A program made the translations under genes and the position numbers. A model generated the notes under the pieces. It ran no database searches and was not told the origin of the DNA. It was given only the letters and a program-made list of their open reading frames with translations. From contig JBBRRY010000001.1 of NCBI GenBank assembly GCA_038245905.1, positions 256,001 through 320,000 of the forward strand: a stretch of 64,000 nt of DNA. The letters run 5' to 3'. The stretch's first letter is position 1; the number at the start of each line of letters is the position of its first letter. Shown here piece after piece: positions 1 to 64,000 of this stretch. Origin of the DNA: Thermoanaerobaculia bacterium. GTDB lineage: Bacteria; Acidobacteriota; Thermoanaerobaculia; UBA5066.

Positions 1-47
1 GACGCCTCGCGGTCGAGCTCCATGATGTAAGGGTCGATCAGCCTCAT
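1..47 (-). CDS. 5' fragment of a gene running off the window edge (MRLIDPYIMELDREA...), possibly DinB-like
   Basis: ATG at 47 overlaps the hbd stop (ATGA coupling); the frame is open to the edge; only 15 codons are visible. Confidence 0.4.
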   Translation of the reverse strand, partial: MRLIDPYIMELDREA

Positions 48-916
48 CTCCGGTTTCCTTTCTCGTCGTACTCGAAGAATCCCCGCCCGGTCTTCCTGCC
101 GTAGCGGCCCGCCAGCACCATTCGTTTGAGGAGCGGTGGCGGAGCGAACCGTGTTTCGCGGTACTCACCGAACATGATCTCCGCGATCGCATACACAGTG
201 TCGAGCCCGACATAGTCGAGCAGCTCGAACGGGCCCATGGGATGGGCGCAGCCCAGCTTCATTCCCGCGTCGATGTCCTCGAGCGAGCCGACGCCCTGCT
301 CGGCCGCGCGGATCGCGTCGAGAAGAAACGGCACGAGCAGCCGGTTCACGACGAAACCGGAGTTGTCACGGCAGGCAATCGGCGTTTTCCCGAGCGCGCG
401 CGCGAACTCCGTCACACGCGTGATCGTGTCGTCGGACGTTTCGATCGCCCGAACCACCTCCACGAGCTTCATGACGGGCACCGGGTTGAAAAAGTGCAAC
501 CCGGCGAAGCGGTCTGGCCGCTTCGTCCCCGCTGCCAGCTCCGCGATCGTGAGCGACGACGTGTTCGAGCAGAAGATGGCGTGAGGCGCGCACGACTTGT
601 CGAGCACCTCGAATACCTCGCGCTTGGCGCCGAGATTCTCGACGATTGCTTCGATGACGAGATCGGAGGAAGAGATTTCTGCTAAGGAGGAAGAGAAGAT
701 CAGACGCGAGAGGATCGCGGATTCGTCCTCTTCTCGCAGCTTGCCGCGTTCGATTGCCTTAGAAAGGGATTGCGTGATTCGCCTGCGCCCCTTCGCGAGC
801 AATTCGTCGGTGGGTTCGCGCACGACGACCGAGTACCCCGCCTTCGCGCACACCTCGGCGATTCCGGAACCCATCAGGCCGGCGCCCAGGACCCCAACCG
901 CACGGATTTCAACCAA
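44..916 (-). CDS. hbd: 3-hydroxybutyryl-CoA / 3-hydroxyacyl-CoA dehydrogenase
   Basis: GAGLMG Rossmann motif, SNTSS, GLHFFNPVP, GFVVNR, PMGPF; directly downstream of a thiolase. Confidence 0.92.
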   Translation of the reverse strand: MVEIRAVGVLGAGLMGSGIAEVCAKAGYSVVVREPTDELLAKGRRRITQSLSKAIERGKLREEDESAILSRLIFSSSLAEISSSDLVIEAIVENLGAKREVFEVLDKSCAPHAIFCSNTSSLTIAELAAGTKRPDRFAGLHFFNPVPVMKLVEVVRAIETSDDTITRVTEFARALGKTPIACRDNSGFVVNRLLVPFLLDAIRAAEQGVGSLEDIDAGMKLGCAHPMGPFELLDYVGLDTVYAIAEIMFGEYRETRFAPPPLLKRMVLAGRYGRKTGRGFFEYDEKGNRR

Positions 917-958
917 CGGCCAGTCCCTGCCTTTCCCTCTTAGCCATTCAAAGAAGTC
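674..958. repeat. Dispersed motif cluster A: minus-strand variants at 674-687 and 752-767, plus-strand copy at 944-958
   Basis: CCTTAGCAGAAATC(-), CCTTTCTAAGGCAATC(-), CCATTCAAAGAAGTC(+). Confidence 0.65.
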
Positions 959-992
959 TTCTTTTTCTCTTCGTGCTCTTCGAACATCACAT

Positions 993-2177
993 TCACGAGA
1001 GCGCCTCCACGACGAGCGCGATCCCCTGCCCGCCGCCGATGCAGGCCGACGCGATGCCCCAGCGCTTGCCCCGGCGGCGCAGCTCCTTGAGAAGCGTGAG
1101 CGTCAGCCGCGCGCCGCTCGCCCCGAGCGGATGCCCGAGGGCGATCGCGCCGCCGTTCACGTTCAGCTTCGAAGGGTTCACGCCGAGCTCTTTCACGACG
1201 CCGAGGATCTGCCCCGCGAACGCCTCGTTGATCTCGAAGAGGTCCATGTCCGAGAGCGACTTCCCCGCCTTCGCGAGCGCCGCACGGCAGGCCGAGACCG
1301 GTCCGAGGCCCATCTCGGCGGGATCGCAACCCGTGACCGCTTCGGACACGAGGCGCCCGAGCGGGACGATTCCCTTGGCACGGGCCCTCTCCTCCGTGGT
1401 GACGACCGCGGCCACGGCCCCGTCCACGATGCCCGACGCGTTCCCCGCCGTCACCATCCCGTCTTTCCCGAAGGCGGGCGACAGCCTCGCGAGCCCCTCC
1501 AGCGTCGAGTCCGGCGTCAGGTGGTCGTCTTCCGTCACGGAGACGGACTTCCGGCCCTTCTTCGCGTCGACCGGGACGATCTCCTCGGCGAGTCGTCCTT
1601 CCGCCCGGGCGGCGGCGGCCTTCTGCTGGCTTTCGAGGGCGAACGCATCCTGCTCCGCGCGCGAGATTCCAAGGCGGCGCGCGATGTTGTCCGAGGTCTG
1701 CGCCATGGCGACGCCCGGAACGGTGTCGAAGAGGCCGCTCATCAGCGAGTCCTCGAGCTTTCCCTGCCCGAGCCGGAGCCCGGTTCGCGCGCCGCGGATC
1801 ACGAACGGGGACTGACTCATGTTCTCGGTGCCGCCCGCGAGGACCGCGTCCGTCTCCCCGAGCAAAATGCGGTGCTTCGCCTGGATAATCGCCTCGAAGC
1901 CGGAACCGCAGAGGCGATTCACCGTGAGCGCGGGGACTTCCTTCGGCACTCCCGATCGGAGGCCGACGTGGCGGGCGAGATAGATCGCGTCGGGAGAGGT
2001 CTGAAGCACGTTACCGAAGATCACGTGCCCGATCTCCCCGGGTTCGAACCGCGCGCGCCGCAGGGCCTCGACGGAGGCGGCGACGGCGAGGTCGGTGGCG
2101 GTCATGTCCGCGAAAAGGCCGTTGTAATCGGCCATCGGCGTGCGGACTCCTTCGGCAAAGACGATTGCGATGGTCAT
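993..2177 (-). CDS. Acetyl-CoA C-acyltransferase (thiolase)
   Basis: NRLCGSG (catalytic Cys), NEAFA, GHPLGASG, ACIGGGQG. Confidence 0.95.
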   Translation of the reverse strand: MTIAIVFAEGVRTPMADYNGLFADMTATDLAVAASVEALRRARFEPGEIGHVIFGNVLQTSPDAIYLARHVGLRSGVPKEVPALTVNRLCGSGFEAIIQAKHRILLGETDAVLAGGTENMSQSPFVIRGARTGLRLGQGKLEDSLMSGLFDTVPGVAMAQTSDNIARRLGISRAEQDAFALESQQKAAAARAEGRLAEEIVPVDAKKGRKSVSVTEDDHLTPDSTLEGLARLSPAFGKDGMVTAGNASGIVDGAVAAVVTTEERARAKGIVPLGRLVSEAVTGCDPAEMGLGPVSACRAALAKAGKSLSDMDLFEINEAFAGQILGVVKELGVNPSKLNVNGGAIALGHPLGASGARLTLTLLKELRRRGKRWGIASACIGGGQGIALVVEALS

Positions 2178-2782
2178 GGCTTCTCCAGCGCTTCCTGCGC
2201 GCCCGTGAGGCGGGCCCGGAGCGGTTCGAGCGTCTTCATGTTCGCGCGGACGGAATCGGGCTCTCTCTGCTTCGACTCGCGGCGAATCCGCTCCGCCTCG
2301 GCCTCGAACTGCGCCGTCTGCTCGGCAAGAAGTTTCCGGGACCCCTCGTCCGCCGCGTCTCCCCGCCGGGCCTTCAGGTCGGCCAGAGTCTTCTCAAGGA
2401 AGGCCAGCGCCGACGCATTGAGCCGCGCTGTCATCGCGGCGGCGTCCGCTTCGAGCACGCGCTCTTTCACCCAGAGAAACTCCTCCACGTTCACGCCGCG
2501 GGCGCGGGCGGCGGCCACGTCGGCGGGCACCGTCGTGAGCGGATCGCCCGACGGAGTGGGCCGGACGCCGCGGAGGTCCAGACGCACACGATCCAGGATC
2601 GACAGGTAGTTCTCTACCTGCGCCGCAGTCACCCGTCCATCGGCCGGAGGCCGGTACACGTCGCGCGTTTCGGCCCGGGAGAGCGGCGCGCTCGTGGGAA
2701 TCCCCGGTCCGGCGTCCTTCGGGCCGCAGCCCGCGCAAACGGTCGCGAGGACCGCCACGACCCTGAAGAGGCGGTACCGCAT
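2174..2782 (-). CDS. Hypothetical lipoprotein
   Basis: Signal peptide with lipobox-like CAGC; stop overlaps the thiolase start; TATCAT lies 6 nt upstream of the ATG. Confidence 0.7.
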   Translation of the reverse strand: MRYRLFRVVAVLATVCAGCGPKDAGPGIPTSAPLSRAETRDVYRPPADGRVTAAQVENYLSILDRVRLDLRGVRPTPSGDPLTTVPADVAAARARGVNVEEFLWVKERVLEADAAAMTARLNASALAFLEKTLADLKARRGDAADEGSRKLLAEQTAQFEAEAERIRRESKQREPDSVRANMKTLEPLRARLTGAQEALEKP

Positions 2783-2820
2783 CCCCGAATGATAGCCGCG
2801 TGGTACGATTTTTTGGTTCC

Positions 2821-4587
2821 ATGCTGACGCAGGTCGGGAAGTACCAGATCGTCGAGAAGATCGGCGTGGGCGGGTTTGGCACCGTCTACAAGGGGCGGGA
2901 TCCGTTCATCAAGCGAAACGTCGCGATCAAGACCTGCCAGAGCGAGGAAGAGGAAATCAAGAAGCGCTTCTTTCGCGAAGCCGAGTTCGCCGGAAACCTC
3001 CATCACCGCAACATCACGACGATCTACGACTTCGGCGTCACCGACGACGGCACGCCCTACATCGTCCAGGAGTTCCTGACCGGCGACGACCTCGACAAGG
3101 CGATCAAGCAGAAGGAGCCGCTCACGCTCGCGCGGAAGCTCCAGATCCTCGTCGACGTGTGCGAGGGCCTCGGCTACGCGCATGCGGCCGGCATCATCCA
3201 CCGCGACATCAAGCCGTCGAACATCAGGATCCTCGAGGACGGCACCGTCAAGATCATGGATTTCGGCATCGCGAAGTCCATGGTCTCGCAGTCGACGCTC
3301 ACGCAAACCGGCATCACGCTGGGCACGGCATCCTACCTGGCACCGGAGCAGATCCGCGGCGAGGATCTCGACCGGCGAACGGACATTTTCTCCCTTGGCG
3401 TGCTCGCCTACGAGATCGTGACCGGGCAGAAGCCGTTCACGGGCGACCACATTTCCACGGTCCTCTACAAGATCATGAACGAGACGCCAGCGCCGCCGAG
3501 CTCGCTCGACCCGGCGCTGCCCCGCGGTCTCGACGCCATGGTCCTCAAGGCTCTCGAAAAGGACCGAACGAAGCGCTTCGCCTCCTGCAACGAGTTGCGC
3601 GCCGAATGCCTGACGCTTCTCCAGACCGTCCCGGACGTGCCGGCATTCCAGATGCCGCCGGAAAACGACATGGACAAGACGCTCGCGACGCCCTCCGCCG
3701 GATTTCCGGTGTCGACCTCGGTTTCGCTCGGCACGACTCCGACGGCCAGGTCCTCCCGCGTCCTCGACACGCCCCTCGGTCCGTCCGCGACCGCACGGGC
3801 AACCGCCGGAGGCCTCGCGGACGTCCACCTCCGCAAGGACACCGGTTCGGCGGACCATCGAACCTCGCGCGAAGAGGGCGGATCGGCTCTGAAGGTGTTC
3901 CTTGCGGCGATCGTGCTCGTGGTGGTGGCAGGGGGCACCTGGTTCGTCGCCCAGAACAGGCGCTCCGGAGCCCCCGTGACACCCACTCCCATTCCGCCGC
4001 CGCGGGCCTCGACGACGAGCGCCGAACCGGCCATGGTTCCTCCCGCGACGGCGGCTCCCGGGTCAGCGGGCCCGGCCGTCTCGGCCGAGCCCGCTCCCCC
4101 GCCGCCAGCCGAGCCGACGGCCGCGCCTGTCAAGGTCAAGGAAGTCGCCACGTCGGCGCCGATCACGTTCAAGTCGAACATCTACGCCGAGCTTTCGATC
4201 AACGGGAAGCGCCAAAGCGCGAACCTTCCGAGAGCGACCACCGTCACGCTCAAGCCCGGGCGGTATTCCGCCCTTTTCGACGCGCCGGGGTTCATGAAGA
4301 TCCCGAAGGAATTCGAGGTCGCGGCCGAGCCGAAGGCGCTCACCATCTTCGCCGAGTTCCCCGGGCGCGGCCTCGTGACCATGACCGTTCTTCCCGTCGG
4401 GGCCGAGATCCGCGTGGACGGCCTCCTGATCGGGAAGTCGAAGGGCGGAGAAGTGGAGAGGACTCTTCGTTCAGGCCAGCACGAGATCAGCGTGAGCCTA
4501 GCCGGCTACAGGACGTTCACGAGGACGGTCGACCTCGAGGACGGGGTCAAGTTCGCGATCCCCCGTATCGAGTTGAAGAAGGAATAG
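2821..4587 (+). CDS. Membrane Ser/Thr (Hanks) protein kinase with C-terminal PEGA-like domains
   Basis: GVGGFG, VAIK, HRDIKPSN, DFG, APE; TM helix, Pro/Ala linker, PEGA-like PVGAEIRVDG...GYRTF. Confidence 0.9.
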   Translation: MLTQVGKYQIVEKIGVGGFGTVYKGRDPFIKRNVAIKTCQSEEEEIKKRFFREAEFAGNLHHRNITTIYDFGVTDDGTPYIVQEFLTGDDLDKAIKQKEPLTLARKLQILVDVCEGLGYAHAAGIIHRDIKPSNIRILEDGTVKIMDFGIAKSMVSQSTLTQTGITLGTASYLAPEQIRGEDLDRRTDIFSLGVLAYEIVTGQKPFTGDHISTVLYKIMNETPAPPSSLDPALPRGLDAMVLKALEKDRTKRFASCNELRAECLTLLQTVPDVPAFQMPPENDMDKTLATPSAGFPVSTSVSLGTTPTARSSRVLDTPLGPSATARATAGGLADVHLRKDTGSADHRTSREEGGSALKVFLAAIVLVVVAGGTWFVAQNRRSGAPVTPTPIPPPRASTTSAEPAMVPPATAAPGSAGPAVSAEPAPPPPAEPTAAPVKVKEVATSAPITFKSNIYAELSINGKRQSANLPRATTVTLKPGRYSALFDAPGFMKIPKEFEVAAEPKALTIFAEFPGRGLVTMTVLPVGAEIRVDGLLIGKSKGGEVERTLRSGQHEISVSLAGYRTFTRTVDLEDGVKFAIPRIELKKE

Positions 4588-4600
4588 CTAGAATCGCGCC

Positions 4601-6304
4601 GTGAAACGCGCGCTCTCCCTCGTCGTCCTCGTCGCCGCGGTTCTCGCCTTTGCCGGGGCTGCCGTCGCGCAGGAAGGCTCCGAGTCCCTGGAGAAGGAAG
4701 CCCGCAAGGCCGTCAACGCCGGCCAGTTCCGCAAGGCGGCGCTCAAGTTCGAGAGCGCCGCGTCCGCGGCGAGCGATCCGCAGCGACGTTCGCGCATGCT
4801 CGTGCAGACCGGCTGGGCCCACTTCAACGACGGAAAGAAGTCCGACGCGCAGGATGCCTTGAGGCGCGCGTTCACGGGAAGCCCCGACCTCGAAATCGTC
4901 GCGGACTTTTTTTCGCCTGACTTCGTGAAGCTCGCCGGCGAGGTCCGCAGCTCGGCCGTCGCGGCGATGCCACCACCCGCGGCCGACATCGGAGAATTGA
5001 AGCGCGTCGCGAAGGAGAAGCTCGCGGACGGCAACACCGAAGACGTCATCCACGACCTCCTCTACAACGTGCCGCGCGAGAAGCTCGATGCCGAGGCAAT
5101 CGATCTCCTCGCCCAGGCGTACGAGAAGCAGGGCAAATTCACGGAGGCAGCCCGCGTGCGGGCCACGGGCGCCGAGACCCAAAAGGGCGGGGCCTCGTCC
5201 CCCTCGGCGTCCGCGTCATCGCCGGTCGCTCCCGCGTCTCCCGCCGCTCCCGTCTCTCCTGTCGCTTCCGTGGCCGCAAAGGCCGGTCCGACTCCGGCCG
5301 ACTACCTGGCTCTCGGCCGCGCGGCATTCGCGCGCGGCGACGCCCTGAACGCGCAGTCGGCCGCAAACCGGATTCTCGAGATCGATCCGCAGTCGAGCGA
5401 CGCCTACCGCCTCCTGGGAAACGCCTACACGCTGCGGGGCGAGAAGGCCATCGCGAAAGCGAATCTCGAGCAATCGCTCTTGAAGAACGAGAAGAACGAG
5501 GGAACGCTCCTCGACCTCTACGAGCTTTCGATGGGCGACAAGAACTGGGATGGCGCGCTGGACGCGCTCCGGCGGGCGACCGAGGTGAATCCCGAGAACG
5601 GAGCGAAGCTCGTGGCCCTCGGGCGCAAGGCCCGCGCGGAAAGCGACCTCGTCCTCGCGCGACAGGTCTTCGCGACGGCTGCCGCGGCAACGCCGAAGGA
5701 CGTCTCCGTCCTGACGGAGTACGCGAGCATTCTCCTCCAGGCGAAGGACCTCGACGCCGCCCTCGAGCCCCTCATGAAGGCGGCGGCCGTCGAGCCGGAC
5801 CGCGAGATCGTGCGTGCGAACCTCGCGTCGACGCTCCGCCGCAAGGGCCTCTGGAAGGATGCGGAGAAGGAGTACCGCGAGGCGATCCGGGCGGATCCCA
5901 ACTACGCCCCCGCCCTGCGTGGTCTCGGGACTCTCCTCCTCGAGCTCGGACAGACCACTCAGGCGATCGAGCCGCTCAAGAAGGCCGTACTTCGCGACCC
6001 CACGAACGTCGAGAGCGCGTGGGCGCTCGCGCGCGCGCAGCGCCAAACGGGCGCGCTGAAGGATGCCGCCGAGAGTCTCGCCGCCTCTGCCGCCCTCGAC
6101 AAGGCGCCACTCGACGACGAGGCCGGGACCGTCGCCTACGAGCGCGGGCGTTACGAGGAGGCCGTCGGGTTCTTCGACCGCGCGCTCGCGAAGGAGCCAG
6201 CCTCCCCCGTTTTCAAGGCGAACCGCGACCGTGCGGCGGCGGCCGCGCGCTTCATGGCGTCCGTGTCTGTCTCGACGCCGGCGCCGGCGTCTGTCCCGCG
6301 CTGA
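4601..6304 (+). CDS. Secreted tetratricopeptide-repeat protein
   Basis: Signal peptide followed by multiple TPR-like helical repeats (e.g. AYRLLGNAY, ALRGLGTLL). Confidence 0.85.
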   Translation: MKRALSLVVLVAAVLAFAGAAVAQEGSESLEKEARKAVNAGQFRKAALKFESAASAASDPQRRSRMLVQTGWAHFNDGKKSDAQDALRRAFTGSPDLEIVADFFSPDFVKLAGEVRSSAVAAMPPPAADIGELKRVAKEKLADGNTEDVIHDLLYNVPREKLDAEAIDLLAQAYEKQGKFTEAARVRATGAETQKGGASSPSASASSPVAPASPAAPVSPVASVAAKAGPTPADYLALGRAAFARGDALNAQSAANRILEIDPQSSDAYRLLGNAYTLRGEKAIAKANLEQSLLKNEKNEGTLLDLYELSMGDKNWDGALDALRRATEVNPENGAKLVALGRKARAESDLVLARQVFATAAAATPKDVSVLTEYASILLQAKDLDAALEPLMKAAAVEPDREIVRANLASTLRRKGLWKDAEKEYREAIRADPNYAPALRGLGTLLLELGQTTQAIEPLKKAVLRDPTNVESAWALARAQRQTGALKDAAESLAASAALDKAPLDDEAGTVAYERGRYEEAVGFFDRALAKEPASPVFKANRDRAAAAARFMASVSVSTPAPASVPR

Positions 6305-6314
6305 GCCGACTTGA

Positions 6315-6940
6315 CTAGGGCCCGCCCGGTTCCCCGCTCATCACCGTCAGGAAATCCGCGAGGATGCGCGCCGTCGCGCCCCAGATCGCGTGGCCCTTGG
6401 TGTGGTAGACGAGCGTCATCACGTCCTTGCCCTTCCACTTCACCGGACGCTCTTCGACCATCATGGGATCGAGCAGGCTCGAGAGCGGCACCTCGATGAT
6501 CTCCTCGACCTCGCCCGCCTGCGGCGCGAACGTGATCGGATACGGGATCGCCCCAACGAACGGCGCGACCTCGAACTCGGTGACCGTGACGAGCCGCGGC
6601 AGCGCTCCCAGAATCCTCACGACCTTTCGAGGGACCCCGATCTCTTCCTCGGTCTCCCGAACCGCCGTCTCCCAGAGGTTCGCATCGGCCGCGAGCTTGC
6701 CGCCTCCCGGGAACGAGATCTGGCCCTTGTGATGCTCGACCAGATCCGTCCGTTTCGTGAAGAGCGTCCAGAGCGCCTTCTCGCGAACATAGAGCGGGAT
6801 CAGGACGGCCGCCGGGCGCAGCGCCACCGGCCCTTCGCCCTCCAGCCGCTCCGGCACGAGCGGCCGCTCCGGCCAGCTTCGTGCGAAACGCTGCCGGAGG
6901 TCCTCCATCCAGGGGCTGTAGGCCCCTTCTTTCAGCTCCG

Positions 6941-6944
<4 letters not shown>
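6315..6944 (-). CDS. Nudix CoA pyrophosphatase (NudL/PCD1-like)
   Basis: AAVLIPL, HKGQISFPGG, Nudix box AVRETEEEIG, IWGATARIL. Confidence 0.9.
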
Positions 6945-8086
<1,142 letters not shown>

Positions 8087-8090
<4 letters not shown>

Positions 8091-9649
8091 GTGGGACTTC
8101 CTCCAGGGCGTTTCCGGGGTTCGAGAACCCGCGCATGGAGGATACCGGCCAGAAGCCCTGCCGCGCAAACCCAGAGGGCGGCATCTCCCGCGGCGACGGC
8201 CGGCGGCGGCGGCCCGGGCCGGAAGACTGGCGCCGAGAACGCGCCCTTGCGTCCCGCGGACAGCGTCACGAGCGCGCGGCCGTCGGGGCCGACCGCGCCG
8301 CTGATCCCGGTGATGGCCGCACGCACGAGCGGCCTTCCCGTCTCGACGGCGCGCAAGACGGCGGCCTGCCAGTGCTGGCGCTGCGCGCCCGCGCGCCCGT
8401 ACCACGCGTCGTTCGTGAGCGTGAAGAGAACGTCGGCTCCCGCCCGCGTCTCGGCACGCGCGATCCACGGGTAGACGACCTCGTAGCAGACGGCGCCACC
8501 GAGCTTCCAGTCGCCGAGCGTGAGGAGGACCGTACCCGCACCCGGCGTGAACCCGCCCGGCACCGCGCGGCTGATCGGCCTGATCCTCCGCAGGACCGGT
8601 GCCAGCGGCACGTACTCGCCGAAGGGGACGAGGCGCTGCTTGAAGTACGGCGGGAGGATCGGCCCGGCCTTCGTGACGAGGAGCGCCGCATTGTAGTAAG
8701 GCGCGTCCTCGGACCACGGGGCGTCGGACCAGGCCGTGCTCACGAGGATCGCGACATCCAGCTCACGGCAGAGCTCGATGACGCGCTCGCGATAGGGCGG
8801 GTTGAAAGACCACGAATAGGGCGACGCGCTCTCGGGCCAGAGGATGAGGACGGGCCGGTCTGCACGGCAGAGGGCCCGCGTCTGGTCCTCGAGATCGCGC
8901 TGGATGCGCTCGGCCGTCCCCCTGTCCCACCGGATGTCCTGCTCGACGTTCGGCTGAACGACCCCGACCTTCAGGACCTCACGCGACTCGGGCGTGCGCC
9001 GCGGTCCGGCGGCGCCCGCCGCGAGCGCACACACACACGCCCCGGCGAGCCAGCTGAGGCGCGCGTTGCGCGTCGCGCGCGTCAGCGCGACGAAAAGCGC
9101 CGCGTTGAGCGCCGCGAGGAGAAAGGATGTGAGGAGGACGCCGCCAAGCGCGGCCGTTCCGAGGAGGGCAGGGACGTCCGCGAGCGGGTTCGCGAGGAGA
9201 TTCCACGGAAAGCCGCCGAAGATGAACACGTACGTCCGCGAGGACTCCTGGGCGACCCACGCGGCACCGAACGTCGCCACGACGCCGGGACCCGAGCGCG
9301 GAGCGACGACCGCGTAGAGCGATGCCATGAGGCCGAACGGGATCGCCATGAGGCCCGCCGAGATCGCGAGGGCGAGGCCCGCGAGCGGCCACCCGACGCC
9401 GCCGAAGCGGTGAACCGTGTAGGCGATCCACGGGATCGTGACGAGCCAGAACGCGCAACCGAAGACGAAGCCAGGGAGGAAGGCCCGCCGCCACGTCAGC
9501 CCGTCGAGCGCGAAGAGCAGCGGAATCAGGGCGATCGGGAGGAGCGGCAGGATCGAGAAGCTCGGAAAGCACAGCGCCAGGAGGACTCCGCCGCAGCAGG
9601 CCCAGAGCAATCGGGGGATTTTCTTAGAAGGTAGGAGAGCCAGCAACAT
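8087..9649 (-). CDS. lnt: Apolipoprotein N-acyltransferase
   Basis: Multiple TM helices, GGFPW, VQPNV, WPES, KQRLVPFGEY, VCYE, TNDAWYG. Confidence 0.95.
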
Positions 9650-9666
9650 TCACCTTCGAAGAAGCC
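9617..9666. repeat. Dispersed motif cluster B (divergent pair)
   Basis: ACCTTCTAAGAAAATC(-) 9617-9632 and ACCTTCGAAGAAGCC(+) 9652-9666. Confidence 0.75.
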
Positions 9667-9733
9667 GGGCCTCGGCCCCCGAGCGAGAGATGACGTACCT
9701 CCGCGTGTCCTCCGGCGGCAGACGAAAGCAAAA

Positions 9734-10633
9734 TCAATCTCTCTTCGGCGCGAACTCTTCCGCCCGGTAGCTCGAGCGCACGAAGGGTCCCGAGAACACC
9801 GCCTGAAATCCCATCTCCATCCCCCGCTCTTGAAGCTTCACGAAGCGATCGGGCGTCGCGTATTCCACGACCGCCAGGTTCCACGCGGACGGGCGGAGGT
9901 ACTGCCCCACGGTCACGACGCCGACGCCGGCCGCATGCAGCGCGCGGAAGACATCGAGCACCTCGTCGTCGCGCTCGCCGAGGCCCAGCATGAGCCCTGA
10001 TTTCGTCGTCATCGCGGGATGCCGTTCCTTCACGCGGGTGAGAAGGTCTACCGATCTCCGAAATACGGACTTCGGGCGAACGGCGTCATAGAGGCGGGGA
10101 ACGGTCTCCACGTTGTGGTTGTAGACGTCGGGGCCGGAGTCGGCCACACGGTCGATCTGGTCTGCGACGCCCTGGAAGTCGGGCGTCAGCGCCTCGACCG
10201 TGCGTGCGCCATCGTCTTCCTTCAGCGCCTGGACGACGGCCGCCCAGTGCGCCGAGCCTCCATCCGGGAGGTCGTCGCGGTCGACGGACGTGACGACGAC
10301 GTGCCGGATTCCCATCTCGTCGGCGGCCCGGACGAGCCGCGCGGGTTCCTCCGGGTCGAGCGAAGCGGGCCGTCCGGACGTGATGTGGCAAAAACCGCAG
10401 GCACGGGTGCAGACATCGCCCGCGATGAGAAACGTGGCTGTCTTCCTCTCGAAGCACTCCGTCCGGTTCGGGCAACGCGCCTCCTCGCAGACCGTCGAGA
10501 GACTGCCGCGCCGCATGCGCGACTTCATCTCGTGCAGGTCGTGGAGGCGAAGCTTCTTCTCCTGAATCCACGGGGGCAGGCCGGGCTCGCCGCGGACCGG
10601 GAGAGCACGGAGCCGAGGGATCAAGGGGATCAA
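9734..10633 (-). CDS. lipA: Lipoyl synthase
   Basis: CEEARCPNRTEC auxiliary cluster motif, CTRACGFC radical SAM motif, C-terminal RSSY. Confidence 0.96.
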   Translation of the reverse strand: MIPLIPRLRALPVRGEPGLPPWIQEKKLRLHDLHEMKSRMRRGSLSTVCEEARCPNRTECFERKTATFLIAGDVCTRACGFCHITSGRPASLDPEEPARLVRAADEMGIRHVVVTSVDRDDLPDGGSAHWAAVVQALKEDDGARTVEALTPDFQGVADQIDRVADSGPDVYNHNVETVPRLYDAVRPKSVFRRSVDLLTRVKERHPAMTTKSGLMLGLGERDDEVLDVFRALHAAGVGVVTVGQYLRPSAWNLAVVEYATPDRFVKLQERGMEMGFQAVFSGPFVRSSYRAEEFAPKRD

Positions 10634-11355
10634 GGAACCACCAGGGGTGTGTTCTTGATCAGCTTGTCGGTCGTCTTGATCTTCTTCGCGGTCGCTTCCG
10701 CCTTGGCGCGGTCCTTGAACGGACCCACGCGCACTCGGAACCAGCCGTCTTTTCCGGGTACGGCCGAGACGTCGGCCGTGAAGCCTTCGTTCTGGAGACG
10801 CTTCCGGAGCTCGTCCGCGGCAGGCGCCTTCTTCGTCGCGAGCACCTGTACGTAGAACGGGCCCAGCGGGCGCTTCGTCGCGGCCTTCGCCGCGGGTGCC
10901 TCCTTCGGTGGGGGTTCCTTCTGATGCGCGGGCGGGGCGGCCGTCGGGACGGGAGGCTGCGGGGTGGGAGCCGATGTCGGCACGGGCGCCGGCGTCGCCG
11001 CGGCGGCAGCTTCCTTCAGCGCCGCTCGCTTCTCGGCCGCGAAGCCGAGTGCTTCTTCGGCCGGCCTCTCGGCCGAGATCCCGGCCCTCCGGGTGTCGCG
11101 GGAGCCGTCCGACGGGGCGAGCGTCGGCACCGGCAGGTCCGAAGCGTTCACGAGCGTCGCGACCGCGCCCGGACCCTTCCGCGCCACGGCGCCTGTCTTC
11201 ATCCCGAAAAAGAAAGCCAGGGCGAGCGCGAGGAGAAGAAGCAGGAAGAAGAGTCCCGCCTGCCGGCCCGTGACCGAAATCTGGTAGTGGACGGGCGGCC
11301 TCGCCGGACGGTCCGACCGGTCGTCCGGCCCGTCCGAAAGCCCAAGCGCGGTCAT
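10630..11355 (-). CDS. SPOR-domain membrane-anchored cell division protein (DedD/FtsN-like)
   Basis: N-terminal TM helix, Pro/Ala linker, FYVQV...[13 protein letters not shown] pattern. Confidence 0.85.
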
Positions 11356-12116
11356 CCCTGCTTCTCGCCCTTCTTGAGGAACGCCGAGATCAGGTCCATC
11401 GGCAGCGGGAAGATGATCGTCGAGTTCTTCTCGGTCGCGATCTCCGTCAGGGTCTGCAAGTACCGAAGCTGCAGGGTCGCGGGCTCACGCCCGATGATCG
11501 CCGCCGCCTCGGAAAGCTGTTTCGAGGCCTCGAACTCGCCAGAGGCGTGGATGATCTTCGCGCGCTTTTCGCGCTCGGCTTCGGCCTGCTTGGCCATCGC
11601 GCGCTGCATCTCGATCGGGAGGTCGACGCCCTTCAGCTCCACCATCGAGACCTTGATGCCCCAGGGATCCGTGTGCTTGTCGAGGATCTCCTGCAGGTTT
11701 TCGTTCAGCTTGTCGCGCGACGAGAGCAGCTCGTCGAGCGTGGCCTGGCCCAGCACCGAGCGCAGCGTGGTCTGGGAGAGCTGCGACGTGGCATATAGGT
11801 AGTTCTCCACCTTCACGACCGCCTTCGACGGATCCATGACGTGGAAATAGACGACGGCATTCACCTTCACCGACACGTTGTCGCGCGTGATGACGTCTTG
11901 AGGCGGGACATCGAGAACCACGGTCCGCAGCGAGATGCGCACCATCGTCTCGAACGGCCAGAAGATGAGCGTCAGCCCGGGGCCCTTCGGGGCCGGCGAG
12001 AGACGGCCCAGCCAGAAAGTCACCGCTCGCTCGTATTCATTCAGGACGTTGATCCACTTCGAGAGAAAGATCAGTGCGACGAAGAGAACCGGGACGAGGA
12101 GCGACAGATTCGACAT
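11352..12116 (-). CDS. SPFH / stomatin-like (slipin) protein
   Basis: [47 protein letters not shown]. Confidence 0.95.
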
Positions 12117-12124
12117 GAGTCTCC

Positions 12125-13411
12125 TTACGCCTCTTTCGGGGCGGGACGGACGAGGACGAGCAGGCCGTCGAGACCCGTGATCTCGACGTTTTCACCAGCG
12201 GCGACGGGTGCGGAGGAACGCGCCTCCCAGAGGGCGCCGTCCACGAAAATTTTGCCTGTCGGGGCGAAAGCAGTACGCGCCGCGACGACCTGGCCCACGA
12301 GAACGCCGGCGCCGGTGCGATCCGGCAGGCGCTTCACGGCGAGAGCCCGGAACGAAAGGGCCGCGAGGATCGCCGCGGTCGCGACGGCACCCGCCACGAG
12401 CGTCGTGAGCTCGCCGCGCGGAGCGCCGGCCCGGTCGGGAAACAGGAGGAGACCGCCGAGCACGATCGCCGCCGCGCCCCCCACGGCGAGGACGCCGTGC
12501 GCCGCGAGCTTCACCTCGAGGAAAAAGAAGAAGGCACCCAGCAATATGAGAAAAAGGCCCGCGCCGTTCACGGGGAGGACCGACATCGCGAAGAGCGCGA
12601 GGACGAGGCAGATTGCGCCGAGGACGCCCGGCAGGATTCCGCCCGGATGGGAAAGCTCCGAGTAGAGGCCGACGAGACCGATGAGGAAGAGGATTCCCGC
12701 GAGCGCAGGGCTCGCGATCACGCCGAGGATCCGTTCCTTCCGCGTCATCTCCCGCAGCTCGGTCGAGAGGCCAGCTGTCTTCAGGACGACGTCGGGCCTG
12801 CCGACGCGCTTCGCCGTACGCCCGTCGAGCCGCGCGAGAAGCTCCGGGACGTCGCGCGCGACGACCTCGATCAACTTGCGCTTCTGGGCCTCGGTCTCCG
12901 AATACGACGTCGCCTCCGTAACGGCCTTGACGGCGTCGTCCACCGGACGGCCGCGCGGCTCGGTCACGGAACGAAGCAGCGCCGAGACGTCCTCCCCCAC
13001 CTTTTTCGCGATCGTTTTCGGGAGATCCTCGCCGCCTCCCCCAACTGGCGACGCGGCGCCCGCGTTCGTGCCCGGCGCCATAGCGGCAATGTCGCACGAC
13101 ATGAGGATGAGGAACCCGGCCGATGCGGCCTGCGATCCGGGGGGCGCGACCCAGCCCACGACCGGCACGGGTGAGCCCAGGATCGCCCGCGTGATCTCCC
13201 GCGTGGAGTCAAGCCGCCCGCCCGGTGTGTCGATGCGCAGGATCACGAAGGGCGCCCCCGAGGCCCCCGCGTCCCGGATCCCGTCCGACACGAAGCGCGC
13301 GCTCACGGCGTGGATCTCGGAGTTGAGGTCGATGACGGGCACCGTCGCCGCGGGGACGGCGGCCGATGCCGCCAGCACCCCGAAGAGAACGACCACCCCG
13401 GCAAGACGCAC
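12125..13411 (-). CDS. nfeD: NfeD family membrane-bound serine protease (ClpP-like domain, TM region, OB fold)
   Basis: [25 protein letters not shown]-terminal [12 protein letters not shown]; paired with stomatin. Confidence 0.93.
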
Positions 13412-13428
13412 GGCACCATTATAGGTTC
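13412..13428. promoter_or_regulatory. Putative bidirectional -10 element serving two divergent leaderless genes
   Basis: TATAAT on minus (13423-13418) is 6 nt before the nfeD GTG; CATTAT on plus (13417-13422) is 6 nt before an in-frame GTG at 13429. Confidence 0.55.
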
Positions 13429-14322
13429 GTGTTAGAACGCACCGTGCGCTGGAAGCCAGTCGACGTTCTGACGTCGCTTTTCGCGGTAGCCCTCGTGACC
13501 GCGGGCCTCACGCATCTGGCCGTCCTGGAGCACTCAGGGGTCCTTCTCAGAATGGGGATCGTCGCGCTCGTGCCGGTGCTGATCGCCACGCTTCGCGGTC
13601 GCACTCCGAACCCTTCTCGGGCGCTTCAGGTTCTCTTCGACTACTACGTGATTGCCTGCGTCGTCGTGATTTTCGACGGGCTCGGACCGCTCATTCGCGC
13701 GGTCAACCCCGTCGACAAGGACGTCCACCTCATCGCGTTCGACCGGTGGCTTTTCGGCACGGACCCCTCGGTGGCGCTCGAGCGGTTCGCGACGCCGCTC
13801 CTCTCGGACGTCCTGACCTTTTTCTACTCGCTCTACTATTTCCATCCTATCGTCCTCGGAACGCTCGTGCTGCTGGACGACCGCGAGCGGCCGGCCGCGG
13901 AGCGCGACTTCTCGCGGTACGCGTTCACGATGGTGTTCGTGTTCTTCGTGAGCTACGTGGGCTACTTCCTCGTCCCGGCGGTCGGCCCGCGCTTCACGAT
14001 CACGCACGCCGGCCCGCTGCCGCGCGGCGCGGTCTCGAGAGTCATCGACGACACGCTGAACGTCCTCGAAAGCAACAAGCGCGACTGCTTCCCCTCCGGC
14101 CACACGATGGTCGTGATCGCGGTCCTCCTCGAGGCCGCGCGGCGGTCGAAGAAGACGTTCTGGCTGTTTCTCCCGTTCGCGGTCGGGCTCCTGATGGCCA
14201 CCGTCTACTGCCGGTACCACTACGTGGCGGACGTCCTCGCGGGTTTCACCCTCGCGTTCGTGACGGTGCCGGTCGGGAACTGGATCTACAGGCGTTTTTC
14301 GACGATCCGATACCGGCGGTAG
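13429..14322 (+). CDS. PAP2-superfamily membrane enzyme (PAP2_3, Aur1/IPC-synthase-like); start at 13429 or 13444
   Basis: Multiple TM helices, PAVGPR, DCFPSGH, RYHYVADVLAG catalytic-type motifs. Confidence 0.8.
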   Translation: MLERTVRWKPVDVLTSLFAVALVTAGLTHLAVLEHSGVLLRMGIVALVPVLIATLRGRTPNPSRALQVLFDYYVIACVVVIFDGLGPLIRAVNPVDKDVHLIAFDRWLFGTDPSVALERFATPLLSDVLTFFYSLYYFHPIVLGTLVLLDDRERPAAERDFSRYAFTMVFVFFVSYVGYFLVPAVGPRFTITHAGPLPRGAVSRVIDDTLNVLESNKRDCFPSGHTMVVIAVLLEAARRSKKTFWLFLPFAVGLLMATVYCRYHYVADVLAGFTLAFVTVPVGNWIYRRFSTIRYRR

Positions 14323-15428
14323 ATGCGGCCGCCGAAAACCTCGAGGGGCTTGAGGATGTCGAGGTTGTCCTCGAGCATCCACGAAAACTCCGCCCACTTG
14401 TGGCCGATCCGGATGCCTTCCTTCGCCGCCTCGTAATAGAGGATGGCGTCAACGCCCCGGCGGCGGTATTCCGGCAGGACGCCCAGCGCGAGGATCCGCA
14501 CCCGGTCGATCTTCTTCCTCTCCGTGAGGAACTTCAGCCAGCCGAAGGGAAACAGGGAGCCGCCCATCTTCACGAGGACCTGGTTGAAGTCCGGAAGCGC
14601 GAGATGGAACCCGACGGGCTTGCCGTCGATCTCCACGAAGAGGATGTACGGCGGATGGATGATGGGCTTGAGCTTCTTCGCCATGGCGTCGATCTCCTCC
14701 GACGTCATCGGGACGAAGCCCCAGTTCTTCTCCCACGCCGCGTTGTAGATCGTCTTCACGATCGCGAGGTCCTCGTCGAACCTGTCCATGCGGATCGTCC
14801 GCACGACGAGCCCCTTCTCGCGCTTGCGGACGGCGTCCGTGAGGCGCCCGAGCCTCCGGAACGAGAGATCTCCCACGGGCGCGAGGATCGCGACGAGGTC
14901 CTTCTCCTTCTCGTATCCGGCCTCCCGGAACAGGTCGAGGTAGTACGCGGGGTTGTACGTCATCATCAGGAATGGCAGGCCCGGCTCGCTCTCGGCGGGA
15001 ACGAGCGCTCCGACCTCGTCGTTGAGCGACGGATTCGCGGGTCCCCGCAGCCTCTCGCAGCCGGGAACGAGGTCACGCACGGCCCCTTCGGCTGCGGCAA
15101 AGAGCGCCCGGCTCACCTCGACGTCGTTCGCGCACTCGAAGAATCCGAAGAATCCCGTTCTCTCCGCATGCACCCTGTTGTGCTCGGTGTCGCCGATCGC
15201 CGCGATGCGGCCGACGACTTTCCCGTCCCGCCGTGCGAGGAATAACGCCCTCTTCGCGTGCTTCCAGAACGGGTTCTTCGCCTCGTCGAGCATCCACCGG
15301 ACGTCGGAGCGGAGCGGTGGCGGCCAGTTCGGATCGCCGGCGTAGAGCCGGTATGCGAGCTCGACGAACTCCTTGAGATCGGACGGCGAGGAAACGGGAT
15401 CAACCCGCAAGGACGCCTGATCGTTCAC
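14286..15428 (-). CDS. GNAT-fold N-acyltransferase, YghO / bacterial ceramide synthase (bCerS)-like
   Basis: DPNWPPPL, NPFW, VGRIAA, GFFGFFE, YNPAYY, AWEKNWGFVP, LPDFN, LGVLPEYRRRG, EFSWMLEDN; GGAGG SD. Confidence 0.75.
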   Translation of the reverse strand: MNDQASLRVDPVSSPSDLKEFVELAYRLYAGDPNWPPPLRSDVRWMLDEAKNPFWKHAKRALFLARRDGKVVGRIAAIGDTEHNRVHAERTGFFGFFECANDVEVSRALFAAAEGAVRDLVPGCERLRGPANPSLNDEVGALVPAESEPGLPFLMMTYNPAYYLDLFREAGYEKEKDLVAILAPVGDLSFRRLGRLTDAVRKREKGLVVRTIRMDRFDEDLAIVKTIYNAAWEKNWGFVPMTSEEIDAMAKKLKPIIHPPYILFVEIDGKPVGFHLALPDFNQVLVKMGGSLFPFGWLKFLTERKKIDRVRILALGVLPEYRRRGVDAILYYEAAKEGIRIGHKWAEFSWMLEDNLDILKPLEVFGGRIYRRYRIVEKRL

Positions 15429-15547
15429 GTCGTGTCGTGCCTCCGGAGGCAGACGGTCTCACAGCGGTTCGGAGCGATCAAGCCCATGGAGCCCGGACCC
15501 GAATGCGTTATCGTGCCCCGTTCGTCGCGCGCGCCCGAGGAGACCGT

Positions 15548-16897
15548 ATGGGTGACTCACTCTTCCTCCACCGCCTCCAGTTCGCCTTCACGCTGATCTA
15601 CCACTATCTCTTCCCCGTCCTGACGATGGGGCTCGCGTTTCTGATCGTCGTGATGAAGGCGCTGGGTCTGAGAAGCGGCGGGGAACGCTGGAACGACGCC
15701 GCGCGCTTCTGGATCCGGATCTTCGGCATCAACTTCGCGGTCGGCGTCGTGACCGGCATCCCGATGGAGTTCCAGTTTGGGACGAACTGGGCGCGCTTTT
15801 CCCGCTACGCAGGCAACGTCATCGGGCACACGCTCGCGATGGAAGGCCTCTTCGCGTTCTTCCTCGAGTCGAGCTTCCTGTCGCTCCTCGTCTTCGGCGA
15901 AAAGCGGCTCTCGCGGGCCGGGCACTTCGCGGCCGCGGTCGCGCTCTTCGTCGGGAGCTGGCTCTCGGGCTACTTCATCATCACGACGAACGCCTTCATG
16001 CAGCATCCCGTCGGCTTCCGCGTCGGGCCGGACGGCTCCCTCCTTCTCGCGGATTTCGCTGCGTTCCTCTTCAATCCCTGGGCGCTCGCGCAATACGCTC
16101 ACAACATGACCTCGACCGTTGTGACGGCCTCCTTCGTCGTCGCGGCGCTCGGCGCGTTCTACCTGCTTCAGGGGAGGCACCTCGAACAGGCACGTCTCTT
16201 CCTGAAGCTCGGCACGACGGCCGGCCTGATCTCGAGCGTCCTCGTCGCCTTCCCCACCGGCGACACCCAAGCCAAGCAGGTGGCGCGATACCAGCCCGTC
16301 GCTCTCGCCGCCATGGAGGGCCGTTTCGAGAGCGGGCCCCGTGCGGGCCTCACGATGATCGGCCAGCCGAACGTGCGGGAGAGGCGCCTCGACAATCCCG
16401 TCACGGTTCCGCTGATCCTGAGCGTGCTCGCTTTCGGCCACACGGCGAGCGAAGTCCAGGGCCTGAACGCCTTCCCCGAGAGGGACTGGCCCGACAACAT
16501 CGAGCTGCTCTATTACGCCTTCCACATCATGGCGGGCCTCGGGACGATCCTGATCGCGATCATGGCGGTTGCGAACCTGCTGGGCTGGATGGGCCGCTTG
16601 GAGAAGTCCGGTCCGATGCTCTGGGTCCTGATGCTTGCCTTTCCGTTTCCGTACATCGCCGTCATCGCAGGATGGGTCACGACGGAGCTGGGGCGGCAAC
16701 CCTGGCTCGTCTACGGCCTCTTCCGGACGGCGCAGGGCTCGAGCCCCACGGTCCACGGCGGCACGGTGCTCTTCACGCTGCTGGGCTTCTGCGGGCTCTA
16801 CTTCGTCCTCGGCGTGCTTTTTCTCTTCCTGATCGCGCGGGAGATCGGCCACGGACCGTCGCCCGTGTCGCCGCGAGGCGAGGCTGCCCATGTCTGA
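15548..16897 (+). CDS. cydA: Cytochrome bd quinol oxidase subunit I
   Basis: RLQFAFT..YHYLF, GVVTGIPMEFQFGTNW, FFLESSF, NAFMQHP, FHIM, GWVTTELGRQPW; GAGGAG SD. Confidence 0.95.
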   Translation: MGDSLFLHRLQFAFTLIYHYLFPVLTMGLAFLIVVMKALGLRSGGERWNDAARFWIRIFGINFAVGVVTGIPMEFQFGTNWARFSRYAGNVIGHTLAMEGLFAFFLESSFLSLLVFGEKRLSRAGHFAAAVALFVGSWLSGYFIITTNAFMQHPVGFRVGPDGSLLLADFAAFLFNPWALAQYAHNMTSTVVTASFVVAALGAFYLLQGRHLEQARLFLKLGTTAGLISSVLVAFPTGDTQAKQVARYQPVALAAMEGRFESGPRAGLTMIGQPNVRERRLDNPVTVPLILSVLAFGHTASEVQGLNAFPERDWPDNIELLYYAFHIMAGLGTILIAIMAVANLLGWMGRLEKSGPMLWVLMLAFPFPYIAVIAGWVTTELGRQPWLVYGLFRTAQGSSPTVHGGTVLFTLLGFCGLYFVLGVLFLFLIAREIGHGPSPVSPRGEAAHV

Positions 16898-17936
16898 GCT
16901 CTGGTACGCCATCGCCGTCCTGATGCTCACGGCCTACGTGGTCCTCGACGGCTTCGACTTCGGCACGGGAGCGCTCCACCTGTTCGTCGCGAGGACCGAT
17001 CCCGAACGGCGCCAGGTGCTCGCCGCGATCGGCCCCTACTGGGACGGGAACGAGGTCTGGCTCCTAGCGGCGGGCGGCGCCCTCTTCGTGGGATTCCCGA
17101 AGATCCTGTCGTCCGGGATCTCGGGCTTCTACTTCGCGATCTTCCTCGTCCTCTGGTCTCTCGTCCTGCGGGGGATCGCGATCGAATTCCGCAGCCACGT
17201 GAACGACACGATCTGGCGGAGAACGTGGGACCTCGGATTCGGCGTCGCGAGCATCCTTCTGCCCGTCTTCTTCGGTGCCGCGCTCGGAAACCTGATCCGC
17301 GGCGTCCCGCTCGACGCCGGTGGATGGTTCGAGCTCGCGCTCTTCACGGACTTTTCGGCGAAGGACCCCGTCGGAATCCTGGACTGGTACACCGTCCTCG
17401 TCGGGGTGTTCGCGCTCGCCGCCCTCGTCGGGCACGGCGCGACGTTCCTGTCGTGGAAGACGGACGGCCCCGTGCAGGAACGCACCCGCAGGCTCGTGCG
17501 TCCGCTCCACGGCGTGATCGCGGGACTCTGGATCGCCGTGACCGCCGCGACCGCGGCTGTGAACCGCGATCTTCTCGCGGCGCTCCCGGGCCGGCCGCTC
17601 GCGATCCTTCTCGCATCCGCCGCGGCCGCCGGTCTCGTGACGGTTTTCGTGGCCTCGCCCCGCGGCCGCGATCGAGCGGCGTTCCTCGGCTCGTCCGTGT
17701 TCCTCGCGGGACTCTCCATGGCGACGGCCGCCTGCGTATTTCCGGTCATGCTGCGGTCCATCTCGGATCCCGCGCTTTCCCTGACGGCCTACAACGCAGG
17801 AGGTGACCCGACGGGCCTCAGGACCGCTCTCGGTTGGCTCGCGATCGGTCTCCCCCTCGCGATCCTCTACTTCGTCATCGTCTTCCGCGTTCACCGCGGA
17901 AAAGCGGTCGCGGCGGCGGACGGTGAAGGGTACTGA
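16890..17936 (+). CDS. cydB: Cytochrome bd quinol oxidase subunit II
   Basis: LDGFDFG, GPYWDGNEVWL, RGIAIEFR; overlaps the cydA stop. Confidence 0.95.
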   Translation: MSELWYAIAVLMLTAYVVLDGFDFGTGALHLFVARTDPERRQVLAAIGPYWDGNEVWLLAAGGALFVGFPKILSSGISGFYFAIFLVLWSLVLRGIAIEFRSHVNDTIWRRTWDLGFGVASILLPVFFGAALGNLIRGVPLDAGGWFELALFTDFSAKDPVGILDWYTVLVGVFALAALVGHGATFLSWKTDGPVQERTRRLVRPLHGVIAGLWIAVTAATAAVNRDLLAALPGRPLAILLASAAAAGLVTVFVASPRGRDRAAFLGSSVFLAGLSMATAACVFPVMLRSISDPALSLTAYNAGGDPTGLRTALGWLAIGLPLAILYFVIVFRVHRGKAVAAADGEGY

Positions 17937-17951
17937 GCGGTCCGCCCGGTT

Positions 17952-18605
17952 TCAGACGACCGTTTTCGTGGCCGACAACTCGGGTGACGCCGGCTCGCTA
18001 TAGACGAACGTGACGAGGCCGAGCCTCACCTCGTCTCCATCCTGCAGCGAGGTGGGGCCCGAGATGCGAACGCCCTTCACGAATGTTCCATTCTTGCTCC
18101 CGAGGTCCGTGAGGGAGGCTGTTTTTCCGTCCCATCCCAATCGTGCGTGGCGCCGCGAAACGGAGGCGTCGTTGATGGTTCCGGGCAGACCCGGCTCGCG
18201 TCCCAGAATGAGCTCGGGCGAAGCAAGCCTGATCTCCGCCTTTCCGCGCAGGAGCCGGGGCGCCGGACCTTTCACCAAAGCCGTTCCGTCGTCCTCGAGC
18301 GCGTATCCGAACCCGTGCACCGTGCGAATGGGCCCTTCGCGCCCAGCCTGACCGAGCTTGGTCCGAAGCTCCTTGACGAGCGTGGTCAGGCTCGACTCGG
18401 CCACGTTTGTCCGGGGCCACAGGGCGTCCTGGATTTCGTCCTTCGAGACGGCGCGCGGCCGTTTCGAGACGAGGAGGGACAGCAGCTCGAACTCCTTCGA
18501 AGGCAACGAGACCGCGCTGCCTCCTCCGATGAGCTGGCGGCGCTCCGGATCGAAGACGAAAGTGCCGATGAAAACCTGCTTCGAAGGGCCAAGACTCGCG
18601 GTCAT
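17952..18605 (-). CDS. OmpR-type winged-helix plus FHA domain transcriptional regulator
   Basis: KEFELL...LWP...IRTVHGFGY wHTH; LGR...SVSRRHA...DLGSKNGTFV FHA. Confidence 0.9.
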   Translation of the reverse strand: MTASLGPSKQVFIGTFVFDPERRQLIGGGSAVSLPSKEFELLSLLVSKRPRAVSKDEIQDALWPRTNVAESSLTTLVKELRTKLGQAGREGPIRTVHGFGYALEDDGTALVKGPAPRLLRGKAEIRLASPELILGREPGLPGTINDASVSRRHARLGWDGKTASLTDLGSKNGTFVKGVRISGPTSLQDGDEVRLGLVTFVYSEPASPELSATKTVV

Positions 18606-18722
18606 CAGAAAATCCTGAGAATTCTACAAGGACTTCGGGGCCCTGACGGCCCAACGTTCCCCTGACAAACAACCCCCGGTCGTTGTGCGGAATAGATGTT
18701 CAAAAGCGAAAGGAGCCCCAAA

Positions 18723-20525
18723 ATGAAGAAGTCGTACTCTCCTCGCCCGGCGTCGTACCTCTTCGCGGCTGTCACCCTGTCTGTAGCGCTCGCGGGCAAT
18801 GTTGCGATGGCGGCGGGGTCCGGACCGCAAGCAGCCTCCGTCTCCGTGTTCGCGACCGGGCTGAACAACCCGCGGGGGCTCAAGTTCGGGCCGGACGGCA
18901 ATCTTTACGTCGCGGAGGGAGGGACTGGAGGCACGCACTCGACCGTCGGTCAGTGCGATCAGGTGATCCCGCCCATCGGGTCCTACACGGGCAGCCAGAC
19001 GGGCGCGCGGATTTCGAAAATCGACCGGGGCGGGGTCCGAACGACCGTCGTGGACAACCTGCCCTCGAGCCAGACGAGCCCCGACCAGGGCAGCCTCGTC
19101 AGTGGCGTCGCCGACGTCGCGTTCGTGGGCGACACGCTGTACGCGTTGATCGGCGGTGCCGGCTGCTCGCACGGCGTTTCGAACTTCCCCAACGGGATCA
19201 TTCGCGTGCACCACGACGGTACGTGGGAGATGGTCGCCGACCTCAGCGGCTTTCTAAAGGTCCACCCTGTCGCCCATCCCGAGCCGGACGACTTCGAGCC
19301 GGACGGCAGCTGGTACGGCCTCGTCGAGGCGCGGGGGGCGCTTTACGCAGTCGAGCCCAACCACGGAGAGATCGACCTGGTCGCGCCTCAAACCGGAGCC
19401 ATCAGCCGGCTCATCGACGTCTCGGCGAGCCAGGGGCACATCGTGCCGACGGCGATCGCGTTTCATCATGGCGCCTTCTACGTCGGCAACCTCAATCCGT
19501 TCCCGATCGTCGAGGGCTCGTCGAAGATCTACAAGATCACTCTGGACGGGCACATTTCGATCGTCGCCGAGGGTCTGACGACCGTCCTTGGCGTCGCGTT
19601 CGACGCTCTGGGGCGCATGTACGCGCTGGAAAACACGACCGGCAACCCGTTCCCGACGCCGGGCACGGGACGCGTGGTCCGCGTGAAGGCCTCGGGCGAG
19701 CTCGAGGTCGTCGCGACGGGGCTCTTCCTGCCCACCGCAATGACCTTCGGGCCCGACGGAGCTCTCTACGTCTCCAACGTCGGGTTCGGCCCGCCACCCG
19801 TCGGGCTCGGGACGGTCGTGAAGATCCAGCTCGGCGACTCGTCGTGGCTTCTCCCGACGAGCGCGAGCCTGGTGTCGGGCGCTTCCGGCGTGCGGTACAC
19901 GACCGACGTGACGCTCGCGAACACCGGCGACACGGAGTCCGCGTTCACGCTTCGCTACCTCGGCCACGACATCGACGGCCGGACGGGCCCGGCACAGAGC
20001 TTCACGCTCGGCGCCGGCAAGTCCGTGACGTATCAGGATGCCCTGTCGTCCGTCTTCGGCCTGAGCAACAGCTGGGGCGCCATTCTCGTCACGTCTTCGA
20101 CGCCCGACCTCGCGGTCTACGGTCAGGTCCTCGCCGAGACGGCGACCGGACACGTCGGGCAGGGACTCCCGGCCGCCTCGGACGCCGGCTACGTCCGGCC
20201 GGGCCAGGCCCGCTCCCTCCTCGCGATCCGGGAGGACGCCCGCGCACGCACGAACCTCGTCCTCGCAAACGCCACGTCCAAGAGTCTCGACGTAAACCTG
20301 ACTCTCGTGTCCGAGGCCGGGGCCCCGCTCGGGTCGGCGACCGTGACGTTGCCGCCTCTCGGGATGAAACAGATCAACAGGGTCGCCCGATCCCTCGGTT
20401 TCACGGGCGCGCTCACGGGAGGAAGGATCGTCGTCTCCACGCCAACGACGGACGGCGCGTTCGCGGCGGTGGCCTCAGTGATCGAAAACGACTCGGGCGA
20501 CGCTCGCACGATCCTGCCGCAGTAA
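18723..20525 (+). CDS. Secreted ScyD/ScyE-like beta-propeller protein with a C-terminal module of about 230 aa
   Basis: AAGGAG SD, signal peptide, GLNNPRGLKFGPDGNLYVAE, PTAMTFGPDGALYVSN. Confidence 0.8.
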   Translation: MKKSYSPRPASYLFAAVTLSVALAGNVAMAAGSGPQAASVSVFATGLNNPRGLKFGPDGNLYVAEGGTGGTHSTVGQCDQVIPPIGSYTGSQTGARISKIDRGGVRTTVVDNLPSSQTSPDQGSLVSGVADVAFVGDTLYALIGGAGCSHGVSNFPNGIIRVHHDGTWEMVADLSGFLKVHPVAHPEPDDFEPDGSWYGLVEARGALYAVEPNHGEIDLVAPQTGAISRLIDVSASQGHIVPTAIAFHHGAFYVGNLNPFPIVEGSSKIYKITLDGHISIVAEGLTTVLGVAFDALGRMYALENTTGNPFPTPGTGRVVRVKASGELEVVATGLFLPTAMTFGPDGALYVSNVGFGPPPVGLGTVVKIQLGDSSWLLPTSASLVSGASGVRYTTDVTLANTGDTESAFTLRYLGHDIDGRTGPAQSFTLGAGKSVTYQDALSSVFGLSNSWGAILVTSSTPDLAVYGQVLAETATGHVGQGLPAASDAGYVRPGQARSLLAIREDARARTNLVLANATSKSLDVNLTLVSEAGAPLGSATVTLPPLGMKQINRVARSLGFTGALTGGRIVVSTPTTDGAFAAVASVIENDSGDARTILPQ

Positions 20526-20534
20526 TGGACAACC

Positions 20535-20561
20535 GGGCCCCGGGGACCGACCCCGGGGCCC
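20535..20561. terminator. GC-rich hairpin between convergent genes (possible bidirectional terminator)
   Basis: GGGCCCCGGGG-accga-CCCCGGGGCCC, perfect 11-bp stem; no clear U-tract. Confidence 0.5.
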
Positions 20562-20589
20562 AGCTTGCTCCCGGATGAACGGGGAGAGG

Positions 20590-21870
20590 CTACGAAACGA
20601 GCCCGAGCTCCCGCCCGACCTTGTGGAACGCCTCGACCGCGCGCGTGAGGTGCGCGCGCGTGTGCGTCGCCATGTAAGACGTGCGAATGAGGGCGCGCCC
20701 GGGAGGCGAGGCCGGGCTCACGACGGCGTTCACGAAGACGCCTTCGTCCTCGAGCCGCTTCGCCATCTTGAATGCGACCATGTCGGGGCCGACGACGACC
20801 GGGATGACCGGCGTCGAGGACTCGCCGCAGTTGAATCCGATCGCGCGGAGCGCGGTCAACATGAACCGCGTGTTCTCCCACAGGCGCGCGCGGCGCTCGG
20901 GCTCGGCCTCGATGATGTCGATCGCCGCCAGGACCGCGGCGACGGACGCCGGCGGCGGCGCCGCCGTGAACATGAGCGAGCGGGCCCGGTGCTTGACGAA
21001 CTTGATGACGTCCGGTTCGCCCACGACGAATCCGCCCACGGTCGCGAGCGACTTCGAGAACGTACCCATGATCAGGTCGACCCTGTCCTCGATGCCGAAG
21101 TGCTCGGCGGTCCCGCGTCCGTGCTTGCCGAGGACGCCGACTCCGTGCGCGTCGTCCACCATGAACGCCATGTCGTAGTCGTCGCAGATGCGGACGTAGT
21201 CGGGGAGAGGTGCGATGTCGCCCTCCATCGAGAAGACGCCGTCCACGACGAGCATGCGGCCGGACCGGTCGGCGCTCAAAGCAAGGAGGCGCCGCAGGTC
21301 GGCCGGGTCGTTGTGCTTGAACTTCTTGACGTCCGCGCCGACGGCGAGGCGCGCCCCGTCGTAGATGCAGGCGTGGTCCTGCCGGTCGAGGTAGATCGCG
21401 TCGCCCTTCCCCGCAATGGAGGAGATGACGCCGAGGTTCACGCCGAAGCCGGTCGAGAACGTGACGCAGGCCGGCTTCTTCATGAAGTCCGCGAGACGCT
21501 CCTCGAGCTGAACGTGGATGTCGAGCGTTCCGTTCAGGAGGCGGCTGCCGGCGCAGCCCGCGCCGTATTTCCTGACCGCCGCGATCGCGGCTTCCTTGAT
21601 CTTCGGGTGGGAGGTCAGGCCGAGATAGTTGTTCGACCCGAGCATGACCATCTCGCGGCCGCCCATGATGACGACGGGATCCTGCCCGGACTCGATCGTG
21701 CGGAAAAAGGTCCAGACGCCCGCGGCCTTGAGGTCGTCCGGGGCCGTATAAGTTCGACACTTTTCGAAGATTGAGCGAGTTCCGGTGGCAGGGGACTCTA
21801 CGCGCGATCTCGCAGACATCGCTTCACCGTCTGCAGCGGCAGGCCGCCGCGCTACTCGAGGCTCTGTCAT
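20590..21870 (-). CDS. spt: PLP-dependent alpha-oxoamine synthase, probable serine palmitoyltransferase
   Basis: GSNNYLGL, GSRLLNGT, DGVFSMEGD, DDAHG, GTFSKSLA (PLP Lys); context with SDR and bCerS-like genes; BioF/Kbl not excluded. Confidence 0.7.
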   Translation of the reverse strand: MTEPRVARRPAAADGEAMSARSRVESPATGTRSIFEKCRTYTAPDDLKAAGVWTFFRTIESGQDPVVIMGGREMVMLGSNNYLGLTSHPKIKEAAIAAVRKYGAGCAGSRLLNGTLDIHVQLEERLADFMKKPACVTFSTGFGVNLGVISSIAGKGDAIYLDRQDHACIYDGARLAVGADVKKFKHNDPADLRRLLALSADRSGRMLVVDGVFSMEGDIAPLPDYVRICDDYDMAFMVDDAHGVGVLGKHGRGTAEHFGIEDRVDLIMGTFSKSLATVGGFVVGEPDVIKFVKHRARSLMFTAAPPPASVAAVLAAIDIIEAEPERRARLWENTRFMLTALRAIGFNCGESSTPVIPVVVGPDMVAFKMAKRLEDEGVFVNAVVSPASPPGRALIRTSYMATHTRAHLTRAVEAFHKVGRELGLVS

Positions 21871-22886
21871 CTGGTCTCCCCTGCCCGGATTTTACCACCC
21901 CGGTCCGCGATCCAACCTCGCTCGAGATACCAGTCCCACGTCATCCGTGCGCCGCTGCGAAAGTCGGTGCGAAATGGCTGCCCGAGAGCAACTTGCGTGT
22001 CCGTGACGTCGCAGAGCCACGCTCTCTGCAGCATCTCGTCCGCCTTCTCGGAATTGAAGACAGGCGCTCCCTTCCCGAACCTCGAGAGCGCTCCCACGAT
22101 GTGACCTGCGGCACGGATCAGAGCCTCCGGAAGGGGCAGGCGGAGGGGCCTGCGGGAGGGCAGCCCGGCCAAGGTCTCCGCGATCGCGGCGTAGTCCAGG
22201 ACCTCGGGGTGGGCGACATAGAAGGTCTCCCCCCGCGGGCCGCGTTCGAGAGCTCCCTTCACGGCCGCCGCCGCGTCCGGCCCATAGACCATGTGGATGC
22301 GGGGACGGCCTCCGGCGAGGACCGGCACGACGCCCTTCGACGCCGCGACGAAGAGGTCGCGGATCGCGGTCTCGCGGGGGCCGTAGACGGCGCACGGGCG
22401 GAGGATCGTGAACGGCACGCCGGCGCGGCGGAGAGCCTGCTCCCCCGCGAGCTTTGAGCGCCCGTAGGAGGAGACGGGCCGGGGCTCGTCGCCCGCCTTC
22501 ACGGGGACGCCGCCGACGCTCGGCCCCCCTGCGGCCGCCGACGAGACCAGGACGACGTGCGCGCCGGGCGCGTGCGCCTTCACGGCGGCGGCGACGTTCT
22601 CCGTGCCGCCCGCGTTCGCGGCCATGTACTCAGGCTCGCTCCGCGCCGACGTCTTCCCTGCGACGTGGACCACGGCCGCGGCGCCGCGCACAAGGTCGGG
22701 CAGCGTTGCGGGGTCGCGCACGTCGCCTTTCACGAGGTCGACGCCGGTGCCCTTTAGCCACGCGACATCGTCGGGGCGCCGCACGAGGGCGCGCACGCGG
22801 AACCCGGCCGCGAGGAGCGCGTCTGCAACGTGGCTTCCCACGAAGCCCGTGCCTCCCGTCAACGCGACGAGATCGCCCTTCGACAT
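21867..22886 (-). CDS. NAD-dependent epimerase/dehydratase (extended SDR); candidate ceramide or 3-ketosphinganine reductase
   Basis: GGTGFVG, VSS, YGRSK, RPCAVYGP; stop overlaps the spt start. Confidence 0.8.
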   Translation of the reverse strand: MSKGDLVALTGGTGFVGSHVADALLAAGFRVRALVRRPDDVAWLKGTGVDLVKGDVRDPATLPDLVRGAAAVVHVAGKTSARSEPEYMAANAGGTENVAAAVKAHAPGAHVVLVSSAAAGGPSVGGVPVKAGDEPRPVSSYGRSKLAGEQALRRAGVPFTILRPCAVYGPRETAIRDLFVAASKGVVPVLAGGRPRIHMVYGPDAAAAVKGALERGPRGETFYVAHPEVLDYAAIAETLAGLPSRRPLRLPLPEALIRAAGHIVGALSRFGKGAPVFNSEKADEMLQRAWLCDVTDTQVALGQPFRTDFRSGARMTWDWYLERGWIADRGGKIRAGETR

Positions 22887-22924
22887 CGCGCGACTCTATC
22901 GCAGGGCTAGAATCCGCCGCGAAC

Positions 22925-25003
22925 ATGAAGCAGCTGGTTCTCGCAGCAACCGCGTCGCTCGTGCTCGGTTTCCCCGCCGCCGCGCTCGAGGGGCCGCGGA
23001 AGATCGTCGATTACGACATCGCCGTGTCTTTCGATCCGGAGACGAAGCTGGTCGAGGGATCCGAAACGCTGAAGTGGACGAACCCGGGAGACGTCCCCGT
23101 CGGCGAGCTGAGGTTTCACACTTACTGGAACGCCTTCCGCAACGACCGCTCGACGTTCTTCAAGGAGTCGGGCGGGCAGCTGCGCGGCGACAAGGCCGAC
23201 ACGGGCAAGGGCTGGGGCTACACGAACGTGACCTCGATGAAATGGGACGGCGCCGAGCTCGTGAAGGGTGCGCGCTTCGAGAGCCCCGACGACGGCAACC
23301 CGGACGACCGGACGGTCCTCGTCGTCCCGCTCCCCCGTCCCGTCGCGCCGGGCGAGACGGCTACGCTCGCGATCACGTGGAAGGCAAAGGTCCCGAGGGT
23401 CTACGCGCGCGCGGGCTACGTCCGCGACTTCTTCTTCTTCGGCCAGTGGTTTCCGCAGATCGGCGTGTACGAGCCGAAGGGCCGCCGCCGGAATTCCGAC
23501 GCGGGCTGGAACTGCCACCAGTACCACGCGAATTCTGAGTTCTACGCGGACTGGGGCGACTGGCGGGTCGCGATCACGCTCCCGGAGAAGTTCGTCGTCG
23601 GCTCCGCGGGCGCCCTCGTGGACACGGAACGTACGGGTGGAAAGAAGACGCTCACGTACGCACAGAGGTCCATCCACAACTTCGCCTTCACGGCCGACCC
23701 GCGGTACGTCCTCGTCGAAGACGTCTTCGACCCCGCGAAGGACATCCCGAAAGACGAGATCGCGCGCGCCGCGAAGACACTCGGGCGCTCCGAGTCCGAC
23801 CTCCTCTCCGGCTTCCACAAGGTCGGGATCCGGCTGTACCTCCAGCCCGACCATCACGCGTTCGACCGGCGGCACATCGAAGCGCAGAAGTGGGCGCTCG
23901 CGTGGACAGGCCTCTGGGCATTCCCTTACCCCTACGCGCAGATCTCCATCGTCGACACTCCCGAGGACGGGCTGGGCGCGACCGGCATGGAGTACGAGAC
24001 GATCTTCACGACCCTCTCGCTCAAGTGGATGGAGCGCTGGCCGTTCAACCGGATTTTCGTCCCCGAGATGGTGACGATCCACGAGTTCACGCACGGTTAC
24101 TGGATGGGCCTCCTCGCCTCCAACGAGTTCGAGGAGAGCTGGATGGACGAGGGGATCAACACCTTCACGGAGTCCGTGATGGTGGACCGCAAGTACGGCA
24201 CGTATATGAGCGTTCCGCCCGGCATCGGGTTCAAGAACGAGGAGATGAACCGCGCCCAGGCTGCCCTCACGCAGGACCACGACCCGATCCTCTCGACGGC
24301 GTGGAAATACGTGAGCGAGAATTCCTACGGCCGCAACTCCTACCCGCAGCCGGGCACGACGATCCAGCAGATCCGCAACCTCCTCGGCGAGGAGGCGTTC
24401 TGGAAGGCCTTCCGAGACTACGCGGAACGCTGGCGCTTCGACCATCCAACATCCGAGGACTTCCTCGACGCGATGCGTGCGTCGGGTAATCCGCACGTCG
24501 CCGCGCTGATCCAGAAGACGTGGTATGGCCGCGGCTGGATCGACTTCTCGATCCTGAAAGCCGAAACGGAGAAGGACGACGGCTTCACGGGCTTCGACGA
24601 CGCAGGCAAGCCCGTCAACTTCGACCCCGATCCAAGGAAAAAGAAGAAACCGAAAGAGAAGGACGACAGGGAAAAGAAGGGACCCTGGGAATCGCTGGTC
24701 GTGGTCTGCCGCGACGGCGACATCGAGATGCCCGCGAACGTCGTCCTCACGTTCAAGGACGAGACGACCGTGACACGGACGTGGGACGGCGCTGGCGGCT
24801 GGATCAAGTACCACGTGACGTCGTCCTCGCCGCTCGTGAAGGCCGAGGTGGACCCGGAGCGCCGGACCGTCCTCGACCGCAACCCCTGGAACAACGCCCG
24901 GTACACGAAGAAGTACGAGGGGCCGTCGGCCGCCGCCAAGGGCCGCACCTACGCCCTGCATCTCGTGGAGATCCTCCTCTCCACCCTGTGGGGTGTCCTG
25001 TGA
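22925..25003 (+). CDS. Secreted M1 family (gluzincin) metallopeptidase
   Basis: Signal peptide, GMEY, HEFTH...MDEG. Confidence 0.9.
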   Translation: MKQLVLAATASLVLGFPAAALEGPRKIVDYDIAVSFDPETKLVEGSETLKWTNPGDVPVGELRFHTYWNAFRNDRSTFFKESGGQLRGDKADTGKGWGYTNVTSMKWDGAELVKGARFESPDDGNPDDRTVLVVPLPRPVAPGETATLAITWKAKVPRVYARAGYVRDFFFFGQWFPQIGVYEPKGRRRNSDAGWNCHQYHANSEFYADWGDWRVAITLPEKFVVGSAGALVDTERTGGKKTLTYAQRSIHNFAFTADPRYVLVEDVFDPAKDIPKDEIARAAKTLGRSESDLLSGFHKVGIRLYLQPDHHAFDRRHIEAQKWALAWTGLWAFPYPYAQISIVDTPEDGLGATGMEYETIFTTLSLKWMERWPFNRIFVPEMVTIHEFTHGYWMGLLASNEFEESWMDEGINTFTESVMVDRKYGTYMSVPPGIGFKNEEMNRAQAALTQDHDPILSTAWKYVSENSYGRNSYPQPGTTIQQIRNLLGEEAFWKAFRDYAERWRFDHPTSEDFLDAMRASGNPHVAALIQKTWYGRGWIDFSILKAETEKDDGFTGFDDAGKPVNFDPDPRKKKKPKEKDDREKKGPWESLVVVCRDGDIEMPANVVLTFKDETTVTRTWDGAGGWIKYHVTSSSPLVKAEVDPERRTVLDRNPWNNARYTKKYEGPSAAAKGRTYALHLVEILLSTLWGVL

Positions 25004-25998
25004 GCGCGACCGTGAGCGGCCTCTCCGCGGCCCTTCGGCACCGGCGCCTCGCCGGCGTTCTCTGGCTTTCGCTCTTCGCGTCCGCGCTCGTCACGTGGTT
25101 CCCCATGAAGTCTCTCTTTGCGGTCTTCGACGAAGGCGCGTTCCGCGAAGTGTTGATGAAGGGCTGGGACGGCTGGGCGATGCTCTCCTGGATGACCGCG
25201 GAGAGCCGGAGCCTCGCGATTGCCACTGCCTCCGTCACGGGCACATTGCTCGTTTTCGCTCTCTTGCAGATTTTCCTGACCGGCGGCGTCCTCCGCGTCC
25301 TCGTCGACGGGAAGCCCCGGCCGGTGTTCGCGAGAGTCATCGCCGAGTCGGCATCGCTTTTCAAGGCGAACCTGTGGGCCGCCGCGCGCTTCCTGCTCGC
25401 CGCGTCCATCTGGGGTGGCCTCTTCGTCGCGGCTCCCGTCGCGCTCCTCAAGAAGCTCGCCAGGGACGCGCCGCCGCACACGCTCCTTCCCGACCTCGCG
25501 TTCTGGTGGGGAATCGTCGCCGGAGCGATCGTTCTCCTGAACGTCGGCCTCCGGTACGACCTCGCGCGCATCGCTCTCGCCCGGGGAGACGCGCGAAACG
25601 CCCGCGGCGCCTACCGCGTCGCGAAGCAGCGTCTCGCCGGGCGGCGCGCCTCCGGAATCAGGGTCCTCCTCGTCTGGCTCGCCTTCGGCGCCGCCATGCA
25701 GGCGGTCTTCACGAGCGCCGGCCTCCGAATGAATCCCCACACGAACGGCGCGGTCGCCGGACTGTTCGTGTTCCGGCAGGCGGGGTTCTACCTCCTCGCG
25801 ATGGTGCGCGTCGGCTTCTGGGCGGCTCTCCTCGTCTGGGAGGAGCGCCGGCGTCCGGCCTACTCCGTGATCGGAAGCGCGAGCGGCGGCGCGACGTGGA
25901 AATTGAGCGAACCGATCGCGACGAGCGCGGCCGCGAGCGCCCGGCCCGAAACCGGCTCGAGCGTCACGACGAACGGCAGCGCGCTCTTGTCCTCGTAG
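25000..25998 (+). CDS. Hypothetical multi-pass membrane protein
   Basis: GTGA coupling to the M1 peptidase; about 6 hydrophobic segments; 3' end overlaps hom. Confidence 0.7.
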   Translation: MSATVSGLSAALRHRRLAGVLWLSLFASALVTWFPMKSLFAVFDEGAFREVLMKGWDGWAMLSWMTAESRSLAIATASVTGTLLVFALLQIFLTGGVLRVLVDGKPRPVFARVIAESASLFKANLWAAARFLLAASIWGGLFVAAPVALLKKLARDAPPHTLLPDLAFWWGIVAGAIVLLNVGLRYDLARIALARGDARNARGAYRVAKQRLAGRRASGIRVLLVWLAFGAAMQAVFTSAGLRMNPHTNGAVAGLFVFRQAGFYLLAMVRVGFWAALLVWEERRRPAYSVIGSASGGATWKLSEPIATSAAASARPETGSSVTTNGSALLSS

Positions 25999-27170
25999 GG
26001 AGCCTGAAATACGGCGTCGATGTTGATGCCGTTTTCCGCGAGGATCCGCGCGAGGTCGGCGAGGATTCCAGGGCGGTCGCTCACGATGAACCTCAGGTAA
26101 AAGGGCGACACGAATTCTCCGGGCGCCGCGGCCGTGCACGGCTCGAGGGACGCAAAGCCGAGCGGCGGGGCGCCATGGGCTCCCGGCACGCCGCCCCGTG
26201 CGATCTCCACGACGTCCGCGAGGACGGCCGTGGCCGTCGGATCGCCGCCCGCGCCGCGCCCCGAGAAGACGAAGGAGCCGCCGCTTTCGCCCCGGACCTC
26301 GACCGCGTTGAAGGGTCCGGTCACCTTCGCGAGGAGCGACGTCTCGGAGACGAAATGCGTCCTCACCGAGAGGAGGAGATGGCCGCTCGGGACCACGCGT
26401 GCCACCGCGAGCTGGCGCGGGGTACGCCCGAGCCTTTTCGCGTAAACGAAATCGCACGGCAGGAGGCGCATGATGCCCTCCCGCGCGATCTGGTCGACGG
26501 TGACGTCGCGCCCGAACGCAAGACGCGCGAGGAGCGCGAGCTTGTACGCGGCGTCCTCACCTTCGACGTCGCTCGCGGGATCAGCCTCCGCGTATCCGAG
26601 CCGCTGGGCCTCGGCAAGGACTTCGGCGTACGGGCGGCCCGTCGCCTCCATCTCCGTCAGGATGAAGTTGCAGGTGCCGTTCAGAATTCCAGAAACGGCC
26701 GTGACCCGGTCGCCCGTGAAGCTCGAACGCAGCGCCCTGAGGATCGGAATCCCCCCCGCCACCGCCGCCTCGATGCCGAGTCCCGCACCCTTCTCACGCG
26801 CGAGATCCTGGAGAGCGGTTCCGTGGCGCGCGAGGAGCATCTTGTTCGCCGTCACGACGCTCTTCCCGGCGCCGAGCGCCGCCCGGATGAGGCCGTTCGC
26901 CGGCTCGATTCCGCCGAGAAGCTCCACGACGAGGTCCACATCGGGAGCCGTCGCGACCGACGCGAGGTCCGTGGTCCAGCGGATGTCCCCGAGGTCCGCG
27001 TCGCGCATCTCCTCGGCCCGGCGTGTCCCGATCGCTGCGATCTTCAGTCTCACGGCGCGCCGGAGCGCGAGATCGGGCGCCTCGCGCACGAGGAGCTTCG
27101 CGAACGCACGTCCCACGGTCCCGAAACCGATCAGGCCGACGCGGACGATCGAGGCAGGATCGCTCTTCAT
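25860..27170 (-). CDS. hom: Homoserine dehydrogenase with ACT domain
   Basis: GFGTVG, VVTANK, EAAVAGGIP, GILNGTCNFIL, GYAEADP, GAGGDPTA, DRPGILA. Confidence 0.95.
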   Translation of the reverse strand: MKSDPASIVRVGLIGFGTVGRAFAKLLVREAPDLALRRAVRLKIAAIGTRRAEEMRDADLGDIRWTTDLASVATAPDVDLVVELLGGIEPANGLIRAALGAGKSVVTANKMLLARHGTALQDLAREKGAGLGIEAAVAGGIPILRALRSSFTGDRVTAVSGILNGTCNFILTEMEATGRPYAEVLAEAQRLGYAEADPASDVEGEDAAYKLALLARLAFGRDVTVDQIAREGIMRLLPCDFVYAKRLGRTPRQLAVARVVPSGHLLLSVRTHFVSETSLLAKVTGPFNAVEVRGESGGSFVFSGRGAGGDPTATAVLADVVEIARGGVPGAHGAPPLGFASLEPCTAAAPGEFVSPFYLRFIVSDRPGILADLARILAENGINIDAVFQAPYEDKSALPFVVTLEPVSGRALAAALVAIGSLNFHVAPPLALPITE

Positions 27171-27292
27171 CGGCGCGCAATCTACGGTAAGCGCCCGTCC
27201 CGGTCAAAGACCAGAGCGAGCTGCGCGCAGCCCTGAAGGCTCCGGGAACCGAATCTCCGCACACGGGTCCAAACGTGCGAAAGGAGATTCTC

Positions 27293-28150
27293 ATGCGCCA
27301 CCAGGTTCTCACCGCCCTGCTCCTCGCCGCCGGGGCCGCAAACGCCGCCTCTCCATCGGGTTTCGGTCTCGATGTTCTCGTGAACGGGAGCCCCCGCCCC
27401 GAATTCGCCGCGCGGGGCACCGTCTACGTGGAGGCGCTGAAGGGGCACGACTTCTCGCTGAGGGTCACGAACCCCCTCGGAGTCCGGGTGGCCGTCGCGC
27501 TCTCCGTGGACGGCCTCAACACGATCGACGCGAAGCACACGTCCGCGATTGACGCCCGCAAGTGGGTCCTCGACCCGTACCAGACGGTCGTGATTCCCGG
27601 CTGGCAGGTCTCCGGCGAGACGAGCCGGAAGTTCTTCTTCACGGGCGAAAAGGGCTCGTACGGTGCGAAGCTGGGCGAGACGTCGAATCTCGGGGCGATC
27701 GAGGCGGTGTTCTTTCGGGAGAGGCTCCCGTACAGGGCTCAGCGGCCGTGGAGCGGGGGAAAAGAGGAAGACAAGATTTCTTCGAATGAAAGAGGAAAAG
27801 GCGCCGGACGACTCGACGAGCCTCGGGTCGAGGCGGCCGCCGGCGCGGCGCAGCTTCCCGCCCCGAGCGAGAGCGTCGCCCGCGACCATTCAAAGAAATC
27901 CTCTTCTCCCCCCCCCTCTTCTCTCGCCGACGAGATGGCCGCCACCGGCATCGGCAGCCGGACGCGCTTTGACGTCACGCGCGTCAACCTCGACCTCGAG
28001 GATTCGCCGGCCGCGTCCGTGCGCCTTCGTTACGAGTTCCGGCCGCAGCTCGTCGCGCTGGGCGTCCTGCCCAGCGACCCGGATCCCGCCCGGATCGCCC
28101 GCCGCGAGCGTGCCCGCGGCTTCGAGGACTTCTGCCCCGAACCCCGCTGA
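27293..28150 (+). CDS. Secreted hypothetical protein
   Basis: AAGGAG SD, signal peptide, globular segments (VALSVDGLNTID, IPGWQ) flanking a low-complexity linker. Confidence 0.75.
   Translation: MRHQVLTALLLAAGAANAASPSGFGLDVLVNGSPRPEFAARGTVYVEALKGHDFSLRVTNPLGVRVAVALSVDGLNTIDAKHTSAIDARKWVLDPYQTVVIPGWQVSGETSRKFFFTGEKGSYGAKLGETSNLGAIEAVFFRERLPYRAQRPWSGGKEEDKISSNERGKGAGRLDEPRVEAAAGAAQLPAPSESVARDHSKKSSSPPPSSLADEMAATGIGSRTRFDVTRVNLDLEDSPAASVRLRYEFRPQLVALGVLPSDPDPARIARRERARGFEDFCPEPR
27775..27900. repeat. Dispersed motif cluster C (divergent pair)
   Basis: TCATTCGAAGAAATC(-) 27775-27789 and CCATTCAAAGAAATC(+) 27886-27900, with purine/pyrimidine tracts. Confidence 0.8.
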
Positions 28151-28166
28151 GCCCCGAAACTCTCCC

Positions 28167-28216
28167 GGCTCTCCTTCGTATGCGTAAAGGATAGATTCCG
28201 CTTACGAAGGAGAGCC
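28167..28216 (+). promoter_or_regulatory. 14-bp inverted repeat whose 3' arm contains the SD of the M16 peptidase gene
   Basis: GGCTCTCCTTCGTA (28167-28180) pairs with TACGAAGGAGAGCC (28203-28216). Confidence 0.6.
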
Positions 28217-28221
28217 CTCGA

Positions 28222-31071
<2,850 letters not shown>

Positions 31072-31091
31072 CACTGGCCATCCCGGCCCGC

Positions 31092-31128
31092 TTGACGGTC
31101 TTGTGGGTATGACCTAGAGTCATACCCA
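31092..31128 (+). promoter_or_regulatory. Sigma70 promoter and operator palindrome of the TA operon (leaderless)
   Basis: TTGACG-17 nt-TAGAGT, ATG 7 nt downstream; TGGGTATGAC-ctaga-GTCATACCCA 10-bp inverted repeat at 31104-31128. Confidence 0.8.
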
Positions 31129-31367
31129 TGAGGACCGCCAAGGTTGCCGTTTCCCTTCAGCAACGCACGCTGACGCGGGTTGACAGGCTCGTCCGGCGGG
31201 GCGTGTTCCCGAGCCGGAGCCGCCTCGTGCAGGACTCGGTCGAAGACAAGCTCCGCCGGATCGAGGGCGCGTCCCTCGCGCGCGAGTGCGCGAAGCTGGA
31301 GCGGCGCCTCGAGCGCGCTCTGGCCGAGGAAGGCCTCGAGCCGGTCGCCGAATGGCCGCCGTACTGA
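31128..31367 (+). CDS. Ribbon-helix-helix (CopG-like) antitoxin
   Basis: KVAVSL...VDRLV...PSRSRLVQ; overlaps the toxin start. Confidence 0.85.
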   Translation: MRTAKVAVSLQQRTLTRVDRLVRRGVFPSRSRLVQDSVEDKLRRIEGASLARECAKLERRLERALAEEGLEPVAEWPPY

Positions 31368-31690
31368 GGGGCGACATCGTGTGGGCGGACCTGAACCCGG
31401 TCCGCGGGAGCGGGCAGGCTGGAATCCGGCCGGTCCTCGTCCTGAGCGCCGACGTCTTCAACCGTCATTCCGGCACCGTCGTCGCGGCCACAATCACGAG
31501 CCAGGCGCCAAAGGCCGGCTTTCCTCTCACGCTGGCCCTCTCCGACCCGAAGCTTCCCAAGAAATCCTGGGTCAAGATCGGCCAGGTCCGGACGCTCTCG
31601 ACGGAAAGGCTCGGAAAGCGCCTTGGGCGCGCGACGGCCGACGAATTGGAGCAGGTCCTCGAGGGCCTGAACGAGATTCTCGGCGGGTGA
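31352..31690 (+). CDS. mazF: PemK/MazF family endoribonuclease toxin
   Basis: RGDIVWADLNP.RG..QAGIRPVLVLS, ITSQ, QVRTLSTERL. Confidence 0.9.
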   Translation: MAAVLRGDIVWADLNPVRGSGQAGIRPVLVLSADVFNRHSGTVVAATITSQAPKAGFPLTLALSDPKLPKKSWVKIGQVRTLSTERLGKRLGRATADELEQVLEGLNEILGG

Positions 31691-32004
31691 GCATGGCGAT
31701 CGACAACATGTACCGCCGGCGGCGGCTCGGGCCGCCGCTCGGCGTGCGCATGGCGTTGTCGGTCCCGCCGTCGGTGTTCTTCCCGGTGCTCGGGTTCCTC
31801 TACATGGCCTTCCTCGACCACCCGCGCCGCCCGCGCCCGGCGCTGCTCTATGTCTTCGCGCCGCTGACGGCGCTCAGCGCCACGAAGGACATCGGCCTCG
31901 CGGCGATGCTCGTCGTCCTCGATATGCTGCTTTGGATGGCCGCGCTCAACGCGCTCTTCACCTTGATCGTCTGGCTGTTTGAGAGACCTGATTCCAATAC
32001 CTGA
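31687..32004 (+). CDS. Small hypothetical membrane protein
   Basis: GTGA coupling to the toxin stop; 2-3 hydrophobic segments. Confidence 0.45.
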   Translation: MSMAIDNMYRRRRLGPPLGVRMALSVPPSVFFPVLGFLYMAFLDHPRRPRPALLYVFAPLTALSATKDIGLAAMLVVLDMLLWMAALNALFTLIVWLFERPDSNT

Positions 32005-32014
32005 AGGAGGATTC

Positions 32015-32329
32015 ATGTACGTCTGCCAGTGGCACCTCGACCTGAAGTACGGAACCCAGGCGGAGGCGCTCAAGGCGATGAAAGCCTGGGGCGCAGAGAA
32101 GATGCGGTCGTCGGAGTTCAAGCGCGTGAAGTCGACGCGCCTCCTCGTCGGACACGTCGGGCCATCTGCCTCGCACGTCGTGGACGAGTACGTCTTCGAG
32201 AACCTCGCCGATTTCGAGACCGCCCTCGCCGGGATGCCGCAGCCCCAGTTCAAGCCCCTCTCCGACGCCCTCGCTCCCTTCGTCGTCTCCGGCTCGCAGC
32301 ACTGGGAGATCCTGCGAATCGTCGGATGA
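32015..32329 (+). CDS. Hypothetical protein, possible dimeric alpha/beta-barrel fold
   Basis: Strong AAGGAGG SD; alternating beta/alpha pattern; typical codon usage. Confidence 0.7.
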   Translation: MYVCQWHLDLKYGTQAEALKAMKAWGAEKMRSSEFKRVKSTRLLVGHVGPSASHVVDEYVFENLADFETALAGMPQPQFKPLSDALAPFVVSGSQHWEILRIVG

Positions 32330-32381
32330 GCCTTGCCCCGGCTCCCGCCGTGGCCCATATTCGGATTGAGGCGGAGGTCCC

Positions 32382-33467
32382 GTGAACGCACCGAACGCCT
32401 TTCACCCCACGACCCACTGGCATTCCGTCGCAGACGACCGGATCCAGTGTGACGTCTGCCCGCGGGAGTGCCGCCTCAAGGAAGGCCAGGACGGCCACTG
32501 CTTCGTGCGGGCCGCGCGGGGAGGAGCGATCGTTCTGACGACTTACGGGCGCAGCAGCGGCTTCTGCGTCGACCCGATCGAAAAAAAGCCGCTGAACCAC
32601 TTCCTCCCGGGCACGTCCGTCCTCTCATTCGGCACCGCCGGCTGCAACCTCGCCTGTCGTTTCTGCCAGAACTACGACATTTCGAAATCCCGCGAGACGG
32701 ACACACTCGCTGACTCGGCCTCCCCCGAACGCATCGCGCGCGCGGCCGTCGAGCACGGCTGCCGGAGCGTCGCCTTCACGTACAACGACCCGGTCGTCTT
32801 CATGGAGTACGCGATCGACGTGGCTGCCGCTTGCCGCGACGGTGGCGTCAAGACGGTGGCCGTGACAGCGGGCTACATCTCGCCGAAGGCCCGCGCGGAG
32901 CTCTTCGCGGTGATGGACGCCGCAAACGTCGACCTCAAGGCGTTCACGGAGGACTTCTACGCAAAGACGTGCGGCGCGCACCTCGCGCCCGTCCTCGACA
33001 CGCTCGAGTATCTCGTGAAGGAGACGAAGGTCTGGGTCGAGATCACGACTCTCCTCATCCCCGGTCTGAACGACTCCAACGCCGAGATCGACGCGATGAC
33101 GCGCTGGATTGGGGAGTGCCTCGGTCCGGACGTTCCGCTCCACTTCACGGCGTACCACCCCGACTGGAAGATGCGCGACCGGGAGGCCACGCCGACGGCG
33201 ACGCTGCGGCGGGCGCGCGGGATCGCACAGAGGAACGGCCTGAATTACGTCTACACCGGCAACGTCCACGACCCCGACGGCCAGAGCACGGTCTGCCACG
33301 AATGCGGCACGACGCTCATCGAAAGGGACGGATACGAAATCGGCGCGTGGCGGATTCGCTCCGGCGGTTTCTGCACGATGTGCGGGAGCCAGTGTCCGGG
33401 ACTGTTCGAGGAAATCCCCGGTACCTGGGGCGCTCGGCGCCTTGCCGTCCATCTGGCGGCGTCGTGA
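32382..33467 (+). CDS. amrS: AmmeMemoRadiSam system radical SAM enzyme
   Basis: CDVCPREC, DPIEKKPLNHF, GCNLACRFCQNYDIS, AFTYNDP, YVYTGNVHD. Confidence 0.93.
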   Translation: MNAPNAFHPTTHWHSVADDRIQCDVCPRECRLKEGQDGHCFVRAARGGAIVLTTYGRSSGFCVDPIEKKPLNHFLPGTSVLSFGTAGCNLACRFCQNYDISKSRETDTLADSASPERIARAAVEHGCRSVAFTYNDPVVFMEYAIDVAAACRDGGVKTVAVTAGYISPKARAELFAVMDAANVDLKAFTEDFYAKTCGAHLAPVLDTLEYLVKETKVWVEITTLLIPGLNDSNAEIDAMTRWIGECLGPDVPLHFTAYHPDWKMRDREATPTATLRRARGIAQRNGLNYVYTGNVHDPDGQSTVCHECGTTLIERDGYEIGAWRIRSGGFCTMCGSQCPGLFEEIPGTWGARRLAVHLAAS

Positions 33468-34279
33468 CGGCGAGACGCGTACGCCCGCCTGCCGTCGCCG
33501 GGACGTTCTACCCCGGCCGCCCCAGTGATCTCGCCCGAACCGTCGACGACCTGCTCGCCGAAGCCGGTCATCCGCCGGACGGGCCTCCGCCCGTCGCGCT
33601 CGTGGTCCCGCACGCCGGCTTCGTCTACTCGGGGCCTGTCGCCGCGAGCGCGTACGCGCGCTTGAAGACTCACGCGGCCTCGATCGCCCGCGTCGTCGCG
33701 TTCGGTCCGGTGCACCGCGTGCCGGTGCGCGGCGCGGCCGTTCCGGCTGCCGATGCGTGGGCAACACCCCTCGGCGAGGTGCCGATCGACGCCGGCCTGC
33801 GCGCACGGGCGGTCGCGCGCGGCGCCGTCGTGGACGACAGGCCTCACGCTCCCGAGCACGCGCTGGAGGTGCAGCTCCCCTTCCTCCAGCGCATCCTCGA
33901 CGAAGGGTTCACGTTCCTTCCTGTCGCGGTCTCGGAGCTGTCCGCGCGGGCCGCGGCCGACCTCGTCGACGAATTTCTCGGCGAGACAGGCACGCTCGTC
34001 CTCGTGAGCACGGACCTGAGCCATTACCACGACCTCGTCACGGCGCGCCGCCGCGACAGGTGCACGGCGGACTCGATCCTCGCGCGCGAGCCCGAAAAGC
34101 TCTCCGGCGAAGACGCGTGCGGTTTCTATCCGCTGAGGGGCCTCATGGAGCTGGCAAGGCGAAAAGGCCTCCCGGTGACTCTCCTCGACCTGAGGACCTC
34201 AGGCGACACCGCCGGGGACCCGGAAAGTGTCGTCGGCTATGGGGCGTTCGCAATTCCTAGTCTCATTAACCCATTCTAA
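33464..34279 (+). CDS. amrB: AmmeMemoRadiSam system protein B (MEMO1 family)
   Basis: [45 protein letters not shown]...VVGY. Confidence 0.93.
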
Positions 34280-34286
34280 GTAAATC
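34271..34286 (+). repeat. Dispersed motif single variant copy D
   Basis: CCATTCTAAGTAAATC spanning the amrB stop, just upstream of the suf promoter. Confidence 0.55.
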
Positions 34287-34297
34287 TGTTACCTCTC

Positions 34298-34343
34298 TTG
34301 ACTGTATCGGTCCTATTTTATATCGTACCAATTCGGTTCGATA
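34298..34343 (+). promoter_or_regulatory. suf promoter and putative Rrf2 operator
   Basis: TTGACT-17 nt-TATCGT; inverted repeat TATCGTACC-aattc-GGTTCGATA (34321-34343, 8/9 match) over the -10, with a third half-site TATCGGTCC upstream. Confidence 0.7.
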
Positions 34344-34375
34344 TCGATCACTGTACTCGAACCCGGGAGACCGCG

Positions 34376-34861
34376 ATGTTCCGAATGACGAAGATGACCG
34401 ACTACGGGATCGTGCTTCTGACGCACTACGCGGCGCACGACGACCAGGTGGCGCACACGGCGCGCGAGCTGGCGCTCGAGACGCGGCTCCCCCTCCCCAC
34501 CGTGGGCAAGCTCCTGAAACAGCTTTCCCGCGGCGGGCTTCTCGCCTCGCAGCGCGGCACGAAGGGCGGCTACGTCCTCTCGCGGCCACCGCGGGAGATC
34601 ACGATTTCCGCGATCATCGCGACGCTCGAGGGCCCGGTCGCGATCACCGAGTGCAATACGGCAGAGAGCCACAGCCGGTGCGAGCACGAGAGCTTCTGCT
34701 CGGTGCGCCCCAACTGGCAGATCATCAACGACACGATCCGCGGCGCCCTCGAGGGCCTGACTCTCGCGGACATGACCCGTCCGCTCGCGCCCCGGTCCCG
34801 GCCGCCTGCGTTCTCTTCCGGCCTTCCCGTGCGCGCGCCGGAAGGAAGGAGCGCGCTGTGA
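34376..34861 (+). CDS. SUF-associated Rrf2 family regulator
   Basis: [35 protein letters not shown]. Confidence 0.92.
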
Positions 34862-36299
34862 GCGACGCCGTCCTCGACGCCCTCACCCAGCAGGAATACC
34901 AGCACGGCTTCGTCACGGACATCGACACCGAGAGCATCCCGGCCGGCCTCTCCGAAGACGTCGTGCGCCTCATCTCGAAGAAGAAGGGTGAGCCCGAGTG
35001 GCTGCTCGAATGGAGGCTCAAGGCCTACCGGCATTGGCTCACGATGACCGAGCCGACGTGGGCGCGTGTCACCTACCCCGCGATCGACTACCAGAAGATC
35101 GTCTATTACGCCGCACCGAAGTCCGCGAAGGACGGGGCGCCGAAAAGCCTCGCCGACGTGGATCCCGAGCTGATCGCCATGTACGAGAAGCTCGGCGTGC
35201 CGCTGAAAGAGCGGGAGATTCTCGCCGGGGTCGCCGTGGACGCCGTCATCGACAGCGTGTCGGTGGCGACCACCTTCAAGGACAAGCTTGCGTCCCTCGG
35301 CATCATCTTCTGTTCCTTCTCCGAGGCCGTGCGCGAGCATCCCGACCTCGTGAAGAAGTACCTCGGCAGCGTCGTGCCGTCGAGCGACAACTTCTTCGCG
35401 GCGCTGAATTCGGCGGTTTTCTCGGACGGCTCGTTCTGCTTCATTCCGAAGGGCGTGCGCTGCCCGATGGAGCTGTCGACGTACTTCCGCATCAACCAGG
35501 CCGACACGGGCCAGTTCGAGAGAACGCTCATCGTCGCGGAGACGGGCGCGGTTGTGTCGTATCTGGAAGGATGTACGGCTCCGAAGCGGGACGTGAACCA
35601 GCTCCACGCCGCGGTCGTCGAGCTCGTCGCGCTGGACGACGCCCAGATCAAGTACTCGACCGTCCAGAACTGGTATCCGGGCGACAAGAACGGAAAGGGC
35701 GGCATCTACAACTTCGTGACGAAGCGCGGCAAGTGCGCCGGAAGGAACTCGCGCATCTCCTGGACGCAAGTCGAGACCGGCTCGGCCATCACGTGGAAGT
35801 ACCCGAGCTGCATCCTCCTCGGCGACGGCTCGGTCGGCGAGTTCTATTCCGTGGCGCTTGCGAACAACTACCAGCAGGCCGACACGGGCACGAAGATGAT
35901 CCACATCGGGAAAAACACACGCTCGACGATCGTGTCCAAGGGCATCTCCGCGGGGCACGGGCAGAACACGTACCGCGGCGCCGTGACGATCATGAAAAAT
36001 GCCGAGGGCGCGCGGAACTATTCCCAATGCGACTCGCTCCTCATCGGCGACCAGTGTGGCGCCCACACCTTTCCTTACATCGAGGTCAAAAACAGCTCGG
36101 CCACGCTCGAGCACGAGGCGTCCACGTCGAAAATCGGCGAGGATCAGCTCTTCTACTGCCGCCAGCGCGGCCTCTCGGCGGAGGACGCCGTGTCGCTCAT
36201 CGTCAACGGATTCGCCAAGCGCGTCCTCAAGGAGCTCCCCATGGAGTTCGCCGTCGAGGCGCAGAAGCTGCTCGGCGTGTCACTCGAAGGATCAGTCGG

Positions 36300-36303
<4 letters not shown>
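34858..36303 (+). CDS. sufB: Fe-S cluster assembly protein SufB
   Basis: [55 protein letters not shown]. Confidence 0.97.
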
Positions 36304-37093
<790 letters not shown>

Positions 37094-37097
<4 letters not shown>

Positions 37098-38476
37098 CGC
37101 GTCCCGCTCCGTCGACGGCCCTTCGTGAGGGGATTCCCACGCTCGCCGCGAGCGCCAGGGAACTCGCGGCGCGGCGGCCGAGCCCGCCCTGGCTGCAGAA
37201 GCTGCGGACGTCCGCCCTCGCCGAGTTCGAGGCGCTCGGCTTCCCGTCGACGAACGACGAGGACTGGCGCTTCACGAACCTGGCACCCCTGGCCCGGACC
37301 GCCTTCGCGCTTTCTCACGACGACGTCTCCCTCGCCGAGCGGACCGCGGCGCTCGAATTGGAAGCGCGGCTTGGACCGTTGGGACTCTCGTCGCCGGAGC
37401 CCCGGATCGTGTTCGTGAACGGGCGTCTTCTGAGGCGATCTCCGGGCAATCTCACCGCCGCGATTCTCTTCGAGTGTATGAAGGACGTTCTCGCGAGATC
37501 GCCGGAGCTTGTCGAACGCGCCCTCGTTGCGCACGCGGCCGAGAGAGACTCTTCGAAGGACTTCTTTGGCGCTCTCTCTGATGCTTTTCTCGACAACGGC
37601 GCGGTCCTGCACGTGCCGGCCGGCGCCCATCTCGAAGAACCTCTCTTCATCCTCCATGTCGCAACGCCGCCGGGCTCCTCGGAAGCGCCCCGAATGGTGC
37701 ATTCACGCAGTCTCTTCACATTCGAAGAAAACTCTTCCGCAACCGTGATCGAGGCGTATCTGGGATCGAGCGGCTCGAGCTTCACGAACAGCCGCACCGA
37801 CGTCACGCTCGCGAGGGGCGCCCGCCTCCAACACGTCACGCTTCAGCTGGAGGGCCCCGACGCGTTTCACGTCGGCCGGCTCGCCGTGACGCAGGCAGCG
37901 GCCTCCCACTCCACGTCTCATGTCTTCTCGTTCGGGGGAAAGCTCGCCCGGAACGAAGTCGCCATCACCCTCTCGGGCGAGGGCGCCTTTGGGGAGCTGA
38001 ACGGCCTGTTCTGCGCCGCCTCTTCCCAGCACGTCGACTGCCATACGCTCATCGACCACGCCCTGCCCCGCGCCTCGAGCGTCGAGCTGTACAAGGGCGT
38101 CCTCGACGGCACGGGCCGCGGCGTCTTCGACGGCAAGATCCTCGTGCGCGCCGGCGCCGCCCGCACGGACGCGCGCCAGACGAATCGCAACCTCGTCCTC
38201 TCCGACAGCGCCCTCGTCGACAGCAAGCCCCAGCTCGAGATCCACAACAACGACGTCCGCTGCACGCACGGCTCGACGACCGGGCGCCTCGACGCCGACG
38301 CCGTGTTCTACCTGCGCTCGCGCGGCCTCTCGCCCGAGGCGGCTCGGGCGCTCCTCACATACGCGTTCGGCAGCGAGCTGATCGAGAAAGTGCCGTCCGC
38401 CGACGTGCGGGCTTTTCTCGAAAACCATCTGCGCGCCTGGCTGCCCGCGAACCTCGCCGCTCCGGAGGCCCGATGA
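37094..38476 (+). CDS. sufD: Fe-S cluster assembly protein SufD
   Basis: [28 protein letters not shown]. Confidence 0.95.
37547..37734. repeat. Dispersed motif cluster E (divergent pair inside sufD)
   Basis: CCTTCGAAGAGTC(-) 37547-37559 and ACATTCGAAGAAAACTC(+) 37718-37734. Confidence 0.7.
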
Positions 38477-39738
38477 GCGCCATCCCGCGACTTTCCCCTG
38501 AAATCAGCGCCCCTGCCGGCGCTTACGACGTGAAAGGCCTCCGCGCCCAGTTCCCGATCCTCTCGCGCACGGTCCATGGCAAGCCGCTTGTGTACCTCGA
38601 CAACGCGAATACCACCCAGAAGCCGCGCGTCGTCATCGACGCGGACCGCCTCTACTACGAGGAATTGAACGCGAACATCCACCGCGGCACGCACTGGCTC
38701 TCCGAGAAGGCTACCGAGGCCTACGAGGGCGCGCGCGCGAAGGTGGCGCGCTTCCTCGGAGCCGCCTCGCCGAAGGAAATCGTCTTCACGCGCGGCACGA
38801 CGGAGGCGATCAATCTCGTCGCCTCGAGCTTTTCGCAGGCATTCCTGAAGGCGGGCGACGAGATTCTCATCACGGGCCTCGAGCACCACTCGAATATCGT
38901 TCCCTGGCAGCTCGCCTGCGAGCGAACGGGCGCGAAGCTCGTCGTCGTCCCGATCACGGACGACGGTGAAGTGCCCGTCGACGAGTTCGCGAAGCGGTTG
39001 ACTCCGCGGACGAAGCTCGCGGCCGTGTCGCACGTGTCGAACGCGCTCGGGACGATCAACGCCGTGCGGGATTTCGTGCGCCTGGCGCACGAGAGGGACG
39101 TGCCCGTCCTCGTGGACGGCGCGCAGGCGGCTCCGCACCTGCCGATCGACGTGAAGGATCTCGGCTGCGATTTCTACGCCGTGTCGGCGCACAAGATGTA
39201 CGGCCCCACGGGCATCGGCGCGCTCTACGGCCGCGAGGAATGGCTCGAGAAGCTGCCCCCGTATCAGGGCGGTGGCGACATGATCTCGTCCGTCACGTTC
39301 GAGAAGACGACGTACAACGAGCTCCCGTGGAAATTCGAGGCGGGCACCGCGAACATCGCGGGCGGCATCGTCTTCGGTGTGGCGGTCGACTGGCTGTCCG
39401 GTGTCGGCCTCCCGGCCGTGGCCGCGCACGAGCACGAGCTGCTCGTACATGGCACCGCGAGACTTTCCGCGATCCCGGGCCTGACAATCGTGGGACGGGC
39501 CCGGGAGAAGGCGGGCGTGATTTCCTTCACGCTCGAAAACGTCCACCCGCACGACATCGGCACGATCCTCGACCGCGAAGGAATCGCCATCCGCACGGGT
39601 CAGCACTGCGCACAGCCGGTCATGGATCGCTTCGGCATTCCGGCGACGGCCCGCGCGTCCTTCGGGCTCTACAACACGCGCGGTGAGGTCGATGCGCTCG
39701 CGGCCGGCCTCGGGAAGGTCTCGGAGATGTTCTCGTGA
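38473..39738 (+). CDS. sufS: Cysteine desulfurase SufS
   Basis: YLDNANTTQKP, EHHSNIVPWQ, SAHKMYGP, RTGQHCA. Confidence 0.96.
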   Translation: MSAIPRLSPEISAPAGAYDVKGLRAQFPILSRTVHGKPLVYLDNANTTQKPRVVIDADRLYYEELNANIHRGTHWLSEKATEAYEGARAKVARFLGAASPKEIVFTRGTTEAINLVASSFSQAFLKAGDEILITGLEHHSNIVPWQLACERTGAKLVVVPITDDGEVPVDEFAKRLTPRTKLAAVSHVSNALGTINAVRDFVRLAHERDVPVLVDGAQAAPHLPIDVKDLGCDFYAVSAHKMYGPTGIGALYGREEWLEKLPPYQGGGDMISSVTFEKTTYNELPWKFEAGTANIAGGIVFGVAVDWLSGVGLPAVAAHEHELLVHGTARLSAIPGLTIVGRAREKAGVISFTLENVHPHDIGTILDREGIAIRTGQHCAQPVMDRFGIPATARASFGLYNTRGEVDALAAGLGKVSEMFS

Positions 39739-40187
39739 CGGAGCTTCGCGACCTCTATCAGGAGGTCATCCTGGATCACAACAAGTCGCCCCACAACTAC
39801 CGGGAGATGCCGGACGCGTCCCGTATCGCGCTCGGACACAACCCGCTCTGCGGCGACAAGCTGAAGCTCTACGTGAGGATCGAGGACGACCGGGTCCTCG
39901 ACGTCGCGTTTCAAGGCTCGGGCTGCGCCATCTCCAAGGCGTCGGCCTCGATCATGACGGACGCAGTCAAGGGAAAGACGCTCGCCGAAGCCGAGACACT
40001 CTACGGGCAATTTCGCGAGCTCCTCACCGGGCCGCCGGACGTCAAGGCGGACGGCGCCGGGCTCGGCAAGCTCGCTGTGTTCTCCGGTGTCCGTGAATTC
40101 CCCGCCCGAGTGAAGTGCGCGACACTCGCGTGGCACACGCTCGAAACCGCATTGAAGGGCGCACCGGAAGTCGCGAAAACGGAATAG
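39735..40187 (+). CDS. sufU: SUF system NifU-like protein SufU
   Basis: LYQEVILDH, NPLCGD, GCAISKASAS, RVKCATLAW. Confidence 0.95.
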   Translation: MTELRDLYQEVILDHNKSPHNYREMPDASRIALGHNPLCGDKLKLYVRIEDDRVLDVAFQGSGCAISKASASIMTDAVKGKTLAEAETLYGQFRELLTGPPDVKADGAGLGKLAVFSGVREFPARVKCATLAWHTLETALKGAPEVAKTE

Positions 40188-40197
40188 AGAGAGACAG

Positions 40198-40548
40198 ATG
40201 GCTGAAGAGAAGATTTTCTTAGAGGGTAATAAGGGCGAGAGCGCATCCCCTCTCGAGCAAAAGGTCATCGACGAAGCGCTGAAGAAGTGCTTCGACCCAG
40301 AGATCCCGGTCAACATCTGGGAGCTGGGGTTGATCTATTCGGTTGCCGTGTCGCCCGAAGGCGCCGCCGACGTGAAGATGACGCTGACGGCGCCCGCGTG
40401 CCCCGTCGCGGGATCCCTTCCCGGCGAGGTCGAGACGAAGATCAAGGCCGTTCCGGGCATCACGGACGCGAAGGTAGAGCTCGTCTGGGACCCGCCCTGG
40501 ACGGCCGGAATGATGTCCCGCGTGGCGCGCGTCATGCTCGGGATGTAG
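40198..40548 (+). CDS. sufT: DUF59 / SufT Fe-S maturation protein
   Basis: DPEIPVNIWELGLIY, MTLTAPACP, WDPPW. Confidence 0.9.
   Translation: MAEEKIFLEGNKGESASPLEQKVIDEALKKCFDPEIPVNIWELGLIYSVAVSPEGAADVKMTLTAPACPVAGSLPGEVETKIKAVPGITDAKVELVWDPPWTAGMMSRVARVMLGM
40212..40227 (-). repeat. Dispersed motif single copy F
   Basis: ACCCTCTAAGAAAATC on minus, encoding KIFLEG in sufT. Confidence 0.7.
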
Positions 40549-42037
40549 CGGGCTCCGGTCTCCGCAGAGACAGCAGCCATCCTGTTCCGAACGCGATCGT
40601 GGAGCCGATGAGGGAGTACCAGGGCCACGCGATCGCCTTGCCGAGCGGGAACGGGATCCAGCCCTTCGAGCCGAGCCACAAGACGAACATGAAGACGGCG
40701 GATGTTGCGATGCCGATCATCGCGTCTGTCTGAGTCGCCTTCTTCGCCCAGAGGGCAAGGAGGAAGCCTCCGAGGAGTCCGCCCGCGGTGACGCTCGCGA
40801 GACCGAGCGCGACCTGCACGGCCGGGACGTTCTGCGGCAGGCGCGAGAACCCGACGGCGAGAGCGGCGAGAACGATCGTCCAGAAGAGGGTGAGCAGCTT
40901 GCCGAGAACGAGCCCGCGCCTTCCCTCCACGTGCTTCCTACCCATTAGGGGCGCGACGATGTCCATCGCGAGGGCCGACGCGAGCGAGTTGAGCGCGGAC
41001 GACTCCGAGCACATCGCGGCAGAGAAGATCCCGGCGACGAGCCAGGCAGAGACGAACGGCGGCAGGCTCGTCACGATGAACGTCGGCAGGATCGCGTCCG
41101 AGGACGCGAACCCGCCCGGCCCGACGACGCGCCCGCCGTAGAACGCGAACATCCCGACGCCGAGCGCGAGGAACAGCGTGAACTGCAGGATCACGAGGAC
41201 GCCTGAGCCGATGAGGGCCTTCTGCGCGTCGCGCAGGCCGCGGCACGCCAACAATCTCTGGACGATCAGCTGGTCGGCGCCGTGGGACGCCATGGCGAGG
41301 ACTGCCCCACCTATGATTCCGGCCCACAGCGTGTACGGTTCGGAAAGATTCTTTGAAAGGTTAAAGAGCGAGACGGGTCTGCCGAGCTCCGAACACCTTC
41401 TAAGAATCTCCTCCCATCCCCCTCCGAATGAATGGAGGAGCACCCAAAGAGCCATCGTCGCGCCCGAGATGTACACGAAGACCTGGATGAGGTCGATCCA
41501 GATCACGGCCTTGATGCCGCCGACGTACGTGTAGAGCGCCGTCGCGGCCGCGAGAATCAGGATGGCGACCCAGACGGGGATCCCGAGGATAAGGGCGATT
41601 GGGATCGCGGGCACCGCGAGGCGGACGCTCGCGGCCATCACCCGCGTGACCATGAAGATGACGGACGTGAACCGCCGCGCGCCGACACCGAAGCGGCGCT
41701 CGAGGAGCGCGTACGCCGTCGTAATCTCTCCGTGGAAGTATCCAGGCAGGAGCAGGAACGACACGGCGATCCGCCCGATCAGGTAGCCGAACGCGAGCTG
41801 CAGGAACGTGAAGCCGGTCCGGTACGCGTCGCCCGGCACGGAGAGAAAAGTCAGGGCCGATGTCTCCGTCGCGACGATGGACGCCATGACGGCCCACCAC
41901 GGCATGGCGTGGCCGCCCAGGAAATAGTCCTTCGCGTCCTTCTGGCCCTTTCCGAGCCAGGCGCCGAGCACGTTGATACCGGCGAGGTACAGCGCGATCG
42001 CGATGAGCGTCGGCAGCCCGAGGGAAATCCCTTCCAT
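40532..42037 (-). CDS. Sodium:solute symporter (SSS) family protein
   Basis: DYFLGG, SIVATETSALTF, GGIKAVIWIDLIQ, DQLIVQRLL; many TM helices. Confidence 0.92.
   Translation of the reverse strand: MEGISLGLPTLIAIALYLAGINVLGAWLGKGQKDAKDYFLGGHAMPWWAVMASIVATETSALTFLSVPGDAYRTGFTFLQLAFGYLIGRIAVSFLLLPGYFHGEITTAYALLERRFGVGARRFTSVIFMVTRVMAASVRLAVPAIPIALILGIPVWVAILILAAATALYTYVGGIKAVIWIDLIQVFVYISGATMALWVLLHSFGGGWEEILRRCSELGRPVSLFNLSKNLSEPYTLWAGIIGGAVLAMASHGADQLIVQRLLACRGLRDAQKALIGSGVLVILQFTLFLALGVGMFAFYGGRVVGPGGFASSDAILPTFIVTSLPPFVSAWLVAGIFSAAMCSESSALNSLASALAMDIVAPLMGRKHVEGRRGLVLGKLLTLFWTIVLAALAVGFSRLPQNVPAVQVALGLASVTAGGLLGGFLLALWAKKATQTDAMIGIATSAVFMFVLWLGSKGWIPFPLGKAIAWPWYSLIGSTIAFGTGWLLSLRRPEPATSRA
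41347..41408. repeat. Dispersed motif cluster G (divergent pair inside the SSS gene)
   Basis: ACCTTTCAAAGAATC(-) 41347-41361 and ACCTTCTAAGAATC(+) 41395-41408. Confidence 0.8.
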
Positions 42038-42085
42038 GTGGGCGGGATGATCACACAGGGGCCTCGCTTCGCTTAAGCTCGCGGA

Positions 42086-45000
42086 GTGACCCCGACTGTC
42101 GAACGCAACCGGCTCCTTCAGGAGCTCGCCGCGTTCTGCGAGGCTCACCCCGTAGACGAGAAGATCCTCCTCGTCCCGTCCTTCCCGGTTGGCCAGCAGA
42201 TCCTCGACTCGCTCGCGCGCTCCGGCTGCGCCCACCTGAATCTCCGGCCCGCGACCGTCTTCTCGCTGGCGCACGGGATCGCGGGTCCGTCGCTCGCGGC
42301 GGAAGGCAAGCGCCTCCTCTCGCGCGCGCAGCTCCTCTCCGTGGTGGAGTCGGCCTGCGACGAGGTCCTGAAGGAAGGTTCTTATTTCGGGAAGCTCCGC
42401 GAGCGCGTGGGCCTCCACCGCGCACTCCAGCGCACGCTCGACGAGCTGCGGCGGGCGGGGCTCGGCGCGGCGCCGCTGCCCGTGTCCGCTTTCGAGGAGC
42501 CGCGAAAGGGCCGCGAGCTCGCCGCGCTCGCCCGGGCGTACGCAAAGGCGCTCGCCGCGCTGGGTGCGGCGGACTCTGCGGATGTGCTGCACAGGGCCGT
42601 CTCGCTTTGCGCGGCCGGATCTCGTCTCTCGGAGTCCGCGCACCTGCTCCGCCCCTCGGGCCTCGAGCCCGCCACGCTCGAAGAAACGTTTCTCGCCGCC
42701 TTCGCCCGGCAGATCGTGACGCTCGTCGAGGATTCTCCGGAATATGGAGCGCAGTCCGTGGACGTGATGTTCACGCAGGCGCTCGGCGAGGAAAACGAGG
42801 TGCGCGCCGTATTCCGGATGCTCGCAGCGGGAATTTGCGTGGCCGATTCCGTCGAGATCGTCTTCGAGGACGACGCCACCTACCGGCCGCTCGTCTACGA
42901 GCTCGCCTCGCAGTACGGCGTCCCGTGCACGTTTGCCGAGGGCATTCCGGTCGCCTACACGCTCCCGGGGCAGGGGATCCTCGACCTTCTCGACTGGGTC
43001 GCGACCGACTTCGCGTCCGCGCCGATCGAACGGCTCCTCGCCGAGGGTCGTGCCGACCTGCGTTCTTTCACGCCGAAGGGCACGCGGCCGTCGGGCCTTC
43101 GCGCGGCCCGCCTGCTCAGGCGCGCGCGGATATTCTCGGGAGCATCGCGATGGGCGCCGCGCCTCGATGCGCTCGCCGCGCGTGAGAACGCTGCTCCCGA
43201 AGGCGACGACGCGGACGGTCTCGCCGAGAGGGCGCGGCTCGAAAGGCACGGGACGGCCATCACGCTGCGGGACTTCGCGGCGAGTCTTTTCACGCTCGTT
43301 CCGCCACCCTCACGCGGACGGATCTCCCTGCCCGCTCTCGCGCGAGCGTGTCACGCGCTGACGGGGACGCTGCTGCGTCGACGCGGCCCTCTCGACGCGG
43401 CAGCGGTGGAGGCTCTCACCGGCCTCTTCGCAGAGCTCGGCGACCTGCCGGAACGCACGCTTCCGCCGCGCGAAGCGGCCGACCGCCTGAAGGAAGCCGT
43501 TCGCAGTCTCGCTGTCGATTCCTCCACTCCGTTCCCGGGGTGCGTTCATGTTTCCCGCCTGCGGCGAGGCGGCTACGCCGCCCGCGCGCGGACCTTCGTG
43601 CTCGGACTCGACGAGGCACGCTTTCCGGGGCCTCCGCGGCAGGATCCCGTCCTCCTGGACTCGGAGAGAAGGGCCTTGAACGACGCTCTGCCCGCCGCTC
43701 ACCTGACGATCCGCGGCGTCCGCGGCCCCGACGAAAGCCGGCGCGCGCTCCGCGCGGCCCTGGCGCGGGGACGCGGCCACGTATTCCTGAGTTTTTCGAA
43801 CCGCGACTTTCTTCGGGACGCCGAGCGCTTCCCGTCGCCCGTGCTTCTCGACCTCTTCCGCGAGTGCGAACGCCGGCCCGATGCGTCCTGGAGTGATTTC
43901 ACGACCTCCCTGCCGCCTTCGGAGACGTTCGTTCCCTCCGGCAAGCCCCTCGACGGCTCGGAGTGGTGGCTCGCGCGTGTTCGCGAGACGCCCGGCGCGC
44001 GGGGCCTCGCGGACGAGGTGGACTCCGCCTACTCATGGCTCGCCGCCGGCACGCGTGCGGAAGGAAAAAGATCCGGCCCGCTCTTCACGGCATGGGACGG
44101 TGCGATCCGTGCGGACGCGTCGGCGCTCGACCCGCGCCTGACGAAAGAGCCTCTCTCGGCGTCGCGCCTCGAAAAGCTCGGCCAGTGTCCGCGAAGGTTT
44201 TTTCTTCAATACGTCCTCGAGCTCACTCCGCCGGAAGAGCCCCGCGCCGAAGACGTGTGGCTGAGTGCGAGTGAGTACGGGAATCTCCTTCACCAGACGC
44301 TCTACGACTTCATGTCGGGCCTGCGCGACGAGGGACTGCGCCTCGACCCCGTTCGCGACACCGCGACGCTGAAGGCCGCCGCCGGGAGACGCCTCGGGCG
44401 CTGGCGCGAGATCGTCCCACCGCCGACGCCCGCGGCCTACCGCGCGCAGGAAGACGATCTTCTCGCGGCGTGCGACATCTTCCTGAAATCCGAGGCGGAG
44501 AACCCCGGCGCGCGCCCGCTCTATTTCGAAGTGCCGTTCGGGTTGTCACGCGGCAGTGCGTCCGAGCCTCTCGCCTCGCGCGAGCCCGTCGAGATCCGCA
44601 CGAAGCGCGGCTCGTTCCTGCTGCAGGGACAGATCGACCGCATCGACGAGACCGGACCCGGCCGCTACGCCGTCTGGGACTACAAGTCCGGCAGCGACTG
44701 GGCGTTCAAGGAGGACGACCGGCGCAGGCACCCGCTCCGCGGCGGGCGGCTCCTTCAGCACGCGCTCTACCGGCGCGCTGCGGCGACCCTTCTCGCGCGC
44801 GCGGGAACGTCCGCCGAGGAGATCGTCTCCGGATACTTCCTCCCGACGCGAAAGGGCCGCATGCAGCGCTTCCCGCTGGAAGCCCGCGACGAGGACGTGG
44901 ACAGGACGCTGGACGATCTCTTCGACCTCGTGGCATCCGGAGCCTTCCCACACACGGCCGACGAGGGTGACTGCCGCTTCTGCCCCTACACATCCATTTG

Positions 45001-45106
45001 CGGCGACGTCGCCGAGGCGGCCGCGCGCGCCGCCCTTAAACGCGACGCCGCAGGCTCCGACGCTCGACTCGAGCCTTTGCGCCGGATTCTGACGAGGGAC
45101 GTGTGA
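42086..45106 (+). CDS. addB: AddB-like helicase-nuclease subunit (inactive helicase plus PD-(D/E)xK nuclease with Fe-S staple)
   Basis: SASRLEKLGQCP, GQIDRID...DYKSG, Q..LY, CRFCPYTSIC (4 Cys). Confidence 0.8.
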   Translation: MTPTVERNRLLQELAAFCEAHPVDEKILLVPSFPVGQQILDSLARSGCAHLNLRPATVFSLAHGIAGPSLAAEGKRLLSRAQLLSVVESACDEVLKEGSYFGKLRERVGLHRALQRTLDELRRAGLGAAPLPVSAFEEPRKGRELAALARAYAKALAALGAADSADVLHRAVSLCAAGSRLSESAHLLRPSGLEPATLEETFLAAFARQIVTLVEDSPEYGAQSVDVMFTQALGEENEVRAVFRMLAAGICVADSVEIVFEDDATYRPLVYELASQYGVPCTFAEGIPVAYTLPGQGILDLLDWVATDFASAPIERLLAEGRADLRSFTPKGTRPSGLRAARLLRRARIFSGASRWAPRLDALAARENAAPEGDDADGLAERARLERHGTAITLRDFAASLFTLVPPPSRGRISLPALARACHALTGTLLRRRGPLDAAAVEALTGLFAELGDLPERTLPPREAADRLKEAVRSLAVDSSTPFPGCVHVSRLRRGGYAARARTFVLGLDEARFPGPPRQDPVLLDSERRALNDALPAAHLTIRGVRGPDESRRALRAALARGRGHVFLSFSNRDFLRDAERFPSPVLLDLFRECERRPDASWSDFTTSLPPSETFVPSGKPLDGSEWWLARVRETPGARGLADEVDSAYSWLAAGTRAEGKRSGPLFTAWDGAIRADASALDPRLTKEPLSASRLEKLGQCPRRFFLQYVLELTPPEEPRAEDVWLSASEYGNLLHQTLYDFMSGLRDEGLRLDPVRDTATLKAAAGRRLGRWREIVPPPTPAAYRAQEDDLLAACDIFLKSEAENPGARPLYFEVPFGLSRGSASEPLASREPVEIRTKRGSFLLQGQIDRIDETGPGRYAVWDYKSGSDWAFKEDDRRRHPLRGGRLLQHALYRRAAATLLARAGTSAEEIVSGYFLPTRKGRMQRFPLEARDEDVDRTLDDLFDLVASGAFPHTADEGDCRFCPYTSICGDVAEAAARAALKRDAAGSDARLEPLRRILTRDV

Positions 45107-48100
45107 CGCCGAAGCGCTCGGACCTGGCGCCGGACGCGGCCGCGCGCGATCTGGTTCGCACGTCGCTCGATACGACGCTTCTCGTGGAGGCCGGGGCGGG
45201 CTCCGGCAAGACGACGATGCTCGTGGAACGCATCCTGGCGCTCCTCCTGAGCGGAACCGCGGAGCCGGAGAACATCGCGGCCGTGACCTTCACGCGAAAG
45301 GCGGCGTCGAACCTCAGGCGCCGGTTCCAGACGGCCCTGGAGGAGGCCGCTCGCCTCGAGCCAAACCCGGAGCGCCGCGCGCGTGCCGCGTCGGCGCTCT
45401 CCGCCCTCGACCGCGTCACCGTCGGCACGATCGACTCCTTCTGCGCGACGCTCCTTGGCGAGCGCCCTCTCGAGGCGGGCGTCGATCCTGCCGCGCTCAG
45501 GGTCGAGCTTCAGGAGGCGAAGGAATTCCGCGCGCGGTTCTTTCGCGAGTACGCGGGGCGTGCCGCGGAATCGGGCGGGCTCCTGACCGACCTCCTCCGG
45601 CTCGGCGTCCGGATGCGGGAGCTCGAGGAGACGTTCGATCTCCTTGCCGAGTATCGCGACGTCACCGTGGTCAAGGCGGATCCGCTTCCCCTGCCCGACT
45701 TCGTGATGGAACGCGCCGTGGTCGAGGACTATCTCGATCGGACGTTGCCCTGGGTGCCTCCGGTGCCGCTCGCGGCCGGGCGGGACGACCTGCAGAACGC
45801 TCTCATCAAGGCCCGTGAAGCCCGCGAGCTCCCCGAGTATCAGACGCCGGTCGGCTTCACGCGGCTCCTCGTCGAGCTGCGCAAGGCGACGAAGGGAACT
45901 CACTACAAGTGGGGCGACTCGGCGCTCGGAAAAAGGGTGAGCGACGAGTTCGTGATCCTGCGACGCGACGTCATCAAGCCCGCACTCACCGAGTGGCAGG
46001 TCGCGCTGCACGAACGGATGATGGGCGTGCTCGAACCGGGCCTTCAGGAGCTCGCGCAGGCCCTTCCCCGCGAGGGACGCTACACATATGCCGACCTCCT
46101 TCTCGCCACGCGCGATCTCCTCCGCGACTTCCCCGCCGTGCGTCGCGCGTTCTCGGCGCGCTTCACGCGAATCCTCGTGGACGAGTTCCAGGACACCGAC
46201 CCGCTCCAGGCGGAGGTCCTCCTCTATCTTTCGAGCGACGATTCGGAAGAGAAAGACACGTCCCGTCTGATCCCGAGGCCTGGCGCTCTCTTCGTCGTGG
46301 GAGACCCGAAACAATCGATCTACCGCTTCCGCCGCGCCGACATCTCCGCCTACATGGACTTTCGCCGGCGCATCACGGCCGCGGGCGGTCGCGTGGTTCT
46401 CCTGACGGCGAACTTTCGCTCCGTGCCGGCGCTGACCGCCGCTGTGAACGCCGCGTTCCGGCCGCCCGTCTTTCCGAACGTGCCCGACGATCGCCAGGCC
46501 GCCTATGCCGAGCTGATGCCGGCGCGGGCCGACGCTCGACCGACTTCAGGCGTGTTTCATCTGATCTCCCGCCCGGGCGCTGACGAAGGCTCGGAAGGAG
46601 GCAACGCCGTCGACGTCGCGCGGTTCGTGCGCTGGGCCGTGGACGCGGAATGGAAGATCTCGCCGGACGGGAAGGAGCAACCCGCTCGTTTCCGCGACTT
46701 TCTCATCCTGACTCGGGCGCGCGAGCATATCGACGAGTACGCGCGCGCGATGGAAGACCTCGGCATTCCGGTGGACGTTTCGGGGAGCCGCGCTCTCCCG
46801 ATCTCGCGCGGTCTTGCAGTTCTGCGTCCCCTCCTTGCTGCGGCGCAGGACCCGGACGACTCCGTCGCGATCGTGGCGTTCCTTGCGGGCCCTCTGTGTG
46901 GCGTCGACGACGACGCCCTCTACGCTTTCCGCAGGGCGGGCGGCCGCTTCTCGTACCTCGCGCCGCCGCCTTCGGGCTCCGATCCGCGCATCCTTCAGGG
47001 CCTCGATCTCCTTTCCAGAGCCCGCACCGATGTTCGCGCGCTGCCCGCAGGCGCCGCCCTCGGCTCGATCGCAGACCGGATGGGCCTCGTCGCGCGGCTC
47101 GCGGCCGGGCGCCAGGGCCGAACGGCGAGCGGGAATCTCCTCAAGGTGCTCGCCCTCGCGCGCCGCCTCTCGGGCAACGGCCTGTCCTTCGGAGACGTCG
47201 TGGCGAGGCTCGCGGAGGACGCTCCCGACCTCGACCTCGAGGAAATGAGCGTCGAGCCTGTCGACGGGGACTCCGTTCGCCTCATGAACCTCCACCGCGC
47301 CAAGGGGCTCGAGGCGCCGATCGTCATCCTCGCCGAGCTGTCGAACTGGAGGAAGGCCGACCCGCGGCGGCACGTCGCACGCGGAGTCTCCGGATCGCGC
47401 GGCTGGTTCACGGCCGGGTACAACGCGCTCCTGCCCGGACGACAGAACGTCTGGATGGTCACGGCCGCACCCCGTGACTGGGACAGCCGGAAGGCCGAGG
47501 AAATCGCGTTCGAGAACGCGGAGAAGACCCGTCTCCTCTATGTCGCGGCCACACGCGCGCGCGACACGCTCGTGGTCAGCCTGCGCGGCGTGAAGCCGGA
47601 GCTGGGAGCCTGGGGTGCGCTCCGAGGAATCACGAGGGAGCTGCCGCACGCGGTGGCGGACTTCCGTCCGTCCGCACCTTCTAAGGCGCCGGGGCTCGCG
47701 GCGGCTTTCAAGGAGGTCCCGTCCCGTGTCGCCGCCGCCCGCGCCGCAGCCTCGGCGCCGTCCTTCGGCGTCACGACCGTCACCGCTCTCGCGAAGAAGG
47801 AAGGTCCCCGCGCGCCTTCGCCCGCCGAGGAGGCGCGTGGCTCGGCGTGGGGACGCGTGCTTCACCAGATTCTCGAGGCGGCGATGCGGACGTCGGGCCT
47901 CGACCTCGAGCCCCTCGCGACGAACCTGATGAGAGACGAGGAAGTCGCGCCGGACCGCCTCGACGACGTGCTGCGCGTCGCGGCGTCGGTCACGGAGTCC
48001 GATCTCTGGGCGCGCGCCTTGAAATCGCCGAAGCGCTTCGTCGAGGTGCCGTTCGAGATGGTCGTGCCGTCGAAGGACCTCGGCCGGACCGACGGCCCCG

Positions 48101-48405
48101 CCGAGACGCTCCTCAAGGGCACGATGGACCTCGTCTTCGAGGAGGACGGCGTCTGGTACATCGTCGACTGGAAGTCCGACGTCGTCGGCGACGGCCTCGC
48201 GGGCCTCGTCGCGCACTACGCGCCGCAGGTTCGGCACTATCGGCGCGCCTGGGAGCGCCTCACCGGGCAGAGGGCCAAGGCCGGACTCTTCTTCATGGAC
48301 ACGGGGCACCTCGAGTGGCTGGTCGAAGAAGGAAAAGGAGAAGAGGAGACTTCTTTGAAGGTGAAGAGGGACGGGCCCCGGCAAGGCTCGCTGTTCGGCG
48401 AATGA
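45103..48405 (+). CDS. addA: AddA-like UvrD helicase-nuclease
   Basis: AGAGSGKT, TFTRKAA, VDEFQDTD, VGDPKQSIYRFR, HRAKGLE, YVAATRARD, GTMDLV...DWKS. Confidence 0.88.
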   Translation: MTPKRSDLAPDAAARDLVRTSLDTTLLVEAGAGSGKTTMLVERILALLLSGTAEPENIAAVTFTRKAASNLRRRFQTALEEAARLEPNPERRARAASALSALDRVTVGTIDSFCATLLGERPLEAGVDPAALRVELQEAKEFRARFFREYAGRAAESGGLLTDLLRLGVRMRELEETFDLLAEYRDVTVVKADPLPLPDFVMERAVVEDYLDRTLPWVPPVPLAAGRDDLQNALIKAREARELPEYQTPVGFTRLLVELRKATKGTHYKWGDSALGKRVSDEFVILRRDVIKPALTEWQVALHERMMGVLEPGLQELAQALPREGRYTYADLLLATRDLLRDFPAVRRAFSARFTRILVDEFQDTDPLQAEVLLYLSSDDSEEKDTSRLIPRPGALFVVGDPKQSIYRFRRADISAYMDFRRRITAAGGRVVLLTANFRSVPALTAAVNAAFRPPVFPNVPDDRQAAYAELMPARADARPTSGVFHLISRPGADEGSEGGNAVDVARFVRWAVDAEWKISPDGKEQPARFRDFLILTRAREHIDEYARAMEDLGIPVDVSGSRALPISRGLAVLRPLLAAAQDPDDSVAIVAFLAGPLCGVDDDALYAFRRAGGRFSYLAPPPSGSDPRILQGLDLLSRARTDVRALPAGAALGSIADRMGLVARLAAGRQGRTASGNLLKVLALARRLSGNGLSFGDVVARLAEDAPDLDLEEMSVEPVDGDSVRLMNLHRAKGLEAPIVILAELSNWRKADPRRHVARGVSGSRGWFTAGYNALLPGRQNVWMVTAAPRDWDSRKAEEIAFENAEKTRLLYVAATRARDTLVVSLRGVKPELGAWGALRGITRELPHAVADFRPSAPSKAPGLAAAFKEVPSRVAAARAAASAPSFGVTTVTALAKKEGPRAPSPAEEARGSAWGRVLHQILEAAMRTSGLDLEPLATNLMRDEEVAPDRLDDVLRVAASVTESDLWARALKSPKRFVEVPFEMVVPSKDLGRTDGPAETLLKGTMDLVFEEDGVWYIVDWKSDVVGDGLAGLVAHYAPQVRHYRRAWERLTGQRAKAGLFFMDTGHLEWLVEEGKGEEETSLKVKRDGPRQGSLFGE

Positions 48406-48794
48406 GAAGGGCCACCGTTCTCGCCGTGATTCTCGCGGCCGGCTGCGCGTCGTCCGACTGGGCGAAGACCGAGAGCGTGCCGGGCGGCAAGCTCTACCTC
48501 CCAAAGCTCTACGCTCCGCTCCTCCCCGGCTCGATCTATCCAGACAGGAAGACGCCCCTACCGCCGAAGGGCCGCCCGGCGATCGTCGTCGTCTGCCCGG
48601 CGAAAGGCGACTGCCGGAAGAGAGAGATCCTCGATCAGGCGGCGCAACGTGGCCTCGTCGTCCTCGTCACCCGGAGAGCCGACGCCGCAATTGCCGCCCG
48701 GCCCGAGGTGGATGTCGCGCGGACCGGGATTCTCATCGTAGCCGCCGCTTCGCTGAAGGCTGAGCCCTCTCCCTCTTCCCCTTGTAAGAAAATC
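48348..48794. repeat. Dispersed motif cluster H (divergent pair)
   Basis: ACCTTCAAAGAAGTC(-) 48348-48362 and CCTTGTAAGAAAATC(+) 48780-48794. Confidence 0.7.
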
Positions 48795-48944
48795 TTCCTT
48801 GCTGCCCTGCTCGACAGAGAACCGCCGGAGGCCAGCGACGCGACGGCTCTCAGGCTCTATTCTCCGAACAAAAAGGGCCTTCTTCCGAACGAAGCGTTTC
48901 GCGACGCCGTCGAGTGGCTTGCAGGTGAGCTCGATGCTCGCTGA
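48402..48944 (+). CDS. Hypothetical lipoprotein
   Basis: ATGA coupling to addA; lipobox LAAGC. Confidence 0.6.
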   Translation: MRRATVLAVILAAGCASSDWAKTESVPGGKLYLPKLYAPLLPGSIYPDRKTPLPPKGRPAIVVVCPAKGDCRKREILDQAAQRGLVVLVTRRADAAIAARPEVDVARTGILIVAAASLKAEPSPSSPCKKIFLAALLDREPPEASDATALRLYSPNKKGLLPNEAFRDAVEWLAGELDAR

Positions 48945-48974
48945 GACGTGCTCTCGGCGCTAGAATTCGCGCCA

Positions 48975-51773
48975 ATGAAGACCCGGAACGAGGGCGCGGT
49001 TCGCGCGAAGGGCGTCCTTCACCCGTGGCAGAGGCGTCTCTACGTGTTGCTGCTCGTGCCTCTCGGGCTGATGGCGGCGAACTCGATCTATCTCGTCGCC
49101 TTCACGAAGTACTCCTCGTTCTTCATGGCGATGCTGCTCATGCACCTGGTGCTGGGCCTCCTCATCGCGATTCCGTTCCTCGTCTTCGCCTTCACGCACG
49201 GGGCGCGGATGCTGGCAAACATCCGGAACCGGAAGGCGAAGGCCGCGGGAATCACGATCGTCTGCCTGGCGCTCCTGTGTATCGGCTCAGGGATCACGAT
49301 GGCGTGGAAGGGCGCGACGCTTACGAATCGCCCGATCTATTTCGCGCACGTCTTGGCGATCCCGGTCGCCCTCGTCGCGTTCATCCTCCACCGCCGCGCG
49401 GCCGTCCACAAGCTGCACCTCCGGCGCCTCTTCCAGTGGGGCGGCGCGGTGGCCGCGTTTCTCGCCGGCATGGCGGTGCTCCACAAGCTGGAGAAGCCGC
49501 CGCAGCGCATCGTGAACCGGGAAGGCGACACGCAGTTCTTCCTCTCGTCCGCCGAGACGTTCGATCAGGGCCTTCTGGACGGGAAGAAGCTCGCCGCGAA
49601 CACATACTGCCAGGACTGCCACCCCGACTCCTTCAAGCGCTGGGAGAAGTCCGCCCACCGCTTCTCGTCTTTCAACAACCCGTTCTACCGCCGCTCCGTC
49701 GAGCTGATGGCCGACCGCGTGGGCCGCGAGAAGACGAAGTGGTGCGCCGGCTGCCACGACCCCGTCGTCCTGTTCACCGGCCAGATGGGAAAGGCCACGA
49801 TGGCCTCGTTCTCGTACGACCAGTTCGAGGCGCAGCAGGGGCTGACGTGCATGGCTTGCCACTCGATCGCCGAGGTCAAGGATGTCCGCGGGAACGGCGG
49901 GTACGTGGTGGAGGAGAGCAAGCAGTACCCCTTTGCCTTTGCGGACAGCAAGGTCCTGAAAGAGGTCAACAAGCTCCTCATCCGCATGGAGCCGTCGCTC
50001 CATCGGCAGACGTTCATGAAACCGTTCATGCGCACGCCCGAGTTCTGCGCGACGTGCCACAAGGTCAGCCTCCTTCCGCCGATGAACGAGTACCGCTGGC
50101 TGCGCGGCCAGAACCATTTCGATTCGTGGCAGGACTCGGGCGTGTCCGGCTACGCCGTGCGCTCCTTCTACGACCCGCTGAAGGCGAAGGCCTGCCGCGA
50201 CTGCCACCTGCCGCTCATGCCCTCCCAGGAATTCGGGAACCAGGCTGGCATGCTCCACGACCACCTCTTCCCCGCCGCGAACACGGCCCTTCCCGCGATA
50301 AGGGGAGACAAGGAAACCGTCGAAGAGATTCGTAGAAAGGTATTGGTCGGATCGCTTTCCATCGATGTCTTCGGTTTGAAGCGAGGCAACGAGGTCGTTC
50401 CGCTTGGGCCGGCTCTGCCCTCACTTCGCCCCGGGGAGATGGTGGACGTCGAAGTCGTCGTGAGGACGCGCACGCTCGGGCACCCCTATACGAACGGCAC
50501 GGCCGACAGTAACGAGTCCTGGGTCGAGTTTCACGCGAAGAACGGCGAGCGGAGCCTCATGGAGTCCGGCACGCTCGACGCCGCGAGGCGGCTCGATCCG
50601 GCATCCAGCAAGCTGAATCAGCTCGTGATCGCCCACGACGGGACGCCGATGGACCGCCGCCAGCCGCAGGACATTCACGTCCCGCTCTACAACAACGCGA
50701 TCGGACCCGGCGCCGCGCGCGTCGTCCACTACCGCTTCAAGGTGCCGACCGACGCGAAGGGATCCGTGACGCTTTCGGCATCGGCGAACTACCGCAAGTT
50801 CTCGCGCGACTACTCGATCTTCGTCCACGGCAAGGACGCGATCGACCTTCCCGTCACGCGCATCTCGACGGACTCGGTCACGCTCCCTGTCGCGCCGGCT
50901 CCCGAAGGGACTCTCGCGGCCGACGTGAAGCGCGGAAACCCCGACTGGCCCGAGAAGGGCTGGATCCGCTGGAACGACTACGGCATCGGGCTTCTCCTGC
51001 AGGGAGACCTCAGGGGCGCATCCCAGGCCTTCGCGAAAGTTGCGGAGCTCGCGAAAGACAAGCCGGATGGTCCGCTGAACCTTGCCCGCGCGAAAATCCA
51101 GGAAGGCGACCTGCCCGCCGCGAAAGCCGCGCTCGCCGAAGCCGAGACGCGCCGCCCGGGATGGCCGAAGACGGCCTACTTCCGATCTCTCGCTTCCAAG
51201 GAAGAGGGCCGTCTCGACGACGCCCTCGCGGACCTCGAACACGTGGACCAGAAGTTCCCGAAGGACCGTGTCGTCCTGAACCAGAGGGCGCGCGTCCTCT
51301 ATCTCGCGGGCCGTTACGCCGACGCTCTCCCCTTCATCGACCGTGTCCTCGCGATCGACGGCGAGGACCTGGCCGCTCACTACAACGCGATGCTCTGCCT
51401 CAGGGCCCTCGGCCGCGCCACCGAAGCCGCCGCCGAGGAGAAGTGGTACCGCTACTTCAAGGACGACGAGTCGTCACGGGCCGTTCTCGCCGACTACCGA
51501 AGAACGCATCCGTTCGACAACCGCGAATCCCTCCCGGTGCACGTCCACGACGAGCCTCTTCCGGCGAAGGCCGGGGAGCCGTCCTGGATCGCGGAGATCG
51601 GACCGAAAGGCTACGAGTACAAGGGCTACGCGCCGAAGAACGAGATGGTCCTGAAGGACGATCGGCCCGTCGGCGCCCCGCGCCCGTTCGCGCGCCCGGA
51701 GACGCCGAAAACGGCGACGGGAAAGAAGGCCGCGGGGTCGGTTCCCGTCGCCGTCATCCAGATTCCCGAGTGA
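48975..51773 (+). CDS. Membrane-anchored pentaheme c-type cytochrome fused to TPR repeats
   Basis: About 5 N-terminal TM helices; CQDCH, CAGCH, CMACH, CATCH, CRDCH; C-terminal TPRs after WNDYGIGLL. Confidence 0.85.
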   Translation: MKTRNEGAVRAKGVLHPWQRRLYVLLLVPLGLMAANSIYLVAFTKYSSFFMAMLLMHLVLGLLIAIPFLVFAFTHGARMLANIRNRKAKAAGITIVCLALLCIGSGITMAWKGATLTNRPIYFAHVLAIPVALVAFILHRRAAVHKLHLRRLFQWGGAVAAFLAGMAVLHKLEKPPQRIVNREGDTQFFLSSAETFDQGLLDGKKLAANTYCQDCHPDSFKRWEKSAHRFSSFNNPFYRRSVELMADRVGREKTKWCAGCHDPVVLFTGQMGKATMASFSYDQFEAQQGLTCMACHSIAEVKDVRGNGGYVVEESKQYPFAFADSKVLKEVNKLLIRMEPSLHRQTFMKPFMRTPEFCATCHKVSLLPPMNEYRWLRGQNHFDSWQDSGVSGYAVRSFYDPLKAKACRDCHLPLMPSQEFGNQAGMLHDHLFPAANTALPAIRGDKETVEEIRRKVLVGSLSIDVFGLKRGNEVVPLGPALPSLRPGEMVDVEVVVRTRTLGHPYTNGTADSNESWVEFHAKNGERSLMESGTLDAARRLDPASSKLNQLVIAHDGTPMDRRQPQDIHVPLYNNAIGPGAARVVHYRFKVPTDAKGSVTLSASANYRKFSRDYSIFVHGKDAIDLPVTRISTDSVTLPVAPAPEGTLAADVKRGNPDWPEKGWIRWNDYGIGLLLQGDLRGASQAFAKVAELAKDKPDGPLNLARAKIQEGDLPAAKAALAEAETRRPGWPKTAYFRSLASKEEGRLDDALADLEHVDQKFPKDRVVLNQRARVLYLAGRYADALPFIDRVLAIDGEDLAAHYNAMLCLRALGRATEAAAEEKWYRYFKDDESSRAVLADYRRTHPFDNRESLPVHVHDEPLPAKAGEPSWIAEIGPKGYEYKGYAPKNEMVLKDDRPVGAPRPFARPETPKTATGKKAAGSVPVAVIQIPE
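50327..50341 (-). repeat. Dispersed motif single variant copy I
   Basis: ACCTTTCTACGAATC on minus, within an AT-shifted codon patch (EEIRRKV). Confidence 0.6.
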
Positions 51774-53860
51774 AGCGTGCTCGTCCGGGAGCCGTCGATT
51801 TTCTCGTCTGTCTGATCGTCACCGCGGCGTGGGCGGCGCGCGTCCTGCCCCGCCTCGACACGCACCTGCGCGATGCTTACGACGCGCAGTTCCAAGCGTG
51901 GGGCGTTGCCTGGGTCGGGCACGCGCTGGTCTCCGCTCCGCTCCGCGTTTTCGACGCGAACATCTTCGCCCCATACCCGAATGCGCTCACCTTCACCGAG
52001 CCTCTCATCGGCTACGGGCTCCTCGGGCTTCCGCTGGGTCTCCTCGGGCTCTCCCCGGTCGCCGTCTTCAACGTCCTCTGTCTCCTCGGGACGGCATTCT
52101 CGACCTGGGCGATCTCGCGCCTCGCGATGGCGCACGGCGCCCCGCGCGCCCCGGCCCTCCTCGGCGCCGCGGCCGCGGTGCTTGGCGCCTCGGCCACTTC
52201 GAACTTCGGATACGTCTCGTTCGTCGCCTTTGGGGGTATCGCGCTCCCTCTCGTCGCCTGGAAGAGCCTCCGTGAGAACGGTCGATGGGGATCCGCCGCC
52301 GCCCTCGCCGGCGCCCTCGCCGGACTCGCGTGGTTTTCCCTCCAGCTCTTCGCGTTCGGACTCGCGGCCCTCGCCGCCGTCGTCGCCGCCGACGCGGTGA
52401 CGCAGCGGGAGACGCGCCGCCTCTCTCTTCTCAAAAAGCTGGCTGCTTCGCTCGCGCTCGCGGCCTTACTCATCGCCCCGCTCGCGTTTCACATGCTCGA
52501 GGCGCGGCGGGATCACGGCTTCCAGCGGGACGACGCGGAGAGCCGCCTCTTCTCCGCGTCGCCGAAGGACTGGCTCACGACGACGAACGAGAATCCGGGG
52601 CAATCGTTCCTGACGTGCCGCAGCGACTCCGAGAGGAGCCTGTATCCGGGGACGGTCGCGCTTCTTTTGAGCGCTCTCGGTTTTCTTGCGTTTTTCGGAA
52701 CAAAGAGAAACGTCCGCAACGGAAGTCTCATTGCCGCGGGTGCGCTCCTCGCGGCGCTCGGCATCGCGGGCTCGTTCGGCCCCGCGGGCCCCGCCGTCCC
52801 CGTCCTCAAGGTCGTCTTTCCGTTCGTCTTCTCGGGCATCCGGGGATTCACGCGCTTCGCGATGGTCGCCCAGATCGGTTTCGGCCTCCTCGCCGCCGCG
52901 GGCTGCGCCGCAGTGCTCGACCGGGCGCGCACCCGCGGCGTTCGCGCCGCCGTCGCTACGGCGCTCGCTCTCGGAATCGCATGTGACGTGCGACAGACCG
53001 TACGCTGGACGACTCGGCCCGAGCTGCCGCAGGCGCCGGTCGATCAGTTCCTCGCTCGTTCGGACACGGGCGGGCCGATTCTCCACGTGCCGCTGTACCA
53101 CTCGCCGGGCGACACGCGATGGGTGTTCTCCAGCCTCGCGCACTTCAAACCGATCGTGAACGGGTACGCGAGCTACGTGCCCCGGCGAAGCCAGGAGCTC
53201 GCCGCGACCCTCGCCGGCGGGAACATTCCGGAGTCCACACTCGCCCGTCTCAGGGCCTGGCCGGTCGGGACCCTCGTCGTCCACGAGCACGCGCTTCCCC
53301 TCGAGCGCCTCGGCCCGACCATGGCGTTCGTCGCACAGGCGCTTCGGTCCGGCGCGCTCCCCTCACCTCTCCATTTCGACCACCGAGGTGGAGACGACTG
53401 GGTCTTCAGTCTGGCCTCAGCGGCCGCGGCATCAAGCACCGGAAAGGAGGCGCGCCTTTTTCTCGAGCATGCCGACGCGACCCCGGCGATCGGGCGTTTC
53501 GAGGAATCGGACTTCCCCGCCTCGATAGACGGGCCGGCCGAAGGCCAGGCCGTTCACGGTGCCCTCACCGTGCGCGGCTGGAGCCAGGCGCCGGGAGCAA
53601 TCGGAGCTCCCGCAGCCGCCGCCAAGATCGTCGAGATCCGGATCGACCGCGACCGGCGAGCCCACGCATCCTTCGCGCGCGCCCCGCGCCCGGACGTCGC
53701 CGCCGCGCTCCCCGCGCTCGGGAGCTGCGAGGGGGCCGGCTATGCGGCGGTATTTCCGATGCTCCCCGGCGACGACGGCCGGCACGACATCCGCGTCGTC
53801 TTTCGCGCGGCCGACGGCCGCATGCGCACGCTCAGCCGCACGTTCGAATGGGAGCCCTAG
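51770..53860 (+). CDS. Polytopic membrane protein, possible GT-C/YfhO-like glycosyltransferase with a C-terminal Ig-like domain
   Basis: GTGA coupling; FDANIFAPYPNALTFTE, about 11 TM helices, PIVNGYASY. Confidence 0.6.
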   Translation: MKRARPGAVDFLVCLIVTAAWAARVLPRLDTHLRDAYDAQFQAWGVAWVGHALVSAPLRVFDANIFAPYPNALTFTEPLIGYGLLGLPLGLLGLSPVAVFNVLCLLGTAFSTWAISRLAMAHGAPRAPALLGAAAAVLGASATSNFGYVSFVAFGGIALPLVAWKSLRENGRWGSAAALAGALAGLAWFSLQLFAFGLAALAAVVAADAVTQRETRRLSLLKKLAASLALAALLIAPLAFHMLEARRDHGFQRDDAESRLFSASPKDWLTTTNENPGQSFLTCRSDSERSLYPGTVALLLSALGFLAFFGTKRNVRNGSLIAAGALLAALGIAGSFGPAGPAVPVLKVVFPFVFSGIRGFTRFAMVAQIGFGLLAAAGCAAVLDRARTRGVRAAVATALALGIACDVRQTVRWTTRPELPQAPVDQFLARSDTGGPILHVPLYHSPGDTRWVFSSLAHFKPIVNGYASYVPRRSQELAATLAGGNIPESTLARLRAWPVGTLVVHEHALPLERLGPTMAFVAQALRSGALPSPLHFDHRGGDDWVFSLASAAAASSTGKEARLFLEHADATPAIGRFEESDFPASIDGPAEGQAVHGALTVRGWSQAPGAIGAPAAAAKIVEIRIDRDRRAHASFARAPRPDVAAALPALGSCEGAGYAAVFPMLPGDDGRHDIRVVFRAADGRMRTLSRTFEWEP

Positions 53861-53939
53861 CGTCGACGCCTCCCTGGCCATCGGCGCCAGGCCTTCCCCC
53901 GAACGAGCGCTGATCCCCGCGCGCTGATATCTTTTGCGG

Positions 53940-54566
53940 ATGAAGAATCACCTGATCGTCGCGCTGGCCTGCCTTCTCCCGGCGGGCGGGGCCCTCCCGC
54001 AGGGGGACCCGGCCGCCATGGAGAAGTGGACGAAGCAGAAGACGATCTTCTACCACGTGGACGGCGCGTACTCGGGCAAGGCGCTGATCTCGGATCCGAA
54101 CGGCGGAGCGTGGGCGGACGTCACGGACCGCGTCGTCATGGACTTCGAGTGGGACTTCATCAACATGAAGCTCGGGCGCGTCCTCAAGCTCGAGAACTTC
54201 CCGACAAAGACGGCGAACGTACGGCAGGGCGAGTCAAAGTGCGCACCCCCGGTCCCGCGCGGCGCGTACGAGCACTGGACGGTCCTCGCGCTCGCCGACG
54301 GGCTCTCGGGTCAGGCCGAGATGAAGGTCGAGACGACGATCCCCGACGTCGACACCCCCCAGCTCTGCACCGGGAAGCCGAAGCTCTTCAAGGGCAAGAA
54401 GGCGGTCCATCCCGAAGAGCTCAACGTCCTCTCCCCCGTCCTCTTCACGATGCCGTTCTCCGCTTCGAGCGGCATGGCGGTCTCCGCCGACAAGAAGTCC
54501 CTCATCCTGAAGAAGAACGGCTGGACCTGGACGTTCACGCCGACCCTGACGAAGCCGCCGGCCTGA
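53940..54566 (+). CDS. Secreted hypothetical protein
   Basis: Signal peptide, typical codon usage, TATCTT 6 nt upstream of the ATG. Confidence 0.75.
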   Translation: MKNHLIVALACLLPAGGALPQGDPAAMEKWTKQKTIFYHVDGAYSGKALISDPNGGAWADVTDRVVMDFEWDFINMKLGRVLKLENFPTKTANVRQGESKCAPPVPRGAYEHWTVLALADGLSGQAEMKVETTIPDVDTPQLCTGKPKLFKGKKAVHPEELNVLSPVLFTMPFSASSGMAVSADKKSLILKKNGWTWTFTPTLTKPPA

Positions 54567-55464
54567 CACCCGTTGCCTGGCGCGGTCCTTGCGCCGCGCG
54601 CCGCCGCAGGTTCGCCGCGAGCGCGATTCCGCCCACGCACCAGACGCCCATCGCGATCTGCCAGAGGTCGCCTTCGACGTCGGCGTGGGCGCCGAGAAGC
54701 TCCCGGAGGGCGGGAACGAGGAACCACAGCGCGACGACCGCGGCGATCGCCGAGGCCCAGAGCGGCGGGACGAGCCGCCACGGATCCTCGCCGGCGGGGC
54801 GGTTCCGCGCGCTCCGCGGGCACGCGATGCCCGCGACGAGAGGGACGAGCACGATGAGGACGACGGCCGCGAACGGCACCTCGTACCAGACCTTCCAGAA
54901 CCAGCCCGCGAAACCCGATGGCGCGACGTCGCCGAGCGAGTTCATCGCGGCGCGCGACGACGCGTCGGGCGGTGAACGGCGCGCGAGCTTCTCGAGGGCG
55001 GTCACGGCCGGAGCAGCTGCCATCCCGATGTCGCCGAGCGCAAAGGCCGCCTGCTGACGAACCCTTTCCACCTCGTGGTCCAGCAGGCCCGTCAGGAGAG
55101 GGACCGCGGGAGCGCCGACGAGGCCGAGCATGTACGAAGCAGGGGTCCGCCCCGTCCAATGCTGAAAGCGCTCGACCACGACCTCCCGGACGACGGTCTC
55201 CGGCGTGGACCCGATCGCCTGCCGGAACGCGGCCGCGGCCTTCCCGCTCGGCCCCTCGTCGAGGAACCTGCCGAGGGCCTCCGCACTCAGCGGCGCTCCC
55301 CCTTTTCTCGGAGTCGCGTTCCCGGTCCCGCCCCAGGCCTCGGCCAGGCCCAGGAGCATGAGGAGGGCGAGATACGGGGTCCAGACGACGAACCAGGGCC
55401 TGTCCTCGGCCGGCTGAGGTCGCCGGACACGCGCGGGCTTCGAAGCGGGCGTTTTGCGCGGCAT
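54535..55464 (-). CDS. HEAT-repeat membrane protein
   Basis: PAVPLLTGLL...VRQQAAFALGDIG..A..AV..L; about 4 TM helices. Confidence 0.65.
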   Translation of the reverse strand: MPRKTPASKPARVRRPQPAEDRPWFVVWTPYLALLMLLGLAEAWGGTGNATPRKGGAPLSAEALGRFLDEGPSGKAAAAFRQAIGSTPETVVREVVVERFQHWTGRTPASYMLGLVGAPAVPLLTGLLDHEVERVRQQAAFALGDIGMAAAPAVTALEKLARRSPPDASSRAAMNSLGDVAPSGFAGWFWKVWYEVPFAAVVLIVLVPLVAGIACPRSARNRPAGEDPWRLVPPLWASAIAAVVALWFLVPALRELLGAHADVEGDLWQIAMGVWCVGGIALAANLRRRAAQGPRQATGVRPAASSGSA

Positions 55465-55534
55465 CCGGGGCTCCTCTCACGGAAGACGGCGGAAGACGCG
55501 CGTCAGCATAGATTGCGGCGACAATATCGGCGCC

Positions 55535-56425
55535 ATGCAGATCCACACTCTCGACCTCGACTTCTTCCGCGCCGGAACGATCGCTGCGTACCTCGTCGAG
55601 TCGGACGGGAATTTCGCGCTCATCGAGACCGGACCCGAGTCCACCTGGCCGCACCTCGTCGCGGCGCTCGCGAAGCTCGGCGTCAGACCCTCCGACGTGA
55701 AAAACGTCCTCGTGACGCACATCCATCTCGACCACGCGGGAGCGGCCTGGCGGATGGCGCGCGCGGGCGCGAACGTCTGGGTCCACCCGCGCGGCGCGCC
55801 ACACATGGCCGACCCCTCGAAGCTCCTCGCGTCGGCGAAGCGAATCTACAAGGACCAGATGGACTCCCTCTGGGGGACGCTCGAGCCCATCCCCGCCGAC
55901 CGGCTGAGGATCACCGAGGACGGCGCCGACATCCCCGTGGGCAACGCGCGGATTCGCGTGCTCGAGACGCCGGGGCACGCGATCCACCACAACGCCTACC
56001 TCCTCGAGGGGAAGGTCTTCACGGGCGACGTGGGCGGCGTCGCGATCGGCGACGGCCCGAATCTCCCGCCCACGCCGCCGCCCGACATCGACCTCCCGAC
56101 GTGGACCCGCTCGATCGAGCGCATCAAGGCCGCGCGCCCGGACGGTTTCTACCCGACGCACTTCGGTCTCCACCTCGACGTTGCGCGCCGGATGGACGAG
56201 ATGATGGAGGAGCTCCACGTGTGGGCGGAATTTGTCCGCGCGCTCCTCGACGAAGGCAAGGATGAGGCCGCGATCGTGCCTCTCTTCGAGGCGTGGCTCT
56301 CGGCGCGGCTCCTCGCGGCCGGCGTCGGCGAGGACAGCCTCGAGGCCTACAGGACCGCGCTCCCCTTCGCGATGAACGTCACGGGGCTCGTGCGGTACTG
56401 GAAAGCGGCCGGCAAGGCCGCCTGA
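55535..56425 (+). CDS. MBL-fold metallo-hydrolase
   Basis: THIHLDHAG, TPGHA, FTGD, PTHFG. Confidence 0.92.
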   Translation: MQIHTLDLDFFRAGTIAAYLVESDGNFALIETGPESTWPHLVAALAKLGVRPSDVKNVLVTHIHLDHAGAAWRMARAGANVWVHPRGAPHMADPSKLLASAKRIYKDQMDSLWGTLEPIPADRLRITEDGADIPVGNARIRVLETPGHAIHHNAYLLEGKVFTGDVGGVAIGDGPNLPPTPPPDIDLPTWTRSIERIKAARPDGFYPTHFGLHLDVARRMDEMMEELHVWAEFVRALLDEGKDEAAIVPLFEAWLSARLLAAGVGEDSLEAYRTALPFAMNVTGLVRYWKAAGKAA

Positions 56426-56439
56426 AGCCCGGCGCGACC

Positions 56440-59124
56440 CTACATCCCCGCCTGCGGCCGGAGGTCGATCGTCGGCTTCGGCTCGTAGTGATTCAGGAAG
56501 TCGTTCACGCTCTCCTGCTGCGCGGCCTTGAAGGCGCCGCGAAGCTGGATCTGTTCGAGCGACTGCGCGAGATAGCGCGAGCCTCCCATGTACTTCGGCG
56601 ACTTGTCCTTGAAGAACGCCTCGACCTCCGCCCGGTGAGCGGCGTCGCTGAAGCCCGAAGCGAGCATCGGGAAGCGGGCGGGCGACTCGCGCGGGAGACG
56701 CGCGACGATCCGGTCGAAATTCGCCTGCAGGAACGTCCACGCCTGCCCTCGCGTTTCCCGGTCCGTCGCGATCTCCCGGAGGATCGCGTTCGACTCGCGC
56801 GCGTCGAAGTCCTCCGACAGCGTCGCGTTGAGCGCGGCCGGGACGACCGTCGGGTCGTGGAATCGGCCGAGCGCCGAAAGGAGGCGCACGCGCTCGCGGC
56901 GGTCCACGGCCTTCTTCGCCTGGGCGCGAAACTCCTGGAAAAGCTCCATGTCGCCGTGCCGCGCGGCGACGTCGAGGACGGAGGGCGCCATCAGAGCGTC
57001 GACCGCGCCCCGGTCCTTCAACCAGGCGTTCGCGAGGCGCATCGCGTCGGCCACGAGAGCCGGCTCGTCGCCCTCGTTCGCGACGAAGGGGACGAGCTCC
57101 CCGCGCAGAAGTTGCGTGTCCTCGTCCTCTCCAGGCTTCGCTTTCCAGCCGAGGGCGTGCGCGCGCGCGCCGAAGACATCGCTCACGAACCGGCGATACC
57201 GCGGGCGCATCGCATCGGTGACGAGAAGATCGCGCGGCGCTGCGGCAATCTTCTGGATCGCCTCGACGACCGGCCGGTCGGGGTCGTTCGCGAACACCGG
57301 CACGAGCGCGAGCGCCGTCGCCATCGGGACGTCGCCGCTTCGCGCGAGGGCGGCCACGTCCGAAAGCGTCGCGACGCGCTCCGACACGGTCAGGTGCCTG
57401 CCGCTGTCGGCGAGGATCTTTCCGAGCATGCTGCCCGCGTAGAGAACGCGGTAGTAACCCGCACCGGCATTCGCGAAGACACGCGCGGGGCAGGCGCCCG
57501 GAAGCGCCATCTCGCCCGCTGGCTCCATGAGGAGCATGCAGGTCTTCTCGGACCCGGGGTCCCCGGTGCGCGCGCAGACGGGCACCCGCCATGTCTCCTT
57601 CGTCGATCCCGTCGAACCGGTCGGGAGGAAGCGCTTCTGCGAGAGGAGGAGCTTCGGCGCGCCGCCCGTGCACACGAGCTCGGCCGTCACGAGAGGGACG
57701 CCCGGCTGGTCGAGGAACGAGCGGAAAGCCGGAATGACCGCGGGCGTCTGCGTCGCCTCCGCGATCGCGGCCACGAAGTCGTCGGCCGTCGCCGTCCCCC
57801 AGGCGTAGGCCCTCAGGTAGCGCTGGATACCCTTCCGGAAGCCCTCCTCGCCGACCCAGCCCTCGAACATCTCGATGACGGCGGCGCCCTTCTGATACGT
57901 GATTCCATCGAACGCGCTCACGATGTCGTCGTCTCCTTCGATCGGCTGACGGATGCGCCGCGCCGTGACGAGCGAGTCCTGGTCCATCGCGCCCGTCCGC
58001 GACGCCGCGCGCTGGACCGCCCAGCTCCATTCGGGCTTCCAGCGATCGACGATCTTCGAGCCCATCCACGTCGCGAACGCCTCGTTGAGCCAGATGTCGT
58101 TCCACCACGCCGTCGTGACGTAGTCGCCGAACCACTGGTGTGCCGTCTCGTGCGCGCAGACGCTCGCGTACGCGCGGCGGAAGCGGATCGTCTCGTCGGC
58201 GGGCTTCGCGAGGAGGAGGCTCGAGGAATACGTCACGAGCCCCGCGTTCTCCATGGCGCCGAAGCCGACGGTCTGCGGGATCACGAGGTGGTCGAGCTTC
58301 TCGTAGGGATACGGGATGTCGAAGTACGTCTCGAGCACCTCGAGGATCGGGCCCGTGGAGGCGGCGGCCCAGCGAGCCTCGGCCGCGCGGCCCTTCGGGA
58401 CGATCATCCTCACCGGCGTCTTGTTGCGGCCGGCGACACCCGCGTTCACGACGTCGAAGGGGCCGACGCCGAACGCGACGAGATAGCTCGGGAGAGGCTT
58501 CGTCTCGCCGAAGACGAACTTCCGCCCGCCGTCCGCATCAGCGGCCTCCGACACGACCGGCGTGTTCGCGACCGCGATCGCTCCCTTCGGGGCGTGGATC
58601 GTGAGCTGCCAGGGCGTCTTGTATGAGGGCTCGTCGAAGCAGGGAAACACGCGCCGCGCGTAGATCGCCTCGAAGTGGCTGAAGGCGTACCAGTCGGCGC
58701 CTTCCTTCTGGCGAAACATGCCTTCCGTGTCCTTCGACTCGATGCGTCCCGAATACCTGAGGTCGATCTGCCAGAGACCGGGAGAAAGACTTCTTTGAAA
58801 GGTGAGACCGACGTAGTTGCTGCCACTCGCGGCCGCGGCGGCGGGGACCGCCTCGCCCCCTCCCACGGGGTGCGCGGACGCCGACTTCACGTCCAGCTCC
58901 TTTGCGTTCAACCAGACCGCGCCCGTCTCCACTTTCAAAGAAATCTCTATCGCGATCTTCCCTTCGAACGACTCCTTCGCCGGGTCGATCCACAGCTCGG
59001 CGGCGTAGCGCACGGGCGCGGCGCCAGCAGGGAGTCTGAGCTTCGGAGGCGCGGGGGACTCCGCGTGGACGAGAGCGCTGAATCCGAGCACGGCGGAGAG
59101 AAAGACCGAGCCGAGTCTGCTCAT
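56440..59124 (-). CDS. M1 aminopeptidase with ERAP1-like C-terminal domain
   Basis: ARRVFPCFDEP, GAMEN, HETAHQWFG...WLNEAFA, ITYQKG; signal peptide. Confidence 0.95.
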   Translation of the reverse strand: MSRLGSVFLSAVLGFSALVHAESPAPPKLRLPAGAAPVRYAAELWIDPAKESFEGKIAIEISLKVETGAVWLNAKELDVKSASAHPVGGGEAVPAAAAASGSNYVGLTFQRSLSPGLWQIDLRYSGRIESKDTEGMFRQKEGADWYAFSHFEAIYARRVFPCFDEPSYKTPWQLTIHAPKGAIAVANTPVVSEAADADGGRKFVFGETKPLPSYLVAFGVGPFDVVNAGVAGRNKTPVRMIVPKGRAAEARWAAASTGPILEVLETYFDIPYPYEKLDHLVIPQTVGFGAMENAGLVTYSSSLLLAKPADETIRFRRAYASVCAHETAHQWFGDYVTTAWWNDIWLNEAFATWMGSKIVDRWKPEWSWAVQRAASRTGAMDQDSLVTARRIRQPIEGDDDIVSAFDGITYQKGAAVIEMFEGWVGEEGFRKGIQRYLRAYAWGTATADDFVAAIAEATQTPAVIPAFRSFLDQPGVPLVTAELVCTGGAPKLLLSQKRFLPTGSTGSTKETWRVPVCARTGDPGSEKTCMLLMEPAGEMALPGACPARVFANAGAGYYRVLYAGSMLGKILADSGRHLTVSERVATLSDVAALARSGDVPMATALALVPVFANDPDRPVVEAIQKIAAAPRDLLVTDAMRPRYRRFVSDVFGARAHALGWKAKPGEDEDTQLLRGELVPFVANEGDEPALVADAMRLANAWLKDRGAVDALMAPSVLDVAARHGDMELFQEFRAQAKKAVDRRERVRLLSALGRFHDPTVVPAALNATLSEDFDARESNAILREIATDRETRGQAWTFLQANFDRIVARLPRESPARFPMLASGFSDAAHRAEVEAFFKDKSPKYMGGSRYLAQSLEQIQLRGAFKAAQQESVNDFLNHYEPKPTIDLRPQAGM

Positions 59125-59199
59125 TCGCGGACTTTACGATGAAATTTGCCACGCCCCTATTGCGATAGCATCGTCGGCCAATGACCATTCAAAGAAATC
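58788..59199. repeat. Dispersed motif cluster J (one minus copy, then two plus copies)
   Basis: ACCTTTCAAAGAAGTC(-) 58788-58803; ACTTTCAAAGAAATC(+) 58931-58945; CCATTCAAAGAAATC(+) 59185-59199. Confidence 0.85.
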
Positions 59200-60935
59200 T
59201 CCCTTTCTTCTCCTCCGCGTTCCTGGCCATCCTCGCGGCCGCCTGCAGCAAGCCCGCGCCCGCGCCGGTCTCCCCCACGCCCGCCCCCGAGCCGACGAAA
59301 GTCGCCTCGTCGATCCGGTTCGAGGACGTGACGAAGGCCTCGGGTGTCTCGTTCGTCCACGTAAACGGCGCCGCCGGGAAGAAGTGGATGCCCGAGACCA
59401 TGGGCTCCGGCATCGCGGCGTTCGACGCTGACGGCGACGGCCGCGTCGACCTTCTCTTCGTGAACGGCCGGTACTGGCCGGGAGACCCGAAGGCCGCGAG
59501 GCAACCCACGCTCTCGTTCTGGCGAAACGTCACCGAGCCGGGGGGACCGATCCGGTTCGAGGACCGTACGCGCGACGCCGGCTTCGCTGTTTCGCTCTAT
59601 GGCATGGGTGTGGCCGTCGGCGACGTGAATGACGACGGGTTCCCCGATGTCGTCGTCACGGGCCTCGACGACATCCGCCTCTTTCTCAACGACGGCAAGG
59701 GCCGCTTCCGTGACGCGACAAAGGGGTCGGGTCTCGTCGGATCCGGCTGGGGCTCGTCCGCGGCCTTCGCCGACTTCGACGGCGACGGAGTCCTCGACCT
59801 CTTCGTCGGCCAATACGTGAATTGGACTCCGAAGACGGACATGTACTGCTCGCTGGACGGTAAGACGAAGTCCTACTGCACGCCCGAGCGCTACAACGGC
59901 GTCTCATCCCGCCTCTACAAAGGCCTCGGTGGCGGAAAGTTCAAGGACATCACGAAAGAAGCCGGCCTCCTGAACCCTCTCGGCAAGGCGCTGGGCGTGG
60001 CCGTCCGCGACATCGACGGCGACGGCCGCATGGACCTCGTCGTCTCGAACGACACGTCGCCCAACAACCTGTACCGGAACGAAGAGACCGTGAACGGCGT
60101 CCCCGTCTTTCGCGACATGGCCGTCGAAGCCGGCGTTGCCGTGGGAGAGGACGGCCGCGCGCGCGGCGCGATGGGCGTCGCGTTCGGCGACACGAAGAAC
60201 GACGGCGGCACTTCCCTCGTGATCGGCAACTTCTCGAACGAGATGTGGTCCGTGTTCGCCGCGGGCCCGAAGGGCGACTTCTTCGTGGATGAATCCATCC
60301 AGAGCGGAATCGGGCGGACGTCTCTTCTTCCGCTCACGTTCGGCGTCGCCTTCGCGGACTTCGACCTCGACGGCGTTCTGGACCTCGTGGGCGTCAACGG
60401 CCACGTCGAGACTTCCGTCCAGAGCGTTCAGCCCACGGTGACCTATCGCCAGGCGCCGCTCCTCTATCGCGGCCTCGGCGCGGGCAAGTTCGCCGACGCT
60501 TCGTCCCAGGCGGGCGCGGGCTTCCTCGCGCCGATCGTCGGACGCGGGCTGGCCCTCGCCGACCTGGACGGAGACGGCAGGCCCGATCTCGTCGTGACCG
60601 AGAACGGCGGCCCTGCTCACGTCTTCCGCAACGTGACGGAGACGCCGGCGAAAGCCGTGCGTCTCCAACTTGCAACGAACGGCAAGAACCGCGACGCGAT
60701 CGGCGCGCGCGTGACCTGCTCGATGGGCGGAAAGAAGCGCGTCGACGAGGTCTCGGGCGGCGACGGCTACCTCTCCGTCAGCGAGAGGACGATCACGATC
60801 GGGCTCGGCGCCGCGCCGAAGCTCGACGGGGTCGACGTCCGCTGGCCGGACGGCACGACCGCCTCCGCGAAGGACCTCGCTCCGGGACTCTACAAATGGG
60901 TCGAGGGCGGAGCACCGGAACCCGCAAAACGCTAG
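59181..60935 (+). CDS. CRTAC1 family lipoprotein (FG-GAP/VCBS repeats plus ASPIC/UnbV domain)
   Basis: Lipobox AAAC; repeated DxDGDGxxD loops; NRDAIGARV...GLG...VRWPDG. Confidence 0.92.
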   Translation: MTIQRNLPFFSSAFLAILAAACSKPAPAPVSPTPAPEPTKVASSIRFEDVTKASGVSFVHVNGAAGKKWMPETMGSGIAAFDADGDGRVDLLFVNGRYWPGDPKAARQPTLSFWRNVTEPGGPIRFEDRTRDAGFAVSLYGMGVAVGDVNDDGFPDVVVTGLDDIRLFLNDGKGRFRDATKGSGLVGSGWGSSAAFADFDGDGVLDLFVGQYVNWTPKTDMYCSLDGKTKSYCTPERYNGVSSRLYKGLGGGKFKDITKEAGLLNPLGKALGVAVRDIDGDGRMDLVVSNDTSPNNLYRNEETVNGVPVFRDMAVEAGVAVGEDGRARGAMGVAFGDTKNDGGTSLVIGNFSNEMWSVFAAGPKGDFFVDESIQSGIGRTSLLPLTFGVAFADFDLDGVLDLVGVNGHVETSVQSVQPTVTYRQAPLLYRGLGAGKFADASSQAGAGFLAPIVGRGLALADLDGDGRPDLVVTENGGPAHVFRNVTETPAKAVRLQLATNGKNRDAIGARVTCSMGGKKRVDEVSGGDGYLSVSERTITIGLGAAPKLDGVDVRWPDGTTASAKDLAPGLYKWVEGGAPEPAKR

Positions 60936-63319
60936 CGCGCGTACGGCAGGTTCATCTTCCGGAGTAGGTCCTGGAAGCGCGGGTCGCTCCGGAACACGTC
61001 GAAAAGCGGGTCGACTCCCATCCCGTCGATGATCCAGGCCCGGTCGTTCCACGACTGCTCGAGCCAGGCCCAGGCCGTCGCCTTCTCTCCGAGGCCCGCG
61101 TAGACGAGCGCGATCTGGGTGGGTGGAAGGAAAGCGGACTTGCGCTTCTCGAGAAGCTTGTTCAGGACCTTCCGCGCCTCGTCCTTCCGGCCCGCGAGGC
61201 CGTATGTGAGGCCAACCGCGAAATTCGAGCCGGGATCCGGCACCTTGCGGGAAAGGAAGACCTCGATCGCCGCGTCATAGAGCTTGAGGCCCGTGAGGGC
61301 ATTCGCAAGCTGGAACTTCGCGAAGACCGACTCGGGGTGGATTCCGAGCACTTTGTGGTACTGCTGGACGGCTTCCTCGAACCGCCGGGCGTAGGTGAGG
61401 CGCATCCCGCAGAAGACGCCTATTTCCTCCGAGAGCGGGTCGAGCTGTTCGGCCGTGCGACTCTCGCGAATTGCCTCCTCGTGCCGCCCGAGAGTGGACG
61501 CGAGATAGGCGGCCTCGTTGTGGACGTTGGCCGAGCCCGGCGAGAGCTCCAGCGCCCGCCGGATGTCCCTCTCGGCCCCCACCCAGTCGAAGTCGCAGGA
61601 GCGCCTGAGGCTCGCGAGGAGAGAGAAGGCCTCGCCGTTGGCGGGATCGAGTTCGGTCGCCTTTTCGACCTCGGTGCGCGTCTCCGAGCACGATTCCGAC
61701 ATCGGCCGATAGCCGGCGGAGCCGCCCCAGCGAAGCGCGATCGCGAGGCGAAGATGCGCGAGGGCAAACTTGGGATCGGCCTCGATCGCCTTCCGGTACA
61801 GTTCCGTCGCCTTCTCGATTCCCGCCCGTTGCGTGAGGGACTGATTCATCGCGTACGTCCCGAGAAGGACGAGCCGGTGCGCTTCTGGGTCCACGGACCT
61901 ACCGACCTTCAGGCGGTCCCGCTCCTCCGGGCTCACGGCGACACGGACCGCGCGCGCGATGGCGGATGCGACCTCACTCTGGAGGGACAGGACGTTGCGG
62001 TCTTCGCGCGTGTAGCTCTCGGTCCAGAGGTGCCGGTCGGAGCTTCCGTCGATGAGCTGGACCGTGATCCGGACCGACTTCCCGTCGCGCATGACGGAGC
62101 CCTCGACGACGCCTTTCACACCGAGCGCCTTCGCGATCTCGGGGAGGGACTGCGTCGTGTTCTTGTACCGCATGACGGACGTCCGCGAGATGACCTTGAG
62201 GGCCTTTAGCCGCGAAAGCTCGGCGATTACAGCCTCCGTCATCCCGTCCGCGAAGTACTCCTGTTCGGGGTCCTTCGAGAGGTTCGCAAGGGGCAGGACC
62301 GCGATCGAGTCGATGCGCCTCGGCGCGAAGAGCGCCGCGATGCGCCCACGAAGGCCGCCGAGGTCCGCCGCGACGGCGAGCGCGAGGATTGCCGCGAGGC
62401 CGAGGCCGGCGCCTGCGATCAGCCGGCGATTTCCGCCCGGCGCCGTCCGGACCTCCGGGATCGCCGCCTTCGGCGACGTCCGCAGCGTCTCGAGATCCGC
62501 CTTCAGATGCGCGGCGCCGGCGTAACGGTCTTCCGGGTACTTCCGCAGGCAGTTGCGGATGACGGCCTCGAGCCCTTTCGAGAGGCTGCCGTCCGTGGGC
62601 AGCTGCGGCTCGCCGTTCAGGATCGCGTCCATGAGGCGCGCGGCGACGGGTCCGTCGAACGGCCGCTTCCCCGTGGACATCTCGCACAGGACCACGCCCG
62701 CGGCCCAGATGTCCGTCCGCGCGTCGACGGGATCGGCCCGAAGCTGCTCCGGAGCCATGTAGGGCAACGTGCCCACGACTTCGCGGACGGTGGCGGTGAG
62801 CGTCTCGAGGACGGCCTCCGCGTCCGCCTCCGGCGCGTGGCGCAGCTTCGCGATCCCGAAATCGAGGATTCGGAGGTCGCCGCCCGGAGGGAGCTTGACG
62901 TTCGCGGGCTTGAGGTCGCAATGCACGACGCCCTCGGCGTGCGCCGCGGCAAGGCCGTCCGCGAGCTGAATCCCGAGCCGCGCGGCCTCGGCCTCCGGAA
63001 GCGGGCCCTCCCTGAGCCGCTCGGCGAGAGTCGGCCCCTCGACGAGCTCCATGACGAGCGCCTCGGTCCCCGAGACCGCGAGGACGTCGTAGAGGTGCGC
63101 GATGTTCCGGTGCTTGAGCTTCGCGAGGACGACCGCTTCCTTGTGGACGCGGGCCCGGGCCGATTCGTCCGCGAGGAGCGCCGCCGAGAGCACCTTGATC
63201 GCGACGTCGCGCTCGAGGCGCGTGTCGCGGGCGCGGAACACCTGTCCCATGCCGCCCGTCCCGAGCGTGCCGACGATTTCGTACGGCCCCAGCCGGAATC
63301 CAGGCCCCAGATCCGTCAC
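60932..63319 (-). CDS. Ser/Thr kinase with TM helix, TolB-like domain and TPR repeats
   Basis: GTGGMG, VAIK, HCDLKPAN, DFG, APE; SIAVLPLANLS..QEYFADGMTE; TPRs. Confidence 0.92.
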   Translation of the reverse strand: MTDLGPGFRLGPYEIVGTLGTGGMGQVFRARDTRLERDVAIKVLSAALLADESARARVHKEAVVLAKLKHRNIAHLYDVLAVSGTEALVMELVEGPTLAERLREGPLPEAEAARLGIQLADGLAAAHAEGVVHCDLKPANVKLPPGGDLRILDFGIAKLRHAPEADAEAVLETLTATVREVVGTLPYMAPEQLRADPVDARTDIWAAGVVLCEMSTGKRPFDGPVAARLMDAILNGEPQLPTDGSLSKGLEAVIRNCLRKYPEDRYAGAAHLKADLETLRTSPKAAIPEVRTAPGGNRRLIAGAGLGLAAILALAVAADLGGLRGRIAALFAPRRIDSIAVLPLANLSKDPEQEYFADGMTEAVIAELSRLKALKVISRTSVMRYKNTTQSLPEIAKALGVKGVVEGSVMRDGKSVRITVQLIDGSSDRHLWTESYTREDRNVLSLQSEVASAIARAVRVAVSPEERDRLKVGRSVDPEAHRLVLLGTYAMNQSLTQRAGIEKATELYRKAIEADPKFALAHLRLAIALRWGGSAGYRPMSESCSETRTEVEKATELDPANGEAFSLLASLRRSCDFDWVGAERDIRRALELSPGSANVHNEAAYLASTLGRHEEAIRESRTAEQLDPLSEEIGVFCGMRLTYARRFEEAVQQYHKVLGIHPESVFAKFQLANALTGLKLYDAAIEVFLSRKVPDPGSNFAVGLTYGLAGRKDEARKVLNKLLEKRKSAFLPPTQIALVYAGLGEKATAWAWLEQSWNDRAWIIDGMGVDPLFDVFRSDPRFQDLLRKMNLPYAR

Positions 63320-63374
63320 GCGCTCGTTGTCCTCCGCGATTGCGTCCCAGTATAGGACGCGCCGTCCGCGCCCC

Positions 63375-64000
63375 TCAGCGCATCCGCACGTCTTCGAGGT
63401 CCAGCTCGTGCTGCAGGCGGTGGAGGACGTCGTCGCCGATCACTTCCTCTTTCCAGAGCCTGAGAAGCTCCTTCCGCTGAACGTCGAGCGTCTCCTTCCG
63501 AAGGGCGTTCGAAGTGCGGGCCGTGGCAAGACCGCGGTTCGACGCCTCCCCGTCCAGGCCCTTGAGGGCCCGGACCCTCTGGACGTACTCGTTCTGGACC
63601 GGATGGACCTGATGCGCATGCAGGACGCCGTCGTCGAGCTTTCCGTCGAGATGGCCGATCGCCGCCTCCGCGAGCGCGAGCCGGGCGTGCCGTTCCTCGC
63701 GCTCGGCCGACCGGTCTTCCTCCACGCGCAGCCACCGGATGAGAGGCGGCAGCGTGAGGCCCTGGATGACGAGCGTGCCGAGAATCAGCGAGAACGTGAT
63801 GAAGATGAGGAAATTGCGAGCCGGGAACGGCTGCCCGGATGCCAGGGTCAGCGGCAGGGAGAGCGCGGCCGCCAGCGAGACGACGCCGCGCATCCCGGCC
63901 CAGCCGACGATCGTCACGGACTGCCAAGGTGGATAGGGATGGGTCGCCCGGAACTTAGGCGAGAGAAGGCGCGGCAGGTACGCGCCCGGAAACATCCAGA
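63375..64000 (-). CDS. CPA1 Na+/H+ antiporter (YjcE/NhaK-like), C-terminal part only
   Basis: WAGMRGVVSLAAALSLP, TLVIQGLTLPPLIR, ELDLED. Confidence 0.9.
   Translation of the reverse strand, partial: WMFPGAYLPRLLSPKFRATHPYPPWQSVTIVGWAGMRGVVSLAAALSLPLTLASGQPFPARNFLIFITFSLILGTLVIQGLTLPPLIRWLRVEEDRSAEREERHARLALAEAAIGHLDGKLDDGVLHAHQVHPVQNEYVQRVRALKGLDGEASNRGLATARTSNALRKETLDVQRKELLRLWKEEVIGDDVLHRLQHELDLEDVRMR

Follow-up and report, generated by a model that had tools for sequence, protein, structure and literature searches.

Divergently paired sequence boxes dispersed through an uncultured Thermoanaerobaculia genus, possible sites of a lineage-specific DNA-binding protein

Introduction

The sites of MatP (matS), SlmA and Noc number tens to hundreds chromosome-wide, lie both within and between genes and leave one macro-region site-poor, while REPINs are short scattered repeats that often form inverted doublets. 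Chi and KOPS/SRS are over-represented oligomers that are tolerated within genes. The uptake sequences of the Pasteurellaceae (USS) and Neisseriaceae (DUS) are described as hundreds of short, lineage-specific copies on both strands and in all frames, brought about by substitution in parts of proteins that tolerate it, conserved in related species and occurring as 'dialects' in related lineages (PMC2817400, PMC3630211), with 765-1,892 copies given for three genomes (PMC2817400). HIP1 (GCGATCGC) of cyanobacteria is reported as hyper-abundant and conserved within and between ORFs, with a proposed role in chromosome or nucleoid structure and no evidence that it acts through peptide, RNA or gene regulation (PMC5861425), and has been linked to orphan methyltransferases (PMC4390886).

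The box described here shares features with each of these systems. It resembles USS/DUS in all the respects named above, but forms a strictly divergent pair around 28-290 bp of unique DNA, carries long purine/pyrimidine tracts, has a several-fold lower density, is depleted near dnaA and is known from the sequence of an uncultured organism. Like HIP1, it is short, hyper-abundant and conserved in and between ORFs, shows no sign of a function in peptide, RNA or gene regulation, and has a chromosome-level role proposed for it; HIP1, however, is a perfect 8-bp palindrome that occurs singly, whereas the box lacks symmetry, spans at least 14 bp with its tracts and is paired. It is scattered through the genome in inverted doublets like REPs and REPINs, yet REPs are palindromes that form hairpins outside genes and are spread by a Y1 transposase, while the arms of the box are mostly intragenic, made in situ and without pair-specific complementarity, in a genome without a Y1_Tnp gene. 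It is chromosome-wide with one site-poor macro-region, as are the sites of MatP, SlmA and Noc, but those are single palindromes of 12-16 bp that are either sparse or concentrated at the terminus, in contrast to asymmetric, paired arms that are sparse around dnaA. Finally, Chi and KOPS/SRS are likewise tolerated in genes, but are strand-skewed with replication, whereas the box is strand-balanced against GC skew and on both sides of dnaA.

The analysis started from a 64-kb stretch of DNA (the window), which is a sample of the ~345 loci across the chromosome of one uncultured Thermoanaerobaculia genus. The host genus is acidobacterial and belongs to soil/sediment.

Abundance and anatomy of the box

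The window contains 12 copies of the exact core TTCNAAGAA, where 0.93 matches are expected and 0 of 100 shuffles reach 12, and the 448 cores of the whole genome correspond to a density about eight times the expectation from the window shuffle (0.93 per 64 kb). At a position weight matrix (PWM) score of at least 15, the 3.8-Mb genome holds 615 arms, as single copies are called here (~1 per 6 kb), and in the score bins above 18 the genome has 552 as opposed to 1 in a 2-Mb third-order Markov control. The motif is thus real and stronger than the original prediction had stated. Window positions were scored with a matrix of 38 columns built from paired copies across the genome, at a cut-off of at least 12. 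Twelve of the 19 copies first listed are the exact core and 17 reach the cut-off, while the copies at 752 (-) and 37549 (-) fall below it and are weak look-alikes.

The box is AT-rich and asymmetric, with the consensus YYYYTTCMCY-TTC[T/A/G]AAGAA-AWC and then ~20 nt of pyrimidines. It begins with a pyrimidine-rich stretch of ~11 nt, followed by C at -2, TTC[T/A/G]AAGAA, A, W and a pyrimidine tract to ~+31; a motif exists as first described, but its proposed length of 15 bp was too short. Eight of the nine core positions were preset by the search pattern used in collecting copies, while C at -2 (96% of paired arms), A at +9 (74%) and the pyrimidine flanks lie outside that pattern. The core spacer carries an asymmetric, conserved AA.

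Sites in the window

The host genes confirmed by Pfam encode an SSF symporter, SufD, a SufT-like protein, an AddA-like helicase-nuclease, an M1 peptidase, an FG-GAP/ASPIC protein and Lnt. In the following list, 'kept' refers to the PWM score at the aligned place in up to five relatives.

677..685, - strand: weak arm (first listed as 674-), PWM 19.8, inside the 3-hydroxyacyl-CoA dehydrogenase gene 44-916(-) (Pfam); loose left partner of 947+ at 270 bp; kept in 0/2 aligned relatives
947..955, + strand: strong arm, exact core, PWM 38.3, a short way upstream of where gene 44-916(-) starts, with a '-' strand gene on either side; kept in 2/2 aligned relatives
9621..9629, - strand: left arm, tightly paired with 9655+ (34 bp; ssDNA fold of the pair z -2.5), exact core, PWM 33.1, at the 5' edge of lnt (8087-9610, '-'; Lnt by Pfam); kept in 5/5 relatives
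9655..9663, + strand: weaker right arm of 9621/9655, exact core, PWM 14.9; kept in 2/2 aligned relatives
27778..27786, - strand: left arm of pair 27778/27889 (111 bp), exact core, PWM 39.7, within ORF 27275-28150(+) (no Pfam family), in a linker that is hypervariable and of low complexity; kept in 4/4 aligned relatives
27889..27897, + strand: right arm of 27778/27889, exact core, PWM 31.4, with a pyrimidine tract of varying length after it; kept (at least 12) in 5/5 relatives
34274..34282, + strand: single arm with one-mismatch core TTCTAAGTA, PWM 26.8, where ORF 33464-34279 ends, at a gene boundary; kept in 2/2 aligned relatives
37721..37729, + strand: sufD arm in the frame T-F-E-E-N-S, exact core, PWM 31.5, overlapping the SufBD core domain (Pfam)
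40216..40224, - strand: single arm, antisense K-I-F-L-E-G, PWM 31.5, within the N-terminal tail encoded by the SufT-like gene 40198-40548(+) (Pfam); kept in 4/4 aligned relatives
41349..41357, - strand: left arm of pair 41349/41398 (49 bp), exact core, in the sodium:solute symporter gene 40535-42037(-)
41398..41406, + strand: right arm of the symporter pair, antisense E-I-L-R-R-C, exact core; PWM at least 17 in 5/5 relatives
48351..48359, - strand: strongest arm of the window, reading E-T-S-L-K-V, exact core, PWM 41.8, within the C-terminal tail encoded by the AddA-like gene 45103-48405(+) (Pfam); wide left partner of 48782+ at 431 bp; kept in 4/4 aligned relatives
48782..48790, + strand: right arm of this wide pair, one-mismatch core TTGTAAGAA, PWM 34.7, upstream of gene 48948-51773; kept in 4/4 aligned relatives
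50329..50337, - strand: weak single arm TTCTACGAA, PWM 17.4, inside gene 48948-51773(+); kept in 1/5 relatives; possibly decaying, or a chance occurrence
58791..58799, - strand: left arm of pair 58791/58934 (143 bp), exact core, PWM 27.2, in the part of the M1 peptidase gene 56440-59124(-) that encodes the N-terminal domain (Pfam); kept in 5/5 relatives
58934..58942, + strand: right arm of the M1 peptidase pair, exact core, PWM 32.9; kept in 5/5 relatives
59188..59196, + strand: single arm reading M-T-I-Q-R-N-L, exact core, PWM 36.8, in the opening codons of the FG-GAP/ASPIC gene 59181-60935(+) (Pfam); kept in 3/5 relatives

Arm 41398 is intact or nearly so in almost all of 20 genus orthologues, and arm 41349 occupies the same place in these 20, several copies being degenerate. 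The 27778 arm has been deleted together with its purine tract in one relative (G004). The sufD arm is found in only part of the genus, and the spread of the relatives' scores (24.3, 12.0, -14.6 and -18.2) shows gain or loss by substitution.

Pair architecture

The unit had been taken for a single site, and pairing had been missed; it is instead a divergent inverted pair with a unique interior, in which the '-' arm comes first and the '+' arm second, pointing apart, at an arm-to-arm spacing of 28-290 bp (median ~113). Among 372 strong arms, 278 (75%) have an opposite-strand partner on the inner side, 20-300 bp apart, and 9 on the outer side; there are 185 '-+' pairs below 600 bp as against ~2 '+-' pairs below 200 bp. 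About a quarter of the strong arms are without a detectable partner. The spacing shows no significant helical phasing (best Rayleigh p ~0.03-0.05 at 10.25-10.5 bp, uncorrected).

The interior is ordinary host DNA with the base composition of the genome, and within-pair arm identity equals that of shuffled pairs (z 0.4, 1.3 and -0.8), on which count selection for a hairpin failed as an explanation. Arms that match the consensus and not each other fit independent protein sites rather than a selected hairpin or an inverted duplication. Mobile-element ends or landing pads, with the arms as terminal inverted repeats or transposase-binding sites (MITE, REPIN or a Tn7-like end), would explain inverted arms around a variable interior, and the nested ('--++') and tandem ('---+') arrays recall multi-site transposon ends. 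This is nevertheless improbable, as the interiors are homologous to the outgroup and unchanged in length, an arm resembles its own partner no more than it resembles the arms of other pairs, and '-+' pairs show no excess at kilobase spacing, where the 13 intervals are ordinary multi-gene stretches, judged by ORF size and score alone. Moreover, Y1_Tnp/RAYT is absent here and occurs in 4/26 genus genomes, compared to 17/17 of a motif-free sister genus; MITEs and REP/RAYT both failed as explanations.

The short intragenic segments flanked by inverted repeats also recall invertons, in which an invertase would flip the interior using the arms as crossover sites. However, interiors are collinear in 20/20 symporter orthologues and in 6/6 genomes at 27778/27889, the central base is unequal between the arms in 42/76 pairs, and a flipped interior keeps the frame open in 23/58 intragenic pairs, which does not exceed frame-shifted controls (33-41%) and is lower than for random segments (57%), so that inversion was rejected and appears barely conceivable.

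Relation to genes and coding

As originally proposed, most copies lie within coding sequences, 340/447 cores falling in ORFs of a crude codon-score gene finder that over-calls. The use of all six frames proved true genome-wide and about equal (sense 42/28/33, antisense 30/28/31, plus 21 with an in-frame stop), and the quoted peptides TFEENS, ETSLKV, KIFLEG and EILRRC were recovered in translations. Predicted coding sequences contain 457 PWM arms, far above the 58-67 found in five synonymous-codon shuffles that preserve every protein and the codon use of each gene (5-7 fold enrichment), hence the arms are not explained by protein sequence or codon use. Together with the nearly equal use of frames and gene strands, this upholds the earlier claim of a constraint on DNA rather than protein. 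ORFs holding arm clusters have low codon scores; that arms force rare codons is only suggested.

In any transcript across a pair, an SD-like arm rich in purines precedes one that is rich in C/U and poor in G, and the arms pair in the minimum-energy fold of 3/3 complete pairs, as would be expected of an RNA-level element (hairpin, Rho-loading site, SD-like pause or small-RNA target). Such an element is nonetheless highly improbable, since neither sense nor antisense is preferred (70 vs 57 for single arms; 118 vs 112 for paired arms), pairs are placed relative to genes like random positions, the arms are without covariation, fold energies are mostly no better than those of shuffles (z -0.7, -1.4 and -2.5) and the window holds no Rfam family.

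Distribution along the chromosome

Contigs differ widely in arm density, with values of 0.13 to 3.5 per 10 kb. The arm-poor contigs C3 and C18 are core, collinear in 25/25 genus genomes and flank dnaA, where the GC-skew minimum is also located. On contig G032:C2, 11 sites lie in the 500 kb around dnaA, compared to 60 in the left 700 kb and 54 in the right 1224 kb; this depletion, missed by the original prediction, is partial (2-4 fold), and sites are sparse again at 1.6-1.7 Mb. The depletion around dnaA could reflect stronger coding constraint rather than a positional function. Arm strands are balanced against GC skew, with 34+/31- and 29+/31- on the two sides of dnaA in G032:C2, and there is no replichore strand bias. 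Chi and KOPS failed as candidates on these grounds, in agreement with the earlier statement that the motif matches none of the polar or palindromic signals then excluded.

Origin and conservation

In the symporter loop, outgroup orthologues have the same length and a homologous interior but lack the motif, and the arms were therefore made there by substitution, not insertion. Across five species, 56/68 aligned comparisons retain the arm at the orthologous place, above the ~43% simulated under neutrality at 19.5% divergence, while core identity to relatives (84.6%) exceeds the background (80.5%) modestly. Sites are demonstrably gained and lost by point substitution and short indels over existing sequence, coding or not, and, once made, are demonstrably maintained by selection or drive on the DNA.

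A structural or mutational signature that involves no dedicated reader is quite unlikely. In this reading, the purine/pyrimidine tracts and the easily melted AT core would be supercoil-sensitive elements or the product of a replication or repair bias particular to the lineage. Such a signature would be in keeping with the loose pair spacing, with tandem 30-bp arrays and with flanking tracts whose lengths shift by indels between species and between paralogues. However, a structural signal needs neither the C at -2 nor the asymmetric AA, strict mutual orientation across 100 bp is unaccounted for, retention exceeds the neutral expectation, and the replichore or gene-strand asymmetry that is the usual trace of replication- or transcription-coupled bias is lacking.

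Lineage distribution and proposed reading

Pattern matches number 92-386 per genome in 26/26 genomes of the genus, 2-38 in each of eight genomes of the sister genus, 0-1 in 26 genomes from eight other genera of the family and 0-4 in two other families, compared to 0-2 for a reversed-pattern control. The proposed chromosome-wide system is hence also lineage-wide, faint in the sister genus, where the preferred central base differs (mostly G), and near zero elsewhere.

The main rival of a paired binding site, unlikely though it seems, is an uptake-signal-like drive, in which the genus has machinery for DNA uptake or recombination that prefers the box, and the box accumulates by substitution where proteins tolerate it. 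Arms that arise by substitution in tolerant protein loops, whatever the frame or strand, and are retained at orthologous places would be expected of such a drive, as would a genus-specific motif with a weaker, 'dialect'-like form in the sister genus; known uptake sequences are described at poorly conserved residues of poorly conserved genes (PMC2817400). ComEC, DprA and a ComEA-like gene are present, but competence genes are near-universal, so that their presence does not discriminate. A drive on single sites should yield '+-' pairs equally, whereas three quarters of the strong arms form strictly divergent pairs and '+-' pairs are ~30-90 times rarer than '-+'. One uptake sequence suffices, and the three genomes with 765-1,892 uptake sequences are ~2 Mb each; the arms here are several-fold sparser. 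Oriented pairs go unmentioned in the uptake-sequence abstracts consulted (including PMC2817400).

The boxes point to a putative lineage-specific DNA-reading system, not to protein needs, and we tentatively favor, as plausible on sequence grounds, paired recognition sites of a putative lineage-specific DNA-binding protein. Each arm would be bound sequence-specifically, and two protomers, head-to-head on a pair, would act jointly on the enclosed ~100 bp via looping, wrapping or bridging, with the sites serving a chromosome-level role beyond the origin-proximal domain. A rigid bridging complex would space its arms more sharply than the broad range of 28-290 bp. The unpartnered quarter of strong arms and the modest excess in core identity likewise speak against paired sites, and a function-free molecular drive predicts a similar in-situ origin, conservation and lineage pattern. 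Pair polarity is alike in other genomes and in the sister genus.

Sequence and abundance of the box

The original prediction described a repeated AT-rich motif at 19 places in the window, and this is borne out in that these places share a common, longer pattern and that the window has 12 matches to the core TTCNAAGAA where 0.93 would be expected, a count reached in 0 of 100 dinucleotide shuffles (the pattern TTCNNNGAAGAA has 0 matches). Alignment of the cores yields an asymmetric box, referred to here as an arm, which consists of an upstream pyrimidine-rich stretch, a C at -2, the core, an A at +9, then W and a pyrimidine tract reaching to about +31. The host assembly (3.80 Mb in 113 contigs, 68% G+C, with the window at C1:256001-320000) harbors 448 cores, and a 38-column matrix, trained on the paired copies that it then helps to find, identifies 615 arms at a score of at least 15. 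In the score bins above 18, there are 552 matches in the genome as compared with 1 in a 2-Mb third-order Markov control. Seventeen of the 19 predicted sites reach a matrix score of 12, while two minus-strand sites, at 752 and 37549, fall below it. An assembly artefact was ruled out, as the boxes are present in 26/26 independently assembled genomes of the host genus, often in the same orthologous places.

Arms are arranged as divergent pairs

Arms are mostly found in pairs, with a minus-strand arm followed by a plus-strand arm, so that both face outward across host DNA. The window contains the following paired arms, together with its strongest arm:

9621 (-) and 9655 (+), divergent arm pair
27778 (-) and 27889 (+), divergent arm pair
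41349 (-) and 41398 (+), divergent arm pair in a symporter gene (symporter pair)
48351 (-), strongest arm of the window
58791 (-) and 58934 (+), divergent arm pair

Across the host genome, successive cores on opposite strands less than 600 bp apart form 93 pairs in the minus-plus order versus 9 in the plus-minus order, and the matrix arms give 185 minus-plus pairs within 600 bp and about 2 plus-minus pairs below 200 bp. An inner partner on the opposite strand, at 20-300 bp, exists for 278 of the 372 strong arms, as compared with 9 that have one on the outer side. The spacing of minus-plus pairs has a median of 113 bp and ranges from 28 to 290 bp (176 pairs within 300 bp); helical phasing of the spacing was not significant once several periods were tried, and no tighter spacing was found among stronger arms. 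Read on the top strand, a locus comprises a purine tract, GAT-TTCTTNGAA-GGTGAAGAGG, unique G+C-rich DNA, CCTCTTCACC-TTCNAAGAA-ATC and a pyrimidine tract, the interiors being unique sequence with the composition of the genome. Minus-plus pairs are also visible in the site listings of other genomes and in the sister genus.

Some loci are nested, with two minus-strand arms followed by two plus-strand arms, and others are tandem arrays of arms with a 30-bp period. A nested locus of four arms lies at C26:34800-35500 of the host assembly in an ORF that resembles alanine racemase by its translation, where the arms overlap conserved-looking residues; the low codon score of this ORF is due to its four arms. 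At C69:2157-2225, three tandem arms with an exact 30-bp period are located at a gene boundary, with a single opposite arm 105 bp away.

Independence from genes, reading frames and transcription

The prediction that the motif is overprinted on genes in all six reading frames was confirmed genome-wide, with 192 intragenic arms distributed as 42/28/33 over the sense and 30/28/31 over the antisense frames under a strict flank-frame criterion. Likewise, the names given to the host genes are supported by Pfam, and the peptides quoted for them are present in the translations. The strand of an arm does not depend on that of its host gene (single arms, 70 sense and 57 antisense; paired arms, 118 and 112) or, in the host genome, on local gene orientation. 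The placement of pairs resembles that of random positions among intragenic and boundary classes (40% vs 45% intragenic), and T is avoided as the central base solely at arms in which it would give an in-frame TAA. Promoters and terminators were rejected on the basis of this random-like placement and the independence from gene strand, and an intron-like reading (AG|GT ... AG) was rejected on inspection because the frame continues through the symporter pair, where the would-be intron measures 46 nt.

A codon-preserving shuffle had been proposed as a check, and the arms passed it: the predicted coding sequences contain 340 cores and 457 matrix hits, versus 68-79 and 58-67 after synonymous codons were shuffled within each predicted gene, leaving the protein and the per-gene codon use unchanged. 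The enrichment is thus 5-7 fold. Genes were called with a custom picker that scores ORFs by their codons and, with calls over 92.6% of the genome, over-calls; as arms distort codon statistics, genuine genes with arm clusters received low scores from it. The six frames, the use of both gene strands and the excess over synonymous shuffles uphold the original view that the constraint acts on DNA.

At 42086-48405 of the window, two large neighbouring genes have the appearance of an AddB/AddA-type helicase-nuclease pair, and the C-terminal tail of the AddA-like protein is made of one arm and its purine tract.

Phylogenetic distribution

The pattern CYTTCNAAGAAAWY is matched 171 times in the host genome and 92-386 times in each of the 26 genomes sampled from its genus (the motif-rich genus). 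Counts are 2-38 in the sister genus (eight genomes), 0-1 in eight further genera of the family (26 genomes) and 0-4 in two other families of the same order (12 genomes), while the reversed-pattern control stays at 0-2 throughout. Motif-bearing members of the sister genus have 10-38 matches, and G039 and G063 have 1-2. The 12 outgroup genomes include two unpublished ones (G019 and G024), and the outgroup results stand without these two; the related public records are all metagenome-assembled genomes (MAGs). The arm signal is hence limited to one genus, with a sparse precursor state in its sister genus. Searches of the literature on motifs and repeats of Thermoanaerobaculia and on uptake sequences of Acidobacteria turned up no such motif.

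Origin, retention and turnover

The symporter pair is found at the same place in 20 orthologues of the genus, which are 78-86% identical over an aligned stretch of 361 nt. In the sister genus and in another family, the orthologues lack the motif but share the loop length and a homologous interior, and therefore the symporter arms were made by substitution rather than by insertion. The same observations refute a MITE and, together with the unique interiors of genome-like composition, speak against transposon ends. Transposon ends were also rejected for minus-plus arms lying farther apart, as 13 intervals of 0.6-8 kb are ordinary multi-gene stretches by ORF size and score. Other pairs are located in hypervariable low-complexity linkers, in which tracts, and even one arm, were gained or lost by insertions and deletions.

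Conservation among orthologues, a further check suggested at the outset, was also found: of 85 orthologous places in five syntenic relatives, 17 were unaligned, and 56 of the other 68 keep an arm. A neutral simulation, which ignores coding constraint, retains 43% when run at the mean divergence observed (19.5%) and 9-26% when the rate is raised. The identity of cores to the relatives is 84.6%, versus 80.5% for 11-mers taken at random and 79.1% for AT-rich ones. Arms are also gained and lost, as the sufD arm is missing from two species and the minus-strand arm at 50329 is present in only 1 of 5 relatives. Thus, the signal was written in situ and is kept above the neutral expectation of a simulation without coding constraint.

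In the sister genus, a cluster of paralogous genes named Ser/Thr-kinase-like from their sequence (G054:C1:954001-969000) has, in each paralogue, two divergent arms separated by 93 bp at one shared position of the kinase domain, and some copies have an additional serine-coding pyrimidine tract beside the arm.

Chromosome-scale distribution

In the host genome, the arms group into 345 loci with slightly over-dispersed gaps (CV 1.16), and their density varies between contigs from 0.13 to 3.5 per 10 kb. The arm-poorest large contigs, C3 and C18, are not foreign, as 20-kb samples of them are collinear at 75-90% identity in 25/25 genomes of the genus, and in better assemblies their counterparts lie about 100 kb on either side of dnaA. 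The dnaA gene (C3:44126-44611) is located at the minimum of the cumulative GC skew of C3, so that the replication origin is likely there. Within the inspected part of C3 (35-60 kb), a strong arm pair is seen at 48661/48774, 4 kb from dnaA.

A 2.42-Mb contig of another genome of the genus (G032:C2, dnaA at 839 kb) was mapped with 125 listed sites, binned by hand; the map leaves out the 26 sites whose central base is C. Its three bins, 0-700 kb, 700-1200 kb and 1200-2424 kb, contain 60, 11 and 54 sites, respectively. The strands are balanced about dnaA (34+/31- to the left, 29+/31- to the right), and these counts argue against replichore polarity and for a depletion around the presumed origin, which amounts to 2-4 fold over 500 kb in this genome and to 3-12 fold on the contigs of the host. 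Coding constraint, rather than position, may be what thins out the arms near dnaA. In the host genome, arm strand has no association with GC skew, and the strand bias following replication that characterizes polar signals of the Chi or KOPS type is absent from both the skew comparison and the counts on the mapped contig, in agreement with the initial exclusion of Chi and KOPS. The signal is accordingly blind to genes, frames, transcription and the direction of replication.

Two local strand effects were seen. In G086:C1 (2.09-2.99 Mb), 27 of 30 central-T sites in two stretches are on the plus strand, and single arms of the host genome show a marginal strand heterogeneity between contigs (chi-square p 0.02) that is linked neither to GC skew nor to gene strand.

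Structural, mobile and RNA-level readings

A hairpin or inverted duplication was rejected, as the two arms of a pair do not resemble each other more closely than arms taken from separate pairs (z 0.4, 1.3 and -0.8). The central base is identical within 34 of 76 pairs versus about 26 expected, single-stranded DNA folding of three complete pairs gives z-scores of -0.7, -2.5 and -1.4, and no within-pair covariation was found in the test for hairpins and cruciforms. A REP/REPIN-RAYT system was dismissed because the host genome has no Y1 transposase (0 matches to PF01797, Y1_Tnp, which just 4 of the 26 genomes from the motif-rich genus carry), the arms are mostly intragenic, and pairs show no complementarity beyond the consensus. 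The distribution of Y1_Tnp (RAYT/IS200-like), the one protein family profiled across the bacterial family, is inverse to that of the motif, with 17/17 genomes of a motif-free sister genus and 7/8 of the sparse-motif genus carrying it; the ORFs of the family are mostly about 320 aa long (e.g. L129 and L130).

Invertible segments would yield flipped interiors. Orthologues are collinear throughout in a comparison of consensus contigs, which rare flipped forms could escape. The flipped interior is open in 23 of 58 intragenic pairs, a share no better than in frame-shifted controls (33-41%) and below that of random segments (57%). Logan DNA contigs from two studies, one of them possibly the source sample, show no molecule ends on the window and, among the joints listed, no strand change at an arm, which weighs neither for nor against any reading. 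In run X1, a Logan contig connects 38168 with 48351 and stops, with a side of 21 nt, at the strongest window arm; a repeat probably caused this misjoin in the assembly graph.

An RNA-level element is unlikely, since arms have no sense or antisense preference and a search of the window against Rfam gave no family at threshold. CACC-TTCTAAG, which forms the inside of the arm, can be likened to GGATCACCTCCTTTCTAAGG only if 3 nt are skipped (at the 3' end of 16S, the tail with its downstream sequence reads GATCACCTCCTTTCTAAGG, L094-L097), and an arm read inwards is Shine-Dalgarno-like (GAAGGTGA). The 16S tail is canonical in both genera, and the likeness of the arm to the 16S 3' end is probably due to chance. 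Readings that invoke DNA structure or mutation, a mobile element, RNA or an inverton are weaker than the two discussed below.

Comparison with known systems and possible mechanism

To our knowledge, the well-studied short DNA words that overwrite coding sequence genome-wide in bacteria are few, namely USS, DUS and HIP1. Each of them fed work on transformation, self-recognition or nucleoid structure. USS/DUS and HIP1 are the nearest known phenomena. The arms are, as is expected of uptake sequences, an over-represented, lineage-specific motif on both strands and in all frames, coding DNA included, which makes them similar to USS/DUS; however, USS/DUS act as single sites that are not known to need a partner in a given orientation, whereas the arms sit in oriented pairs. 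HIP1 resembles the arms in its over-representation and its conservation both inside ORFs and between them, with no role seen at the gene level, but is a perfect short palindrome read by cognate DNA methyltransferases, in contrast to the box, which is asymmetric in its C at -2, its A at +9 and its pyrimidine flanks. Like macrodomain and nucleoid-occlusion sites, the arms are chromosome-wide yet depleted in one macro-region, around dnaA.

An uptake signal spread by a transformation-type drive would account for both the in-situ origin and the phyletic pattern, but it leaves the arm pairs unexplained, with 278 of the 372 strong arms having an inner partner and 9 an outer one, and we consider it improbable. 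A strict pair rule is not a known feature of uptake sequences. The genes for ComEC, DprA and a ComEA-like protein are present in the genome of the host, an uncultured organism, and, being near-universal as far as we know, do not discriminate for this reading. An arm cluster upstream of comEC sits within a neighbouring ORF named methyltransferase-like from its sequence, and its nearness to comEC was taken as a coincidence. The abstracts of two uptake-sequence papers (PMC2817400, PMC3630211) do not mention a strict pair rule, and neither the paired, oriented and tract-flanked layout nor the origin-proximal depletion is described in the abstracts on USS/DUS and HIP1 (PMC2817400; PMC5861425).

Each arm fits the asymmetric consensus independently, and the orientation of two arms relative to each other is fixed although the DNA between them is arbitrary. 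Consensus, orientation, gene-blindness, in-situ origin, retention, phylogenetic distribution and thinning near the origin together make a putative lineage-specific DNA-binding protein that reads head-to-head arm pairs, with a role at the level of the chromosome, the simplest mechanism covering the data, which we put forward tentatively. In such a mechanism, the bracket would be a dyad-symmetric unit of two outward-facing asymmetric boxes with purine/pyrimidine tracts, the protein would read the boxes in pairs and clamp or loop about 100 bp of arbitrary DNA, and the brackets might jointly structure the nucleoid except for the origin-proximal domain, the signal being strong enough to rewrite codons, and even to add residues, in hundreds of genes genus-wide. 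The full combination, namely an undescribed chromosome-wide signal of about 350 brackets with a putative lineage-specific paired reader, nucleoid structuring outside the origin-proximal domain and genus-wide codon rewriting, is more doubtful, although conceivable.

For this class of signals, both the phylum Acidobacteriota and the architecture, in which oriented pairs bracket unique DNA, would be new. The signal follows an evolutionary gradient, in which most genera of the family lack it, one genus has it sparsely and another densely, so that the origin of the system should be traceable and the putative reader protein discoverable by phyletic profiling. Moreover, arms create low-complexity insertions in proteins, and they could be used as a taxonomic marker of the motif-rich genus in metagenomes. 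The two genera also differ at the central base of the core, which is mostly G in the sister genus (TTCGAAGAA, containing the palindrome TTCGAA) and follows the order T > A > G in the dense genus, a difference that could represent a dialect or CpG decay.
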